Positions 1-64,000 of a stretch of 64,000 nt of DNA are shown here, one piece after another. Where the stretch lies: NCBI GenBank assembly GCA_000708835.1, contig DF236996.1:154397-218396 (forward strand). Direction: 5' to 3'. This DNA comes from Klebsormidium nitens (lineage: Eukaryota; Plantae; Klebsormidiophyceae). Numbering within the stretch: the stretch's first letter is position 1; every line of letters begins with the position of its first letter. The position numbers were made by a program, and so were the translations under genes. The notes under the pieces are model-generated. The model was not told the DNA's origin and made no database searches. It worked only from the letters and a program-made list of their open reading frames with translations.

Positions 1-1233
1 TTCGACACAACAAAACCTTGCACGATCATGAAAGCTGTAGCGCTCGTGAGAAGGAGCAGGAGGTTTTCTTTGTCCCCAGACTTACAGAGAAGAAAGATGA
101 CATGAATGCGTCATGACGACCACGAGAGAGCAAGAGCTTTGATTCTCCTTGAGGATTGAGGCACTAAAATGCGCCGATTGAGCCTGAAACGCTGATTGAT
201 ACGACGTCACTGCGGATTGCACAAGCCTTCAGATCGACGTGCGAAGAGCAGGACAACAAAGTCGCCATCTTCTCGCAACATACGGGTGCGAGGCATCAAA
301 GGCCGCTGCGCTAACACGGAAACGGTCCGCGACTTGACCTTTTCTGTATCCAGCAAGGCCTAGGTCGAATTGTCAGAACAAGTACCTAGCACGGAACAAA
401 CCAGGCGCAGCGCTTGCACGCTTCCGCCATGCAGCATTCTGTCGGATTCTTATTCTGATCGAGCTGAAGCTACTTCTTCTCAAGTGCACTCTAGAAAGTA
501 CCTCAATCACAAACTCAAATGTCAGCGCGGTCGCCAAATGCTCCCGCAATATGGACGTCGGACGGCGGCGCTTCCCTCTGCTTAAAGTGCGGGCTCCAGG
601 GGGAAACGAAAGCAGCCCACCTTGTGATTTAGAAGCGTCTTCCAATGCTAGGTCACAGCGAACATAAAACTACAAGATGGTTTTTTTAGAAAACTCAAGC
701 GAAGTAGAATTTGTCCTTCAAAATAAAGAGCCTGCAGATTGGCCAGAGTGAAAAGTTTAAGTTTTGAGTGTATCTCGCGACAGGTCCGAGCAGTGCAAAG
801 GCGACACAAGGATGCTGGAACTTGCAGAACAGCAACTTACTGTGCCAATCACAAGCTCACGTTATTTCATTCTGGGACAGACGTTATTGGATGGCATCCC
901 TAGAAAAGCGGCTTAGATGATCACACCTCCCTGGTTGGGCTCCATCAAGAATGGCCCATTCAGTCGTTCCGTTCGTCATGGCCGTTCTCGTTTCGAATAA
1001 GATCACATGTTATAGCTCAAAATACATCGGCATCGGATGTAATATCAGCGGTGCAATCGCTTCAGAAAAAGCCGTGTGACGCAAAGGCGTCTCTGAAAAT
1101 GTCACTGTCAATCCATCCATAGATTTTCAGGGACTCAAGAGAATCAGAATCTGCCAGACGTCCGACATTTCGGCTTGGGTGCTGGTTGATCTCCATATGG
1201 GCCTTTTGGTTTGAGTTAAACTCGTTTCTGATC

Positions 1234-1268
1234 GGATACTGGATACCGGATACCGGATACCGGGTACC
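1234..1268. repeat. Short tandem repeat, about 5 x GGATACC
   Basis: ggatact ggatacc ggatacc ggatacc gggtacc, read directly from the sequence. Confidence 0.8.
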
Positions 1269-2280
1269 CAAAACTGCTCTTTCTAGCGCAAATCATCCAT
1301 GTAAAGGAAGTCAAACCTCTGCAGACGTTTGACGGGGACGCGCAAAAACGGACGCACTCTCATCGACAGACTAGAAGCGAAAGAGCCGCGGTTGAGCAGC
1401 CCAATAACTCCGCTTTTGCGGGGCCAACCAATGCATCACGTGCAGGAGCTAGATGCATTCGAATCTGACCAATCCTGAGATGCGTTCTAGCGCAATAATG
1501 ACAAAGGCCTTGAAAGTGGGGGTTTATACTCTCAGCTGGCTCGACAACCGGCAGGAGAAGCTGGTGGCCTCGTCCTTGTATTCGCTATCGCTGATAGCGA
1601 CAGGCATCTCACTAACACGCCAACTTCTTGTGTGGTTACGCCAATTACTTCGGAGTTGACATCTCAAAGTTAAACAGTGACCTCAACCCCGAAGATTTCC
1701 TCCCTTTCAAGTGCAAAGCAGGATTATGGAGTTGTAGTCCGAACGTTCCCACAGCCCAGTTGCAGCTCAGAACCTCTGGGAGCGGTACGCAAGAAGGTAC
1801 GGTCATTCAAGACCTCTGTTGGTTGTTCTTGCTGAAGACCTTAATCTCAGGAGCGACCAATTGCAGAAGGCATCTGGGCTGTAATTCTGAAGTTGGTTGG
1901 AGGGGCCAATGAATACTCCCATCATAGCCTTCGACTCTTCAATTTTGTTGCCTGCATCCGCAATTACTAACGATGGCTTTGCTGCTTCCTGAAAGGGCAT
2001 CCTGGAGCAACTCGTTCAGAAAAACCGACGGACCAACCGTCACACTGCCAAAGCACTTGAACAAGCCAACGACAATTGCAAAGAATCGTCCAGATTATCA
2101 CAGCTGCCCCAGACTCCAGGGACTGGGGGGCAAAGCAACATTCGCACCAGACGCAGAAACCGTAAAAGACACCCACAAGTCCAATCTCTGCAAGCGGCAT
2201 AATTCCGCACACGCAAAAAACGGAGAAAGCCTAACAGACCCTGACAGGGAACAACTAGGGATGGACATAGTCGCACGCAC

Positions 2281-4665
2281 CAGGCGTTGTACTTGGGATC
2301 TCCCGAGGCGACCGTCATGCACGCGAGCGCAAACATCCACTTGGTCAGGTAGTGGAAGTACTGCCCGTCGCCGTCTGGGTGCCCCTCCTCGTGCGGCTTG
2401 CCGATGCGCAGCCCGCCCCTGCAGGAGGTCAGCTGACGTCAGCGACTGTGTCACGCACATGTCATGCTTAGGTCACCCTTCTTCTGCTGTGCAGGAGTGC
2501 AATCGTTGAAAAGGCCCTCCTCGTGCGGCTTGCCGATGCGCAGCCCGCCCCTGCAGGAGGTCGGCTGACGTTAGCAACGACGTCCAGCAACATGTCATGG
2601 TCAACGTCATCTTCGTCTATGACACCGCCCTGTGCATGAGCTGGGGCGGCCCTCCTCCGCGTGCGGCTTGCTGATGCGCAGCCCGCTCCTGCAGTATTTC
2701 AGCTGACGTCAGCAACAGCGTGACCAAATGGCATGCTTAGGGCACCTTTCTTATGCTTTACTGAGCAGAAGTTCCTTGGTGAGAGGTTCTCGGAGTGGCG
2801 CTCCTGGTGCGGCTTGCCGAACCGCGCCCCGCCCCTGCAGGAGGTCAGCAACAAAGTTCTGCTGAAATCATGCTGATGTCATGCTCATGTAGCTTGCAGA
2901 GCGTGCAGCAGAGATCGCATCAGCTCGACTGCGCTCCCGGCTGGATCAACTTCGAGGGCGACCCTGTGATTATGTCTGCGAAAGGCTGGAACGTGAGCTT
3001 TGTAAACGCTGCTGTGCGCTTTGCATTCTGCATGTTCATCCGGAAGAAGCCAGGAAGGCAGATCTTGTGCTGAACAATCGCAAGTGCTCCTTGATTTGTA
3101 ATTTGGTATGAGTTACTGGTACGCAACGGATGACAGTAATGGCCTCGCGAGAAGTTCAGAACTGTCGAACGTTTGGTCAATCAATGGAGAAGCAAACAAT
3201 ACGGCAGACTGTGAACCAACGTGGGCGACATTCAGCAGGTTTCTCTCAAAGGCCTTGACTTGGCAATAAAGAGATACGCCAACAGGCTTATAGATTGTTG
3301 CACATAGATTCTCCTGACACGACGAATGCAGTAGAGCAGTATGGAGGTTCTTCGAATCATTAGATACGCTACCTCACCTAGTAGGTTCCTCATCTGTTGC
3401 ATTCCCCAAGCGCCGCCGCCCCTGCCGGTCCTTCCCAAGCGTGTCGTGGACCGTCTTCACAAGAATGGTGGCCTGCATTGGCCTACAAAGATGTGTCAGA
3501 CTAGGGCCCCATAGGACGACCAATGTCTCCAACAACTAGGATGCCATTGAGTGAGCTTCACCAGTCTGCTCCTATCATTCATCCTTGAGTACATGCTGAG
3601 TGTCGCAATCAGCAGGTCAGCCACTGCAAAGCTCATCCTGATCGTGCAGTGCACAAGCAGTGGTATCCAGCTTTTATACAGCGGCAGCAAAAGATCGAGT
3701 GCACAGATCCAGCTGATCATAAAGCAAGCAGATTTTTCCTGGGCCCACCAACATCGACATCAGCCTTGAGCATCAAAGACATCCTTGGTGCTACTTGCAA
3801 TCACCCATGACAACCATCCACTTGACGCCATTCGCTCAGGCGCAGCCAGGATATCTCCCATGGGCTACGAGCTGCTGGCATGACAGCATGCACGACCTGG
3901 ACCAGTTTCAGCACAATCTGGATTGAAACTGGCCATTTGATCCAGCTTTTTCACGAATAGTCTACAAATGAGAACATGCAAAGCCTTCTAAGAGCCGCCA
4001 GCTCATAACAACTGACAGTGAACGCCAATAAACATCGGCATTGCCAGAGACAACTTTGGCTTGCTTTTGCACACCCGCAAGCTTCAAAGCTGCATGGGAG
4101 ACTCTCCCTTGCTGAAACCACCTCCTGACCCCTTTCTTACCTGCTGAAGATACTTGTTCTCCCCCGTCTCAAAGAACAGAGTCAGAAAGTTGCACACCCC
4201 GAACGCATCAGTCCACAGGTAGCGCCCCTTCCCCTCCTTGTAGGGCTTTGGCGCCCACTTGCTGACGTCATCAGCGGGCCCGTACACGTCATCCATGACC
4301 TGGCGGAATTTCTCCAGGGTATGCGCATCGACTGAGTGCCGCCCTGACGAGGAGTTTGCTCCTGCGGGGACCATTGTGCGGCTGCTGAACCCGGGGCCCT
4401 GTGCAAGTTTGTGCAGAGGTCTCCGATGAAGACTGCTGACAGGGGCAATGTGGCTGGATGGAGGAAACAAGGCCTTTGTTCCTGCAGTTGAGCTAAGAGT
4501 TTGAGAATTGCTACTCTTGTCCCTGAAGGCTCTGAATGGATTAAGGAGGGACAAACCCTGCTTCCGGCCGCCACAAGCTGAACCGCCGATCGCTTCGAGT
4601 AAGGAAGGATTCGCAAAAAGAAGCGACTTTCCCGTCCTGCTCCACAGCTGGCACAGGGCCGCCAT
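2281..4665 (-). CDS. Uncharacterised six-hairpin-glycosidase-like protein (GRYLWTDAFGV family); 3'-partial, first 3 exons only
   Basis: Exons 4665-4141, 3472-3378 and 2418-2281 join in phase at GT-AG sites. Peptide: ...KGRYLWTDAFGVCNFLTL...VHDTLGKDRQGRRRLGNATDEEPTRGGLRIGKPHEEGHPDGDGQYFHYLTKWMFALACMTVASGDPKYNAW. I recognise these motifs from an uncharacterised family found in fungi and prokaryotes; the fold assignment is from memory. The start could be ATG 4665 (long S/R-rich leader) or the later MVPAG ATG. No C-terminal exons were found in 1-2280. Confidence 0.75.
2514..2860 (-). repeat. Three intronic echoes of the exon 3 acceptor plus exon start (glycosidase-like gene)
   Basis: ccctcctcgtgcggcttgccgatgcgcagcccgcccctgcaggaggtc at about 2383 (real) recurs exactly at about 2515 and degenerately at about 2647 and 2803. 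Confidence 0.9.
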
Positions 4666-5441
4666 AAAAGTGAGCAAGCGCTCGAGACCTCATCGCTTTT
4701 GACGTTGTACCCCGGCGGTGCTGAACTTGAAGTTGAACTTGAAGTTGTTGGTCAGTGGTCACGTGTTGAGGTGAAGGGATCCCTGCACCCACTGGCGGCC
4801 CGCGGCCGGCAGCCGCACCTCTGCCACTTAAACGCCGACGGTCGTTTGGAACCTTCCAAACCCGCGCGCTAAGCTCGCGGCCAGGCGGCGCGGCTTCGGT
4901 GCGTATGGCGCGCGCGCGCCGGCCATATGTAGTGGAGTAGTACTTTACTGTTTACACAGCTGACGCCTCGTGAAGCCCAGAAATCGTTTGTCGTCAACAC
5001 AGCAGCCGCGCAGAAGCAACCCCAAAGGGCAGCGTTATGCCAAAATTGAAGGATTGATCAAGACGCACCTTGAGAGCTGTTCTTCAGGCATCCATCTCGG
5101 GACGGCCCCAACCTGTAGCTGCATAGTGACAGGCACTTGAGGTGCGCTCCGCTAAGAAGTTGCTTAGTTGCTCAATTGTCTTGCCTGGATTGTTTCCGGT
5201 ATCTGGGAGCCTTCTTCCCGTGCAAGCGTCCGTGGTTCTTGTGCTCGACCCCTTCTCCTTGCGCATCGAGACTGCTTTAGCCTAAAGCCATTAAGATATC
5301 AACACATACATATCTGCATTGCCAGAAAAGCTGCAATCTAGTCGACAGAAGAACAGCTATAAATCTCAAGTCGTTTCTCAGCTCCTCAAAACACTTGGCA
5401 GCAAAAATCTTGACGCTGCTCTTCTGCTTAATTGTTTGCAG

Positions 5442-7570
5442 GTGACAATGATATCACTCTCCACAACCTACCTCTTTCTGAACCAATCAGAACCCTTTCC
5501 TGAACTCTTGTTGGATTACGCAAAAGCGGGAGGCGATACGAAGGAAGTTCTTATCCTGAGTTGGCCTTGTGTAAGTTGCAAGAAAGAAAGAAAGAAGCAT
5601 GATTCTGTTTCGTTTATCATGGCTGCAGTCCGAGAAGACAGAAGTTGAGCGTTTCGATGCTTGGGGTATTGGATCAGGAAGGAGCTTGTAAAGCCTGGCC
5701 AGACTTGCACATAGTGACGCACGTTTGTACTTTCTTGAAATACATGAAGACAGATCGTGCTCACTCTTCTACAAAGTATCCTGCTACTGCATCCAAGGCC
5801 CGACTTCTTCCCTGCTGCCTCTGAGGACTCGATTTGTTTCTGCAGCCTTACGTGGACGAGTATGAACAGCTTCCCTTGCGGAATATCGTGAATGGTAGGT
5901 GCTCACTTTGTGGAGAGGAGTTCTCACTTCTAAGCTTACCATTAGAGCATGAAAAAGTGTGCTTCTTTACGAACAAGACGCGCGCCTCAAAATTCTTTTT
6001 AGAGACAGCTCCAAACGGTGATGTTCGGTACTGGCCCCAAGTTTATGGACACACCTTTTCAGAAAGAAAAGATTTCCTTGACATCAACAGATGCATCAAC
6101 AGACCGCGCCCCTCTGCAAAGACGCTGTCCTGCAGTCTCGAAACCAATGTGTTGTGTAATCTGAACGAAGCTTCGACAGTTCAGCATGCACGCTTCGACT
6201 ACCCCACGCGATACTGCTGTCCGGAATTATCTTTGTTACCACAACTTACGAGGCGTGCCTAGTTCCGCTTGCACATCTTCTCATCTTTGGGTTCACATGC
6301 CTTCATCGAGTAGATGCTGCTTCTCTTATCGAAACCCATGCTCAACGCCTTTGGATTCACGAAAAACGGTTCAGCTAAATAATCCGTCCGCCTGCCAGTT
6401 TTTCAGGGGCATACAACAAGTCTCAAGAGATGACAGTGGCATTCACCAAGAGACTGATTAAAACCCAATCGAGCGACTAGTCCAGTAAAGTGTCTTTAAA
6501 TCCACAGCTTTGACCAGATGTTCATAACTCAGCTTGTCAATTTCTTACCCAGGGGGGGACGACGAGCTCCTTAAACGAGACTCGCACTTCACGATCCGTG
6601 TGGATGTAGCTCTGCTCCAAATCAATGTACTCCACTCCGGCTGACACGATCTCAAATCCTGGAGAGAATCTTCAAGGTCAATGAATTGCAACATGTTTGA
6701 ATGTATGTAGATGGACATACCTTTCAACTTCCTCGCAGACAGACCAGGGTTGCTCAACAAGGACCCAATCATGAAACAAGGGGATGCTTTTGACGACCCA
6801 ATCATGAAACAAGGAGATGCTTTTGCCGACCTGCTCGTCTGGTGGCGACAGACAAGGGGGTGACATTTTTGCGGACCAGACAGGGAGGAAGGAAGTGGAT
6901 TCAAAGAAGCCTTTCGGAGGTCTGCTCTCCCGTGAGGTCTTATGGGCACAGTCCAAAATTCTGCCTTCTTCCTGACAGACTAACTTGAATCCAGGATCTA
7001 GTCTGATGAGCTCAGCTTTCACGTCGCAGCCAGCATTTGCACGCGTGAGTGGCACCTGTGTGTTGCCCATCTCAAAATTCGGATTCGCTGGAGATTTTTA
7101 TCTAACTGCCTTCGAAGGAAGTAAAAGCGCAGGTGCATCCTGGCAGGGGGCAAAAGTCTCAGTCCACAAGGGCTGCGCATTGGTCTTCGACACGCAAAAG
7201 CAGATGCCAGACGCTCGCGTACACGTTACTTGATGGGCGTTGTATACCTAGCAGCTGCCCTTGCAGTCGATTCGTAATATCCAGTTCCAGCTTCTCACGT
7301 TCTCTAAGGACCGTTCTTTAAGCTCTCATGGATGTGCAGGGGCAAGAAGACACGCAACAGGCGGAAGAGCTCGAACGACGAGCAGCACGGGTGAAACGGG
7401 TGGAAGCGATCAGAGCGCGGTGGAAGTCTGCATGCGAGTCGCCAAGCAAGACTACTGAAGAACGGTACGAGATAGAATCACCAGTGACTAAAATATCAGC
7501 GGCCCGACGTAGAATCTTCAAGGTAGTGCGTGCAACCGGTGTCAGCGTTGTGTCCGAGGGGCTGGCTTAG
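5442..7570 (+). other. Possible unknown spliced gene or decayed coding region
   Basis: Several peptide-like open segments follow acceptor-like sites (ttgcag at about 5441, ttctgcag at about 5846, tatgtag|ATG at 6710). ORFs 5834-6262 and 7328-7570 lie here. I could not build a phase-consistent model and recognise no family. Confidence 0.2.
6762..6827 (+). repeat. 33-bp tandem duplication
   Basis: gacccaatcatgaaacaaggggatgcttttgac followed by gacccaatcatgaaacaaggagatgcttttgcc. In one + frame this reads DPIMKQGDAFD / DPIMKQGDAFA. Confidence 0.85.
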
Positions 7571-9197
7571 TTGTAATGACACAGCGGGTCCGGAACGGGG
7601 TTAAGATGGGGTCCTCAACAAGCCGTAGACGCTCTGGAGTTAATCTGGAAACGGGAACGGCCTGCAAGACGTTACGGATGGAAGCGGCTGTCTTGCAGCC
7701 CTTGCTAGGTTTCTACCTAGCAACAAGTGCCCGTCGTTGAAGTGTTTGAGAGGGAGCGAAACCTGTAGACGGCCTTATTCTTCTGAGCAGAGGAGGCCGT
7801 AAGAAAGAGCGTTGGATCAAAACAAGGGCTGCTTTGTGATTGCCTTTGATCGACAACGTAGAACAACTAGGGCCACGAGTAATCCAGGAAATCACAAGGT
7901 GGTGAGTTGGATCGGATCAACGTGGATCGCTCGACATTGCTCTTATAGAGCTTGAAAGCTTATAAGTGGTAGCATGTCAGTGCTCGATCTGATCATGAAG
8001 AGTGCGGTGGACAAATCAGTCGCTTTATATCGAATCCACTTCTTGGTTCTGATACTCAGTAGCCGAGGAACACGAGGCCGGAGCCTTCATCCAAAAGTCC
8101 CAGGTTCGATATTCAGATACCCTTGAAAAGGCAAGATTTTCACTGAATCATCAAATAGTTGAGGAGGTACTCAAAGCTTTAAGGTAAGTTCGGTGAGGGT
8201 GCTCGGGTCCGGGGTTAGGCCGGCCCGGAAAGGGTGGGAGCTGAGCGGGGGGCCATGGTTGAAACTCGTATGCGGTTGAAGCAATGGCCTGGCCGGGCAA
8301 TTGGCGGGCCGAAAGCTTTGAAGAGGCACGCCATTCCCAGCCCTACTTTTAAGTCTGCGTGCTTTCTAGCTTCGATCAGCATCCACCGGGATTTTCAATG
8401 CCTTGTCAAACACAGATCATCTGGTAATATGAAGCATGCCATGCAAAGGACTGACTAGGGATTATCATTTACACCATGCAAGCATAGTTCATGTTTAAAT
8501 TTTGTCACGTACTGTCGCACACAATTGATATCACTTTTTAAGAGCCGTACAAAGATCGATCGTACAGGGCTGCATGTGGGCCCAGCTTCTCAAATGCAGC
8601 ACACGGAACTCGGAATGCAGCCTGACGTTCACATGTTTAAGCTTGTTTAGCGCGTGACCATTTCATGACTCGTTGTTGCATGATCCTTGCATGGTGAAAA
8701 TGTGTGCATCATGCACATGACGCAGCCTGCTCGACAACTTGTAATATTGCGAACTCATAGTACATAAAATGATGCGTCAACCTCGATGGACGATCGCGTC
8801 GGTGCCAGCAATGGATGTAACCTTCGAAACATTGCATATCGTTTAATATTGCAAGAAGCTGGCCTGGCCTGCACAAGAATTGATTAGAAAACAAACGTCA
8901 TGTAGTAAGTAGCAGCGACGGTATTCCCATACAAACCCTAAAGTAGGAAGTTCGTGCAACCTATCATTCGATAAACAAAGTTCACAAAGCTACTCAACTT
9001 CGACATGGTAAGGTTCCTGAGCATACACACAACGTTCACTTCGAAACGATCTCCAACCCGATACAGTATGCACGATGCAAAAAAGCGCAATCAAACCGCC
9101 AAGACATGGGAACAGCCTGAATAAGTCAGAGAAACATGAGACAAGTGAGCTCCTTTTGAAATGAGGATCGAGAAACCTTCCGAGAGGTTCGTTCCGT

Positions 9198-12100
9198 CTA
9201 CCGAATAGGGTCCTCTCTTATCCGTCGTCTTTTTGCTGACGGCTTCTCTTCTAGTCGAGGGGGCTTTCCCTGCCTGACACTGACCCCCCCATTCACATTC
9301 CGCGACTTTTCCGCTGCCACGTCTCGCCGCTCCCTCTTCAGACCCTTCATTTTGGACAGCCCCAGCTTGTCCACCTGCGTCCGAGTGGATAGCTTATCAC
9401 TACTCCTGATTGTAGTGTATCTCAAGGGTCAACGGGAATCGACAGAAACTGACAAAGGTGCTTCGTGTAAGTTGCCGGTCACAGTGACTACCGAGAAAAG
9501 CATGACGACACGTCACACATGCAGGGCCGCAAATCCTGAAAAGCCGACTCGACTCGACATACCAAATAATGACGCAAGCGGTACACGGTTTGGTCACGCC
9601 CACCCAGCATACAAGCGAGATTCTAAGCCGACTCCAAAAGCCCACGATGAGAGTCCAGCAAAACCTCAAAGATCCAGATTTTTCTGCGTGGATACCAAAG
9701 CAGAGCGGCAAGGCTACCCCCCGGCCTAGACCTCCTGATAGGAACCAACCGAAGGCACCGTGCGCTTGCGCAAAGACCTCGCATCTCTCATATGGTTCAG
9801 AATGCACAGGACCGAAATGCAGTCGCACCATCAACGCGCGGTCAAAAGCATACGCACTTACCTCCTGCTTGGGCATGTAGATCCGCCCGACCTTGCCCGC
9901 CAAAGAGTCCATCGCCGTGTTCTTGACCTGCAGAGCGGCAATTCACACTCAGCGACAACGCCAATCAGCCCGCATTCTGTGACATGTTTTTCACGAGCGG
10001 ATAAAGATTTCGCAGGATGGAACCAGACTATTGACACATTGTTGGCATAAAAGCAAACTAGGGCGACTGAATGCTTGTGTTGTCTCGCTCTTTCCAGTTT
10101 CAAGAGTGCAGCGTTGAACGACTCCGATGATCCTTCCGCAAGTCCGACGACAGATTGCATCCGAAGTAAACCATGAAAGCAAGCGCAAAGCAACGCAGTT
10201 TCGAACCCTCCAGGCGACCACCGATATCAGACTGGTGCGTTTGACATCTCAGACTAACCCCCTGCTCGAGTAAACCGTTCCAACAGAATCTCGCCTAGAA
10301 AGCTGGCGTTCCTATTAGATTCAGGTCGGAAGCTGTACAGAACCAGCGTAAAATGCACGGAAGCGACCAGTCCCTGTACATTGGAAACATCATTCACTAG
10401 AACGGGGAACGTTATCATGCAAACCGCTCCGAGACGGCCGGGTGGCTGACGCACCTTCTTTTTGGTGGGCTTGGGCGCCATTTTGAGCGCTTCCCGACTG
10501 AGATCGTCAGACGGCGGCCGATGTCTCCGGACGGTCAGGTCCATGGAGGGGCCCATCTCTTCCAGCTCTATCCGCGGCACCTGTGCAAGACAGTCAGATT
10601 ATCCTCAGAACTTTCGAAGAGGACTGGTTTATCTAGTATTTCAAGAAAATGGAGTAATACACGCCGGAACAGTCCACCTTTAACTGATGGCATTGCTTTC
10701 GAGCAGATCTTGAGCAGATCAAATCTAATGTTCGTAGTCTTGAGGTCCATTTTCTGAAACAAACCTCATGTGCTTCTTGGCCGTTTTTGCAGTACAGTTG
10801 GGTGTGCTCGCAACGGTCTCCTCACTTGAATTGCTGGGGAACCGTCCACATGGTTAAAGATATAGAGCCACGCTTTGATCAACGTATGCGCCTGGGCTGC
10901 TTTATGCTCGGGTTGGCCTGATCATTGCGTTCACAACGCTACGACACCGTGAACGAGACCGAGCCAGTTAAGTTCGTTTTGAGTGGGTCGTATATACGAC
11001 TTGGCCCGATCCTTTTTACCCGGAGCACTCCCATAAGTCTGACCAAATAGGCGTTTCAATAAACATAAACAACTGACTGTAAAGCTCCAAGTTTCTTTCA
11101 CAAGAGCGAAACGTGGTCACGGCGGCTGCTTTTAGCAGACTGTCAGCTCAAATTCCTCGATTCTCGTGGGAAAAATCAGAAACTCGAACGCTGAGAGACT
11201 TACTGTACTACCCGACTTTTTCAGTTTGATGACGCAGTGACGTATCCGCACTTTGCCGGCCGCTGCTACGACCACGTAGACTCGATCCAGACCCTGCACG
11301 GCAAAAGAAGCAAAAGACATGCATTGAGCGTTGAGCGGTAGGGAAGCAACTCTGTCGAACGGATGGCTGACATGTCAGCGGTCAACAGAGTTGTTGGCAT
11401 AGAAGCGAAGCTGTGGTGTACCAGACCAGTCACGCCACTAATCAGTCGACGGATCTTGTAGAGAGGTCTTTGCAGAGCTTCTTTTGGAGAACCCAATTTG
11501 GCTACCTGCGGGCTCAGCGGATAAGGGACGAGCCTTGAAGTGGCTTTGTTTGAGTTCGATAACGGAAAACCCAGAACGTCGGTCCGCACTCGAGCATTAC
11601 GCGCAGATTGAATCAGAAGAAGAAGCTCAGCAGGTGCGGCAAAGCCTTATTATCCGCATGTCTGATTGACAAACCGAACCCGAGAATCACTAGATAGAAG
11701 AATGTCTTACCCTCAGATTTACTGTTTTGACGACCGTTCCCCGGAAGAAGTCTAGGAGGATGTTCTGCACGGAAGGGTGACGTCAAGCTGAGGACATGAA
11801 ACGTCAGCGTGACTCCATCTGACAGCAGTCCACACCGTACAGACCCTTCAGCAGGATCGGCAGGCAGTCGCAATATTCATTCCGACGATGAAAATCGAGT
11901 TACTGGGCAATTATCTCTAAGTCGTGGCATCAACTGCGATAGACGGCAGCTGAAAACAAGTTGATTAAGGCCCTAAGACAAGTCGCTTCATTTGGTCTCA
12001 ACTGCTCGCACAAAAGTAGTCGCATGATTCGTAAGCCAATCTATATTCCGCCACTCCAGTTCCCCCAGCTTCCTGCACTCATTCTTGGACTCAAATCGAC

Positions 12101-14870
12101 TGATCCAAACGGGGAACTCCTTCAAATACAGGCCGTCAGCAGATACTCGGGCATCGAAAACGGCCTCAGTCGGCTTCCAACAAAAAAGCAATTGGCGCCG
12201 GCTTACTTTCAGTAGCTTGTACTCGGGTTTCGTCTCGAACTCCTGCCCCGCGAACGCGAAGCACGGCTTTGAGCCCGCCATGACTTGCGACGCCACCTTT
12301 GGGAACTCCTTCAGGCTACGAAAGCGGTCCACCTGCGCACCGACGACAGCCGTTCAGAACCCGCCACGAGATAACCGGCCACGAGATCTCAGATGGATCG
12401 TCTGATCGGAACATTCGGTATTGACGGTGGGGAGAAGGGGCTGTCAGAACGGATCAAGGGAGAACGTGGACTCCCGAGCTGATATAAGAGACCCCTCCTA
12501 ACTATTACCCCTACAATCGACGGTCTGGATTTCCGAATTCATCCATTGTGACCGTCGATCAGAGTCGTCAGAATGGACAGGGGGTCCCTAGGAAGTCTGA
12601 CGGGAGTCCCTGTTCTCTTTCTGTCCGTTCTGGCAGTGAAGGTGGTGTCTGTAAGGCCCGAGAGCTATTTTTGACCCCACGACTTTATGAATCAGCCATA
12701 AGTTCAACTGGAACATCTGACCGTTGAAAACTGCATGGCAGGAAGCCCGGGTGTTCTTAATTACAGCCTCGGTCAGCTTTCGTTTACCCGTTTATGCTAC
12801 TGCCGTCAATTCATGGCATGACCTCGTCACTTTGAGTGACCCTACTCAGACTCTCAGAACAGTACAATTGTGCGCCTGATCTGAAGGAAGAAGTCCATCA
12901 CACCGTTTTTCCCAGAGCGCCGTGAAGGCAACATTCAACGATCAAGAATTACATCTGCCAAAGGTAGACGTAAAGCCCTAGACTGGTATACCCGCCAAGC
13001 TTATCAAGTTACCCGGTTCAGTGCGCAGATTACCCTTCGCCATGGACGATATGAAGGAAACTACTATCACGACTCAACATCGATGTTTGAAAGCTTGATC
13101 CGTCCGAGGGCTACCAAAGACGAACTTGAGTTGAATTCAGTAGTGTCCTGCTCGGAAAGTTTGAACCCCTGTGTGCTCTACAATGCACCATTTCTTCATA
13201 CCGGTTTGAGCCCCTTGAAAAGAATAACTCGTTTTGCAACCCCTTGACCTTCAAGCGTGAGGGCTGAAACATAGGCCCCGGGACCATGGAAATGCTTCAG
13301 ATGCAATTTTTCGTGCCCTTGGTTTCTATCCTCACCCCGAGCTCGACCATGTCGTAGAGATGGTGGTCGAACATCCTGCCAAGCACGAGGTTGTGCGGCC
13401 GCTTCTTGGAGTGGGAGGCAAACTGCAAACAGGCAATCAAAAACTGTCAATATAAGTTCCAGGATGTCACATAATGAGAGTGCACAAGCCCCTCCTTCAC
13501 TGATGTTGTGATGAACACCGGAAACAACCACAGCCATGTAATGTTTCTTTTGATACACAATTTGCAGCAGGGGCCCAAATCGAAACTGACAATTGAACTA
13601 ATTTCAAACTTTCTAAAGGCGGAAATCAAATCAAATCAATCGGGGGGCTGGCGGAAGGTTCGAAGGAGAAAACTACAAACCAGTGCGCCAGAAGCGCCCC
13701 TCACATGACTGGCATGATCACTGCTGAACCCCTCTAAGAAGTAGGCCAGTTACCACAACTCCATCGCGTATTCGCAAGGCTCATTGTCATTTGTAACCCT
13801 CGTCAAAACTGGATACCAACAAAGACTTATCGGAGATCCTCCAACGACAAATGCACAATCATTTTCAAGATCTCACACCAGATTGGATTCAACACTTTGC
13901 TTTTACCCACTCCAAGCCAGAATGCCAAAACCACAAAATATCACTAAAAATCGGAGGGCTGGCTAACATGCAGTCAACCAAGAGAAAGAGGAGCTATTTG
14001 AAAAGCTAATTGGGCCCCAGGAAATTGGAGCACTCACTGCGAACATACTGCAATCGTGTTGCTGCGCGAGCCGCTCAAGCGGTTGCTCCATGCCCCCCTC
14101 AAACGGCCGGATGTTCTCATTGTTGCGTGTCAGCTTTTTGGCCTGCTCTTCGAACCTTTTCAGCGTGTACAGCTCTGAAATCACGTTCTTGATTACAGCG
14201 CTGGTTTTACCCCCAAACAGCAGGAGTGCGTTCTTTGGGTTCTCATCCTGCAATTAGTGCGGCGCAATTGTGTCACTTTCGAGGACACTTGTGATTGAAC
14301 AAGCTGAAAAGTGCTCGTGTATCCGTCAGAGGGTATCAGCAATGAATCGGAAGCAGATGGGAAAGGACAACTGGTGGGGCATTCTCATTCTCCATGCACG
14401 GCTTGATTGGGGTCCTTCTGAGATTGGGGCAAACAAGGAGAAATGGAACTTCAGGGTCTGCACGTGGGTCCATTAAGCTGAAATAAAAGTGGTTGGTGGT
14501 AAACACTCGACATGTATTATGTAATGCCGCAAGATAGATGGCGAATGCAGTGAGCGGTAACGCTACTGGCTTGATGGTAATGGCAGGCCCAAACCTCTGA
14601 GACTATCCAAATTTTTCCAAGAGACAAGAGGGTAGGACCAAACCTCTACCACTGCTTCATCAAGAAGAAGAATGCTGACGGAGAGTCAGGTGCCACTCGG
14701 CCGTCCAAACCCTAATTCACCGCAAATTCATTAATGCCACTCTGATCAAGAAGTGCTTAACCCTATTCGTCAGAGCGACCAGGGGCGGCGACACTCACCA
14801 GCTTCGGAGCTCGCTTTGCGAGCACTCGCTCGCCCTTCTTCGTCTTGGGCTTCAGTATTTTAGTCGCCAT
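9198..14870 (-). CDS. RPF2: Ribosome production factor 2 homolog (Brix domain), 9 exons, about 335 aa
   Basis: Exons 14870-14799, 14247-14038, 13422-13336, 12332-12207, 11764-11711, 11293-11204, 10580-10455, 9927-9862, 9374-9198; all phase 0, GT-AG. Motifs: [85 protein letters not shown]. Confidence 0.95.
12441..12636. mobile_element. About 196-bp fold-back element (MITE-like or hairpin RNA) in RPF2 intron 3
   Basis: The left end ctgtcagaacggatcaagggagaacgtggactcccg pairs imperfectly with the right end cgggagtccctgttctctttctgtccgttctggcag. A perfect 10-bp inner stem joins atcgacggtc (12516-12525) and gaccgtcgat (12550-12559). Confidence 0.5.
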
Positions 14871-16026
14871 AATTTCTATCGCATCTGAATGCTGATTTGT
14901 ATGTTGGATAAACTTTCACCACCTTTGATTTGGGCTGCTCCTTTCCGGCAGATAAAGATGAAACGTTCGAATGTGACCACCTTAAAGCGCTCCACACTTG
15001 CAACCAACGCTAGCATAAGCTGCGCGCTGTCACGAAGTGTGAGAAATGAAAGCAAACTTGCAAGCCGGCCTGTTCACCTCAGCTGATTCAAAGCGGGGAA
15101 GCTGGGGGGCCTCGTCGTGCCGCTCTCACTTTCTCTCCTCAACCGCACGCTAGCCCTCAAGTTCGTAAGAGGGTTTCCAACGAGGCCCACGAGCAGCGTC
15201 GCTGGTGACCGTGCCTCGCGGGCGGCCTCGATGCGCGCTTCGACTGCGCGGCCGCGGACTCGCTCTCCCGCGGCCGCCTGCCGGGCGCGGACGGCGCGTC
15301 GGGTCTGGTTGGCTGCACGTGAATCCTACGCGTCTTTCGACGCAAAAAGAGCGACCTTGCTCCTGCCGTTGTAAACGCAAAAGGGGCCCACTCATGCACG
15401 AGCAGCAGGTATCAGCGTCAGCATCCTAGAGCACATCCACAGCTCATGACCCGCGCAGCTTCCGAATTGAGAGCCGCACGTTTAAACTTTCAGCGTCAGA
15501 AGGGGTGGAGAAATCTGATTGCTCTAATCCTATGATGCGACAACGCGCATGTCTGCGCGAGAGCCTGGCATCGAGCTCTTACTATGATCGAAAAGATATT
15601 GGAGATTTGTCTGGCAGAAAGGGAAGGTATAGGCTTTGACGTCAACTCAAGACGATAAGACGATGATCAAGAGTGCAAATGCTCTAAGATTGCATTTAAT
15701 AATCTCCACGCCAATCGGGCTAAAAGTCTTGACCGGCTCCCTGTTGACCAGACTCTGCTAGTTAAGACGAATCCAGGCAACTTGAGCTCAAGCAAGCTGC
15801 TTCCGGCAAAGCAACTCTTCCGAGCAACATCACTCGGCAAAGCACTTGGATCCACCTTCCATTCAAAGCGCCCATCGCTCACAAATCTCACCCTTCCCCT
15901 CCCCCCACGATTGACCTCAACGTCCGCACCCCCCTCGCGGGCACCGCCCGGTTGTGGCGCACGCACCACCCGGTCCTCGACCACACCATAAACCGACCCC
16001 CCCGAAAAAGTACCCCGGTCGAGCAT

Positions 16027-19000
16027 ATGGCGGGCCAAGACCAGCGCGCGGTGCTGATCCGCAAGTTCGACCAGGCGCACTACCTGGACTATCTAGAGGT
16101 GGGGAGGCGCCCCAAGCCGCAGCCCAAGGATGGCGAGGTGCTCATCCGCATGCTGGCCCGCCCCATCGATCCGGCAGGTGGGGGTTTGGGTTCTCAACGG
16201 AATGCTGGCGGAACTTGTGTCTTGTGTGGGTTTTGGTTTCATTTGTGGTGTTCTGACGGAATCTGTTCCTTGAGTGCTCATTCTGCGGAATTTACGGAGC
16301 TTGTGTCGAAGGGGGTGAGAATGTGGGACGAAAGAGTCTTTCTAGACAGATAGCGGACGGAATCCCATTTTGCAACAGAGAAGGTATTGCAAAGTGAACT
16401 TAGAAGCATTAGGGGATTTATGAATAATCCCCTCCGTTGTTGGAACGAAGGCGAATCATTCGTCTGGCAAGGATCTGATGCCAAAATCGTGCTTTCGTTT
16501 TTACGGCTCGCTTCTGGCATGTATCCTATATGTGAGGAATGGAGCTCGTTTAATCGAGGGAAGCTAGCATGGCATTCTCGCAGTTGGTGCATGCCTTGCT
16601 CACGGGAAGCTTTTCAGCATTAGCGCTTTTCTGACGTCTGCGAGATTCGACTTCCAGATGCTTACATGCTTCTTTCATTGCGAGCATTGCGTGCATGCAC
16701 TGCTTTTCGTGCTAAGTCAGTATATTTAAGTCCGAAATACACGCTCCTTTCTTGAGAAGGGCGAAGTGTTTTGGAAACTGCGCCCGTAAGAAAGTATGGG
16801 ATTCTTATATCGGATTCGACCTGCTCTGCGCGGCATTATTTTCACGAGCTCGTGCAACTGCTTTATCCAACGGACTCTCCCTTTGAATCTATCATCCCAC
16901 GTCGTCTTGCATTTTGATCAGCGCATCACTCTACCTTCAGATACTTTTCATTGACATTTCTCAATTGTGAGAGATGATTTTCCGTCTCTGTATCTTCTTT
17001 AGGCAGCTTCACGCTCAGGGGCATCGCTTCTGACAGTCCTCCTACAGTTTTCCCGCTTGTTTCTCACACGCTTTTGGCCTTTAGCATTTAGTGGTCCGAA
17101 AGTTTGTGGATTTGAACCTTCGAAGTGCAAGTGCAGACCCCTTTGTTCCTTAGAAAGTCCCTGTCCTGACGTCACTCCCTGCAATATACTCACATGCCAA
17201 AGCAAGGACCTTGAGTGTGCGTAAGTCTCTCAGACTCACCCGCAGACTATTTTTTGTAGGACAATAAAAAATTGTTGCATCGATCCTGAGAGGAGCATTC
17301 AGTTTCGAACACTTTATCCCGTCCAAACGCTCCTGTCTGCAGACACTGTCTCGCTCAGGGGCATCTAAGTTTGCTCCCCTGCACAAGTTTGCACGAACAT
17401 TTAACCTTTGTTTTTGCAGACGTTCTGTCTCTCAAGGGCATCTATCCTGGCTTTCGCCCGAGCGAGCTTCCGGCGGTACCGGGCCTGGAGGGCATGGGCA
17501 AGGTCGAGGAGGTGCGCACATCTCTATTTTCTTCCTTGTTTCCCTTATCTGCTTTTGATATTCTTTTCTAGGATTCCATTGCAGCCGCAGACGTCAGCAC
17601 TGCTATTTGACGGCGAATTCAGTATCTCTTTTGGGCTCCTCTTTGACTGAGCGGAACGACTCAACCAAAGCATCTCTCGTCGAGGCTCTGTGGACCCGTC
17701 TGAACGCAATTTTTATTCCCCCTGCTTTCTGTGCCATTTCGGCGTCAACTGGTTGTAAACCCAGGGGGATGTGAAGTGCAGATGTACGCATCATATGCAT
17801 AAGAAGGCGCATCGTGTCCGTTTGAGCGGATTTAGGCCGGCGGCACCGTTCGACTGAATATTGGACATATCTATTGAGACCCAATGACATTAAGGTCTGG
17901 GGTTGGCTCAAAAGGAAGCCAATCCTCACCACCTTACCGGATGGGGCTGGACGAGCTCTGGGTTTTCGATCCTGGGACTTCGCTATGTTTTCTTGAAGAC
18001 CAGGAGTGGACGTTTTCAGGCCCCCTTATCGATGGGGATTGACGTGGATATGTCCGGCTTGTCTGGAACTTCCTAATTCGCACCTTAAATCAATCTATTA
18101 CCGAATCCGTTGGATCGGCTAACCCGGTGCGGGTTCCTTAACGGAGCAAAAACTGTGCGCTTTTCAGCTAACCCGTGCGCTTTCAAATCGCCGCCGTCAA
18201 GGTCAAGACCGGGTTCTGCTCGAAGAATGTCTTGCCTTAAAAGCTGACAAGAAGTCCTGAAAATGGGTTGAGAAGAATACCCCGGTTCTATTACCCGTCC
18301 CGAAGATGGCTAATACGTCAACGTATCTGGGGGTTGGAAGCCGGGTTATGGTCAAACATGATTTTCCTAGGACACTGACTCCAAGCTCTGGAGTCAATTT
18401 GGACGGAGGTGCCAGGTTATCCTAACCCAGGTTCTGGGATCAGATCGAACGGTGCTAACCCGAATTACAATCCCCTTCCGCAGGTGGGTCATCACGTCAC
18501 CGCCCTCGAGGTTGGAGACCGGGTGGTGCCCCTTCTAGCGTCCGACTACGCCAAGCACGGCAACGGATCCTGGCAGGTGAGCAGCTCTCCGACGGACACT
18601 TGGCTCAAATTCAAGCCGTAAACTCCGTCCTCGTCGTAAGAGCAGTGAATTCGTCTAGAAACGATCACTCGCAGTGCGGCAACGGTCCCGGCAGGTGGGC
18701 AGCTCTCCGTTGGACACGTGGCTTAAACCTTCGGAGTCGATATCTCGCCCTTCGTACCGGCAAAGAAATATCCATTCAATAGGAATTGGAACTGTGTTTC
18801 TCTGTGCCGATGTCTAGGGATGAGAACGTACGCTGCGAAAACGAGCACTGCAATTGGCGGCCTCAATGTTGGTTTGACCGTTAAGGCAGAACACGAGACC
18901 GAAGGTTCTGACATCAACGGAAATATTCCGAGATTTCCTTCCGAGCGTTATCCATTCTATCAGGAGGTGTGAAGAATCTCACGCTAGCTTTGGCGCGCTA

Positions 19001-22000
19001 CTCATAAGGAAACAGGTTCCACTTCTGTTCCGTTTCAGCCATATGGCTTTTTTGTCAGGCAGATGCACGCTTTGCACAACGGATCCATGAGCGTTCTTTG
19101 ACTCAACGGCAAACATCGTCTTTCAGCCCATCTTCTGCTTCTGACGCCAATACCAAAACTTCGAGCTCGCCATGTCTTGCAGCTTTAATCGCGGCCGCTC
19201 AAATCAAGTCATCCGCTGGTTCTAAGGCTTAAAATCTTGACAGTTGTCCTTTTTTCTTTCTTCCAGGAGTTCATCGCGGTCAAGGCGAGTGACGTCGTGG
19301 TGATGCCGGACAGCATCACGGACGGCGAGGCGGCGCAGTTCTTCGTCAACCCGTGGACGTGCCTCGGCCTCTACCGCTCCATCAACCCCAGCGCCGGCGA
19401 CTGGGTCATCCAAACCGCGGCCACGTCGGTGCTCGGCAGGCAGTTCATCCAGCTGTGCAAGCACAAGGGCGTCAAGGTGGGAAAGCGCTCAAATCCGGTT
19501 AAACAAACCAAGTATTTTAAGCGTTTCAAGATCTGGTAAAAGGAGTGAGTGGGTCATCCAAAGCGCGGCGACTTCGATTCTCAGGAGGCAGTTCATCCAG
19601 CTGTGCAAGCACAAGGGCGTCAAGGTGAGAATACGCTCAAATGCGGGTTATTTGAGTTGGTTAAGGGTTTGGAGAGTTGGTTTGGTTGATAGGTCTGCGA
19701 GGGAGTGGGTTATTCAAACGGCAGCAACGTGGTGCTCGGGCGGCAATTGATCCGGCTGCCCAAGCACAAGGGCGTCAAGGTGGGAATGCACTCCAATCCA
19801 ATTTGTTGCAGAAACTGGGTAAGGATTTGCAAGGGTGCTCAAAACAGGATGAAATAGCCAGGGAGTGGATCCTCGAACCGCGGCAACCTGACTTCATGCA
19901 ACTTAAAAGTAGTACAGGGGCGTGGATTTGACAATGCGCTCGAATCTGAGTACGGGTCTGGATTAGACATACGTTGATTGGCTTTGGGGGAGAAGCCTTG
20001 TAGAACGGGGCCACTTCCGTGCTTGGAGTTTTATGCAGCCTTGGAAGCAAGGCGTTAAGCTGAAATCCTTCTCAGAACGCGAAGAGGCTTCTGCGCTGAG
20101 CCTTTCTCTGTTTCGAATTTGCTCAACGGGATTTTTAAACCTTTCTTAACGAAACGTGCTGACTTGTGCATAACGTCATCATTCGCAGACGGTGAACCTG
20201 GTGCGGCGGCCCGAGGCGGCGAAGGAGGTGCATCTTTATGGTTCAAACCCCTTTTCCCCAGTCATCGCCGAAGCGAACGCTGACGTGCGACGTGCTGACG
20301 TGTACATGACGTCATCCTGACGCAGACGGTGAACCTGGTGCGGCGGCCCGAGGCGGCCAAGGAGCTGCTGGACCTGGGCGCTGATGTGGTGCTCTCACAG
20401 GACGACCCGTGCCTGGCCGACAAGATCCGGAACGCGACCGGGCCATCGCTGGCGGTCGGGGCGATCGACCCGGTCGCGGGCAAGCTTACCAAGGTGCGCC
20501 ACGTGGCAATCATGCATTGGGCGCCCGGCTTTCGCTACGGTGGCAGGCTTTGTGGAAGCCAAAGATTATGTGTGAGGGTTCGCAGCTAGGATCAACATAC
20601 GAAGTGGGATTCTTACCAAATAGCAGGTTCCGCACTTTGTGCATCGTGTCGAAAGGTTCCGTTGTTTCCGTTTTGGTCGCGACCATCACGCCATTCTCGA
20701 GAGGCTGAGAGGCCGCACGGCCAAGAGCACTTTGTTTCCCTCTTTCTTTCGTTCCTTCCGTTTTGGATTTTTGTGATACCTCGCGAAGAGATTCGGAGAT
20801 TCCGTTCCTCGCCAATGTCCCCAATGAATGCCGCCATCCCGTCTGTCTGCAAAATCTGACAAGATTAGTGCATGTGGAAGCGTCGGTGTTCTCAAAGCAT
20901 TTCTGAGCCGCCTGAATTTCTCAGATGCGACGCAGTTAAGTGATAAGACAGAACAAATCGACTTAGTGCTTCATTCGGTGACGGCGTGCGTGTAAGAATT
21001 TGTGTTGTATTCGAAAAATCCGAGAGGCACGGTGCTCCTTCAAACTGTTTCCTTCCGTCTCCTCGCCGTTCCGCCGCCCCGCTGTTCCTAGACGCGCGGA
21101 CAGAATGCGTGTGCAAGGTCGCATTAGCGTTCGATGCGAACATGCGACTCCTTTTATCCTCACTTCTCCCGACCGTAACCTTCTGCTTTCCCACGGTTTC
21201 ACAACTGCTTATTCCATTCCGCCATTCCGCTGTTCCCCCGCCGCTGACGGAGTGTGTGCCGGATGAAGGGTGCGTGTCCCAAGACCCGTTCTTGGGCAGC
21301 GCTTAGACGTCTCAACTTGCTCATGTCCCCTTTTGGAGGCCACAGAATCTGCTCCCCTCTCCGCAACTGCTGATCCGGTCCGCCGTTCCGCTGATCCGCA
21401 GCCGCTGACGGAATGCGTCCGCGAGGACGCGTGCGTGTACCCGTACGCGTTCCTGGGCGGTGCAAAGACGCATACTGAGCTTTTTCATTCACTTCCGAAT
21501 CGCGATTTCTTTGTTCTCCGCGGTTTCCGCGAACTTTCCTGATCCGTTCCGCCGTTCCGCCGTTCCGGAGCGCTTACAGAGTGTATGCGCAGGACCCGGG
21601 CGTGTGCGTTGACCTGGGAAGCGCCAAAACCGCCGAAGACGCTTAATACGTAATCTATAACAATGCTCTCCGCCTTTCCGAAGCCGTCTTCTCACTGCTC
21701 AATTGACTCCGCCGTTCCGCCGTTCCGCAGCCCCTGACGGAGTGCGTCCGCGAGGACGCGTGCGTGTATTTGTACGCGTTCCTGGGCGGCGCGGACGCGA
21801 TCGTGAACACGATGGACCTGCTGTTCAAGCACGTGAAAGTCACCGGCTACTGGGTCTCGCGCGACTTCCACCTCATGTCGCGCGAGGAGCGCCAGAAGGA
21901 AGCCGCCACGGTGAGCCGCCCACCAGAATTTCGAAAGTTGTCGTCCTCAGAATTGGTAAATCGTTGCACCGGCAATTGAGTGATAAATGAGGACTTTCAT

Positions 22001-22560
22001 GCATCGCCAGGAGGAAACCCCAACGATGAGCCACACCGACCAGTTAAGGATCGCTGACCCTTCCTTTTCAGAAGAATCTTATTTGTACAGTGGCAATACA
22101 TTGAGATATGAGGGCTCGCATGCGTGCTGGACGAATTCCAACCGGAAAAACTCGGCTGGTTCCAAGGTGTGCTGTCCAGAGAACCCGGAAAACTTGCAGA
22201 TCTTGAACCTGATCCAGCAGACACAATCTTCGCAAGAGCAGCAGCAGCCATCAAACGGACTCCGATTCAGAATCCGACTTAGCTCTTTGTGATTCTCCCC
22301 GCAGGGTGATCGACCCGATGTAGCAAAAGAACGACCAGGGCAAGAAATGAAAGAACCAGTGGTTGATTCACAGTCGACTTATCTTGGAACTGATGAGCTG
22401 ACGTCACATTCCCGCGCAGGTGATCGACCTGATCCAGCAGAAGGTGATCAGCACCTCGGAGGGCCCGCACTTCGACCTGGCTGACGTCAGGGAGGCCGTC
22501 ATCAAGGCGCAGGAGCCGACGTCCAAGCGCGGCGGCGGGAAGGTCATGCTCGTCGGCTGA
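16027..22560 (+). CDS. MDR-superfamily NAD(P)H oxidoreductase (zinc-independent enoyl-reductase / quinone-reductase type), 7 exons, about 344 aa
   Basis: Exons 16027-16177, 17420-17511, 18484-18576, 19267-19476, 20326-20493, 21731-21910, 22420-22560. GroES-like motifs: DGEVLIRMLARPIDPAD, PAVPGLEGMGKVEEVG, VGDRVVP. Also AAQFFVNPWT, the Rossmann motif WVIQTAATSVLGRQFIQ, and C-terminal GGKVML. No Cys-based Zn ligands. Confidence 0.92.
19550..19930 (+). repeat. Three echoes of the MDR exon 4 end plus donor, period about 150-160 bp
   Basis: The real TGG...GTCAAG|GT at 19402-19476 is copied at 19550-19624 (GTGAG follows), 19706-19779 (GTGGG follows) and, degraded, from 19866. Confidence 0.9.
21065..21630 (+). 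repeat. Four echoes of the MDR exon 6 acceptor plus start, period about 160 bp
   Basis: Units of the form ccgccgttccg(cag)-ccnctgacggagtgcgtccgcgaggacgcgtgcgtgta lie at about 21065, 21225, 21385 and 21545; the real copy is at 21715-21790. Confidence 0.9.
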
Positions 22561-24029
22561 GCAGGGTTCAGGGTTTGGGAAAGGCTTTGGTTTAAAAGAG
22601 GATTGTCCAACTAGTAGAGGTCTGTACAGAAGCTTGAATGTGTGAGCGGTACAGAGAGGCTAGAAGGAAACGGAGGTGTTCAGATTGTGCGTTCGAAGGG
22701 TCGTCGAATTAGGCGCCGTGTGAGTGTGTACTAGGAAAGGTAGAAAGCCCACATCGGTCCTGTTTCCAGAACAGCTGTTTTTGCTGTCGGTAGAGGTGTA
22801 CAGATATGCCGTCCCGGAGTAGAAACCAATGAAAATAAAGATTAGCCCAGTCGAACCCGCCGATCGGAGACTTGAAACGCGAGCCGTTTTCACGAGCTCT
22901 TTGTAGAAGAGAGAGAACGTATATGTCCAAGATTTCAGAGTATACATGTTAGCACTTGCTCGTGTGGTTCTTGGATGCTCGACTGCGGAGAGTTCTGTCC
23001 TCGAATCTGATGCCCAAGCCGCTCTGCTCACCGTACGGAGGACTAGAATGTCCTCCCCCTTGCAACTTTTGCGATGAAGGCTTTACTATGGGGTCAAAGA
23101 TTTCTCGTTTTCGAAGCAGTGAATCTGCTAGGGTTAGTAGGGTTACTCGCTCAAGTTTCGATCCCGGTCAACGCGGTCGACCCGGTAAGGGCTTCGGTCA
23201 ATAGGATCACGAATACATATGCCTTACCGTTTTAGGAACATGTCATGTCAATAAAATAGGGGAGGCAAATATGATTGACAACAGCTTTTTATCAGCCGCT
23301 TCCAAGCAAGCATGGATGAAAGATGCTGTAATTATTAAGCGGTATCAGGCTGCACTTGCAGGTATGGGCAAATTTGATGCAAGAATTCGAATGACCAACT
23401 TGCACATATGAAGTTCTGCTTGCAGGCTAACGGAACATGTTCAAAGTACTTCTTTCGACTGAAGAAGCCTGATGAATCCGTACATCCGATTCATATCTCA
23501 CATTCCGAATACGGAAATCACTTCTGCTTCAAAAAATCCATGTACGTATACTAAATGTTAGCTGAGACGTGGCGGGTCACGCATGGGCGACTGCAACCAA
23601 CAGTCGTCAAATTTGTGCATGTTTGTGTTTGCGCGCGTCGTGTTCATGAATCTCAAGCTACGTGGCTCAAGCTCTGACTGAGTAAAGGGTATTACAATTC
23701 CTGGCATCAAGGATGCCCAATCAGGATGTCCATAATTCTACGGATATGCTGCATGCGGCGCCACCCAGAATAATCCTGAAGTCTTCGAACGACCACCCTA
23801 ACGTGTGCCAAGCACATATGGTAAGCTTAACTGTCATTACTGAGGCGTTAACCGTTGTATACTGCGGTAGAGGTTCTGTGCGCTTCACTAATCATTTACC
23901 GAGGGATCTGCGAGACCTGCTTGGTCGGTCGGATGCATCTATAGTGAAGAAGTCGCCACGCGCACGACGTGGTTAGCTAGCCATGCCCCGTTTCTCTTCT
24001 TTGATTCTCGTTCTTTTACTGCGCGTTTC

Positions 24030-27000
24030 CTAAGTAGCGGCTCGATAGTGATCAAAACTGATCGCTTGGGGGAGCGCGTTCCTTAAGGTAATGCTTTCAT
24101 TACTTTCAGAAGGCTCTTGCGGAGAGACGACTCTCTCAATAGCGACGAATCCGCTCCAGATCCCATTCTCCCCTTCCAACCGGGTGAGATAATGACCGGA
24201 CCACTCTTTTCGAGTCCTCTCCAGATACGGTTCCAAACCCACGTCTTCCTTTCCGTCACCTGTACCCACATCCCCACTCTCGTTTTGGGCTTCGCAGCTT
24301 GACCCTCTCGGGGTATTCCGCTGACCCAAACTCCGGCGGTCGAAACGGAACGCCGCGGGCGGCCAGTCGTGCAGCCAGTCTTCCTCGCCGGCGGGCGCGC
24401 CCAGCGCGGCGGCCGGCAGCCGCGGCCGCGGCCGCCACTCCGCCAAACCCCTTAAACCTTTCCTGCGCCTGGCGATCCTGAAGATGAGCGCGCAGAGGAC
24501 AAGCGCCAAGACGCCCGAGAGAACTAGGACGGGGACGAGATATCCGGCCTTGGATTTGGGCGATGTAGCTGGGGTGGGACCGCTGGGAAACGCACCCGGG
24601 GGATGCAAACCGGAGATCGGAAAGGTGGTGGGCCGGGGAGAATTCCAGGGTGCCGAAAGCTTAACGGCGGAGACGTTGGACACGTGGAACACGAAGGGCG
24701 CGTCCACGTAGCTATTTGCGGTGCCTGCGATGGGCCAAGTTGGACGCTCAGCTTCCTTTCTTGTATTTCAGTTAGGCAAGTCAGATGTGTATCCATCAAA
24801 GTTTCAACTTCATTTCCTGTTGGGTGTTGTAAAGCGCCTTCAAGAATTCGAAAGAAGATACCTGCAACTGCCAAGCCTCTGTTTCTCCAAGTTTGCCAAG
24901 TTTTAATGATGTTGAAGAACAAAGAAACATCGCTGACATTTTCCATACGTTGGACAGTGGAAGCCAGAGGTGCACCGGCCAAAAGCTGCAGGTCAGAACA
25001 CTGATTCAGGAGAAAGTTTAGGATCAGTTCATTACCGTAAGGAACTTGTGAGTTGGTAATCTGAAGCGTCAAGAAAGTGTTCAAGTTCCGTTGGAGTTTG
25101 ATCGGAACTTATCCGTCCGGGTTCCGCCGGAAGCCTCACCTGACCAGCTGCCGTTATTCACGTCTGAAGCGTCCCAAATGGAAGTATACCTGCAAGGAAA
25201 GTTTTGCATATTTCTTCCTGAAGATGAGAGTCCGTCCCGATAATTTCATTTCTCCTGAAGTCTGAAGCCCTCATTATAAAAATCCACTACCTTCAAGCCT
25301 AAAGGCACTTTTGCAGGTCTTTACGAGCTCAGGTGTGAACCTACTCAACGGATCGAGCTAGCTTTTGGTAAGGTAAATTCTGATGAGCTCCCAAATGATC
25401 ATGTTTTGATTCGAAGTCCATACGACAGGGAAACTTCGAAACGGAAGGCAGACTTTTCCCCCTGCTTTGTCTTCGCCTTTCCTTTTTTGATAGTTGTGCA
25501 GTGATAGGCGTCACTTACAAAAAGCCTGGCAGAGTGGGGTATGGTAGCCCCGTCTTGTTGTACACGGTCCGCACCTCTAAGCCGTCGATAAACCACCTAA
25601 ATTTTGAATCCAAAGGCTGCCGTGAGACACACCGGCACACTCGAAATTGGGCCGGTAACAACGAATTATGGTTCAAAAGGCCTTTTGAAACTAGCCAAAT
25701 CTACATCGATAGCCTATGTTTGTTCTGTGCTTTTCCAAAATGAGGACAAAAGATTCTTCTCATCTTGCAAGCACTGCAAACAATCCTGATTGATTGGGTC
25801 TGATTTCACAAGAGTATCTAGACCGGTAACTGGAAAGCCGATGCGATTAAGAACTCACTCATCAGGCCGGGACGGATGACGATAAGACTTCAGGTATTAC
25901 GGTGGTTCTGACTTTCAGGGCAACCAAATCGCGTAGCTCTCCGTTTGATTTTGAAGTCGACCTTATGTATCCTTTTTAGACCATTCGACTAGAAGTTTCC
26001 GACATACTCGTCATCGGCCGCTCACTTGATTCGCAGAGGTGTCCAGTCGATTTGGTACTCGTGAAAATCTTTCGAACAATCAAAACCCAGCTCGATGATT
26101 TTCTCGTTCCCCACACCGAGTGTCGTGGCGCTTCCGTTCACATAGTAGTTCACCTGCAGACCAAACCCAATGTTTCAGAGTCGCAGCCTTATCCCGAGGA
26201 ATGGACCCATCCACTCTGGACTCATTCCAGAGGGTCAGCGTTTATGCCGCCACAAGAATGTTACTTTGAAAGAATTAAGATTCCGCCGTGACCGTCTTCC
26301 TACCATGTGCGGTATTGTGGCAGGATCTTTCACGTGCATGGCATCAGAGGCAGAAAGAATGCAAGCGTAACGGCTGATGTGATTGAAAAGAACAGTAGCT
26401 GTCCCTCATACAGATCTGCGGTTCCTGACCAATCCACTTCAAGCCCTAACCAGCCCACCAGAGGACTATCAAAAAACCTGTGTTTCGAGATGCGCATCCA
26501 ATCCATCCAATGAGTATGCTAGTGTGCGTTCTCCCGCCCTCAGGTGACACGAAGCACGAACATCTACCTGAACGATCGACTTATTTCTGCCCAGCCACTC
26601 GAAATCGATCTCGTCTTGCGCCGGTTTTATCCCCGCGGTTTCTCGGCTGCAGAGGTTTGGAAAGAATCGTTCAGGCAGAGCTTTGAGAATCCGAACCTGA
26701 AGGTTGGAGGGCTCTACAATAAGCAAGAATGAGCGCAGCTCGATTAAAAGTCAGCAGAACGGATTCAACTATTTGGATAATGGTCAGAAATGTTTTGCGG
26801 GTACCCGGCTGCCATTCTCCCTGGTGCTCGCGGACTTACCTGGACGTGTAGAAATTCGGTAAAAGCCCAGTAGTGTTGCCTGCACACAAACTAGCGTTCT
26901 AAATGAAAACGACAATGCACTAGCTTCACAGATTCTGTGCTTTTGCATTGATGCTTGGTGTCTTCAACTTTTTGGTGTTTCGCCCATACTGATGCGGGTG

Positions 27001-28216
27001 GAACATCAGCATGGATGTTCCGTCGTGCTTCGAGACCAACTTAGAGCGAAGCAGAAGCTCAAACGTCAGCCGGTCACTCAAAAGTTTTCAAGGCAAGATT
27101 TGGAGGCGTCGGAAAACGGGAACTTCGTCCACCGTATCTCAGCTTCCGCGTTCTGTTTGAAGAGGAAGCAAGCTCACCTGCGGGACACTTGATCATAGCT
27201 GAAAAGATGCTGTACACGTAGCGCTGAGCGGTGTGAATGCGCGCTCCCGCCGCGGAGCCGCTCTTGGCGGAGATGCTACAAACGCATGCGATGAGCGCGC
27301 TTGCTAATAGAAAGATTCCATTCTCTTAAAATAAACCTCACTGCCTTTGAACCCGCTATATTGGGCTTGATTTGAGACTCTCTCCTTTGATCCATTGAAG
27401 TGCAGAATAATCCAATTTCAAGGAGCGCAAGTGGAATGATTGTTTGCAGCACGTGCCTATTGCTGGCAGTGGCCATGGCTGTTTTTTTTGGAAAAGCAAG
27501 AGCTGCTGTGAGTGCGAGCTTGAAAAAAATAGATCCTACCGAAACGCATCGGTAAGGTGAATAGTACTCACGTGAGACTTAAAGAAGCTCCTGAGTCAGC
27601 CACATTCTGAAGGTCTGCAAAAATGAGGTTTGAGATAAGAGATAGCTTTCTCATTCACGCCTGATGCACAAATCATGACGCTATGAGCCCTACTTGTATC
27701 TCCTCTCCATGAACGCGCAAATCTCAAGCGCTTTGCCCTGTATTACTTGTTTCAATCAAAAGGTATGGATTTCCGGATACTCACATAAAGCTTGACAAGT
27801 ATCTTAGAACTTTCAAGCAGATGGGCGGTTTTCAAAAGCAACCCTCATGATCGAAGCAAGCCAGATGCTACGAAATTTTGTCTTGCTTGCATGCATGGTC
27901 AGATTCGTAGGCAATCAAGCGAAACAAGCAGCTTCAGCATCTCGACTAAATTGATGTTCGTGACACAATTGATCTAGGAGAGATCTCGGCCAGGAATTTT
28001 TGAAGAGCACTTACTGTAGTCACACCAGGCAAACGGGGTTTCCGCCGTCATGTTTGCGGGCAGCAGCGTTCCGTTGTTCAGATCAGGATCGGAAGGCAGT
28101 CCCTCAGGGTCCCCTGTTGCGTTCCGTTCGACCAGAAGAGCCCTGTGAGCGGAATCTCGATCGACCAGCTGAGCCTCAGCGGACTCCAGAAGAAACAGCA
28201 AAGCAAAAGAAACCAT
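24030..28216 (-). CDS. GH16 endoglucanase of EG16/XTH-related type with signal peptide, Pro/Ser/Thr linker, transmembrane helix and cytoplasmic tail; 9 exons, about 470 aa
   Basis: Exons 28216-28015, 27614-27572, 27275-27178, 26879-26840, 26646-26568, 26153-26026, 25596-25519, 25189-25140, 24724-24030; all phases match. The catalytic ExDxE motif is intact: QDEIDFEWLGRNKSIVQVNYY. EG16-like motifs: GARIHTAQRYVYSIFSAMIKCPAGNTTGL, LGFDCSKDFHEY, WFIDG, LYTSIWDAS, DAPFV. The TM segment YLVPVLVLSGVLALVLCALIF is followed by RIARRRK. An upstream in-frame ATG at 28291 is an alternative start. Confidence 0.92.
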
Positions 28217-29281
28217 GGGACTAGAAAACAACGAACGTGCGCGGAAAATTTTCCCTCCGTGCCGCAAAATTACTGCCCAGAACTGCATCATCGCTAGAAT
28301 GCCTTCGCCCCCTTATCAGGCTTTGTTGTTTTCTTTTGACATTCAAAACCTGTGTCACGCAGTCAACGGCCAGTTTTCTTTACATCAGCAACAGCGCCTC
28401 CTTTCAACAACCCCTACAAGATCTTTGTGAATCTTTCTTTCCTATACTTGGAGATCAAATCCTCAAGTATCAAGGGCCCAAGACCTAAGTCGCCCCTCTT
28501 GAGTTCTGTTAAAATTGGCGGCCGAAAGCAGGTCTTCCTTTCTATGCAGCTTCACGGCACAGTCGATTTGAACTCGCACTCTAAATCTCGAGGACTCGTA
28601 GTAGGAGGTAATCTACCTTGATACTTTTCTACTTTGAGAATGAAAGGGGCGACTCAATCCTGGTAACTTGCGTGATCAGTTATCTTGGAATCGTCTGGCG
28701 GATTGATCGAAGAGATACTGGATAACGGATATCAACCGTTATGAGAAGTCCACCAGCTGAAACCAGTAGGATCACCAAAGTTTAGGTCCGGTCTGTCTGG
28801 CTTCCCTTGCCTTCCGACCGGGCCGGACGTTCTGATTGTCTTGACGACGTCAGATGGGAATCTACTGTCAGATTCCAGGTCCACTATTCCCTGGCGGTTG
28901 GTTCCACTGTCGGTTGCAGACACTTCCAAGACTTAAGCACCGGAGCGACTGATATACACTCGACGCGCCATATTCAAAATTCTGACCCGGAATTCTTGGT
29001 TGAGTCGTTTTCTTGCTCTCCAAACTGGTCCGTTGGGCTTCAGATTCCGTCAGCTCCTACCCAAGACTTGGTGCGCAGCGCGCGCCGAGTTCAACTCGTT
29101 GGAAGTTCCAAGGTGCGGGAACTATGCACCCTGCCTAAGAGCGAGCCTTGTACTGGCTCGCAGGACCCCCTGGCCAGCGCCGAATCTTGATACTACTCAA
29201 GATGTGCTTGCATATATATCGCCAAACCGCATCATGGATCAACACGGCGCGGACTCGTGAGGATAATACAGAACAACACTG

Positions 29282-29577
29282 ATCACAAAATGACCCCCCC
29301 GACAAATTGACGCGCTAAAGGTGCCAAGAGGGTTTGCTCCATATAGGCAACAAACATTACAACAGTTTGGAACCACGAAGGCACCAATTACGCCCTCGAT
29401 GACTAAGTGACGCCCACTTGACACGTGCCTTTTGGTCGTCAAATATGCTTCAGGTCCAAATTGGTGTTATGATGGTGTCAATTTGGCAACTGTTGGGCGG
29501 ATAACATTACAACAGTTTGGTGCGGGCATGGGTGATGCCCTTTAGGCGCCAGTTCGTCGGGGGGGGGAGTTTGTGAT
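29282..29577. mobile_element. 296-bp MITE-like element with about 40-bp imperfect terminal inverted repeats
   Basis: Left end atcacaaaatgacccccccgacaaattgacgcgctaaagg; reverse complement of the right end atcacaaactccccccccgacgaactggcgcctaaagg. Exact internal 18-bp direct repeat aacattacaacagtttgg at 29353-29370 and 29503-29520. No clear target-site duplication. Confidence 0.55.
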
Positions 29578-29863
29578 GCATACCTTCCAGTTCCGAACAT
29601 ATCTTATGCATAGCGCTCTGATTTGTAAGCCGATATGTCTACTAGTAGCACGTAACACGAGAATGCTCAATCGACGCAGCTTGGAGATCCCGATTTTCAG
29701 CGGTGGGTTACTTGGCTACGTCTTCCCACATACATTAAGCAGCCAACTTTTTATCCTGTATCACAATTTCTACTGGATATAACACCACACTTACCTAAAC
29801 GGCTTCATAGTCAAGTTTCCTACAGTCAGCTAAGCCTGCATGGAGCTTTTATAACCGCTTCTG

Positions 29864-31251
29864 TCAGGGTTCATCCAGATATTGCTGCAAAGACTTGTCG
29901 ATATGTCCGAATGGGTTCCTAAAGGTGCGATAAAACAAGCCCGATTCCAGCGTTACCTGCCTGACAATATTCTTCAGCTTTCTGTTCCCCTCAATCAAAG
30001 TTCTTTGCTTCGCAGCGAGCCGCTCCACCATGAACGTTAAACGGTCCACAGGCGAGACTGACGTCACCGGGCTATCACGCAGAGTCCTGCTGACGCACCG
30101 CAAGCAGCCGACATCTGACGTTGCCAGACCACCTCGCTGTCGCAGTACAAGGATGACGTCGAGCATCTTCTCAAGCGTCTCTCGCCCCATCCAACTGACT
30201 GGGGCCGCCTCTTCAACTTCAGAGACGTTGATTTCCGGTCCGTGAAGGGGTTCTATAATCAAGGAATCCCTTAGTTCGCTGTGAGCGGGAACGTCCGTGC
30301 TTTGGACTTCCGCTACATTGGCATCTGTCAATGAGCTCCGGCCGGCGACAACGGCCGCCAGTGACCGAGTTCGCTGATCAGATGGAGCATTTGCGTCCGG
30401 GAGAGGATCTGCAAGACATACATATGCTGAAATCTCTCATTTGCCCGGATCAGGATCCGCAGTATGTCCTACGCCTTGACCTCAACAGCAGAAGGAGTTC
30501 TGTTTCAAGAAATGAAAGTACGAAATTGAAGAGATACAGTCGCTGATAAGATTTACCGATAGAGAAAAGCGTTTGAGTGAAGCTCGGAGACCGCTCAGAT
30601 GGGGGGCTCACGATACAACATCGCAGCTCAGAAGGATATTTCAGCCATTTACCGGTAGCTTCAAATTGAGGATCAGTACGATAATCAGTACTGGACAGGA
30701 ACCCTTGAGAAATGCACAAGCAAGGCGATATATATTAATTGCCTGTGAGTTGATCCGTCGAAATGACTGGCGAAGACGACCTCAGTCTATCCAACAGGAA
30801 CGTCATGAGTCTGGTTCCAAGGTCATCTTTGCCTAATCTGAGTATTGTCAGTTTAAAGAAGTACTCTGACGGATGTCAGTTGGAATGAAGCCTGTTTTTT
30901 CCTAAAGGATGATATCAACGGAGGCAGTTTGTAGAACAAAGATTCAATCTTTCAGGACGGACTCCTCCTTCACCATCATTGCGGTGTGCTAAGCATTAAT
31001 GACAAAGTAGATCAAGCAGAAGGGGAGTTGAAACGATGAGATCACGGACTGACCTATCCTTGATCACTTTGAACAAAAGCTGCTTCTACAGTACTTATTG
31101 CAGTAGACAAGTTTGCATGCAGCGGCATCAACTCACCTGAATTCAGCACATGAGGCGGCCGAGGCGCAGCGTCCGAGTTGTTCTCACCAAGTCCCGACTC
31201 CCTGCCAATCTGATGCGGCCGGAAGCAGCTGAAGAAGCTCTGGAGAGGCAT
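29864..31251 (-). CDS. Two-exon hypothetical protein, about 191 aa, with a weak F-box-like segment
   Basis: Exon 1 31251-31137 (ATG CCT CTC CAG...TCA G|GTGAG, phase 1) joins exon 2 30324-29864 (gacag|AT GCC, phase 1) in frame. The segment LEKMLDVILVL...TSDVGCLRCVSRTLRD loosely resembles an F-box. It is head-to-head with the TBC gene. Confidence 0.6.
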
Positions 31252-31694
31252 CTTGGCGATTTGGCGTGTCCTAGCTTAGGCTTAGCATTTGGAAGCCGCT
31301 CTATTTGAAATTACTGGCTTAGCAGCGCGCACGCGGCCGCGATCCGGTGAATTCCCAGAGGGTTTGGACACAGGTTTTACGTTCGGACAGTGCCTACGCG
31401 CGCGGCGTGGTCATTCGGACGGCCACTTTGTGGTGGCGCCATGAGGTGCTTTTCAATCCACTCCGCTGTAGGTAGACTTCAGCTGAGCACACGCCTCCTC
31501 TGCTGTGGCCGCCCTTGAAGTTGGGAAGCGATCTCTCATCTTCCTTGGTCCTGGATCTTGATTAGCCTTGCTTCTTGTTGCCATGGTGACATCATTGAGG
31601 CGCAATTCAGATTCGATGCTCCTGGAGGCTGAAATTCAGGGTGCCCTTCAACCATGCAGTCCGCTGTCCTGCCTTGATCTGAGACACGACTAGC
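31252..31694. promoter_or_regulatory. Putative bidirectional promoter, 443 bp between divergent ATGs
   Basis: GC/CpG-rich island (gcgcgcacgcggccgcg, cgcgcgcggcg) between two divergent start codons. Promoter function is inferred. Confidence 0.45.
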
Positions 31695-34600
31695 ATGTCC
31701 AGCACAAGCACCGGTCATTGGGCGTTTGACTCCTGGAAGATGACGCAGCAGGTTCTAGACTCGTATGGTTTCTCTCATGCCCTGACTGGTGAGGAAGCCG
31801 TTCAGCGGCAGATGTGCGAAACGAGGGCGAGGGAGCAGCAGAAGGTAGGGCAGCTCAGTCTTCTTTTCCTCTTTCAGATCGATGGCTTGCAGTTTCAGAA
31901 TTAGTTGTCGGCAGATTGTTGTTGTTGATCAGGGTGTCATGAGTCCATCTGCACGACGAGCACAGTGGATTTGAGATCAAGTAAGGTGTCATGCCTCATG
32001 TTGAGCAACTTTGTATCCTCATCTGCCCCAGTTGAATTAGGGTTTGAGAAGCCCGTCGACATGGGGTGCAGCTTCAATACTTCTCTTTGTTTGGAGTTTA
32101 GCTGTTCCTCTTAATGTGGCCGCAGCTATCTCGCGTGGCCGTCACAATGAGCTTCTAGCCTGTGCAAGAGAGCCTGTGCTCCCCTTTGTGGCAATTGAGT
32201 CACGGCCTTTGCAATTCTCTACAAAGGGTTTGCAACCTATTTCAGCGCACCCACCTTTCGTGCCTAGTTGCATGCTCCTGGCAGAATCTAACATGGTAGA
32301 TGGGCCGCAGAGCTCAAGCTTCGGATCTTGATATCTTTTGACTTAGTGGCACTGCTTGGTCTGATTGCATTGCAACGTAGATCAACCGGCCTATCTGCCA
32401 AGGGAACGACACACACTGTCATGTCAGCAGACTGAGAGTATCGGGTGTCATCATGATACAGCGGGCAGAAATATCCAACAAAGTGGGGGTCTTCTTACCT
32501 AAACCATGGGGAGCAACAGGCTTACAATTGTGGCTTTTTTTTTTCACGCATGGGGCCTCCACTTCTGCCTTAAATTGACATCCTTCGGCTTTGCCAGTCA
32601 AACAAAACCGGCGCGCAACCAGAAAATAATGTTTTTTTGACCCAATACGTGCTGCAGATGTGGTGGGAGAAGGAGCGGACGCTAGGCCCGGGGTGGTATG
32701 AAGACGAGCTTGAGGCGGGCCAGAATGGCTTTGCTGGGGGGTTCTCAATGGCTGCCGTCACAGCAGTGGCAAACGGTTCTTCCCTGAAGAAGCTGATACG
32801 CAAGGGCATCCCGGCGCAGTCTAGAGCAAAGGTAATTGCGTTCGGACCTGAAGTTTAGAGATAAGTGGGTGTTTGGAGCAGATGCAGTAGCACGTTATAT
32901 GTCCTGGGGCCCAAAGTCTTGCAGAGTTCGCTGTCCGGCTGCTGTCCCGCTTTCCGGATGGAATTTGTGGCCCCATTTCTTATGACTTTCAGAAAAATGT
33001 GTGCAAAGCTGGCCCGTGCGCTGCTTCCAACTCCGGGACTCAAAACGGCCAGAAGAAAATGAAAGGAAGCCAAGATCGAGGGGGACAAGGGGGAAGGATA
33101 TGAAAGTACCAGTACGATGCGAAAGCAGCAATATGTAAGCACGACGTGATGATGCATCTTCGGTCTCACAGGTGTGGTGGAGTTGTTCGGGAGCTGGCAA
33201 GAAGGAGCGGGAAGCTGGGGAGGGGTACTATGCGAACCTGCTGAAATTGGTGGAGGGGAAGGAGACGGTGCACACACGGCAGATTGACAACGTGAGTGCT
33301 CTGTGTTTCAAGTAGCAAACACCTTTTGCTTTGCTTGTGATGGACCCCAGGCGTCTTAAGGGTTTTGACCTGTCTAAAATAGGTTGGCTCTTTCCTCAAA
33401 TCGATCCTGAGGCGTCCGAGAAGTTTTTTGGATTCATGCAAGGCTGCCAGTATGGCGAGTCCGCCCTGTTGCGAGTTGGCGCTCAGCGGTCTCTCAGACT
33501 CTCTGGAAACCTCTGTGCTCTTTCCTGCAGTCAAAATTCTGGTTCGCTTCAGGCATGTTGAAGGAACAACGATGCTCGTCAGGCCTGTTGAACAGAATCG
33601 AAGTCAGGGAACAATCACAAACATCTTCTAGGGTCAGGGTGTATGAGAGCCGACAGTCTTTTCTGATTGATGTGTCAGAGTAGATCTCTAATCACAACTG
33701 CTTCTCGTTCACACCAGCTTGAAATTGTCTGTGTATATTCTCTGTCCTTCTCGGGGATTAACGTCACCCTTTCTCCCAACAGGATGTACATAGAACGTTT
33801 CCCGGGCACCCCTGGCTGGACTCCGAAGAGGGGAAAACGCTGTTGCGACGGGTGCTCGTTGCATACTCCTGGCGCAACCCCGGCGTCGGTTACTGCCAGG
33901 TCAGTGGCACGTGCCTTTCTGCCTGCCTGGCCTGACACAAGTCCTGGATTTGACGTGCTGCCTGGAGCTTCCGCGGTTTTATTCGGAACTCAAGCCGTTT
34001 GGATAGAACGGGCTTGTAGTCGTCGCTACAAGTGGAATGTACGAGGACCTGAATAGGGAAAGGAACCGAATGTGAACGATCGGAGAAGTCTCCGGGCTTT
34101 TCCGACCAGCTCATACGAGCAGCTGTGACGATAGCGGCGACTTCTCCTTACTGGCCTCCTCTGCTGTCGCTTATTGTGAGCGGCCGAGGGGTTTCGGGAG
34201 GAGCCGAGTGCCTTGTCACCAGAAGTCTTTACAATTGCAACTTCTTCTTGCTTCTCTCTTCTATTGACTAATACTGACAGTCTGTCCCCTTGTCTACACT
34301 CTCTCGGTCTCTCATCTACCCAGTATTAGAATTAGTCTACGGATCTCTTGCTCTTACTCACGGTTTGACCCTCAATTTTGGTTGTGTCCTTCCCCCAGCT
34401 TTTGCCCTTCCCTATCTCGCAGTTGGCCTCATCACTCTCCGTTCCATCCTGCAGCGTCCGTACTATCAGCAAGTCACAATGACTCTGTTCCTGCCCGTGT
34501 ATCTGTTTATCTCGTTTCCCTTGACCCAGCGCTTAACACCCTTTGGTTGCAGTTCATGAACTATGATACGGCTTTCCTGCTTCTGGCCATGTACTTTCTC

Positions 34601-37600
34601 ATCTCGTTTCCCTGAACCCAGCGCTTGTTTCCTTAACCTGCAGTCCATGAACTACGTAACGGCTTTCCTGCTCCTGGTCATGCGGTCCGAGGAGCACGCC
34701 TTCTGGATGCTCGCTACCCTGCTGGAGGATATTCTGTACGAAGACTCGTACTCGGGGGTGAGAATAGGCAGTGAAGTCGCCCCTCTGATAGAAAACTTTC
34801 ATGATCAAAAGTGGTATCACCCGTCCAGTACAGGGATTGCTTGTTACTTCTGCGGAGGGTCTACTGTAACTTGCAAGACCTTGCTACGCCATTCCGACGG
34901 GGAGTGATTGATTTGGAGAATTTCATCACGACCGATAAATAGTGAAAAAGCGTAGCTTGGGGCTGTCGGCAGGTCCTAATCAGACCCAACATATTCTGGC
35001 TGTGTTATGATACGGGCTTAGTTTTCGGTTCATCTCCAGAACTTGAAGTATCCCGCCTTCGGAACAAAAAGCTGGATCAAGCACTGTGCGCACTTGCAAG
35101 ATTTGGATAGGGTATGGGTTTCGAGTCCGGTTCGCGTTTCCCTCTATTCCGCTCGGTCATGATGGAAAGGCATGACCCGTGTGCAGCCGGCTCAGCTGCT
35201 TTTCGTCGTCCCGCAGGACCTCTCAGGATGCCACGTGGAAACTCGGGTACTAGGGGAACTACTAGAAAAGAAACTGCCTAGGTGAGCAATTGTCATCACT
35301 TGGACTGTGACCCGTCACTCGTAGCCTCAAAAAGTCGGCTTGTCTGGAGCCGTTCACAGCGATCCACCTTTAATCCGCACATGTCTCCGCCACATTGGTT
35401 GAATTCCTAGGTCGGCCATGCAAGTTGATGGCAAGAAGGCGATGAAACAGTGCGCACGATATGTGCTAGGGAAGTAGTCCTTTTGCGTTCCGACTTCGTC
35501 GTCACTGTGAAGGCTCTTTCTGCATTTCAAATTGTTTCACTGCACCGTTTGAAGACAAGTGGTCCACAAGCGTCATTCGCTGTCATAGGATACAGTACTA
35601 TATACTTCTTCTTGCGGTCGATCTGGAGTTGTTGATTACAACTCTCCTACCCGAAATACAAAATATCTTGCGTCAAAAGTCACACCCTGCCGTCGCGTGT
35701 CGATTAGACCCGTTCAATTACGACTCCCTGAATTCATACCAACCGAATCATCCATATTTTGCGTGTGCCACAAAGGGTTACAGACTTCCACCGGAGTGGC
35801 TCAATATTTCAGCAGAGCTTCCCCCAGAAACTTGGCAGTCCGCTTGCGGAAGAAGTTAGCCTACCAGCATTTCGCTCGGGTCCGTAAGAAGCCCATTGCT
35901 TAGTCAGAAAGTTGCCGATAGTGTCCGCCGAACTGTTGAACAAAAAGTCTCGGCAGACCCAGTTTCCGCCATAAAGTGCCGTTTTTCCGATTCGTTGCGT
36001 TCTTCGATGCAACCACACTCATTTGAGAGCCCAGATGCAACTTCGATTATTACGTACTGAATCGGTTGAAATCTCGATGCTGCATCAAACCGAGCCCTAG
36101 CCCAAAAGTCAGATAACTTTCTGTTCCCCGCAGGTTGGCGGTGCTGCTAGAGAAACTAGGGTGCGAGCTGGCGCTCCTGTGTACAGAATGGTTCCTCTGC
36201 CTCTTCGTCAAAAGCCTGCCGCCAGAGGTGCGTGAGCGACGCCGGCCCACTTCAGATTGCTCTTGCTGACTACGGAATAAAGTTTGGCTTCTTCTGATGT
36301 TGGTTCTTGCGCCGGCAGCCTGTGTCGGAATTCGAAGGACCGGCCGTAACGCGTTCTTCGATTCATTTGGTACAATGATTCTAGAGTTTATGCGAAGGGG
36401 GTCAAAGGACAGGTTCTAGAAAAGACCACGAGATGAACTTGGTGCGAAATACCTTGCCTTCGGCTGGTTTGCACTCTCTGGGGCACTGCAAGCAAGGGAT
36501 TGGCTGGCCGAAACTGTGCTTTGGAACATGCGTGTACTTTCCTGATACCCAACTCTTCCGAACGGTCAGAAGTGATTACGCTTCCGGAAGCGCTTCACAA
36601 AAAGGTTTGTTAGTTTGAGCATAGACTCGTCACTGTCGATCGATAGTTTCGCTTCCCATCTTTTAGAGCACACGCGACCCTCTTAAGCTTGAGACGGGAC
36701 CAGTGAACAGTCCCGAGATAGATCGGGCGGTCCGTATGGTCGGGCAGTCCAGGTTTAGTTGGACTTTTTGATTTTTATGAGACGGTTTCAGCACAGATTG
36801 GCGGTTTCAGGTCTGAGCATGAGAAGATGAGCGATGTCCACAAAAGACTGATGGGCCCATTCTTACCGTCTCTCTTTCGACTGTAAAACCGTTTGGGCCA
36901 GCTTTGGAGCTCCTCTTCAACTCCACTCGTCAAGAATGTGGGTCTTCTCCTTCTTGTGTTGCAGCTGCCGTTATGTTTTACTCAATGCATACTTGTCCGT
37001 TTGCAGACAACGATGCGGATCTGGGACGTTCTCTTCAACGAGGGAGCGAAGGTCATCTTCCGAGTAGCGCTCGCTTTGTTGAAGGTATGCACGGGATACC
37101 TTGGATACCTCACAGGTTTGCGGATCAAACATCTGACTGTGTCGCTTTGCCGTGTGCCCGAAGGTATACATGCGCAATTTCTATGTCGGAGTTCAAACGT
37201 CAGATCACGGCGCATACAAGAGACTGAGCGACGCCGTGATTTTAGATCAATCTGGAAGGATAAAGTGCTGGACAGTGTGCCGTGTGAAGGGCTGGTTTAA
37301 GGGAGCGGCTGATTTTTATTACGTCAGCATCGGTAACAATGCTGGGGCATAGACTTTGATTCAAAAGATTGATAGCTAGCTGTGCTTGTGCCAAACACCT
37401 ACATTGTTTTATCCTACTTTTTGCCTGGGGTACTTACATTTGGATCAAATCAGGGGCTTTCGAAAGATAGAAAGCTGCACGGGGCAGCTTTGACACAAAA
37501 ATCTCTGTTTCCTAGAAGGCGGCCGTGGTTCACCAGCAGGACGAGCATTTTTTTTGTATTTAGAAAAGTCCGCCTCTCAGTGAACACTTTGCGACGACTA

Positions 37601-38602
37601 GACTTGGAAAGGAGAAAGTCATCCGAATGCCGTCTGATGCGAAATGACGCAAGAAGTGACCGAGGAGACTTTTGTCCTGCATCGGTCCTTGCATATTGCG
37701 CAAGCAAACAGAAAGTTTGGAATCACATGAACGAAGCGGAAGCAAACAAAGGTCTGTCCTTCTTTGTCTGTAGATGAACGAAGCGAACCTGCTGAAGACC
37801 AAGAGCGTCGGGGAGCTGATCCACCTGTTGCAGGACGCGACGCGGCATACATACGACAGGGACGAGTTGATGAAGGTGAGCCGCGCGGCACTCATCAGCA
37901 TCTGCAAAGTGCAGAATAAGGGATTTTGTAAAAGCCCCTCTCGTAGGAGGTGGCACTCCTGGGCAGTTGTTTCCAACGACTGCTTTTTGTAACAAGTAAG
38001 AGTTTGAGTACTAAAAGCGCCCGTATAGTCTCGTAAAGCAAACAGACTGATTTGAGGATCTGTGGTAAAGGTGAGCGAGCCACCAGAGCAGGCTAGAAGC
38101 GACAAATTCTGTGCCCTTAATGAAATACTCTCGGACAGTCGGCGTTCTGAAGACGGTATCTTGCGCATCGGGTACCATGTTGCTGAAACTCGGCAGTGGA
38201 GTTAGAACGTGTTGTCCTTCTAGGTGGTCACGTTGAGCAAACTGATTGACAGCCTAAGTCGTAACAGCCCCAGGAGCTTTGGGGTCGATGCTGACCATCA
38301 AAGTTACACGAAAAAAGGCCAAGATGGAAGGCGTGAGTCTTTTAAGCTGATTTGGTTTTGTTTGGAATCCTATTTGTATTTTGCCTAGTTGTTGAAGCTG
38401 TACACGGAGGACAATTGTAGTATGCTTTGGAACAGACGTTGTATCCTCGTCTGATGCAGCGTCTCCTTGCTTACAGGTGGCGTTTGAAAAGTTGGGGTCG
38501 TTTCCGATGAAGAGTATACTGAAGCAAAGGCGGAGGCAACACCCCTTGGTTATGGCTGAGCTTCAAGACAGATTGCGAAAGCACGAAAATAAAAGCTCGT
38601 AA
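31695..38602 (+). CDS. TBC-domain Rab GTPase-activating protein, 10 exons, about 379 aa
   Basis: Exons 31695-31844, 32658-32831, 33172-33291, 33783-33899, 34644-34757, 35217-35281, 36134-36227, 37007-37084, 37774-37875, 38477-38602. Motifs: LIRKGIP..R.KVW, the IxxDxxR finger QIDNDVHRTFP, the YxQ finger GYCQSMNY, EEHAFW, TEWFLCLF, and RIWDVLFNEGAKVIFRVAL. Confidence 0.95.
34440..34625 (+). repeat. Echoes of the TBC exon 5 acceptor plus start
   Basis: tgcagttcatgaactatgatacggctttcctgcttctggccatg at about 34548 matches the real tgcagtccatgaactacgtaacggctttcctgctcctggtcatg at 34639. The spacer atctcgtttccc.tga.cccagcgc is repeated, and a more degraded unit lies at about 34450. Confidence 0.85.
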
Positions 38603-40085
38603 CGCTCACTTAGAGATCATACTTACCTGCACTGCTTGTGCAAGGGTTTTACTAATATAGGTGGAAGGCCCTGACTTCCAAGAGCGTCTTGCTCGGGTCC
38701 AACATAAAGGTGTCAGGTTGGATTATCATGATGCCTATTCCGTGCTGCATGTCCCGGAGTCCATGTTTGTACAGGCCATGATTTATGCTACCAGATCGAG
38801 TAGCTCCCGTCCGTATCGAGTCGCCCGAATGGGTATGCTGCCAACAGCTGGAGCTCTTTCATGCGCCCGGAGTTTTGCCGGCCGGCCATGCGAGCATTTG
38901 CATGCCGGCAGCCATCGGACCCACTAACCTCAAAACAATTCCCACTACATAGGCAGTCATTGGCGCCGGCACAGACACGCCAGCACCATATGTCAACTTT
39001 AAGGCCGCCATGTTTTACGAAAAGCTCTCTCAAACTGGCGCGGTTGTGTCGGTTGTTGATTTGTGGTCAACTGTCATTGTTGCATGATGCGTAGCTGGGA
39101 CAGTAAGTTCTACCGTGCCTCTCAGCATGTGCAATTGTTACTAAAATTTGCAGGGCCGCGGCGGCCCATAGAACCTCACCCTGCCATGTTATTGTGATCA
39201 ATTGGACCGGCGCCTTCGTAATCCCTCATATATGTACGATCTTGGTACGTGCAATCAGATGACGGTACCGGCCAAAGTTTGCCGTGCGCATCGTCATATC
39301 TTCGAATGATTTGACACAGCTAGCAGTCTCAGTCTCGCTGCCAGCCTATGGAGTGTGACGGCATGGGCAAACAACATGAACGGCCGGCCAGGCATGGAAT
39401 GCCTTCAGGTTCTTTAGTGCAGATTCTGTGCTGATGATGCATATAATCCTGATCACCAGCACCGGAAGAAAAACGCGTGGCACCTACGAGGAGTTTTCTG
39501 GGTCTATGCCGCCCCATCTGCAACGATGGACGTGAAAGCAGTCGAATCAAGCACTTACTGCCCGACTTGGTCGCCGGCACGATTTAGGGACGGCCCGCAT
39601 TTGCGGCCATGGCAGCGTGCAATACGAGCGAACCCCATCGTACGAGCTGGAGGGCTGGAGTTGGGAACCTCCCACACCGATCATCGGTTCCGGGCTTTTG
39701 CAATCGGGCTCACGAGTGCGCCGCCTTAGTGGAATGTCTGGTCGCAACGTAACACGGACATCACATGATCATATCCAGATTCTGTGCATCTACAGCCAAG
39801 ATAACGTGCGTCCGTTTCATTTCTCGTTTTCAGGTCCTGTCAAAGATCGACTCGCGCTTCAACCCTATCGCTTCCAACAAAGTTGCAGACAAGGTCTCAG
39901 TTCAGACAAGTGTCAAAAGGCTCCCACGAACGGATCCAGATTCTGTCCAAGACTGAAGCCTGCTGACAGTGTACTGAAGCGGCATGGAAATCCAACAGGC
40001 TCAGACTCTACCCTTTTTGCATAATCTCGCAATTTATCTTCCTATCGGGCTCGCCTCCATGATAGGCTTCGGGGCTGCAGCCAAG

Positions 40086-40934
40086 TCAGTGCCCTAAACG
40101 CGCCAACATCTTTTCTAGCACTTCCCCGACCTGGTCCCCATACTGTTGAAAGTGCCCCTCTGTGATCATCTCCCGGAGTTCATGAACGTAATCAGGAGTC
40201 AACTCCCGATGCATACCTGTACAATAACAGTTAAAGATTTTCTCTGTGTCAATGTACCCGGCCCCTAAGCCTGGGAGCTCAGCAGTCGAGTCGACCGCTT
40301 CTTCTGCCAACTTCAGCAGCGCATCTGCTTCCAGTACGTCCTCTTGATCGTACCACAATTCATCGCTGCAATTGTAGAGAATCTTGATCAAGTTGCGGAC
40401 CATCCGATGGAAGCTCGGAGCATCACACGCCAGAATGTACGCTCGTTCAAGGCCAACCACTGAGCTCGAAGACCGATCTTTCGGCGATTCTTTGGGTGGA
40501 CCTCCTGGTAAAGAGTCGCCAGATCCCCGGTCACCCCCCTCTGTAAGCTGCTGCGTTTTTGCGGCCAGTCTCTCGTGCAAAGCGCTAAGAGCTTTCGAGT
40601 CAAAGTCCTTGGCCTTCTCATGGAACTGTTTGCAACTATCTTTGCATCTGTCATTCGGCGGATTGTGCTTATGTCCACATTATCCAGACCTACTATTGTT
40701 CCCCAGAAGTGTCCAACAGCATAGTCCACAGCGCTCCGGAGCTGGTCCATTTCCGCAGTGCTCAACATCTTTAGAACTCTGAAGAGAGTCTGCGATACAC
40801 TCACACTGAATCAATGGCTTGGTGGAAAGAAATCTGAGCAAGAAATGATGGAACCAATACGCGCTGCTTGTCAGTCTTCTCAGAGACGCAGTTTGGAGCA
40901 TATCTTGGTGAGCGCGGTGGATCATCTTACGCAA
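40086..40934 (-). pseudogene. About 283-codon reading frame interrupted by one TAA; Cys/His-rich middle and acidic helical C-terminus
   Basis: ORFs 40680-40934 and 40086-40580 are in the same frame, and only the TAA at 40682-40680 interrupts it: ...ERCGLCCWTLLGNNSRSG*CGHKHNPPNDRCKDSCKQFHEKAKDFD... No family recognised. Confidence 0.35.
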
Positions 40935-43107
40935 CCTCCGGAAAAAGCTGGAAACGGCGTACTACCGGTAGATGCCAACCAGCTTAGTCCCCGGCCCCTT
41001 AGTCCATGCAGATTTCAACCAGCTATTGCGCCTTCCCATGAACAAAATCAGGTGTGGGACCATGTCAGTGTGGACGTGAGACTATGTGTCTGTTTGGCCG
41101 CTCCAACCGGCCGCCACAGGGACGTCACAGGTTGGACGTCAGTGACTTGGACGCCTTAGGCTAGACCCGCGTGCATGGCGCGCGGCAGTTGTGGCCAGCT
41201 AAACCTCGAACCCCCGCAAGCTCGGACGTCCGCAAGCGCCGGGGCGTATGCCGCGTACGACTACAGTTCACCAAGTTCGCTGGATTGATCGATCCCGGCC
41301 GCGCAGGCGGCAGGCGTGGCGGCCGCGGCAGGGCCGCTTCAAGCTGGTGGGGTTAGGGCCGGCCTGCCAGCTGGCAGCGGCACGGCCCACTGTGAGATCT
41401 GGACAGGCTGGGCCTGGGAGCCCGGAACCAAAGTTTGGTGTAGTTTGGTGTAGGGAGGCCTGAGACGAGATGGTCGTCCAGACTTTTCTTACTACGTGCA
41501 ATGATTCTCCAACTGAAGAACCGGCAGTGTCTCGAACCCGGACCTGATGGGAAGAGTGAAGGGAGAGTGAAGGCAACCGCCACGTTCGTGAATACGACGA
41601 GCAACACGGTGACCGTGTGCTACGAGATGCCCAATATCAGTGTCCTTGTCTGATGCGGTAGGGGACTGATCCTGCAAGGCGAACGACATTTAGCGACAGA
41701 TTAGTAGGAGCGAGTCCTTACTGAAATGCTGCTTGGTGCTATCGTGGCATGGCTGGCATCGACAGATGAGCTGTAATCTGGAAAGACGACGTGGAAGAGA
41801 TCGCAGGCCGCCGGGTAACGAGATACACCAAAGGACCAGGGTGTTGATGCTTGCTAGGAACCGACTTCCACACTTGGTTCAACTTAACAATAGTGTGAGG
41901 TGGGACTGGAGAAGACCATTGAAGAGCCGTCGTTTTAAATCAGGTCTCTGAGAAGTGTCGAACTACTGTCGGGGTCCCAATGACAGTATTAGCCATACAA
42001 TTAGCTGGATCCAGCTTGTATGGCTTCAGTACAACAATGAAACATCTTGAGATGTAGGTGGCCGACCAAGCCGCGCAAAAACCGAGAAAGTCTAGGAGCA
42101 GCTTCTAAAATCATGCAGTCAGCCTGCAAAAGCGAGTGAACTTAAGCAGGTATTTGATCTCCCAATTGCTTGGACTAGTCGCTTCCTCGTGCCGCTCAAG
42201 TTCCTCAGTTTGCACCGTCACTTGGCGGGTTTAGCCTAGCTTTCACGTGTAGGTCAGAAAAAGGGCAATTTCCGACCCCTCATGCAACCTTGAAACTCAA
42301 GAACTTTCAGCGCAGAGACTTTTTCTCAGGCCCGCCGGCCCCTCTAATTACTCGGTGCATGAGGCGACTCTTTCGCCGTGGCGAAAACAGGGCAAAGTTG
42401 AAACTTGAATTGACCGGACCACCATATGTCACATGCTCGGCCGCCAGGCTTTTTTCAGCTTGCATTTGGGATAACGCATACATGCGCTTCGTGACTCGCC
42501 GGCCACTGAGTGCATTACTTTGCAAGTGCATACCCTTAGCTGCACTCGACGTCGTCAGTCGTCCCGGGTCATGCGCCCCACTCATCGTGCATGGCCGGGC
42601 GTATACAACTCGGCAAATATTATGAGGTCGAGCGCGCGGCCCGAGCCCGCATATTGATGGGGCCCGTGTGAACTGATCACGGCCAGCAGACAAAAGCATG
42701 CACGTATCTATGGACGGAAGAGTTGTGCAGTACTTGTAGTTTCGAAAACACATTCAATGTACGATCGCAGTATGTACCGGCCAATTTTGCAAGGAATTAC
42801 AATTCCGTATGCTTTTGTAGCCACTTATACGGGGAAAGCGAGCGGCGACACATGTGCTGCTGCAGGGCATGGGATGCCGAGTTGAGCTTGTTGCAACAAA
42901 GTGTACTCAAAAGCATGTAGGGAGGTAACTGCACACATCCTCATTCACAAAGCAACGTATCTTGAATGCGCGGTGGAGCTCGTCAAGACGGGCCAACTGG
43001 CAACAGCCCGCCAATCTCGGTTTTGACAGACTAGTCCAAACTCAGCAATGCAGCCGTCTGTGCCGTATAACCGTCGGACTCGGCTCAAGCTAGAATACAC
43101 GCAAGTA

Positions 43108-46100
43108 CTATACATAAACAACGCCCTTGCTACCGTACGCTTCTTGTGCCTTCCTCACTAGCTTGTCTAGGTCCCTAACAATGTTGAACACGGCGTCCGG
43201 CCTGCACAGAGCGACACCAGGTGTCAATCGATGGATCAGAGAGTGGCGTCGCGCTTCAGTCAAAGTCAATAGAAGAGCCCCGGGTTTCACCACACAGTTG
43301 GCAATGAATTCTTGCAACACAGCAACTGTTGACGAGGCTGCGGTGCACTTCGACGGGAGGAGGCTGCTTGCTATGTTGCAACCAACCACGGCTGGCGCGA
43401 TGCCAGAAACTGCCGTCAGTCGGCTTTCAACTCTTGGCTCGACAAGAGGGTCTCGAGTTTTCGGTGAAACCGCTTTACCTCCTGCCTTTGATCAAATGAA
43501 CGGGGATGAGGAAAACAAATGGCGGAGAGAGACTCGAAAGAGGGGAATCAGACAGATAGAGATAGTGGCCAGCAGTACCTGCCCAGCTACGCGGGCAGTC
43601 CTTCGTGTGACGTCAGCTCGTGCTTTTGCTTAACGACCCACTCGGCCGCAACATTCAACATATGGCAATTCAAAGCCTGACCCAAAGAAGTCTTCAAACC
43701 GAAGGCGAGCTGCTTGAGCGCCTTTTTTAATGGCTACAAGCTCTGCCAACGGGCAAACCACTCCCCTACGAACTTACGAAGAGACAGCAAACAAATCAAA
43801 CCTTGTACCCAAGAATGCACGCACCTGGCCAGCTTGAGAGCCCGCTCCTTCATCGCGGTCAGCTCGCCCTTCTTCTCCCCGAACCACTCGGCCACAATGG
43901 TGGCGATCTCGGTGGGTACGTCACTGTACTTGCCACAGCCATTCTCCACGACGAACGGCACGTTTCCCGTCTCCTGCAGTATTTGAAACGCTGACGGTGA
44001 GACTTTTTTTAGAACGTCTTAGGAAAGACTTGTGGTTGACAGCAGTAAACAGGTGGTACGAATCGATCTCGAATACTGACCGTGCCGTTTAAGATCTAGC
44101 CGCCGTTGCGTGAACGGCTTGCTCAGCAAGAGCAATGTAAGCTTTATCAATCCACGACAGTTTTACCTTACTCAAACACAACCGATTGCCAGGTATGTGA
44201 CAGGCGGTGTGGGCAAGGCCCAGGTAGAAACTGCACTCTAAAGTCGTGCCTTGTACAGCTGGGAAGAGGAATCAAAAGAGGTGGTGGGGCATTGGCTCCA
44301 GGGTGCATAGAAGTGAGAGGCCTTACCTGCCCGGCAATAAAGTCATTGAGTACGATGGGCAGTCCCCGGATGAGCGCCTTGAAATCGAAATTGTACCTTG
44401 TATGTGTGGGAAAGAAGAAGTAAAACAACAGGTTGAGATTAGAGTTCAGGGTGCATAGAAGTGACAGGGCCTTACCTGTCCAGCGATGAAGTCGTTCAGC
44501 ACGATGGGCAGTCCCCGGATGAGCGCCTCAGCGATCGTCCCCGGCCCTGCCTTGGTGATGACGCAATCCGAGGCGGCCATCCACTCGGGCATGTTCTTCA
44601 CGAAGCCCTGCACCTGCACGCATGAAGAGTATGATAGTCTGAAGCTGTTGACAATGATGTCACTGCTTTGAGATGAGATTTGGAGTGGCCGAGCTCACCC
44701 GAGATACGGCCTGCAATCGGTTTGGCCAAGGAAGTTCGCAAGATATGGGTCAACGTGCTTGGGCACATAAATACTGCTTTGAAATTTGAGTAGTGCAAGC
44801 GAACACGCCAAGATCAGACAATCTGACGACGGACAAGAATTCAAGAAGGCACCTCAATAATATCAGAGACGTCGTTGAATAATTGCGCAATAGATAAAAC
44901 AGTTACGGTGCTTGGAACGTAGTCCCGGAGTTGCATCAGCTTCGCCATTGACTGCAACCGAACAAAGAGGCACGAAACACATACAGTGTCGGCGAGTCGC
45001 TGCCGCAAATCGCCCGCCGGTGCTTGCTTCCGACGAGCAAAACCAGAACCAGAGAATTAAGGAAATTGTTCCCTTCACTTCTTGCTTGGCAGTGCAAGGT
45101 CAGATCCTAAACCAAAAGGGTGGTCCTCAAAAAGGTACGATATCTGTCGCATCAAAAACAGAGCCAGAAAGTTGGTCTTCCCAAAAGGTACTTACCTGCG
45201 TCGGCATGGGCCAATCCACCGCTTCTAGGATGGACTGCAGCTTCTTGTTTCGCCCGCAAATGATGATCAGCTGCCCCAAGGGGGCGGTTCCGCTCGTCCC
45301 CCCGAGGACGTCCGCAAGTGCCCGGGCCGTCGCTTCTACGGGGCCCATGCCCTCCCCCCCGCCGATGAGAATGACAGCTGGCAGCGTCGGGTGCATCGCG
45401 AGCTGCTGCCGAAGCTCTTTCTGCAAAGGGGGGCACGGAAAGGCAGAAGTGAGGGGAGGGCAATGAAGGTAAAGGTCAGAAGGGCACATGTCCTGCCCTA
45501 CTTCCCGCCAATGAGAATGACAGCTGGCAGCATCGGGTGCATTCCGAGCTGCTGCGGAAGCTCTTTCTGCAATAGGGGGGGACGGAAGATTTAAATTGAT
45601 TTCTGCTTTCGCAGCTTACTGAAGAGCGAGCGAGTGACTTTTGAGAGATGCACGGAAACACACGAGGGTTTGCTGAAGAGGAAGGCAGCAGAAAGTTTAA
45701 AAGATAATAGTGGAGACTCACCCTGGGTGGTAGCTTGCACGCCATATCAGGGCAGATGGGCAGTTCATTGAAATGCAACTCAAACAACTATTGCAGTCTG
45801 GAGATCTAGGAAGGCGAAGAATGGAGACACAAGAAGACAAGAGAAGAAGCGCGAAAAGGCAAAAAACACGGAAACCGCTGCGAAAAAATAGAATCGAGCA
45901 CCCTACAATGAGAAATGTCGAACCCTCGTCCCGTGTGACAGCTTCCGCACGAGGTCTGGGCGGACGGGCAGTCCGGGCACGACTGACTACACTGTCAGGA
46001 TTTTATAGACGCAGAACAGCAGGCAAAGACACGCGTATAGAGTGGGGAGGGGTGAGTGGAAGAGCAGACGGAACGGAATCGAAAGAAGGTTGTGCCTTAC

Positions 46101-49100
46101 CCTGGGCGGTAACTTGCGCACAAAGTCTGGGCGGATGGGCAGACCGTGCAGTCGGACCTGGATCAGTACTTGAGACTAGAGAAACCTTACAAGTACGAAA
46201 AGCAGAGGGAAACGCGGGATCGACGAAATGGAACCAGAAGAAACTCAAGCCTTACCCTGGGCGGTAACTTGCGCGCGAAATCTGGGCGAATGGGCAGACC
46301 GTGCACTCGGACCTGGCCCGGTTGGAGGCCCGCCTTGAGCGCGCGCTCGCCCACCCTGTCCGTGGGGCAGAAACACGTCGTCACCAGCTTGTGGAACCTG
46401 CGGCCACGTCACCATGACGTCAGTATGAGGAAACCTTCTTTGGGGCAGTTGATTCAAGTACATAGCTCTTAGAGTGGACGGCTTCAGCATCTGCGCTCGC
46501 TGCGACCTTCCATTGGACCGAGCGAGTAGTTTCAGCTCGCGAAACTTGCTCTCAAGAGGACGGAGATGCGTCGTGACGGGGTGCAGCGATCCGAAGTCGT
46601 TTCAAATGTTGCTTTCCTTAAATATTTCTCGTCTTTCCGAGCCATCGCAAAAAGCATGGACGTATTTGTGGTGAGATTTGGGCAATAGCAGAGCGAAATC
46701 GACATGCATTCGTTCATCTTGTGAGTCTGTATAGAAGAGCGAAGGCATTGCAGAGAAACTGCTGCAAAGCTCAACACTGCAAGTAGGGCGCACATCATCC
46801 GGTGCCGCCAGGAAGGGACGAGGAAAAATTGAGCAGATTACAGCACAAAACATACAAAAAGACAACCTTCAAAGTTCGGGATGAGGGGAAACGCACAAAG
46901 TTGTCAATCATTCCTTTCGTAACCAGAAACAAAGAAAAGTAGGTGAGTGGAAAGACGACGTTTAGTGAAGAGGAACCGATACGGGAACGACAGGGGGTCA
47001 GGAAACGAAGAAGCTCGACAAACAAAAGCAGAAAGAAAGGGATGAAACTAGAGCGGGGAGAAAGGGCGTTCACCATGTGGCGTGGCAGGTGTCAAGGTGG
47101 CATTCTTTCTCTGGGGCCAGAACTACTGAACAAAGAAATCAAGTCAACGCGCACAGGGTACAAAGCCAACTTTAAGAACAATAAATCTGGGAAAACGAGC
47201 CGTCATCAAGTGGGGTGCCAAGTAAGAGAAACAGACGACCGCTTCGTAAGCAGAACCGGTAAAAACAGACACGTGAGTCAACCCACAAATAAGTAAGAGA
47301 ATAACTCATACCAACCAGGGAACGAACTAGAGCGGGGTCAAAAGGTATTTACCAGGTGGGGTGGCAGGTGTCGAGGTCGGTAATGACGGTGGTGAAGGGG
47401 ATGCGGTGGAGGAGGCCGCGCGAGCGGAGGACGCGCAGGGGCACGTGCTGCATCAGCGGGTGCACGCTAACGATGATGTCAGGCTTGTACTTGACGAACG
47501 CCTTGGCCATCTCCCTGCAGAAGAGGATACAATTGGAGCTGATCAAAAAGTTCGACACGAGGCTCTTCAACATGGCCGGACGTATTTCCCTTCGATTAGG
47601 GACACGACCGATTGTGTCCGGTTTGGACATGACGAACGCCTTCGCCATCTCTCTCAGTGCAAAAAGAGAGGCATCGTGTTGGAAAGATTGACGCAATCTC
47701 CTTCTTCCCAACTGCTGATAGTTTTAAAAATGTCAGGCTTGTACATAACGAACGCCTAAAACGCCTAGTGTCTTTCTTTCCGGATAACCCCGTCGGAAAC
47801 ACTTCTACGCAGGCCTACAAAAAGTAAGGTGGGTTGATCGTGCTTGTCTCCGGCCAATGATACCAACGCCTTGGCAATCTCCTTCAAACGTGCAACAATA
47901 CACCCACCGAGAGGAGAGAGGGGGCTTCTGAATCCGGTCAATTGTTCTTCTTCAATTGTTAAAAGCCCAGTGATTGGACGTGAGCTTGACACGAATCGTC
48001 CTGGGAAACATGCACCAGGTTACGAGAAAAGACACGGGCCACTAAACTGTGGTCGAAAGAACTTCTTTAGATCTGCTCGTATGCCACCGTTCGACATGCT
48101 GCTAACAAGGAGGTCCCTGGGACGAGAAAAGGTGCGCCACATCAAAAAGTCGACTTGGACCTCTGAGATGTGCAACGTGGTTCACTGCCATATTTTGTAA
48201 ATGCTGATTCCAAAATCCTCGACGTGAAACTCTCACACGAGGGTCTGTGCTTTCAAGTTGCCTGAGTTTGGAGAGGCCTTCGCTGTGAGCTGTGTCGTTA
48301 CGCATAGAGTTCAGGACAGACTCGATGAAATCAACCAACGATACAGGAACGGAAACGAGTCACAACAAAACGGGGAAAGAGCGCTTGCCTGGCAACGAAG
48401 GCGGTGGTGGCGACAAAGTGCGGCTGGTGGATAAATTTGGGGCTGCTGAAGTCGAACGCGAGCTTCCAGATCCACTCGTGCTTCACCATGAAGCTGTAGC
48501 TGTCGGGGAACGTGTTGAACGGCCACGGGGTGTGCTCCTTCCACATATCTACGATGATCACCTGCCAAAGGCCGCCGATTCAACCTTTAGAAGTCTTGGA
48601 AATTCACTGATTCACTGGTTGGGCCCATATCGAAAAGTGAGTCGCCAAAGGGTCTTGGTTGATCATTTGACGGTAAAATGACTGGAAGTAAGAAGAAAAT
48701 CAAAGGGACGTGTTGAACAGCCACAGGGTGTGCTCCTTCTACATTATACAATGATTACTTGCCCAGATTAAGCTTCCGGCATCAAGAACTCTAGAATTCT
48801 ACACTTTCTGGGCCTGCAGCATAGGGTGAGTTCGTACAAGGGTCTTGTAGATTTGGTCGGTCGATGGTAAGCTGAGTGGAAATAAATGTGGAAATGAAGG
48901 AACGTGTTGAACGGCCACGGCGTGTGCTCCTTCCACATGTCTACGATGATTAGGACGCAGGGTCTGGGTTCCAGCTTTGAGAACTCTAAAATTCTACACT
49001 TTTGGGTGAGTTCGTAAAAGGGTCTCGTGAATTTGGTTCAGTCGATGGTAAGATGAGTGGAAATTAAAGTGAAAATGAAGGTACTTGTTAGAACGGCCAC

Positions 49101-51714
49101 GGCGTGTGCTTCTTCCACATGTCTGCGATGATCACTTGCGAAGGGGCGCAGTGCCTCAGTTCCAGCTTTGAGAACTCCAAAAATCTACACTTGCCGGGCC
49201 CGCAAGTAGGGTGAGTTTGTGAAAGGGTTTCGTTCTCTGGATCATTCGACGGTAATATGAGCGAAAGGCAAAGGATGTCAAGGAACGTGCCAGAAGTGGG
49301 TTTGAAGTGTCTGGGAGCACATTGTAAGGTGGACGCATAAAAGTGAACTCTTGATGAAGTGGAATATGTCGAATATTCACGGCATGTGCTCCTTCCACGT
49401 GTCTACAAGGATCATCTGCGGAGTGGCGGATGGTCTGATTCCCAGCTTTGAAAAGATCCTGGAGGTTCACACTGGTGGGCCAACAGCGAAGGTGGCCAAA
49501 GGGTCTGGGGGTCTTAATACGTTGACGGTACGATGAGTGGGAGTCGAAACGAGATCAAGGAACATGTTGAACGGCTATAGCTTGTGCTCCTATCAGATGT
49601 CCACGATAAATAAACAACTATGACGGGGTGCAGAGTTCCAGTCTGCGCTGTAAGACCTCGGTATTGCTGTCAGCAGATGAAGCAAACTATCATTTGGATA
49701 TTCGGATGACAGCGAAGTACTTCAGCAGACTGACCCGAATCTTCCATATCTAAAATGTAATGTGTCCCCCATGAGAAGCCTTCAGTCAGTTGCTTTGAAA
49801 TTGGTCGGTGACAGAAGTCGATCTTCAAAGTCCGAATCGGAAGCCTCGCTTTTCTGTTGTAGACAAGGAGGTCTACCGCGCGCACCTATCACCACCCAAT
49901 GGCAACGCAGCTTTGCCAGAGCAAACAAAAGAACTGCCGTGCGCCCTTCAACAACCCTTTACAGCTGGGATCAATGCCCCGTTTAATCCAGTCGGATTCA
50001 GCATCAGACACCCAGTACTCAACACCATTCTAATGATTTCAACGTTGCAAAGGAAGGTGAGGGGTGCCATCAGAGGGGCAAAAAGTGTTATTATAGCATT
50101 GGGCCTTCACATCATCAGTGCTGCCTGAGAAAAACGACGGGGAAGGTCGCAACGCATCTTAAGCAGCACTGCGATGCAACACCTGCCAGGTTTTATAACG
50201 GTCGCACTGTGTTTTACAGTCCTACGCATGTGGCTGCTATTGCAGATGGCGGACCAGACTGGTGTAGCTTTGCAGTCAGTTTTATCTGGATGTACTCTCA
50301 CTTTACAGGCTGACACGTGTGAGTGGAAAGAAAAATCCCAACCAAGCACTATCGAGATGTGCAGTGTTGTGCGACGAGGAGACACAAGCATGCTGTTGAT
50401 CCTTTTGGCGTCCGGCTTCGCTTTGCCGACCAGCAAAGTTCCCAACACACCACTTCTCAACAGTGTGCCTGATTCTCCATATAACCTCCTTGAAAAGTGG
50501 TACTTCTTTTCTGGGATGGAGCCTCACATTATTCAATCACGTCACATACAGAAACATCCTGTAAGTGGCCATCCTTCAGTGTGGTCATTGCTGATTCAAC
50601 GTCCTCTAATCTTCAAGACAGTCTCATTAAGCGACCACGTCTTTCAGAGACATTGTGAGAAGTGATCTTGACATGGTAAAAAGGTGTGTGGTTGTGCTGG
50701 ACACTTCATCGGCCTTTTTGCAATCCAGTGATGCCTGCTTCATTCAGCAACTTGAGTACGCAATAAAGACCTTTTCAAAAAGCAATGCACGCTGAAAAAA
50801 GTGAGCAAAAGATGTGCTTTGCACAGTAGCGGTTCTCCATTTCTGTGATTGAACCAAAATACTTTATTTGAACTTCTATACCCACTTTGACTGGCCCTGT
50901 TCCATTGCTCTAAACAAGGCCCATGCATTTGCACTCATATTCAATGAAGCATAGACTTGATTCCAATGCTTGACTGATTCGTAGCTTGCAAGAGTTCCTT
51001 ATGAAGCACTGCAGCCAACCAGTAGACCCAGCATTGTCACCTCATGAATCAAAAGCTAGGAAGTCAGCTAAAGCCAGCAACCAACTACCAGGCACAGAGG
51101 AACTTAGGAAGAACCCAAACACATTGGAAAGGAGCACCGCCTTCAGCGCTTACCTCATACTGCGTCCCAAACTCCAGAAAGAATGCTGACTTCAGCGCTT
51201 GCGCGCTTGCGCGATGGCCCCCTCCCGTGTCGCTCATCAAAATGAGCACTGTTTTAGGGCCTCCCCGTTCCACTACCGCCTTTCCTTTCGCCCCTCCCGC
51301 CGACGCCAGCAATAGGGGGTCAAAATCCAAGCCGTTGGCACCCCCGGCGTCCGTCGGTGCATTGCTCCCCCCCCCCAACGAAAACGGGTTTAAGCGCATG
51401 CTTCTTTCGAGCAACTTGTCGAGAGCGGAGCTGCTAGGAGTAAGGACGGGCTCAGGAACGGCCATGTGGGTGGGGGTTCGTCGCTTGAACCTTCGCTTTT
51501 GGGGTGCCGCGTCATTTTCCTCTGTCAACAAACCCGGTTTTTGAAGGAGGGGGACGGCTTTTGGTCTCAGCAAAACGGGTGACTGCGCAACGGGGGGGTT
51601 GCAGGAGACTCGCTCTAAAGAACGGTGCTTTGCGGAAGTGCTTTTGCTCCTGCTCAGTGCGGCTTCGAAGAGGTGATGAGAGGCATGGGAAAGGGCGAGA
51701 GAGAGAGACGCCAT
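43108..51714 (-). CDS. MGD1: Monogalactosyldiacylglycerol synthase (GT28), 8 exons, about 547 aa, with a plastid-transit-peptide-like N-terminus
   Basis: Exons 51714-51154, 48561-48389 (GC donor), 47514-47353, 46397-46256, 45420-45196, 44613-44476, 43973-43825, 43201-43108. Motifs: [83 protein letters not shown]. An alternative ATG lies at 51765. The MGD1 versus other MGD type assignment is tentative. Confidence 0.95.
44298..44377 (-). repeat. Echo of the MGD exon 6 end plus donor, with identical peptide
   Basis: 44377-44327 encodes [17 protein letters not shown], the same as the real 44526-44476, and is followed by GTAAGG and a copied intron start. Confidence 0.95.
45490..46165 (-). repeat. 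MGD intron 4: three donor echoes and one acceptor echo
   Basis: Copies of [15 protein letters not shown]|GT lie at about 46162-46095, 45985-45920 and 45770-45715. A copy of cag|[21 protein letters not shown] at about 45575-45495 ends in TAG. Confidence 0.9.
47040..47890 (-). repeat. Echoes around MGD exon 3 (one donor side, three acceptor side)
   Basis: aactagagcgggg...ccangtggngtggcaggtgtc at about 47045 versus the real copy at about 47330. Fragments of gacgaacgccttngccatctc and atgtcaggcttgtac at about 47630, 47730 and 47865 versus the real 47475-47517. Confidence 0.8.
48562..49620 (-). repeat. Tandem array with a unit of about 180-200 bp in MGD intron 1; each unit carries the exon 2 acceptor region and the first 50 nt or so of the exon
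   Basis: ggaacgtgttgaacggccacggngtgtgctccttccacat starts at 48507 (real exon), 48705, 48899, 49080, 49282 (partial), 49361 and 49559. Spacer motifs (ccagctttgagaactc, gggtgagttc, gacggtaa.atgagtgg) recur in most units. Confidence 0.92.
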
Positions 51715-52579
51715 TTGCGGCGCAGGCGTGGCACTGGTCGGCCTCTCTTCCGTTGATTCGTCCATCTTTCCACTTAACTAAGGTCAAACAATCCCACACC
51801 AACCTCGTGTCTCATTCGGCGCCCGTCTTTTGCAGCCCCAAAAACGGTGCACTTTTCCTCACCAGACCGTCATATCACATGCAAAGCAACTCAAACAGCT
51901 GACAGCTTGCATAAAAAGGCCCAAGTAAGAATGCCTGGCTTGCTCCACAATGGCGACCGAAGAACGGCAACCCGGCGCCAGTGCTTTTCCCTCTCCTTCC
52001 CAGGCCTTCCTTGCGCAAGGTTCCAACTTCCAACCTTGTCGGAGGGTTATCCACAAGTTTCCGATTCCCACCCAAACTTTGTTGGATCCCATGAGAACCC
52101 TTAGAAAGTTCTATCTTCAATTTGAGTGTGCGACTGCTGCTTTAACTTGCTAACAGTTTTCTCAATCCCGAAAATCCCGCTTAGGTGCCAATCCGCGTGG
52201 CAGTCTGCTCATGCAGAGCTACTGTCGCACGTGTGTTCAGATTCTCAGATTCCTTCCGTGCAAAAGGTGCCAGCTCGATCTAGTTCCTGGCCTGGAAACA
52301 TTTTCGGATTTTCCCCACGTTTCCACGTTTTGCTCAGCGGTGGATTTGGTCCAGCAAGAAGACAGCTCAAGCTGTTTTTCTCAGACGCATTAGACGGTCA
52401 GGTGCCACTGGGTTGAGAGGGAAGTCCAAACAGAAGTCTCCCGTTTATTGATTCTGGGGAAGGAATTTTGTGGAGCCGCCGTCACCTCCGCCGCCCATCT
52501 TCCATCTCGCTCGCGAATCTGGACAAAAACGTAAAAGCTTCACAGCTCAACGAGGTACACCCGCACAGAAAGCTCCACT

Positions 52580-55166
52580 ATGGGATCCGACACCGACGAA
52601 GCCACCGGCAAACCCCGGCGCGCCCCCCCACGAAATGCGCAGAAGCAGGTTCTGGTGTGGACTCTAGCTGGTGGGCTCCTCCTTGCGGTGGGCATCTACC
52701 TGTTTGCTAGCGAAACGAGCGTTGCGGAGCTGCGAACCCGCACGCAGGATATGGTGTCTGGGCGGGTTGCGAGCAGGGTTGTGAAAAGTATGGAGTCTGT
52801 GAAGGTAGCAGCAACTGGGGCGGTCTCCGGGGGGACGGATCTTGCGAGAGCGGAGGCGGTATATCGGAGGAATGTGAAGCGGAGGGAGGCGGCATATGGG
52901 CCCCGGCTGGACGGCCAATACCTAGGTGCGCAACTTTGGATATTGACATTGCAGAGTGAAAGTGCAACTGTAGTCTCCCAGAAGGAATTTAACGTTTCTC
53001 CTGAAAAATCCATGTCTGCCCTGTTTGAAGGTTGACGCTTGTGAAATTGACGAACCTCTTTGCATCAAGATGAAGTGTGCGCCATAAGATCTTTGCACAT
53101 CTTCGCACTTCGCATCCCCAAAAGGTGATGCAAACCGTCCTTCGGTGAGACCGCTTATGTTTGCTTGGTGAAGAAAAGCAGGCGGAAGTCTAGTCGGGTC
53201 TTCTGTGGGGTTCTGCACCAGTGTTGCAGTGAATTCTCTTTTCTCAGAGCGTTCCGTAGTAGATGTTATTCCCTGTGTTATTGGGATGTGAAAACCGGCT
53301 ATCTTTGGCTCTGGGAAAATTTTTGGCCATCTACTTTAGCTTGCATACTGTTGAGGAGGCAGTAGCCTCCCTTAAGCGGCACCTCTTTTATTTTGCAACT
53401 TTCTCTGACTTCTGTTGTGGCTGAAAGGTGGTGGAGGCTTGTTACAATCTATTTTTCTGGCTGAAGGTGGTTGAAGGTGGTCGAAATGTTGATATCAAGT
53501 CAGACGATACGTCACTGCATTGCAATTACACGGTAGTCAGTTGTCCACAAGTCTCCTCTGTATCAAACGGACTTTGCAAATCCTCTTCGAGCACCGCCCT
53601 AGATTCACAAAAGATTGCTGACACAGTGTGAAAGCAGCTAATCATGGGTGACACCAGCTGGCAATCCAAGTTCTGGGCGAACCCTTTATAGGCGCCTAGC
53701 TGATCTCAGCACTCGCTCAGACGGCCTCCTCGAACTGTCGCGTACTTCTCTCCACGGTTTGTCCAGGGACCATCTGGACCGTTGCCTTACTACATTGTGA
53801 TTGTTGCTTGCCGTCAGTAACCACTTAAGTGTACTCATGTTGACTCTCTCCTTCGAGCCGTGCAACTCTTAAAATTCTGGGAGCCAATTTCCTGTTTTTC
53901 AGTCCCTTGGTGGCTTTGTCTAGATGACAGAGAATGGCAGCGAACTTAGACACCACTGCTTCCTCTTAGAAGCCCCAGGTTTTGTGTTTGATGTGGCCTG
54001 CTAATCGCAATTGCCAGTCTCACAATTTGAGAGTTATTGGGCAGTGGGACGGAGACAATTGAACGCCTTAAGAGTGGATGACTGGATGAAGTATTCGAAA
54101 GTCGTTTCTCTTTCTGTCTGTTCTTCCAAGTCATTTCAAGACCGACAAGTCAATTCCAGCAGTGTGCGCGCATAGAAAACGAGTCAATGCTCTCCTGGCC
54201 GTGAAAGAGAAATTAGCCAGCCAATCAAAGAGAAACCTTCCACATTGGAAACCGCCCGTGTCAGTGTCCCCCTCCTTACTGTTTCAAATGAGTTCCTGGC
54301 CTTGGCAAGGAAGTTCCAGCGCAGACTTCAGCTCTCCCAGCCTGTCTACATGCACTTAGCAGTGGGCTTGTCCGCTCAGTAAACCAAAGCAACCTACTTC
54401 GTCGCCTTGTAATGAACACAGTCTTTTCCTCCTTCAGCTAAGGGCGCGGTTTTACTTTTAATGAGAACTGTTTGCTTTGGCTTCAGTAAGGAAACGATCT
54501 TACATATAGTGGAAACTGTTCCTTCTACCTTCAGGTAAGGGCGCGGTCTTCCAGTACTTCCAGCCCATCTACCCGTGCGTTGCGGAGGAGCGCGTCGGCT
54601 CCTGGAAGGATGGCGGCAAGTGGCTGTGTGACGTCAGCAGCCTCGGGCCGCGCTCGGTGGTCTACAGCATCGGCTCGTACGAGCTGGTGGACTTCGAGGA
54701 GGCGCTGTACGACCTGACGTCATCCGAGATCCACGTGTTCGACCACACGCTCAACTCGGAGCAGCAGGCGCGGATGAAGGCGAATCAGAAGTTTCACTAC
54801 CACGCGATCGGCCTCGGGGGCGCGGAGAAGGAGGGGCGGCTCTTGCCGCTCATGACGATCATGGAAACGCTAAAGCATGACTTCGTGGACGTGCTGAAGA
54901 TCGATTGCGAGGGGTGCGAGTTCTCGGTGTTTCCCGCGATTTTCCAGGCGTTCGCGGGGCGGGACCCGCCGTTTGGCCAAATACAGTTGGAGGTACACGA
55001 GTATCATGGGGATGTTTGGGACAACGTGAGGGACTTGCTCACGTTGATTGAGAGCCGGGGGTATCGTATGTTCCACATTGATATGAACTGGGAGTGCAAG
55101 GAGTGCATGGAGGTGGCCTTCATCCACGAAAGCGTGGTGCGGTCGGATAAAGTGGCGTCGACATAG
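52580..55166 (+). CDS. Type II membrane SAM-dependent methyltransferase (Methyltransf_22 / METTL24 / FkbM-like), 2 exons, about 325 aa
   Basis: Exons 52580-52925 and 54535-55166 (phase 1). N-terminal TM VLVWTLAGGLLLAVGIYLFA. Motifs: RVGSWKDGGKWLC, VVYSIGSYELVDFEEAL, EIHVFD, DVLKIDCEGCEF, QIQLEVH. Confidence 0.85.
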
Positions 55167-56307
55167 ATAAGTAACACGGGGGGGGTAAAAATAGGTGGAC
55201 AGGAGCGGAAGTTTGCTGTATTATCAACGTACGCTGAGAACATTCCTAACGGATAAGTGAATTGGACGTTTGCATCTAATCTGAGCTACTTGTGATGCCA
55301 AGCTTTGTTTGTCTGCAAGCTCGTCGAAGCTTTCAAAAAGGACGAGTTCTATAATCTGTGCAGGCTGACCGCGGACCTTTTAGAGAAGCTGCTCGTGTTC
55401 GATCTGCCCTCATCTCGTGTACCATCCTTGTGCTGAATGCGGCTTGGACCCTAGGATTGACTTGACCGGCGCTAATCATTTATGCGTGTTCATGCATTGA
55501 GCTGCCGCCATGGTCACTGACCTGCGCCTAGTAGTTGATTGCATGCATTGAAAATGCTCATTATACTGCGCTGCGTAGGCAGTTGACTCAGAGTGCGGCA
55601 TGACCATGATGACCATCCATGTGTGCGAGCCAATCAGCGCGTGCTGACGGTAAGACCATGCATGGGAGTGCAGCCGGCCCGGCGGCCAACCTGTCGATTC
55701 ACGTGTCTTGTAATTAAGTTAGTACGGTAACAATCCTACTCGTGTTGAATTCACGCAACTAGCATCATCCGGTATACTGATGCATTTGCATGACCTCTTG
55801 AGCTTTATGGCGCAGCGGCCACCCCATATATAAAGACACAATAAGTTAAGGAACGGAAGTCAAGGCGCACAAAAGCTCGATGTTTATGTTTTCGTGACCA
55901 ACATACCGAATCTAGTATATGTCCGGAATGATCCCCTTGCTGTGTAAAGTGGACTGAAGGACTAATCGGACATCAAACTCAACCGTCGGTTCTCCAGATG
56001 GTGTGGGCACGCAAGGCGACTGGCTGGTCGTACTTATTTGCCCGTCGTCTCTCTTCAGATCTTAAAAGTATGGACCCAAAATTTCGCTAGCGGTGCCTGT
56101 AACACCTCTGCCAAGTAGGCCGGTTAAGCTTTTCAAAGGGACATACCATGTCCCTGTAAGAGACATCCGGGATTCCCTCGATTGTATGTTACAGACAAGA
56201 CGCCGAATACTGATTGCAAGTTTTGACGTCGTGGACGGATCTGAACAACCAACTCTTTTTCTACATAGGCTCCAGGCGGCACGATCAAAAGACGCGCCTC
56301 TTCAGGA

Positions 56308-59300
56308 TCAAATCTGGGCATCGGAAGCGGACCCGCCAAACCTCGCCCTCCCGTACTCCCTAGGCGGCTCCTTCACCGGATGCTCGCTATAGTGGAGCCC
56401 GATCGACGCGAGCAAGGGGGGCGCGCGCGAGCTGTAAACGCGCACGCGCACTTTGTCGGTGACCACGGCCTCGGTGGTGTGAAGCCGCTTGTGCCCAATA
56501 GTCGTCCCTCCGACGAGCGTGGTCCAGGTGCGCGTGTGGAAGTCGAACACTTGGACGCAGTGCTTCGAGATCCGCTGGCCCAGCTGGATCGGCTCCTGGA
56601 AGCGGACGAAACTCATGGTACGCAAAGGAGATGATGAATGAAGGGAAAATTTGAAGGAGACATCACGCGTTTGGTAATCAAAATGTTTTGCGAGAGGGGC
56701 TGTTGTTCCTTGCTTGGGTTGACCACTGAAAGCGACTTGCTAAGTGTCTGACTGTCTCAGGGCTTGGATATGGATCTTGAGTCGAACAGAAGACCAGGAA
56801 ATTACCAGTGACTCGACGGGTGTGCTGAACCTTGAACGCTTTCGTACGCATTCCAGCGCCCGAAGTATGCCACCTCTCGGCTCAAATTATAAACCGTGTG
56901 CTTCTTAACGGCTCTTGTCCAATCCAGTCCCAACGCTTTCCGTTGAGATGCCGCAAGAGAAGGAAGGCAGCGGAGAAGAGGCTGATCGAGCAAGCAGGAG
57001 GGAAGGAGCCGAACTTTCAAAAAATGGATCTCAGGTGGAAATCAATGGCCGAAAGGTACACATTCCACACCAAGCACTTTCACTTACTCGTATATTAAGC
57101 TTCATATTTTGCTCTTTGATAATCATCATCATCGACCCTGAAAACCCTGTACCTGTAGCCTGACGACGTTGAACGTCTTGTTTGCCGTCATATGCAGCTC
57201 GATTGTTGCCTCCCGCACGTCATCTTCGGTCGCCCAGTACGTCCGGATGTCGTCCGTTAGCACCTGGGGGGGTCCAAATGGCCCGGAATCCGACCCCCCC
57301 CTGACGTTGCTGGCAGTCACGTTGCTGTCGGACGTTGCGTCAGTGGAGAAGATGTCGTCCAGCGCTTTGCGGAAGCCCCGGAGGGCGCTGACGTCAGCAT
57401 CGTCGAAGACGCCCGCTCTGGAGGAAAGGGGAGGATAAACAGCTCAGTGAATGTTTATTTTATCTTGTCTCGAGACGTTCTTGGGGGCGCCGATATTGAG
57501 ACTCCTGCATCTTGCCCCTCATGCAAACGAATCGTGCTCGTGCCTCTCCTCATTTCCCACTTCTTATCTTACCAAATTGTTTCCAAGGTGGAAGGTCGCT
57601 ATGGCGAGATACTCTCGTGACTTATCGAGAATGTCTGTAGCGCGTTCGATATTCTAGAGGGGTCCTCAATGCAGCTGCAACAAAGAGTCTTCGCAATATT
57701 TTGGAGGCATATCTAAGAGGTTCTCAGCGGAAAGACTGTGCTTCCGAGAAGACAATCATTTCAATCAGCAATATCGCCTCGAAGTTTCGTAGCAGCACCT
57801 TGTCCATGAGGTGAATGACGTGATATAAGAGCCTGCGGATCTCTTGCTTTTACGAAAATGACAACGGAATAGAGGTAAGGAACAAGCATGGAAGAAGAAA
57901 GAGAGAGAGGAGAGGATACCATCACACGTCTGTAACGCAGCAAGGAAAGGGGCGATGACTCTGAACCAGATCCGGCGTGAGAAGCGAACAAAGAGAAGAC
58001 TTCGGAAGCTCCCATTGGTAATTCAAATCAAATGCGTCGCATAGGCTGATGTGCCAGAGTTGCCTGGATGAATGGAATTGTCTGGCAATTTCTAACGTTG
58101 CGCAAGCGATCGGATCAGACTTCAAGCGCGTTGTTCACAAGCTTTGATGTGCGTGTTGTACCCACCAAAGGCTCCATCATTCTCCAAAGCAAATCCTCGC
58201 TCTACTGCAGTACCTGTTGGGAGGCACGTTCAGAATGAGATGCCCGTTCCGCCCAACAGAGGTGAAGTAGGTGCCGACGAGCACATCCACCGACTTGGGG
58301 GTTTCTTCCTGGTGGTAGAACCAACCGGGCCGAATCGAAGTGTCGCACTCGGGCGGAATGTAGTCGGGGCCCCCCTCCTCCCCCTCGGAGGCGTAGCTCG
58401 GGGTCGGGGGGTTAGCACCGATGTGGACCTGAGCGAGTTGGGGGGGGAGAAACTTGGGGACAGGGGGGGGGTGAAAGAAGGAAACATCAGGTGTTTGCGG
58501 GATTCGAAGCTTCGGAAGCGGCTGGGTGGGGGGACAACGAAAAATTGTCCAGGTCCCGAATCCGCAAGAAAAAGATTAGGGGGAAGGGGGGATGGGGAAT
58601 GTGGAATTCGGCTGGCCCAGAACGCTGTAAAACGTCACCTGCTCGAAAAAGAAAAGTCATCAGGAGGTTTCGAACCGAGGGTCTGTGGCGTTGCCACGTG
58701 TCACGCACCTATTGGGCGGCACGTTCAGGAGCATGTGACAGTTCCTGCCCACGGTTGAGAAGTAAATGCCGAGCAGGGTTTCGAGCGGTTTGGGCGCTTG
58801 ACCCGGGTGCCAAAACCAGGCGGGCCGGATCGACGTCTCGCACTCTGCGGGGGCGTAGTCCGGCTCCCCCTCCTGCCCGGTTGACAAATAACCGGCCACT
58901 GCAGAGCCGCCCCCAAGCTTGACCTGCGAGAAAAACGTGGCGCAAAGAATCTCTTTGAAAGCTTTTGTTAGAATTCTCGAGTTTTGTGCTTCAAGACAAA
59001 AACGATAGTCCGGGGGTTTTTCCTTGCCCCGTGACACATAATTGGCCACTGCAGAGCCGCCCCCGAGCTTGACTTGCGAGGGAAACACGGTGCAAAGAGA
59101 CCTGTTATGGGAGTTCAGGTTTGATGCTGTGTTTCGCAACAAACGGAAGTATTTGGAAGGTGGATGTCCTTGCAACTGTCTGAAAATGGGGGCGTAAATG
59201 TCCTGATTGTAGAGTCTGTGATCAGAGTCGTTGGTTCCCGCTGCATCCATACAAGGCAATATGAAACTATTGTGGGTATATTTCAGTTCGAGAATCAAGC

Positions 59301-62300
59301 TTTGAGCGGCTTTGAACACTATCAAAGCCAATCGCCGGAAATCTTTCGAACTGGGCATCGGAAACATCCTCAGCCAAGGACGATGTCACCTTTTACGATC
59401 CGCTGAAGCTCAGCGTCCAGCCGCTCGAACCCAAATACCAAAATAAATGTCGTTGCCAAACACGACCCCTCTTCTTGTCCTAGCAATAGACGACATTGGA
59501 GCTGAAAGAGACGACACCAAAAACACCACCGATGTATTGTAAGCGCTTGGACGGGATCTACAAAGCAGGAAGGCTTGGGAAAGCAGATCGATTTTGATGA
59601 AAATCTTTGCTTGCAGCTGCCGTGGGAGCAATCCGACTCAAGAAGAGTTGTGAAGGTGGGCGGGAGTAAAGAATCGCAAAAGAAGTCAAACCATGTCAAA
59701 ATTGGATTTGGCACCTGATTAAATGACTCAAGCGCTGTTCTATCCTAACTGCGGCCCTCAACGGGTCTTGCTGTTCCCACTTTCATCGCTACGCTGCTTC
59801 ACAAAGCTGGCCTCATTTTGCTTTAAGCAGACACACCTACTCATACGCGCTCTCTTTGAACGGACAGCCGAAGCTTGACAGGACGGCAGGAGTATCTGTC
59901 TTCAAAAAGAAGAGCTGCAAAATAGATCGTCAAAGCTATCAACAAAGGCGAGCCCAAAGCTACTTGTTCCCCTTCACCGAAACCAGCTGGACCGTTCTGC
60001 ATCCAAATGGCGCCATCGCAAGGCGCCATCACAATTCAGTACAGATGACAGAAAAACGGAATAATCTGCCAGGTGGCGGCTCACCTTCTTCCGGTCGATC
60101 GTGGCCCAGTTGGTCTCCCCAGCCCACCCGCCCTCGTTGCCCACCCACCGGACGTCCGGCCCGTTGTCCGAGAAAATCGCCGAGCCGGGCTGCAAAGAAA
60201 ACCCAGATGGGTGATACTCATCACTCTAGTTCGTTCAGTAGCCACCACATATTTTGCGCCGACATCAACACCTTTGCAAACTGGAGTAGGAATGTCTCGA
60301 GGTTCGCCCAATATATTTTCACATTGATGCAAGTGATAACGTGCCGATTTAGTGGGCAAACTGTCGAGCGTGCCACAGACTGGGCCTAGGATTATGTTCT
60401 AGGCGTCACTCTGTCATGACGAAGACACTCTGTCATGGCGAAGAGGTGTCATCTGATCGTTGCACCTAACCCGTGTAAAGCAACGAAAAGATCCGGCTCG
60501 AGTTCGAAGCGAGAAGATGGTTCAGAAACAGGAAAATCTTGATGGATCGGGTTTGCTGTTATTGAGACAGGTGGGACACGTGCCTGCAGCTGGTGGTTCA
60601 GCGTCATGATCTGGTCCCAGTGGTACTGCATCGCCTTGCCCCACGAGCCCTTGGCGCCGTCGTAGAAGTTGTACACAACCGGCCCGTAACTGTGTGCAGC
60701 AAAGCACACCCGAGCGTTACGTTGCTGATATCCGCTGTGCTAACTCTCGAATGAAGATTTCAAACCATGCAGTCAACAAAGGTATCGGACTCCAGTTCCA
60801 GCTCCGGACTTCGTTGAAGTACATCCGCATGACAAAAAGTGGAAACGTGCAGAAAGTTTCAGCTCCAGACTGCTTCTTAGGTTTCGACAATCCTTGTTGC
60901 GACGTTTGTACCATTAATAAATGACCCGAACGTTCAGAAACTTCGCAGCACTCCGTAACGTAAATCTGTCAAAACGTACCTTGCAGCCGGACGATGTATG
61001 GAAACACAAAAGCAAAAGAGACAACAATCAAGAACAAAAAAGATTCAAGAGCAAATGTACGTAATGACGTTGCACTCACTTTGACATCAGTTCTGTTAGC
61101 TGCCCCATGTAGTACTCGTTGTACAGTCGAGTGTCCCCATAGACGGAGCAGTTTTGATCCCATGGCGACAGGTAAATCCTGTAGAAACTAAGGTTCGTTA
61201 TGGCCCAGCTACCATTGGAGGTTTTAAACTCAATCCAAGTAGAGCGGTTGGAAAGTATAGATGCTTTGCAGAAAAGTTCGGCGTTTCGAATTTGCAGCCG
61301 CCATTTTGAGCGCCCTAAAAGCTACGCCTTCATTGCCGAACCTGAGTCCTGACCGACTTCGGAAGTCAACTTCCGCAGCCAGCACCTAACAGAACATTCT
61401 TAAGTATTAGTGTTCTCAAAAATCGACATCCTTGGTAGGTACTATGCAATACGCTCTGGAGAAAACGAATCGGGGATGCCAATTGTGGACTCAACCGTCT
61501 CGCCTTCTTGGCTGTTGAGCGGTCTGCTGAACTAACATGAGAGCAGGGAACTGATTGAGAAGGTGCCAAACAAACGAGAGCGCACTTGAGGACTTCATGC
61601 ATTAGCAATGAAGAAGCTTCGCGGCCAAGATTGAGGGGTGATCGTCATCTCGGACACGAAGACCACGAATGCAGAGACGCGCAAGAACACTGTTGCTGAA
61701 CGATTACACGAAACAAAGAACCTTTGACACTGCAGGCGCTCGCATGAAGAAGTGACGTAAGGCAATAAGTTGCCGGTGTAAATCAACGTATCTCGAAAAA
61801 CCAGAGCTTGAAACTTGCCCGAATCCAACCCCGACACTTCTGGTGGCATCGGCCACCTCACGGACGACGTCGCCCTTGCCATCTTTCCAGGGGCTGTTCT
61901 TCACAGAATGCTCCGTGTACTTGCTGGGCCAGGCGCAGAAGCCGTCATGATGCTGAAAGGACGAAGGAGAGGGCCAATTCACGACTTTGGCAATCAGTGG
62001 ATTCGAACCAACAATCCGAATGAAAGCCAGACGAATCAAGCATTGACAGATTGGATTGAACGAACAAAAGTATGACCATATCAACCGGGGTGTCCTATCA
62101 TGGTCGATCTAACATTGGATACTTTCAACTGACGAGTATCAGAGATGGAACAGTACTCTAAGCCTAATTGTGCCTTTCTGCTTGCTCAGAAAACGGTTGT
62201 CTTGTGGGTTGAACTATAGATGCCTTGAACTCCCTCTCTGCGGCTAGGAACTGGTTGCTTAAATGAGCTTGAGCAGATGATTCGTGGGGCTGAAGGTTTG

Positions 62301-63653
62301 GAGCATGACTATTAAGACTTTCTACATTCTATTGATGAGAAGAAGAAGCTCATTTACATGTCCATTTGTGAATCATTTATAGAAAAAGAAGCAGATGATT
62401 CTAGCTCTGCTTACTTTGGCAACAATCACCAGGAACTTGAACCCCGTCTCCTTGGCCACACTAGCCCATTGAGTGGCATTGAGCCCCTCAGGGTTGAACA
62501 GCTCGGGGCTCTCATGGCCGTCTCCCCACTGACAGAAGCAACAGGGTATGAGAAAGAGTGAATTTCTTGGTTTTCTTCTGACAATTGCATGTTTTGATGG
62601 CAAGTGCGTTACATGGCTGGATGCCCTGGGGTCACTTTCGAATTTCACTGGCAATATCTTCTGGTAGACAGCGCTGACAAACAAGCACTTGATGAGGAAC
62701 CTATTCCAGCCAGAGTTTGCATGGCTTCTTCCTCGTAAGGTTACAATTGGTAAGGTCTTACCTCCTTGTCAGTATACGTGTTCATCCCGTAGTGCAGGAA
62801 CATGGAAAGCTCTCCTTGCTGCCAAGCCAGCTGAAGTGGACACAAATGCCATTCAGCTAAGCTGGCCACACTTGTTTCACAAGACATGTTTTCTCTCAAC
62901 CTTGCTTTTCTGAAGGAGTGACTAAGAGGCAGGATTGCAAACATTTCAAGATATGATAGAGAAGATTCTCACTTTGCTCTGCTGTTGGAGTCTGAAGCAC
63001 CCTCTTTTTTGAACAGAGTGCCTTAGTCTACTTTCAATCCAGCACAGTGCATATCAATTCTTGGAAAGAAGAAGGTGGCTCTCTAAGGTGCAAACGTCAT
63101 TCTTGCAACTTTTTGCAACTATGTTGGCCAAGACATGTTCTACTTGGTGCCTTGATTGATACTGTCTTTTGCCCAGTGTTCTTCTTGAAGGAAAAAGCAA
63201 GGTCAATACATTGTCAACCGTCATACACGTTTGGCTAGGTTGCGAAAGACTCACCTGCCGTGCATTTGGAATAGGCATCAATGGTGCAGGCGGGAAGGGG
63301 GCCACATCATTCTCTGGTCCTGCCAACCAAGCTCCAAAGCTTTCCGTAATCCTTTGCACCACCTCTGTTAATTGGTGCAGAAGTGGCCATGATTGGAAAC
63401 CAGCTATTTCACTAACTCTTGCTGCCTTTTCTTCCTCTGCTTTCCTGAAGCTAGCCTCCCAAGAAGTGACCACAGCAGGCTGCTTTGATTGAGGGAAGGG
63501 GTTCCTCAGCTTCAATGTGGAACTCAGTGCATCACCAAGGACACTTCTGGCTTCCACAGATGATACATTGAGGAGGAAGGCTGTGACTATGCAGATTGTG
63601 AAAAGTAAGGAGCTGGTCGAAAGACCCAGATACTTGTGCATCTTGCCCGACAT
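56308..63653 (-). CDS. FUC1: GH29 alpha-L-fucosidase (plant FUC1 / GH29-B type) with signal peptide and C-terminal beta-sandwich, about 597 aa per isoform
   Basis: Exons 63653-63255, 62830-62762, 62528-62415, 61952-61819 (GC donor), 61178-61080, 60689-60584 (GC donor), 60189-60085, [58923-58709 or 58428-58214], 57417-57153, 56595-56308. Motifs: [38 protein letters not shown] (nucleophile Asp), PDVRWVGNE (acid/base Glu), SIRPx[32 protein letters not shown]. Confidence 0.95.
58214..58428 (-). CDS. Fucosidase alternative exon 8b (215 nt)
   Basis: ccccaactcgctcag|GTC...AAC AG|GTACTG; peptide [72 protein letters not shown]. Confidence 0.88.
58709..58923 (-). CDS. Fucosidase alternative exon 8a (215 nt)
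   Basis: ttttctcgcag|GTC...AAT AG|GTGCGT; peptide [72 protein letters not shown]. Confidence 0.88.
58990..59085 (-). repeat. Echo of the exon 8a acceptor plus first 23 codons or so
   Basis: cgcaag tc aag ctc ggg ggc ggc tct gca gtg gcc... reads [23 protein letters not shown], versus the real [23 protein letters not shown]. Confidence 0.9.
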
Positions 63654-64000
63654 GATATGTGCAAGAGGTGAACAGATTGACGCAAACGAACAAGAGAGAC
63701 GTGAAGCACGCTCTAATTTGTGCCCAACTTGCAGCTCGATTGACCACCCCGTAGCTTGACAGACCAAAACTCTCTGCAATGAGCAGCTAGCTGCACATTT
63801 TGCTGCACAATCTGAAGCGCATCCTCCAGCACGAATCCAGGACGAATGTTTCCACCAATTGCTGCACAAGCTTTCGCTGTCACAGAAGATTGAAAACTTC
63901 TTTTTGCAGGGACAAAATCCAGATTTTGCTCCCGAAGACCCGAGGTAATTTCGCCCTTTCTAGAGCGACCACATCATAGACAATAAGAGGGAGATTTCCC

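Follow-up and report, generated by a model that had tools for sequence, protein, structure and literature searches.

Introns within a 64-kb stretch of the Klebsormidium nitens genome (hereafter the window) contain tandem copies of the exon-intron boundary that they adjoin, with one to six of these junction echoes per array. The initial annotation had counted about 17 such junctions in six genes, and we recover 13 strong and approximately four weak families, also in six genes. The repeat periods are 92–208 bp, with two others of ~280 bp, and each unit includes 15–80 nt of exon together with ~55–140 nt of intron, most commonly 94–101 nt, in good agreement with the units of 90–200 bp carrying 15–80 nt of exon initially described. 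The largest arrays have five to six copies. We propose that the echoes are locus-specific minisatellites anchored on splice junctions and that splicing uses solely the copy still joined to the exon, and we assign this interpretation a probability of roughly 0.78. A literature search found no paper on junction echoes at this density.

Self-comparison of the whole window by blastn yields 28 direct and no inverted HSPs, 92–854 bp apart, and a more sensitive tiled search yields 39 direct HSPs and one inverted; a separate repeat-finding run recovers the same families. Every family is anchored on one splice junction, and the tiled search of the window revealed no primary family that is wholly intronic or intergenic. 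No repeat pairs are separated by more than 1.1 kb in the 64 kb, and for RPF2 and GH16, in which the initial annotation saw no echoes, the regions at 3–17 kb and 22.6–34 kb contain no local repeats. We find it scarcely credible that assembly error, chance resemblance or a mobile element such as an introner or MITE accounts for the arrays, given that none of the families has dispersed copies in the 64-kb self-comparison, that the spacers between repeats match nothing elsewhere in the window, and that the 39:1 excess of direct over inverted HSPs is accompanied by E-values down to 1e-76. The DNA contig covering the region may share a sample with the assembly, as an artefact would allow, but low-depth unspliced RNA contigs from independent studies match the arrays base-for-base (e.g. 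48574–49235 and 44000–44504).

The model of the MGD gene (minus strand) derives from RNA contigs in three runs of three studies, which define four splice joints and five internal exons, with two flanking exons placed by the loose ends of RNA contigs. That of the MDR gene (plus strand) is based on a complete 339-aa ORF, GT-AG sites and GC3, and single-exon Pfam matches are collinear with both models. The RNA-defined authentic junctions of MGD fall inside the live units, i.e. those continuous with the exons. The exon 2 acceptor array (48499–49612) has a live boundary at 48499–48561 and five echoes starting at 48697, 48891, 49073, 49353 and 49551, with a period of ~182–198 bp and one gap of 280 bp; the AG is left in only one of the five. 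Exon 3 has an acceptor array (47471–47882; live boundary 47471–47516, echoes 47609–47654, 47730–47757 and 47862–47882) as well as a donor echo (47038–47377; live boundary 47317–47377, echo 47038–47098) that retains its GT, and the exon 4 donor array (45714–46316) contains a live boundary at 46222–46316 with echoes at 46067–46161, 45942–45980 and 45714–45771. At the exon 5 acceptor (45348–45587; live boundary 45348–45440) the single echo, 45494–45587, retains its AG and has an exon part of ~78 nt. For the exon 6 donor (44261–44556), a three-way alignment that includes the sister-species contig L001 identifies the echo unit (44261–44408) and live unit (44409–44556) as the products of a clean tandem duplication, 148 bp long and comprising 53 nt of exon and 95 nt of intron.

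In MDR, the exon 2 acceptor (17333–17445) has a weak echo that precedes the live acceptor (17420) by ~76 nt, consisting of ctgcag joined across the boundary to ACACTGTCTCGCTCAGGGGCATCTA, which was found by reading and scores 28 against a null maximum of 26. The exon 3 donor (18558–18727) has a live boundary at 18558–18609 and one GT-retaining echo at 18677–18727 (86.5% identity over 52 nt, period 119), and the exon 4 donor array (19399–19801) has a live unit from 19399 with echoes from 19547 and 19702, both with GT and with 78-nt exon parts that are 90% and 83% identical to it. At the exon 5 acceptor (20154–20368; live boundary 20290–20368) the echo at 20154–20231 reads as a 39-nt pseudo-exon that is in frame, has kept its AG and is followed by GTGCAT; it has one difference in the 39 nt of exon and eight in 36 nt of intron, and no homolog of the 57–58-nt spacer is detectable. 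The exon 6 acceptor array (21064–21792) has three to four echoes with a period of ~160–169 bp and a live boundary at 21708–21792; self-blastn reports it as one continuous HSP across units, and the exon part of the echo at 21402–21463 is 90% identical.

Four additional genes contribute acceptor echoes. The glycosidase-like gene (2383–2940, minus strand) has a live unit at 2383–2514 with the exon start at 2418, and three echoes (2515–2652, 2653–2798 and from 2799) in which the unit is 36 nt of exon plus ~96–110 nt of intron; CTGCAG is present in all three, and the exon part of echo 1 matches the live exon at 36 of 36 positions. The TBC (RabGAP) array (34393–34707, plus strand) has two to three echoes with a period of 92 bp, made up of 53 nt of intron and 39 nt of exon, and each retains TGCAG; the live exon matches the Pfam RabGAP-TBC family. 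The methyltransferase gene (54431–54550, plus strand) has a weak echo of the acceptor and ~15 nt of exon, 97 nt upstream of the exon start at 54535. The fucosidase acceptor (58874–59098, minus strand; live boundary 58874–58948) has an echo at 59025–59098 with 84% identity and a period of 151 bp, in which CAG/G has become CAA/G.

The association of echoes with their own junctions was evaluated by aligning the terminal 60 nt of each MGD and MDR exon (24 junctions) to four targets, and of the comparisons between exon ends and adjacent or non-adjacent introns only the adjacent are positive. Adjacent introns give scores of 35–95 at nine of the 24 junctions, compared with no more than 19 for the opposite-side intron of the same exon, no more than 22 for the reverse strand of the adjacent intron, and a maximum of 26 (mean ~16.5) in ~240 comparisons with non-adjacent introns. 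Because the matches are confined to the adjacent intron, acceptor echoes lie upstream and donor echoes downstream of the live exon, the polarity claimed at the outset. The introns of MGD and MDR total 11.8 kb, of which recognizable arrays account for ~31%, and uniform placement of 150-bp duplications in these genes is calculated to span a junction in only ~23% of cases. The claim that recurrent junction-centered duplication lengthens introns is thus supported; exon definition and a supply of new exons are still conjectures.

Splice-site use can be followed in MGD, the gene with RNA data, and as the initial annotation had anticipated, it is the exon-continuous copy that is used. Only authentic joints are present in the MGD RNA contigs, and no alternative joints were seen in those of the three runs, although contigs miss rare or NMD-degraded forms. 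The decoy sites differ by class: GT is retained in seven of eight donor echoes, in line with the statement that many echoes keep intact sites, whereas AG survives in ~60% of acceptor echoes. With ~40% of acceptor decoys lacking AG, the argument that intact decoys must be ignored through exon definition is weakened, and the silent donor decoys are equally well explained by 5’-to-3’ scanning for the first donor, as in intron 7 of human F7 (PMC1557585).

With L001 as outgroup, 63 changes can be placed on the echo lineages, and these are spread evenly over codon positions (14, 24 and 25 at positions 1, 2 and 3) and are biased towards GC>AT (33, versus 12 AT>GC), with 21 at CpG; the echoes therefore decay neutrally. 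Stops and frameshifting gaps are present within these partial copies, which lends no support to the suggestion that they are a source of new exons. The copies were initially described as decaying, but identity to the live exon does not fall steadily with distance from it, and in the MGD exon 2 array it is 87, 96, 89, 84 and 78% from nearest to farthest. We consider it very improbable that the echoes are functional, either as parts of alternative or mutually exclusive exons or as selected decoy or poison exons. Such a role could be read into the strong GT sites of the donor decoys, the in-frame MDR exon 5 pseudo-exon with its AG and GT, and the synonymous excess in the raw comparison of echoes with live exons (64 synonymous, 55 non-synonymous and 5 stops, with 37% synonymous expected), including one echo in which all seven of seven differences are synonymous. 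However, this excess stems from changes in the live-exon lineage, which accounts for 15 of 82 changes, and from C>T changes at third positions, which are GC-rich, and is absent from the polarized echo-lineage changes; moreover, the echoes are only partial exons with stops and frameshifts, alternative joints are missing from the RNA contigs, and sister species differ through the gain and loss of echoes.

Comparison of orthologous introns in a relative, which had been put forward as a way to evaluate the arrays, demonstrates that they turn over between species. All six MGD introns are at identical positions in L001, where corresponding junctions bear arrays that differ from those of the window in echo number and in breakpoints: three echoes at the exon 2 acceptor, two at the exon 2 donor (where the window has none), two at the exon 3 acceptor, one at the exon 3 donor, two at the exon 4 donor, and three at the exon 5 acceptor as compared with one in the window. 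The exon 6 donor echo is missing from L001. In all, copy number differs at the exon 2, 3 and 5 acceptors and at the exon 2, 4 and 6 donors. The orthologous methyltransferase exon in L001 likewise carries its own echo, with a period of 172 bp. The presence of homologous but different arrays in L001, together with the absence there of the 148-bp echo, shows that the arrays are not an assembly artefact and that the process is recurrent. At the exon 5 acceptor, the exon-side breakpoints of the echoes are at 49 and 59–62 nt in L001 and at ~78 nt in the window, and such differences at a single junction indicate separate primary events.

From these patterns we infer both the mechanism of duplication and the reason for the junction preference. 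An array would begin with a short tandem duplication, with a unit of ~90–200 bp, that straddles an exon-intron boundary, leaving a single copy continuous with the exon and the other stranded in the intron. Splicing at the exon-continuous copy would restore the original mRNA, so that the gene survives. Further duplication or unequal exchange would add or remove units, with arrays of one to six echoes turning over about as fast as species diverge and introns lengthening in steps of ~150 bp. As noncoding DNA, the echoes would then undergo neutral, CpG-rich GC>AT decay in which many acceptor decoys lose their AG, and most donor decoys would remain intact and unused. Our leading guess for the preference is that chromatin or transcription sets the position of breaks with respect to the junction, and that exon-internal duplications are subsequently purged.

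The internal structure of the units adds a complication. Whole-unit, head-to-tail homology is seen at MGD exon 2, the glycosidase-like gene, MDR exon 4, TBC and MDR exon 6 (as a continuous HSP); aligned unit by unit, the glycosidase and MDR exon 6 arrays show only random-level identity in their distal intron portions. Several families, including several with two copies, have homology only in a core consisting of the exon part and 20–40 nt of intron; in glycosidase echo 1, the MDR exon 5 acceptor echo and the MDR exon 6 echo at 21402, the core is 90–100% identical and the remainder at random level. Core-only homology is not predicted by simple tandem duplication with uniform decay, and requires either short-tract gene conversion from the live copy or insertion of the core only. 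It is possible to imagine that cDNA made from splicing intermediates or pre-mRNA fragments, such as the segment from branch point to 3’ splice site plus the exon start, is inserted or converted into the nearby intron, and the 20–40 nt of intron conserved in mosaic acceptor echoes does approximate the branch point-to-AG distance. We give this even slightly less credence than a functional role, as homology reaches upstream of putative branch motifs, donor echoes carry 27–95 nt of intron, for which there is no equivalent RNA intermediate, tandem repetition extends over the whole unit in several arrays, and the one dated event, at MGD exon 6, is a plain tandem duplication.

A less remote but still unlikely model is that tandem duplications of ~150 bp are untargeted, and that the live copy, frozen by selection, refreshes the echo cores by short-tract gene conversion, leaving intron-only and intergenic arrays to fade quickly. 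This would account for the mosaic units with cores far better conserved than their flanks, for the non-monotonic decay, for the almost unalignable orthologous introns of the two species, and for the finding that, where arrays keep their positions (143/139, 337/339 and 518/538 nt from the exon 2 acceptor), a unit resembles its neighbors in one species more closely than its counterpart in the other. However, intron homology of 70–83% persists in several arrays, so young intron-only duplicates should be detectable, yet there are none in 64 kb plus 11.5 kb. Additionally, the MGD exon 6 donor echo retains four ancestral states that have since changed in the live exon, and so has not been recently converted, and the differing exon-side breakpoints at one junction also do not fit this model. 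We note that the junction preference could be inflated if intron-only repeats are erased faster than we have assumed. Within the junction-anchored minisatellite interpretation, a stronger version in which the process is itself targeted to junctions is a tentative one, with chances that we place well below even. In this version the intron-side breakpoint would be nearly fixed, at ~94–101 nt, and the exon-side breakpoint would vary from 19 to 62 nt (15–80 nt in all families), giving a mean unit of approximately one nucleosome of DNA. If correct, breakage would be phased by chromatin or by co-transcriptional splicing complexes, and the process would constitute a previously unrecognized genome-wide engine of intron growth and yield, in nature, a collection of thousands of real splice sites paired with matching decoys.

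The closest precedent is the VNTR in human F7 intron 7, a minisatellite of 37-bp units, the first of which extends across the exon 7 donor, and in which the most upstream site is chosen, with functional-looking pseudo-donors downstream remaining silent (Borensztajn et al. 2006, PMC1557585). The echoes share with it the head-to-tail units, the authentic site in the exon-adjacent unit, and variable copy number, here between the window and L001 and thus between species. However, the F7 VNTR is a single vertebrate locus with identical 37-bp copies of a donor only, whereas the Klebsormidium echoes are diverged copies in 92–208-bp units that involve both donors and acceptors at ~17 junctions in 64 kb. 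In the Rogers model of intron gain, an exonic segment with AGGT is duplicated and a new intron is made from exon sequence (Hellsten et al. 2011, PMC3265369; Ma et al. 2016, PMC4974935; in Drosophila, PMC2891723); there too splicing hides the duplication from the mRNA and duplicated splice signals are left behind. The model does not apply here, as the echo units contain pre-existing intron, the original donor or acceptor is used, the outcome is lengthening, and the six MGD introns are also present at the same positions in L001. Introners are transposon-derived introns in dispersed multi-copy families that create new introns (PMC9860276), and although these are likewise an instance of genome-scale intron remodelling particular to a lineage, each echo family is unique to its own junction and lacks dispersed copies. 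Tandem repeats are over-represented in green algal introns and skewed to intron ends (Zhao et al. 2014, PMC3887541; Chlamydomonas v6, PMC9940879), but these surveys are motif-based with mostly short units, and report no exon-containing units, decoys or polarity.

It has long been asked how introns grow and how the spliceosome distinguishes real sites from decoys of equal quality. Very many real/decoy pairs appear to be present in this genome, the two members having a common local sequence and being set apart only by where they lie and how old they are, which comes near to a purpose-built test of splice-site choice. Because the arrays turn over between sister species, the rates at which intron sequence is born, decays and is lost are directly measurable. 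A mutational origin of the junction preference, if established, would connect a particular type of structural mutation with chromatin or transcription. For gene prediction the arrays are a practical hazard, in that their pseudo-exons carry intact sites and exon-like composition.

The anatomy of mutually exclusive exon clusters, which arise by tandem exon duplication, is not that of the echoes, which comprise 15–80 nt of exons of 92–225 nt, with one splice site and with stops and frameshifts. It is shared, however, by a whole-exon duplicate in the fucosidase gene (58213–58923, minus strand), which is a related yet distinct kind of event. Its two 72-codon exons, at 58708–58923 and 58213–58428, both have an open frame and AG/GT flanks, and both match positions ~273–320 of the Alpha_L_fucos profile; judged from these sequence features, it is the sole candidate for an alternative exon.

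Exon ends in the window resemble the introns that adjoin them rather than introns elsewhere, as the initial annotation had held. The terminal 60 nt of every exon end in the MGDG synthase gene (MGD, minus strand) and the dehydrogenase gene (MDR, plus strand) were aligned to four targets, and nine of the 24 junctions score 35-95 against the adjacent intron, whereas scores reach at most 19 against the intron on the opposite side of the same exon, 22 against the reverse strand of the adjacent intron, and 26 (mean ~16.5) in about 240 non-adjacent comparisons. Repeated masking recovers 20 such intronic copies of the boundary, or echoes, at ten MGD and MDR junctions, among them a weak match of 15 nt at MDR exon 7; the donor echo of MDR exon 3 has too short an exon part (~19 nt) to reach the exon-only threshold, yet it is found by blastn. 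Acceptor echoes are also present in the glycosidase-like gene (three), the TBC gene (two or three, with a period of 92), the fucosidase gene (one) and the methyltransferase gene (one, weak). The earlier estimate of about 17 junctions in six genes is thereby borne out, with 13 strong and about four weak families; totals of junctions are confined to MGD and MDR, as 3-17 kb and 22.6-43 kb have no full gene models. Units are 92-208 bp long with an exon part of 15-80 nt, there are at most five or six copies, and 31% of the combined MGD and MDR intron length (11.8 kb) is recognizable array.

The gene models on which these comparisons are built differ in their support. RNA-derived contigs (three runs from three studies) define MGD at four splice joints and over five internal exons, the flanking exons were placed by loose contig ends at 51154 and 43973, and of the six introns, once ambiguous bases are resolved, intron 2 is GC-AG and the other five are GT-AG. 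The MGDG synthase is of plastid type, which is among the indications of a green-lineage alga. The G+C content is 86% at coding third positions versus 49% in introns. MDR is a complete seven-exon gene of 339 aa at 16027-22560, modelled from the contrast in third-position G+C (GC3), open frames and GT-AG sites; no RNA contigs were found over 17100-23000, so its splice sites rest on that reading. A GC3-based exon scan was usable for MGD and MDR, not for the whole window. Single-exon Pfam matches agree in order with both models, and the exons of TBC, methyltransferase and fucosidase were recognized in the same way, while a Pfam search of the ten longest open reading frames gave no match because the exons are short, and a homologous-protein search with MDR exon 4 gave no candidate.

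The echo arrays are not an assembly artefact, as contigs from RNA libraries reproduce them and a sister species has arrays of its own at MGD junctions. Unspliced contigs of low depth from independent RNA libraries match the arrays without mismatch, one of them (48574-49235) spanning three units and another (44000-44504) spanning an echo together with its live junction, the one continuous with the exon. Relatives were found by searching with MGD exon 5 for ORF fragments and then retrieving their contigs. The sister-species contig (L001, 11.5 kb, from a separate sequencing run) is syntenic, with the methyltransferase gene followed by MGD; exons 2-7 are 93-96% identical to those of the window and exon 1 is 84.5% identical, intron positions are the same, and its local repeats are 16 direct and none inverted. 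Both species carry echoes at the acceptor of MGD exon 2 (five in the window, three in L001), the acceptor and donor of exon 3 (three and two, and one each), the donor of exon 4 (three and two) and the acceptor of exon 5 (one and three), but echoes are found in L001 only at the donor of exon 2 (two) and in the window only at the donor of exon 6 (one). A more distant relative (L002) has no local repeats despite a 1.7-kb intron, and in one more distant still (L003) introns are ~230 nt and two intron positions are missing; this compact MGD, at 8264-10870 of a metagenome contig, lacks the positions matching window introns 2 and 6. The MGD relatives returned by the metagenome scan were all distant.

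Apart from the echoes, the orthologous introns of the window (43974-51153) and L001 (4584-11394) are almost unalignable, and MGD intron 5, which is echo-free, gives no HSP between the two, whereas 75-80% identity is seen over parts of the intergenic region upstream. Flanking non-coding DNA would seem, from these alignments, to be replaced more slowly than intron sequence. The exon 6 donor echo, without counterpart in L001, proves in a three-way alignment to have arisen by simple tandem duplication of a 148-bp unit (53 nt of exon and 95 nt of intron), with homology continuing through a 29-nt piece that blastn leaves unaligned. On the exon side, the breakpoints of the exon 5 acceptor echoes lie at 49 and 59-62 nt in L001 and at ~78 nt in the window, and therefore the same junction has been duplicated more than once. 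In the exon 2 array the echoes lie at nearly equal distances from the acceptor in window and L001 (143/139, 337/339 and 518/538 nt), yet the intron part of its units is closer to same-species neighbors (83% and 77%) than to positional counterparts in the other species; it behaves as a tandem array with continuing unit exchange.

Whether the process is centred on junctions, as had been proposed, depends on how many duplications elsewhere would be expected and seen. Calculated from intron lengths, uniform 150-bp duplications in MGD and MDR would have ~3000 start positions across junctions versus ~10000 wholly within introns, but every primary family spans a junction, and self-comparison of the window finds no primary family that is wholly intronic or intergenic. 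Short ancestral introns could have forced duplications across junctions, but this is rejected for recent events because L001 shares long introns (438-1521 nt). Intron-derived homology of 70-83% is still detectable in several arrays, and the junction preference looks real because all primary families span junctions despite this detectable homology and the shared long introns. Even so, echo-to-echo duplications within arrays are intron-only events, and conversion could inflate the visibility of junction copies. Echoes do not become steadily less like the live exon with distance from it, and in several families conservation is limited to a core made up of the exon part and 20-40 nt of intron, the remainder being at random-level identity. 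Short-tract conversion by the live copy is suggested by this core-only conservation and would keep junction arrays visible longer.

The repeats of the window, which has ~50% G+C, are local and direct. Whole-window self-blastn gives 28 direct HSPs, all spaced 92-854 bp apart, and none that is inverted or dispersed; with a tiled search of higher sensitivity the tally is 39 direct HSPs versus one weak inverted HSP. A separate repeat listing recovers the self-blastn families with spacings mainly of 130-200 bp, while Tandem Repeats Finder misses the echo families because the copies are too diverged. The clusters lie at 2.4-2.9, 18.5-21.8, 34.4-34.7, 43.6-49.6 and 58.2-59.1 kb, with a weak pair at 54.4 kb. 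Filler DNA was considered as the origin of the spacers between core copies and rejected, as the spacers have no match elsewhere in the window; that of MDR exon 5 resembles neither its upstream flank nor the exon. We also note a 33-bp tandem repeat (2.1 copies, 94% identity) at 6762-6831, outside every echo family.

In eight of the 13 strong window families, a 94-101 nt intron stretch separates the exon part of the nearest echo from the live junction (for example 2419-2514, 20232-20325, 44380-44475, 46162-46255 and 47515-47608), although this range was picked post hoc, after inspection of the data. These eight families have exon parts of 19-62 nt and units of 119-160 nt (mean ~142). The regularity is absent from L001, where the counterpart stretches are 73-139 nt, and 234 nt. 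Because it is common to donors and acceptors, it speaks for a property of the DNA or chromatin rather than of the RNA. The reading of the ~94-nt piece between echo and exon as a mini-intron is not compelling, as only two of six acceptor cases start with GT.

Precedents exist at single loci, in the intron 7 VNTR of human F7 (PMC1557585) and in introns created by tandem duplication (PMC3265369, PMC4974935, PMC2891723), and surveys of green algae report an enrichment of tandem repeats within introns and toward their ends (PMC3887541, PMC9940879). A full-text literature search found no description of junction-spanning arrays that are this dense, involve both donors and acceptors and turn over between species.

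Many echoes retain intact splice dinucleotides, as the initial annotation had stated: GT is kept in seven of eight donor echoes, GTAAGG and GTGAG being frequent forms, and AG in roughly 60% of acceptor echoes, ranging by array from one of five (MGD exon 2) to three of three (glycosidase-like gene). At the level of contigs, MGD RNA is joined at exon-continuous sites only. The suggestion that splice sites are chosen by exon definition fits the silence of intact donor decoys, but choice of the first donor in the 5'-to-3' direction, as in the F7 intron 7 minisatellite (PMC1557585), fits equally well.

Several individual sites deserve mention. The GC-AG intron 2 of MGD (47515-48388; L001 6278-7404) has this form in both species, with donors GCAAGC and GCGAGC, and the first donor echo of L001 (6355-6428) carries a canonical GTGAGA that is on paper a better donor than the live GC site. 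The MDR exon 5 echo at 20189-20231 holds an in-frame 39-nt pseudo-exon with an intact CGCAG acceptor, followed by GTGCAT, and is a candidate cassette exon and a possible trap for gene predictors. Two 72-codon fucosidase exons on the minus strand (58213-58428 and 58708-58923) lie 495 bp apart with ~70% DNA identity, are both open and AG/GT-flanked, and both match Alpha_L_fucos profile positions ~273-320; because both cannot occupy one domain, they may be mutually exclusive exons, or one may be a pseudo-exon.

The raw differences between echoes and live exons comprise 64 synonymous, 55 non-synonymous and five stop-creating changes, with frameshifting gaps in several echoes, and the synonymous share of 52% versus a simple expectation of 37% could be taken for coding selection on echoes. 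This was rejected once changes were polarised with L001 as outgroup. Among 82 MGD differences, 63 fall on the echo lineage, distributed over codon positions 1, 2 and 3 as 14, 24 and 25, and 15 on the live-exon lineage, where the surviving changes are synonymous only; in an echo whose seven differences are all synonymous, four belong to the live lineage, the other three being third-position C>T changes (two at CpG). With polarised changes even over codon positions and the synonymous excess explained, we conclude that echoes decay neutrally. On the echo lineage (MGD echoes, 44327-49607) GC>AT changes number 33 versus 12 AT>GC, and 21 of the 63 are at CpG, a bias consistent with gene-body CpG methylation.

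What the first reader, a model, noticed from the sequence alone, without database searches (positions are those of the whole stretch)
24030..28216. Receptor-like, membrane-anchored EG16-type GH16 with a cytoplasmic tail of about 150 aa
Seen: signal-like MVSFALLFLLESAEA, several N-x-S/T sequons, a complete GH16 domain with intact DEIDFE, a Pro/Ser/Thr stalk, one TM helix, a basic stop-transfer RIARRRK and a long low-complexity tail. Established: the motifs match the EG16 clade (QDEIDFExLGxxKxIVQxNYY, LGFDCS, WDAS) more than classical XTH, and the XTH C-terminal extension is absent. Land-plant EG16s are, as I recall, small soluble enzymes without a signal peptide. Inference: a plasma-membrane- or Golgi-tethered glucanase/transglucanase, or a wall-glycan sensor, possibly relevant to the origin of XTHs. 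Topologically it parallels the anchored fungal Crh GH16s.
Basis: partly seen in the sequence, partly recalled or inferred. Interest (0 to 1): 0.75.

Follow-up and report, generated by a model that had tools for sequence, protein, structure and literature searches.

The report
Membrane-anchored algal EG16-2-type GH16 glucanase
A green alga (probably Klebsormidium) has an intact nine-exon gene for a wall-glucan-cutting GH16 enzyme fixed to a membrane by one helix and a conserved 149-residue inner tail, an arrangement I did not find described for this plant-lineage enzyme group.

Summary
Window 28216-24030 (minus strand) gives a clean nine-exon, 470-codon reading frame with GT..AG at all eight introns. 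It encodes a signal-like N-terminus, a complete GH16 domain with an intact DEIDFE motif, a 40-residue stalk that is 50% Pro/Ser/Thr, one strong transmembrane helix followed by RIARRRK, and a 149-residue tail.

The last GH16 beta-strand, the stalk, the helix and the tail all lie in one uninterrupted final exon. Simple alternative splicing therefore cannot make a complete soluble enzyme.

A related alga's genomic contig (L001) keeps exons 5-9 with the same lengths and splice sites. dN/dS is 0.12 for the enzyme part, 0.27 for the helix, 0.60 for the tail and about 0.9 for the stalk. All 5 ectodomain N-glycosylation sequons in the covered region are conserved; neither of the 2 tail sequons is. The tail has no detectable relatives beyond two close taxa, is predicted disordered, and carries two strongly conserved motifs.

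By published criteria the best class is EG16-2 (signal-peptide-bearing charophyte GH16), not EG16 proper. "Receptor-like" has no support.

No transcript evidence could be obtained, and no tree with named EG16-2, EG16 or XTH sequences could be built. I rate it a new variant of a known kind, of moderate interest.

The parts
24030..28216 (-). Whole coding region: nine exons, 470 codons plus stop
   Evidence: Splice model built from window coordinates. All introns are GT..AG, the phases agree, and the only stop is terminal.
28015..28216 (-). Exon 1: start codon, signal-like segment (aa 1-15, 28216-28172), and an N-terminal region with three sequons up to Trp64
   Evidence: Read directly. Donor is ACA|GTAAGT. 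The exon is not covered by any orthologous contig, so it rests on splice sites, phase, and Trp64 lying 13 residues before the first conserved strand; bacterial L003 has 11 there.
27572..27614 (-). Exon 2 (43 nt): first conserved GH16 strand
   Evidence: Canonical sites. Aligns with the L-x-L-T-L-S strand of bacterial GH16.
27178..27275 (-). Exon 3 (98 nt): GH16 strands ending in M-I-K-C-P-A-G
   Evidence: tblastn with bacterial homologues hits 27277-27176 in this frame. Canonical splice sites.
26840..26879 (-). Exon 4 (40 nt): strand G-L-L-P-N-F-Y-T-S
   Evidence: Canonical sites and phase. Aligns with the G-L-N-T-A-F-F-T-Y strand of L003. Not covered by L001.
26568..26646 (-). Exon 5 (79 nt): catalytic exon; DEIDFE at 26615-26598 (Glu140, Asp142, Glu144)
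   Evidence: Pfam GH16. Matches only EG16 entries in the PDB. Same length and splice sites in L001.
26026..26153 (-). Exon 6 (128 nt): N-Y-Y-V-N-G to W-T-P core strands
   Evidence: Pfam GH16 at E = 2.5e-8. PDB lichenases 5e-8, EG16 4e-6. NCBIfam BglS 1.5e-10. Conserved in L001.
25519..25596 (-). Exon 7 (78 nt): W-F-I-D-G strand
   Evidence: tblastn with bacterial GH16. Conserved in L001 with the same length.
25140..25189 (-). Exon 8 (50 nt): S-I-W-D-A-S strand
   Evidence: 88% nucleotide identity to L001, with the same length and splice sites.
24663..24724 (-). Start of exon 9: last GH16 beta-strand (aa 240-260, Y-V-D-A-P-F-V-F-H-V)
   Evidence: 19 of 20 residues are identical in the window, L001 and L002, with dN/dS of 0-0.13. 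Aligns with the terminal strand of bacterial GH16.
24543..24662 (-). Stalk, aa 261-300: 10 Pro, 6 Ser, 4 Thr out of 40
   Evidence: Read directly. dN/dS is about 0.8-1.1, and indels are in multiples of three.
24480..24542 (-). Transmembrane helix, aa 301-321
   Evidence: Hydropathy 2.92. AlphaFold2 helix at residues 62-87 of the exon-9 model, block-mean pLDDT up to 86. dN/dS 0.2-0.4.
24033..24479 (-). Tail, aa 322-470: starts with RIARRRK; conserved motifs at aa 345-368 (24410-24339) and aa 401-416 (24242-24195)
   Evidence: Three-way alignment and dN/dS of 0.34-0.61. Predicted disordered except for a short helix in the second motif. No family, structure or atlas match.

Best explanation
This is one functional gene for a type I single-pass membrane glycoprotein. 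A cleavable signal sequence takes the N-terminus into the ER. An N-glycosylated, catalytically competent GH16 endo-beta-glucanase/transglycosylase domain of the charophyte EG16-2 type then faces the lumen or the cell wall. It sits on a roughly 40-residue Pro/Ser/Thr-rich, probably O-glycosylated stalk. One helix spans the membrane, and a 149-residue disordered tail stays in the cytosol. Shown here: the exon structure, the intact catalytic motif, the continuity of the last GH16 strand with helix and tail in one exon, purifying selection on enzyme, helix and tail, and topology-consistent conservation of sequons. Inferred: the enzyme works while tethered, cutting or re-joining beta-glucans (mixed-linkage, xyloglucan-like or cellulose-like chains) right at the membrane-wall interface or in Golgi/TGN lumen. 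Also inferred: the two conserved acidic/aromatic tail motifs act as short linear motifs for sorting, endocytic cycling or docking to a partner, much as in the membrane-bound glucanase KORRIGAN or the fungal Kre6/Ghs2 GH16 proteins.
For: The gene model has canonical sites and one open frame. GH16 is detected exon by exon and across the whole domain in a scripted alignment. Exon 9 alone carries the last strand, stalk, helix and tail. L001, from another species, has exons 5-9 with identical lengths (79/128/78/50 nt), AG..GT everywhere and an open frame to the stop. The enzyme part is 87% identical with dN/dS 0.12, the helix 0.27, the tail 0.60, and tail motif aa 346-368 is 96% identical. L002 gives the same picture for exon 9. 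Nucleotide similarity between the window and L001 is confined mainly to exons. All 5 ectodomain sequons are conserved and neither of the 2 tail sequons is. Six Arg/Lys lie in the 15 residues after the helix against 2 before it. AlphaFold2 sees a confident helix only at the membrane segment. Literature: charophyte EG16-2s carry signal peptides (PMC8711696); membrane-held relatives exist in the wider family (AtXTH33, PMC8453972; Ghs2 with Bgs3, PMC13612389).
Against: No cDNA or transcript evidence was obtainable. No full-length or spliced product is in the protein collections. Exons 1-4 are not covered by any orthologue, so the N-terminus and the signal peptide rest on sequence rules only, and an upstream in-frame ATG exists. 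No predictor (SignalP, TMHMM) and no fold of the joined protein could be run. Substrate, location (plasma membrane versus Golgi) and tail function are inference. Overall tail dN/dS of 0.6 is only moderate constraint.
Confidence: 0.7

Rival explanations
1. Membrane-bound precursor that is shed. The helix and tail serve only for transport, and a protease cuts the stalk to release a soluble wall enzyme like other EG16-2s.
For: The stalk evolves almost neutrally (dN/dS about 0.9) and is extended and exposed. Other EG16-2s are described only as signal-peptide proteins (PMC8711696).
Against: The helix and two tail motifs are under clear purifying selection, more than a disposable anchor needs. No conserved cleavage motif is visible in the stalk.
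Confidence: 0.15
2. Wall-glycan sensor or receptor. The GH16 domain binds wall glucan and the tail signals to the cytosol.
For: The single-pass type I layout with a conserved cytosolic tail is the layout of many receptors.
Against: The catalytic Glu-Asp-Glu is intact and the enzyme part is under strong constraint. The tail has no kinase or other signalling domain and is predicted disordered. No relatives of the tail exist outside two close taxa.
Confidence: 0.08
3. Annotation artefact. The GH16 exons and the helix/tail exon belong to different transcripts, or the tail is untranslated or decaying sequence.
For: No transcript evidence was found. The tail is lineage-restricted and low in complexity in places.
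Against: The final GH16 strand is in the same exon and frame as helix and tail, and without it the jelly roll is incomplete. The frame stays open over 230 codons in three taxa, with indels only in multiples of three. GC3 in the tail equals that of the enzyme part. The same exon order is found in L001.
Confidence: 0.05

Closest known systems
Charophyte EG16-2 group of GH16 (Behar et al. 2018, not held; Shinohara and Nishitani 2021, PMC8711696; six genes in Klebsormidium nitens, twelve in Penium, bioRxiv 10.1101/835561)
   Same: A streptophyte-alga GH16 with a signal-like N-terminus, an EG16-like catalytic motif, lichenase/ExoK-like core strands and no XTH C-terminal extension. An alphaproteobacterial ExoK-like gene is the nearest prokaryotic locus found.
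   Different: The papers held describe these as signal-peptide proteins and never mention a transmembrane helix or a cytosolic tail. Here a stalk, a helix and a 149-aa tail follow the last strand. Placement in a tree with named members was not tested.
Land-plant EG16 (VvEG16 / PtEG16; PDB 5dze, 5dzf, 5dzg, 5sv8)
   Same: Q-D-E-I-D-F-E-x-L-G-x-x-K-x-I-V-Q around the catalytic residues. No XTH extension.
   Different: EG16s are about 200-aa proteins without a signal peptide (PMC8711696). This protein has a signal-like start, N-glycosylation sites and a membrane anchor.
Bacterial beta-1,3-1,4-glucanases BglS / ExoK (GH16_21)
   Same: 34% identity over 231 aligned positions to an alphaproteobacterial ExoK-like protein (L003). 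Same catalytic motif and strand order.
   Different: This gene is eukaryotic and has introns. The G-W-S-N-G loop motif before the conserved Trp is not recognisable. The bacterial enzymes are soluble and secreted.
Arabidopsis XTH33
   Same: A member of the same GH16 super-clade, reported to have a transmembrane domain and to reach the plasma membrane by conventional secretion (PMC8453972).
   Different: XTH33 is a true XTH with the C-terminal extension. From memory, its membrane segment lies near the N-terminus and it has no long conserved C-terminal cytosolic tail.
Fungal Kre6 / Skn1 / Ghs2 membrane GH16 proteins
   Same: A GH16 domain held at the membrane with a cytosolic tail. Ghs2 works beside a glucan synthase (PMC13612389; Kre6 is type II, PMC2120205).
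   Different: Opposite topology (type II, with an N-terminal tail), a distant GH16 subfamily, and no sequence relation of the tails.
Fungal Crh transglycosylases
   Same: Anchored GH16 enzymes related to the lichenase/XTH branch.
   Different: Crh proteins are GPI-anchored (my own knowledge). Here 149 residues follow the hydrophobic segment, which is incompatible with a GPI signal.
KORRIGAN (GH9 membrane endoglucanase of plants; my own knowledge)
   Same: A wall glucanase that works while membrane-tethered and whose cytosolic tail carries sorting motifs. This is a functional analogy only.
   Different: A different fold and family (GH9), and type II topology.

Membership tests
GH16 (Pfam PF00722) | Catalytic E-x-D-x-x-E motif on one strand | tested here: met
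   D-E-I-D-F-E at aa 139-144. Pfam and PDB matches cover it.
GH16 (Pfam PF00722) | Complete beta-jelly-roll domain of about 200 aa | tested here: met
   The joined model aligns from Trp64 to the last strand with bacterial GH16. tblastn recovers exons 3, 5, 6 and 7 in order. The fold itself was not modelled, because the joined sequence has no reference.
EG16-2 (charophyte GH16) | Signal peptide for secretion | tested here: met
   Hydrophobic core F-A-L-L-F-L-L plus A-E-A before Gln16. All 5 testable ectodomain sequons are conserved. This is rule-based only; no predictor was run, and there is an alternative upstream ATG.
EG16-2 (charophyte GH16) | No XTH-type C-terminal extension | tested here: met
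   No XET_C hit on exon 9 at E up to 1. The stalk starts directly after the last strand.
EG16-2 (charophyte GH16) | Loss of the lichenase/ExoK N-terminal loop | tested here: inconclusive
   The G-W-S-N-G...C motif is absent in frame, but about 48 unrelated residues precede Trp64 and the alignment there is unreliable.
EG16-2 (charophyte GH16) | Groups with named EG16-2 sequences in a tree, apart from EG16, XTH and GH16_21 | not tested
   No plant EG16, EG16-2 or XTH sequence could be retrieved by reference. The word searches returned only bacterial proteins or the L001 exon.
EG16 sensu stricto | Small soluble protein without a signal peptide | tested here: not met
   Signal-like N-terminus, 470 aa, and a transmembrane helix.
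XTH (GH16_20) | C-terminal extension (XET_C) | tested here: not met
   No XET_C match.
Fungal Crh-type anchored GH16 | GPI anchor signal at the extreme C-terminus | tested here: not met
   The hydrophobic segment is followed by 149 residues.
Kre6/Skn1/Ghs2-type membrane GH16 | Type II topology with an N-terminal cytosolic tail | tested here: not met
   The anchor is C-terminal to the catalytic domain and positive charges lie after the helix.
Receptor-like protein | Recognisable cytosolic signalling domain | tested here: not met
   No Pfam, NCBIfam, PDB, atlas or sequence relatives for the tail. The tail is predicted disordered.

The most novel reading that the evidence does not exclude
The tethered EG16-2 is a dedicated partner of a membrane glucan synthase (callose, cellulose or mixed-linkage). 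It would be held at the extrusion site through its helix and conserved tail motifs, remodelling nascent chains as S. pombe Ghs2 does with Bgs3. Acting at the membrane would then be an early, perhaps ancestral, mode of action in the lineage that later gave soluble EG16 and XTH enzymes.
Probability: 0.1. Interest if true: 0.8.

Novelty: new variant of a known kind. Interest (0 to 1): 0.5.

Why it matters
EG16-2 enzymes are proposed to be the intermediates between bacterial ExoK glucanases and the XTH family that shapes all land-plant walls, and none has been characterised biochemically (PMC8711696). A member that is obligately membrane-tethered and has a selectively maintained cytosolic tail would show that early streptophyte GH16 enzymes were not all free wall proteins. 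It would offer a concrete candidate for glucan remodelling at the membrane-wall interface in an alga that lacks XTHs. It would also give testable motifs for sorting or partner binding. The case is limited, because the tail is seen only in three closely related taxa and expression is unproven.

Tried and rejected
- Transcript or full-length protein evidence: none found. The word search with exon 9 gave only two exon-level homologues. phmmer against 1.84 billion representatives gave the same cluster plus one low-complexity hit. An exact look-up of the 225-aa ORF found nothing on record.
- Reference sequences for a tree: not obtained. A profile made of a bacterial scaffold plus exons 5 and 6 returned only bacterial ExoK-like proteins. 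The exon-6 profile returned only L001's own exon. Both metagenome scans found nothing.
- MAFFT of all short exons against a bacterial scaffold misplaced the fragments, so that alignment was discarded.
- Short exons alone are uninformative against the PDB.
- ESM Atlas, PDB and NCBIfam gave nothing for the tail.
- Alternative reading for exon 4: an in-frame acceptor at 26682-26681 would replace exon 4 by L-P-E-R-F-F-P-N-L-C-S. I rejected it. The stretch is the pyrimidine tract and branch-site region, and the L001 counterpart is hydrophilic with a 2-nt indel just upstream.
- F-W-S-N-G in the +1 frame of exon 1 (28137-28123) looks like the lichenase loop motif. tblastn with six bacterial homologues gives no hit there and no GT donor could link the frames, so I treat it as chance.
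- GPI anchoring is rejected because of the 149-aa tail.
- Joined model: the 470-aa model was not given to any search, family, fold or look-up tool, because it has no reference. It was built and analysed only inside scripts from window coordinates.
Full report
**Gene structure**

The region is a eukaryotic, intron-containing gene on the minus strand. Six-frame reading and the DNA itself give nine exons:
- Exon 1: 28216-28015
- Exon 2: 27614-27572
- Exon 3: 27275-27178
- Exon 4: 26879-26840
- Exon 5: 26646-26568
- Exon 6: 26153-26026
- Exon 7: 25596-25519
- Exon 8: 25189-25140
- Exon 9: 24724-24030

All eight introns (193-429 nt) start with GT and end with AG. The phases agree, and the joined frame is 470 codons with a single terminal stop. 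Exons are 57% GC against 46% for introns. GC3 is 65% overall and 64% in the tail.

The joined model has no reference, so I did not hand it to any search, family, fold or look-up tool. It was built and analysed only in scripts from window coordinates. Everything sent to tools went exon by exon.

**What the protein contains**

- Residues 1-15 have a hydrophobic core and A-E-A before Gln16.
- Residues 16-63 are an Asp/Pro/Leu/Asn-rich stretch with three sequons.
- Trp64 to Val260 is a GH16 domain.
  - Pfam GH16 hits exons 5, 6 and 7 separately; only exon 6 (34 bits) passes the 22-bit cut-off, exon 5 (17 bits, E 0.004) and exon 7 (10.9 bits, E 0.31) are weak.
  - The catalytic D-E-I-D-F-E is intact at aa 139-144.
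  - tblastn with bacterial homologues recovers exons 3, 5, 6 and 7 in order.
  - In a scripted alignment the model covers the whole domain of an alphaproteobacterial ExoK-like protein, at 34% identity over 231 positions.
- After the last strand comes a 40-residue stalk that is 50% Pro/Ser/Thr.
- Residues 301-321 form a helix with Kyte-Doolittle mean 2.92. It is the only confident element in an AlphaFold2 model of exon 9.
- The basic stretch RIARRRK follows, then the tail to residue 470.
- Six Arg/Lys lie in the 15 residues after the helix against two before it. With an N-terminal signal this predicts a type I topology with a cytosolic tail.

**Are the enzyme and the anchor one protein?**

The strongest argument is internal. 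Exon 9 begins with the last GH16 strand (aa 240-260) and runs on, with no intron and no stop, through stalk, helix and tail. A complete jelly roll therefore cannot be made without also translating the anchor. Intron 8 holds no alternative exon for that strand.

The second argument is comparative. The word search with exon 9 found two homologues. Their contigs are L002, from a JGI metagenome, at 76% identity, and L001, a 5.9-kb genomic Logan contig, at 59%.

L001 carries exons 5 to 9 in the same order. The lengths are identical (79, 128, 78, 50 nt), every boundary is AG..GT, and the frame is open to the stop. Nucleotide similarity between L001 and the window is confined to these exons, with three exceptions: the 3' end of intron 4, one 54-nt intronic patch and a 3'UTR patch.

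**Selection**

| Region | aa identity to L001 | dN/dS |
|---|---|---|
| Enzyme part (aa 129-260) | 87% | 0.12 |
| Stalk | 45% | about 0.9 |
| Helix | 81% | 0.27 |
| Tail | 59% | 0.60 |

Across the three sequences the tail dN/dS ranges from 0.34 to 0.61, and indels occur only in multiples of three.

Two tail blocks stand out. Residues 345-368 are an acidic/aromatic motif around E-E-D-W-L-H-D-W. Residues 401-416 centre on L-E-P-Y-L-E-R-T-R. The second block shows many synonymous changes, as expected for protein-level constraint. The first shows almost none, which I cannot explain.

The sequons give topology evidence. All five in the part of the ectodomain that L001 covers are conserved (aa 149, 160/162, 210, 235, 256). 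Neither of the two in the tail is. This is what is expected if the N-terminal part is glycosylated in the lumen and the tail is cytosolic.

**What the tail is**

- Pfam, NCBIfam, PDB and the ESM Atlas give nothing.
- phmmer against 1.84 billion representatives finds only the P0001 cluster and one low-complexity hit.
- AlphaFold2 predicts disorder, with a short helix in the second motif.

It is therefore a lineage-restricted, disordered tail with conserved short motifs. That is the usual form of sorting or docking signals, not of a signalling domain. "Receptor-like" has no support.

**Which GH16 group**

- The catalytic exon matches only the plant EG16 structures in the PDB.
- The next exon matches Bacillus lichenases best, at 5e-8; EG16 follows at 4e-6 and XTHs are weaker.
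- NCBIfam gives BglS and ExoK.
- A scan of one genome per prokaryotic species gave as nearest loci a Rickettsiales-MAG ExoK-like gene and a Photobacterium gene.
- No XET_C extension is present.

Earlier notes of this scan name the genome Klebsormidium nitens. I did not verify that. Shinohara and Nishitani (PMC8711696) report that K. nitens has six EG16-2 genes and no EG16 or XTH. They also report that five of the six have signal peptides and that EG16-2s nest among alphaproteobacterial ExoKs.

All of this fits EG16-2 rather than EG16 proper, so the signal peptide is expected. That paper mentions "transmembrane" only in its reference list. The Penium genome preprint says nothing about anchors in its EG16 passages, and Behar et al. 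2018 is not held. I could not build a tree, because no plant reference sequences could be retrieved by reference. Group membership therefore remains a well-founded inference.

**Mechanism**

The most likely reading is a tethered endo-glucanase/transglycosylase that acts at the membrane-wall interface or in the Golgi lumen, with the tail motifs governing traffic or partner binding.

Precedents for membrane-held relatives exist:
- Arabidopsis XTH33 has a transmembrane domain and reaches the plasma membrane (PMC8453972).
- Yeast Kre6 is a type II membrane GH16 protein (PMC2120205).
- S. pombe Ghs2 works next to the glucan synthase Bgs3 (PMC13612389).

None of them has this type I layout or this tail. 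The rival readings are shedding of a soluble ectodomain, a sensor role and a mis-joined model. They are ranked in the report sections above.

**Limits**

- There is no transcript evidence.
- Exons 1-4 have no orthologous support.
- An in-frame ATG at 28291 could add 25 residues.
- No signal-peptide or topology predictor and no fold of the whole protein were available.
- The tail is known from only three close taxa.

**Verdict**

I rate it a new architectural variant of a known enzyme group, of moderate interest.

Noticed in passing
window 24410-24339 (aa 345-368 of the model): The most conserved tail motif is also conserved at synonymous sites. dS is 0.065 against L001, compared with 0.5-0.65 elsewhere in the gene. 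In the aa 341-360 bin, 15 of 17 invariant residues use the same codon in all three taxa. This could reflect codon bias in a GC-rich stretch or a constraint at the RNA/DNA level.
   Followed up: partly
window 26462-26410 (intron 5): A 54-nt patch inside intron 5 is 83% identical to L001 335-387, while the rest of the intron does not align. Rfam finds nothing in the window.
   Followed up: no
window 26743-26647 (3' end of intron 4): About 100 nt upstream of exon 5 are 70-80% identical to L001, including a branch-site-like CTGAAC. An AG at 26682-26681 would give an in-frame alternative that skips exon 4. I judged it non-coding.
   Followed up: partly
window 28137-28123: The +1 frame of exon 1 reads F-W-S-N-G, which resembles the G-W-S-N-G loop motif of lichenases/ExoK that is missing from the coding frame. 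There is no tblastn support and no splice route, so it is probably chance.
   Followed up: partly
window 28291-28217: An in-frame ATG-ATG lies 75 nt upstream of the proposed start, and a good acceptor-like site (TTTTCTAG) sits 5 nt before the ATG at 28216. The true 5' end and start codon are therefore open.
   Followed up: no
window 34563-37300 (+): Exons of a RabGAP-TBC domain gene (Pfam PF00566 on two ORFs). It is unrelated to the GH16 gene.
   Followed up: partly
window 29864-30331 (-): A 155-aa open frame upstream on the same strand has no Pfam match. It is probably the last exon of the neighbouring gene, which leaves about 1.5 kb of intergenic/promoter DNA.
   Followed up: no
window 23827-23712: A stretch about 200-320 nt downstream of the stop codon is still 68% identical to L001 and lies within the 80% match to L002. 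It is probably a conserved 3'UTR element.
   Followed up: no

Follow-up and report, generated by a model that had tools for sequence, protein, structure and literature searches.

A tandemly duplicated exon 8 in a plant-type GH29-B alpha-L-fucosidase gene: two copies interchangeable in frame, with transcript use strongly skewed to one of them

The main result of our analysis concerns exon 8 of an alpha-L-fucosidase gene on the minus strand of the window (the whole stretch of DNA that was analysed, 64 kb in length). This exon is present in two adjacent copies, 8a and 8b, and the comparison of the copies with each other and with the enzyme family indicates a real and old tandem exon duplication, both copies of which have been selected as coding sequence. 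In the RNA, 8b is the default exon and 8a a minor alternative exon; both splice sites of 8a are in use, and the main RNAs containing 8a are non-productive. The reading that we prefer, and to which we give about an even chance, is that the duplicated exons have been kept as an alternative pair whose use is strongly skewed and in which 8a serves at a low level or conditionally. The initial annotation had described the pair as mutually exclusive and as the source of two enzymes, a description that we regard as plausible.

The gene has ten exon positions, running from 63653 down to 56308, with exon 8 in duplicate. Its coding sequence of 597 amino acids comprises an N-terminus resembling a signal peptide, a TIM-barrel catalytic domain and a C-terminal domain similar to the F5/8 type C domain. 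The junctions 6-7, 7-8b, 8b-9 and 9-10 of the gene model are backed by RNA contigs. The gene and the features around the duplicated exon are as follows.

56308..63653, minus strand: GH29-B alpha-L-fucosidase gene, placed by tblastn with homologues, by Pfam matches of single exons and by an assembled open reading frame with splice sites
60085..60189, minus strand: exon 7, 105 nt, ending in phase 0 and encoding RWVGNE
58709..58923, minus strand: exon 8a, 215 nt, the minor alternative copy, encoding the motif [13 protein letters not shown]
58429..58708, minus strand: intron between 8a and 8b, 280 nt, spliced out in some transcripts (RNA joint 58426/58707 in the runs X1, X4 and X11)
58214..58428, minus strand: exon 8b, 215 nt, the default copy, encoding the motif [13 protein letters not shown]
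57153..57417, minus strand: exon 9, 265 nt, supplying with its first base the last position of the codon split after 8a or 8b
58230..58232, minus strand: premature TGA of the transcript that contains 8a as well as 8b

The anatomy of the pair, as it had been described before, can be read directly in the sequence. Both exons are 215 nt long, are entered in phase 0 and left in phase 2, and are bordered by AG acceptors and GT donors (8a: acceptor ...ttctcgcag/GTCAAG, donor CAATAG/gtgcgt; 8b: acceptor ...ctcgctcag/GTCCAC, donor CAACAG/gtactg). There are no stops in either copy and no indels between them, and 38 of the 71 full codons encode identical residues (54%, ungapped). The exons are thus adjacent, homologous, of the same length and phase, and interchangeable in frame: position 57417 at the start of exon 9 completes AG+A to an arginine codon, and the coding sequence assembled from exon 7 to exon 9 stays in frame at 597 amino acids with 8a as well as with 8b. 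The assembled coding sequences also confirm the frame consequences claimed for all other combinations. The exon length of 215 nt is not divisible by three, and a transcript must therefore contain exactly one copy to remain in frame. Inclusion of both copies leads to a first stop at codon 480 (TGA, 58232-58230), and skipping of both shifts the frame to a first stop at codon 350.

The TGA of the double-inclusion transcript precedes the last exon junction, 9-10, by 281 nt, well beyond the distance of 50 nt above which nonsense-mediated decay (NMD) is expected, and this transcript should be an NMD target. Because the frame tolerates exactly one copy, any exclusivity of the pair would come from the reading frame together with the predicted NMD and not from the splicing machinery. 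Steric exclusion is out of the question, as the intron of 280 nt between the copies leaves sufficient room. A model in which competing RNA structures enforce exclusivity was considered and rejected: no convincing docking or selector complementarity was detected, and the arms returned by a scan for inverted repeats were all weak, with no more than 26 nt and 77% complementarity.

On sequence grounds the encoded protein is a GH29-B fucosidase, as had been assumed. Exons 7, 8a and 8b have as their top PDB matches the GH29-B enzymes SpGH29 (PDB 6OR4/6ORF/6ORG), BT2192 (3EYP) and AfcB (BiAfcB, 3UES/3MO4), which are the best structure matches found here. The similarity of 8a and 8b goes far beyond chance, and each exon on its own matches GH29-B crystal structures (E = 3e-15 for 8b, 2e-13 for 8a). 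When Pfam was run on the single exons, PF01120 (Alpha_L_fucos) matched exons 3, 4, 8a and 8b, all of them below the whole-protein cut-off except exon 4 (31 bits), and an F5/8 type C match was also found among the single exons. The alignment with homologues extends over every exon, with an identity of 42-52%.

The residues of the active site can be assigned by alignment. In the RWVGNE motif of exon 7 the tryptophan corresponds to W211 of SpGH29 and the glutamate to E215 in loop 6, described as the galactose-stacking Trp and the acid/base Glu, respectively (PMC10154630). By this alignment the catalytic acid/base is located outside the swapped exon, in exon 7. Position 29 of exon 8 aligns with D257 and position 36 with W264 in loop 7 of SpGH29. 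D257 forms a hydrogen bond to galactose in the +2' subsite (PMC10154630) and has also been termed the "assisting" Asp, which is connected with the acid/base and the Trp; mutants with Asn in its place lost approximately 10-fold in rate and those with Leu or Ala approximately 100-fold, while Glu was not tried (PMC11100010). The suggestion that the galactose-binding Asp lies in the swapped motif is borne out by the alignment to D257 and by these two publications. Exon 8b retains both D29 (codon 58344-58342) and W36. In 8a the assisting Asp is replaced by Glu (codon 58839-58837), the Trp is kept and the Gly preceding it is changed to Ala. Among 127 homologues the assisting position is occupied by Asp in about 94%, by Asn in 7 and by Glu in 1, and the Gly before the Trp is about 96% conserved (Gly in 124 of 127 homologues, Ala in 0), in agreement with the view of 8b as the canonical and 8a as the deviant form. 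The Asp and Gly sites changed in 8a are its two most invariant family positions in this comparison. The presence of Glu and Ala at these nearly invariant sites could also be a first sign of decay. In this family the nucleophile is placed at an Asp of the DGAKG region.

The differences between the copies follow the pattern expected from selection on the protein. At the nucleotide level 8a and 8b are 63% identical, with 80 differences within the 71 full codons that are distributed over codon positions 1, 2 and 3 as 25, 13 and 42 (chi-square p = 3e-4). The substitution check that had been proposed gave a pN of 0.275 and a pS of 0.68 and points to protein-level selection on both copies. In a simulation of random mutation with the same 80 differences (n = 20,000) no replicate reached 38 identical residues, the maximum being 36. 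The GC content at third positions is 0.78 in 8a and 0.80 in 8b and resembles in 8a that of the other exons, compared to a GC content of 0.47-0.56 in the introns. A GH29-B profile built from 128 other segments scores 8a with 97.3 and 8b with 101.0 bits; the same profile gives 44±10 bits for neutral simulations with 40 substitutions and 7±7 bits for those with 80. Unique deviations from the family consensus occur in eight columns of 8a and four of 8b, an asymmetry that is not significant. At columns conserved to at least 80%, 8a has four deviations, all of them conservative (D→E, G→A, S→T, L→M), and 8b at most one. Since the divergence at codon position 2 is at most 18%, the neutral distance that 8a can have accumulated has an upper limit, which falls far short of the distance needed to explain the saturated third positions. 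By this reasoning on codon positions, 8a must have been under constraint for most of the time since the duplication. The rare states Y23, T30, G52 and H63 are common to both exons and show 8a and 8b to be sister copies with an origin in this lineage. These selection comparisons were made within the genome and against the family.

A profile search of the whole library with 8a and 8b yielded 1,282 matches, the best of them 55-60% identical to either exon. There was neither a close relative nor the protein itself among these 1,282 matches, and full-length identity did not exceed 52%. The nearest named eukaryotic relatives are from Closterium and land plants. The locus L001 of Closterium, the nearest named algal homologue, has a single equivalent of exon 8 and no tandem copy; with an identity of approximately 45%, the locus has diverged too far for the age of the duplication to be estimated from it. 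A protein search with the stop-free frame of 235 amino acids through 8a, scored on 8a itself, returned one candidate but no match and found no 8a product in the range of 129-411 amino acids. Metagenome scans gave nothing for 8a and, for 8b, full-exon matches of at most 57% and longer partial matches of at most 65% identity on bacterial-looking contigs; no related alga was found in the scans with either exon.

A further copy event is visible directly upstream of the pair.

59021..59098, minus strand: partial echo of the acceptor edge of 8a, 150 nt upstream of 8a, 81% identity

The echo corresponds to the last 25-37 nt or so of the intron and approximately the first 53-69 nt of exon 8a. It is truncated and without a donor, its acceptor AG has become AA (with a shift of 1 nt), its residues have changed freely, and no RNA joints were found at it in the eight runs. 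It can serve as an internal control, because at 19% divergence its acceptor and coding sense are already gone, as would be expected for a neutral copy. Neither TRF nor an alignment in the 150-nt register detected older echo units further upstream. The initial annotation had proposed that the exon pair might be the mature product of such an echo process, and a younger partial copy of the acceptor edge of 8a, 150 nt upstream, fits this idea.

Transcript use was examined over positions 57050-60300 in eight RNA runs from seven studies, as assembler contigs, which speak for presence and not for absence, lose rare forms and give rough depths. In the runs that carry the label of a second organism the sequence was the same, and these hence contribute no comparative information. 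The following junctions were found.

57417/58214: junction 8b-9, in 8 of 8 runs
60085/58428: junction 7-8b, in 6 of 8 runs, with single contigs covering exons 9, 8b and 7 in X10, X19 and X2
58426/58707: junction 8a-8b, frame-breaking, in X1 (depth 42), X4 (depth 25.7) and X11
60085/58923: junction 7-8a, in X4 only, depth 9.3
57417/58709: junction 8a-9, in X13 only, depth 5.5, on a contig that runs on into the upstream intron

The form 7-8b-9 is dominant and represents the main mRNA in all eight runs. The commonest junction of 8a is that with 8b, seen in three of the eight runs; in X11 it lies on a contig of 2,610 nt in which the intron separating exon 7 from 8a is still present in full. No contig in the eight runs contains a 7-9 junction, and none covers a complete 7-8a-9 mRNA. 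In X4 the unitig of 8a itself has a depth of 43.5, with 8b at 142.6 and the flanking introns at 12-19. In the shallowest run, X19, 8b has a depth of 19.6 and 8a of zero. In most runs the intron upstream of 8a is covered two to three times more than the intron after 8b. The junctions predicted for a mutually exclusive pair were therefore found to a different extent: 7-8b and 8b-9 are well represented and 7-8a and 8a-9 were seen once each, but the expected absence of 8a-8b was not borne out. Mutual exclusivity would be a rule of the reading frame; at the RNA level the use of the copies is unbalanced and double inclusion does occur.

This RNA picture raises the question whether 8a has a coding role at all. 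It might mainly be a poison cassette exon, whose inclusion before 8b creates a premature stop and leads to decay, so that the output of fucosidase is tuned and the coding conservation is a legacy from former service as a coding alternative. The prevalence of the 8a-8b junction, the depth of 8a in X4 well above that of the flanking introns, the more frequent retention of the intron before 8a and the position of the stop far upstream of the last junction all agree with such a function. However, a purely regulatory role needs no constraint on codons, and yet 8a is conserved in the order position 2 > 1 > 3 and keeps its high GC3, its exact length of 215 nt and a score with the family profile equal to that of 8b. 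In addition, the amount of 8a-8b RNA at steady state is no proof of regulation. We therefore consider this explanation rather unlikely, although it is the most serious of the alternatives. It is less probable still that 8a is a relic, i.e. a former alternative exon that has lately fallen out of use and is decaying, with its splice sites used as noise. The main mRNA is made with 8b alone in every run, 8a vanishes in the shallowest one, and it has changed at four highly conserved positions, compared to at most one in 8b. Against this, 8a has acquired no stop, indel or radical replacement, all four deviations are conservative, for which the chance under unfiltered mutation is roughly 1e-3 (a rough estimate), its profile score is 97 bits compared to 101 for 8b, and both of its splice sites are intact and in use.

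An entirely different origin would be that 8a was copied in, or gene-converted, from exon 8 of another GH29 gene, and looks selected without serving the fucosidase gene studied here. There is no second GH29 gene within the 64-kb window, and in four runs no RNA contig with 90-99% identity to 8a or 8b was found (at a threshold of 90%), which indicates that no expressed near-copy exists. Moreover, it is far simpler to assume that the exon was duplicated locally and in tandem, exactly at its borders, and we regard a foreign source of 8a as highly improbable.

In the preferred reading of a retained alternative pair, an old tandem duplication of exon 8 in a plant-type GH29-B fucosidase of predicted alpha-1,3/4 specificity has given rise to two interchangeable exons. 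The 8b form yields the canonical enzyme. Exon 8a is weakly used and, under the sampled conditions, mostly joined to 8b in a non-productive transcript or present in partly spliced RNA. Since 8a is conserved at the protein level, we infer that the 7-8a-9 isoform is translated now or was until recently, probably at a low level or in conditions outside those sampled. This isoform would carry a Glu at the galactose-binding (+2') or assisting position and an altered loop 7, and its specificity might differ from that of the canonical form. One could go further and assume that a single green-lineage gene makes two GH29-B fucosidases by switching policed by the reading frame, a default enzyme with Asp and a conditional one with Glu and a changed loop 7 that alters the preference for acceptor or linkage, and that the pair is the matured product of a genome-wide duplication of splice junctions and exons. 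This wider proposal is tentative, and we consider it doubtful as a whole.

The swapped segment holds the very residue to which the requirement of GH29-B enzymes for a branching galactose has been proposed to be due, and a natural switch between Asp and Glu within a single gene would amount to an experiment on the galactose subsite that is already in place. If both the two isoforms and the genome-wide duplication were real, the number of mutually exclusive exons in this genome would be unusually high for a relative of plants. The case also illustrates how far an inference from DNA alone can reach, as the signature of selection is strong and the transcript support for a productive 8a form is weak.

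With known GH29-B enzymes the encoded protein has in common the His pair of HHDGF, the DGAKG region, the motifs RWVGNE and ExDxSIRPGW and the C-terminal domain similar to F5/8 type C. Plant enzymes of the FUC1 type, such as the Kalanchoe homologue P0003, are among its closest known GH29-B relatives. It differs from the known enzymes by a long N-terminal extension of approximately 130 amino acids and by the existence of the 8a version, which combines Glu for Asp (found in 1 of 127 homologues) with Ala for Gly (0 of 127).

To our knowledge, the documentation of mutually exclusive exons that originate from tandem duplication is good for animals and scarce for the plant lineage. An animal example is the IIIb/IIIc pair of FGFR2, and frame incompatibility together with NMD removes products of double inclusion or skipping. 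The animal systems, which have been reviewed (PMC9013439, PMC9741552, PMC8373072), resemble the pair described here in that the exons are adjacent, homologous and of equal length, with a length that is not a multiple of three, and in that the duplication is old, both copies are under purifying selection and the swap affects a functional site. In contrast to the animal pairs, the gene studied here belongs to the green lineage (plant-type), its use is strongly skewed to one copy, and the commonest form with 8a is that of double inclusion. Single inclusion of 8a is seen here only as the separate joints 7-8a and 8a-9, in one run each, and neither a competing RNA structure nor a steric block was found, the separating intron being 280 nt long. 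With poison exons that act through alternative splicing and NMD, 8a shares the premature stop well before the last junction and a visible share of the RNA in three runs; the difference is that in poison exons one would not expect a homologous reading frame in conformity with an enzyme family to be preserved, as it is in 8a. The design as such is known from animals. What is unusual here is the lineage, the enzyme family, the placement of the swap on the residue proposed to account for the galactose requirement and the dominance of double inclusion among the transcripts that contain 8a.

Two introns of the fucosidase gene, 4 and 6, appear to be of the GC-AG type. These introns and other features of the gene, together with the annotated product of a related Closterium locus, are as follows:

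Window 63255-63653, minus strand: exon 1, with a signal-peptide-like start
Window 61817-61818, minus strand: intron 4 donor, GG/gcaagt, placed by homology and frame only
Window 60582-60583, minus strand: intron 6 donor, CAG/gcacgt, placed by the RNA junction of exons 6 and 7
Window 58924-60084: intron between exon 7 and exon 8a (the minor copy of the duplicated exon 8), retained in RNA
Closterium sp. contig (locus L001) 10001-17220: annotated product of 1,234 aa

The assignment of intron 6 is supported by the RNA junction between exons 6 and 7, since within its 5-nt ambiguity an AG acceptor pairs with the GC donor only. For intron 4, homology and reading frame alike suggest a GC donor.

The intron between exons 7 and 8a is retained at approximately 10-20% of exon depth in every deep run, as judged from the rough depths of assembler contigs, and in most runs this is two to three times the retention of the intron between 8b (the default copy) and exon 9. 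In run X11, the retained intron and the frame-shifting junction of 8a with 8b occur on one contig.

Within exon 7, contigs of runs X4 and X10 diverge into unrelated letters at window 60121 and 60152. The contigs run on loosely for 28 and 140 nt, and either an alternative junction or a chimeric contig could explain this, as could another locus.

A stop-free frame of 235 codons (window 58663-59367, minus strand), in the same frame as 8a, passes through the intron upstream of 8a, then the echo (a partial copy of the 8a acceptor edge) and then 8a itself; 148 of its codons are intronic. It found no match in the protein database; in-frame duplication at 150-nt spacing may have produced it as a side effect, or it may have arisen by chance.

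The Closterium product joins an mRNA cap methyltransferase-like part to a GH29 domain. Several GH29 copies lie on that contig, and the fusion is probably a merged gene model within a tandem family. In K. nitens, exon 1 encodes a signal-peptide-like start and, after it, about 100 residues that match no homologue and precede the catalytic domain. The aligned bacterial and plant relatives lack this N-terminal extension.
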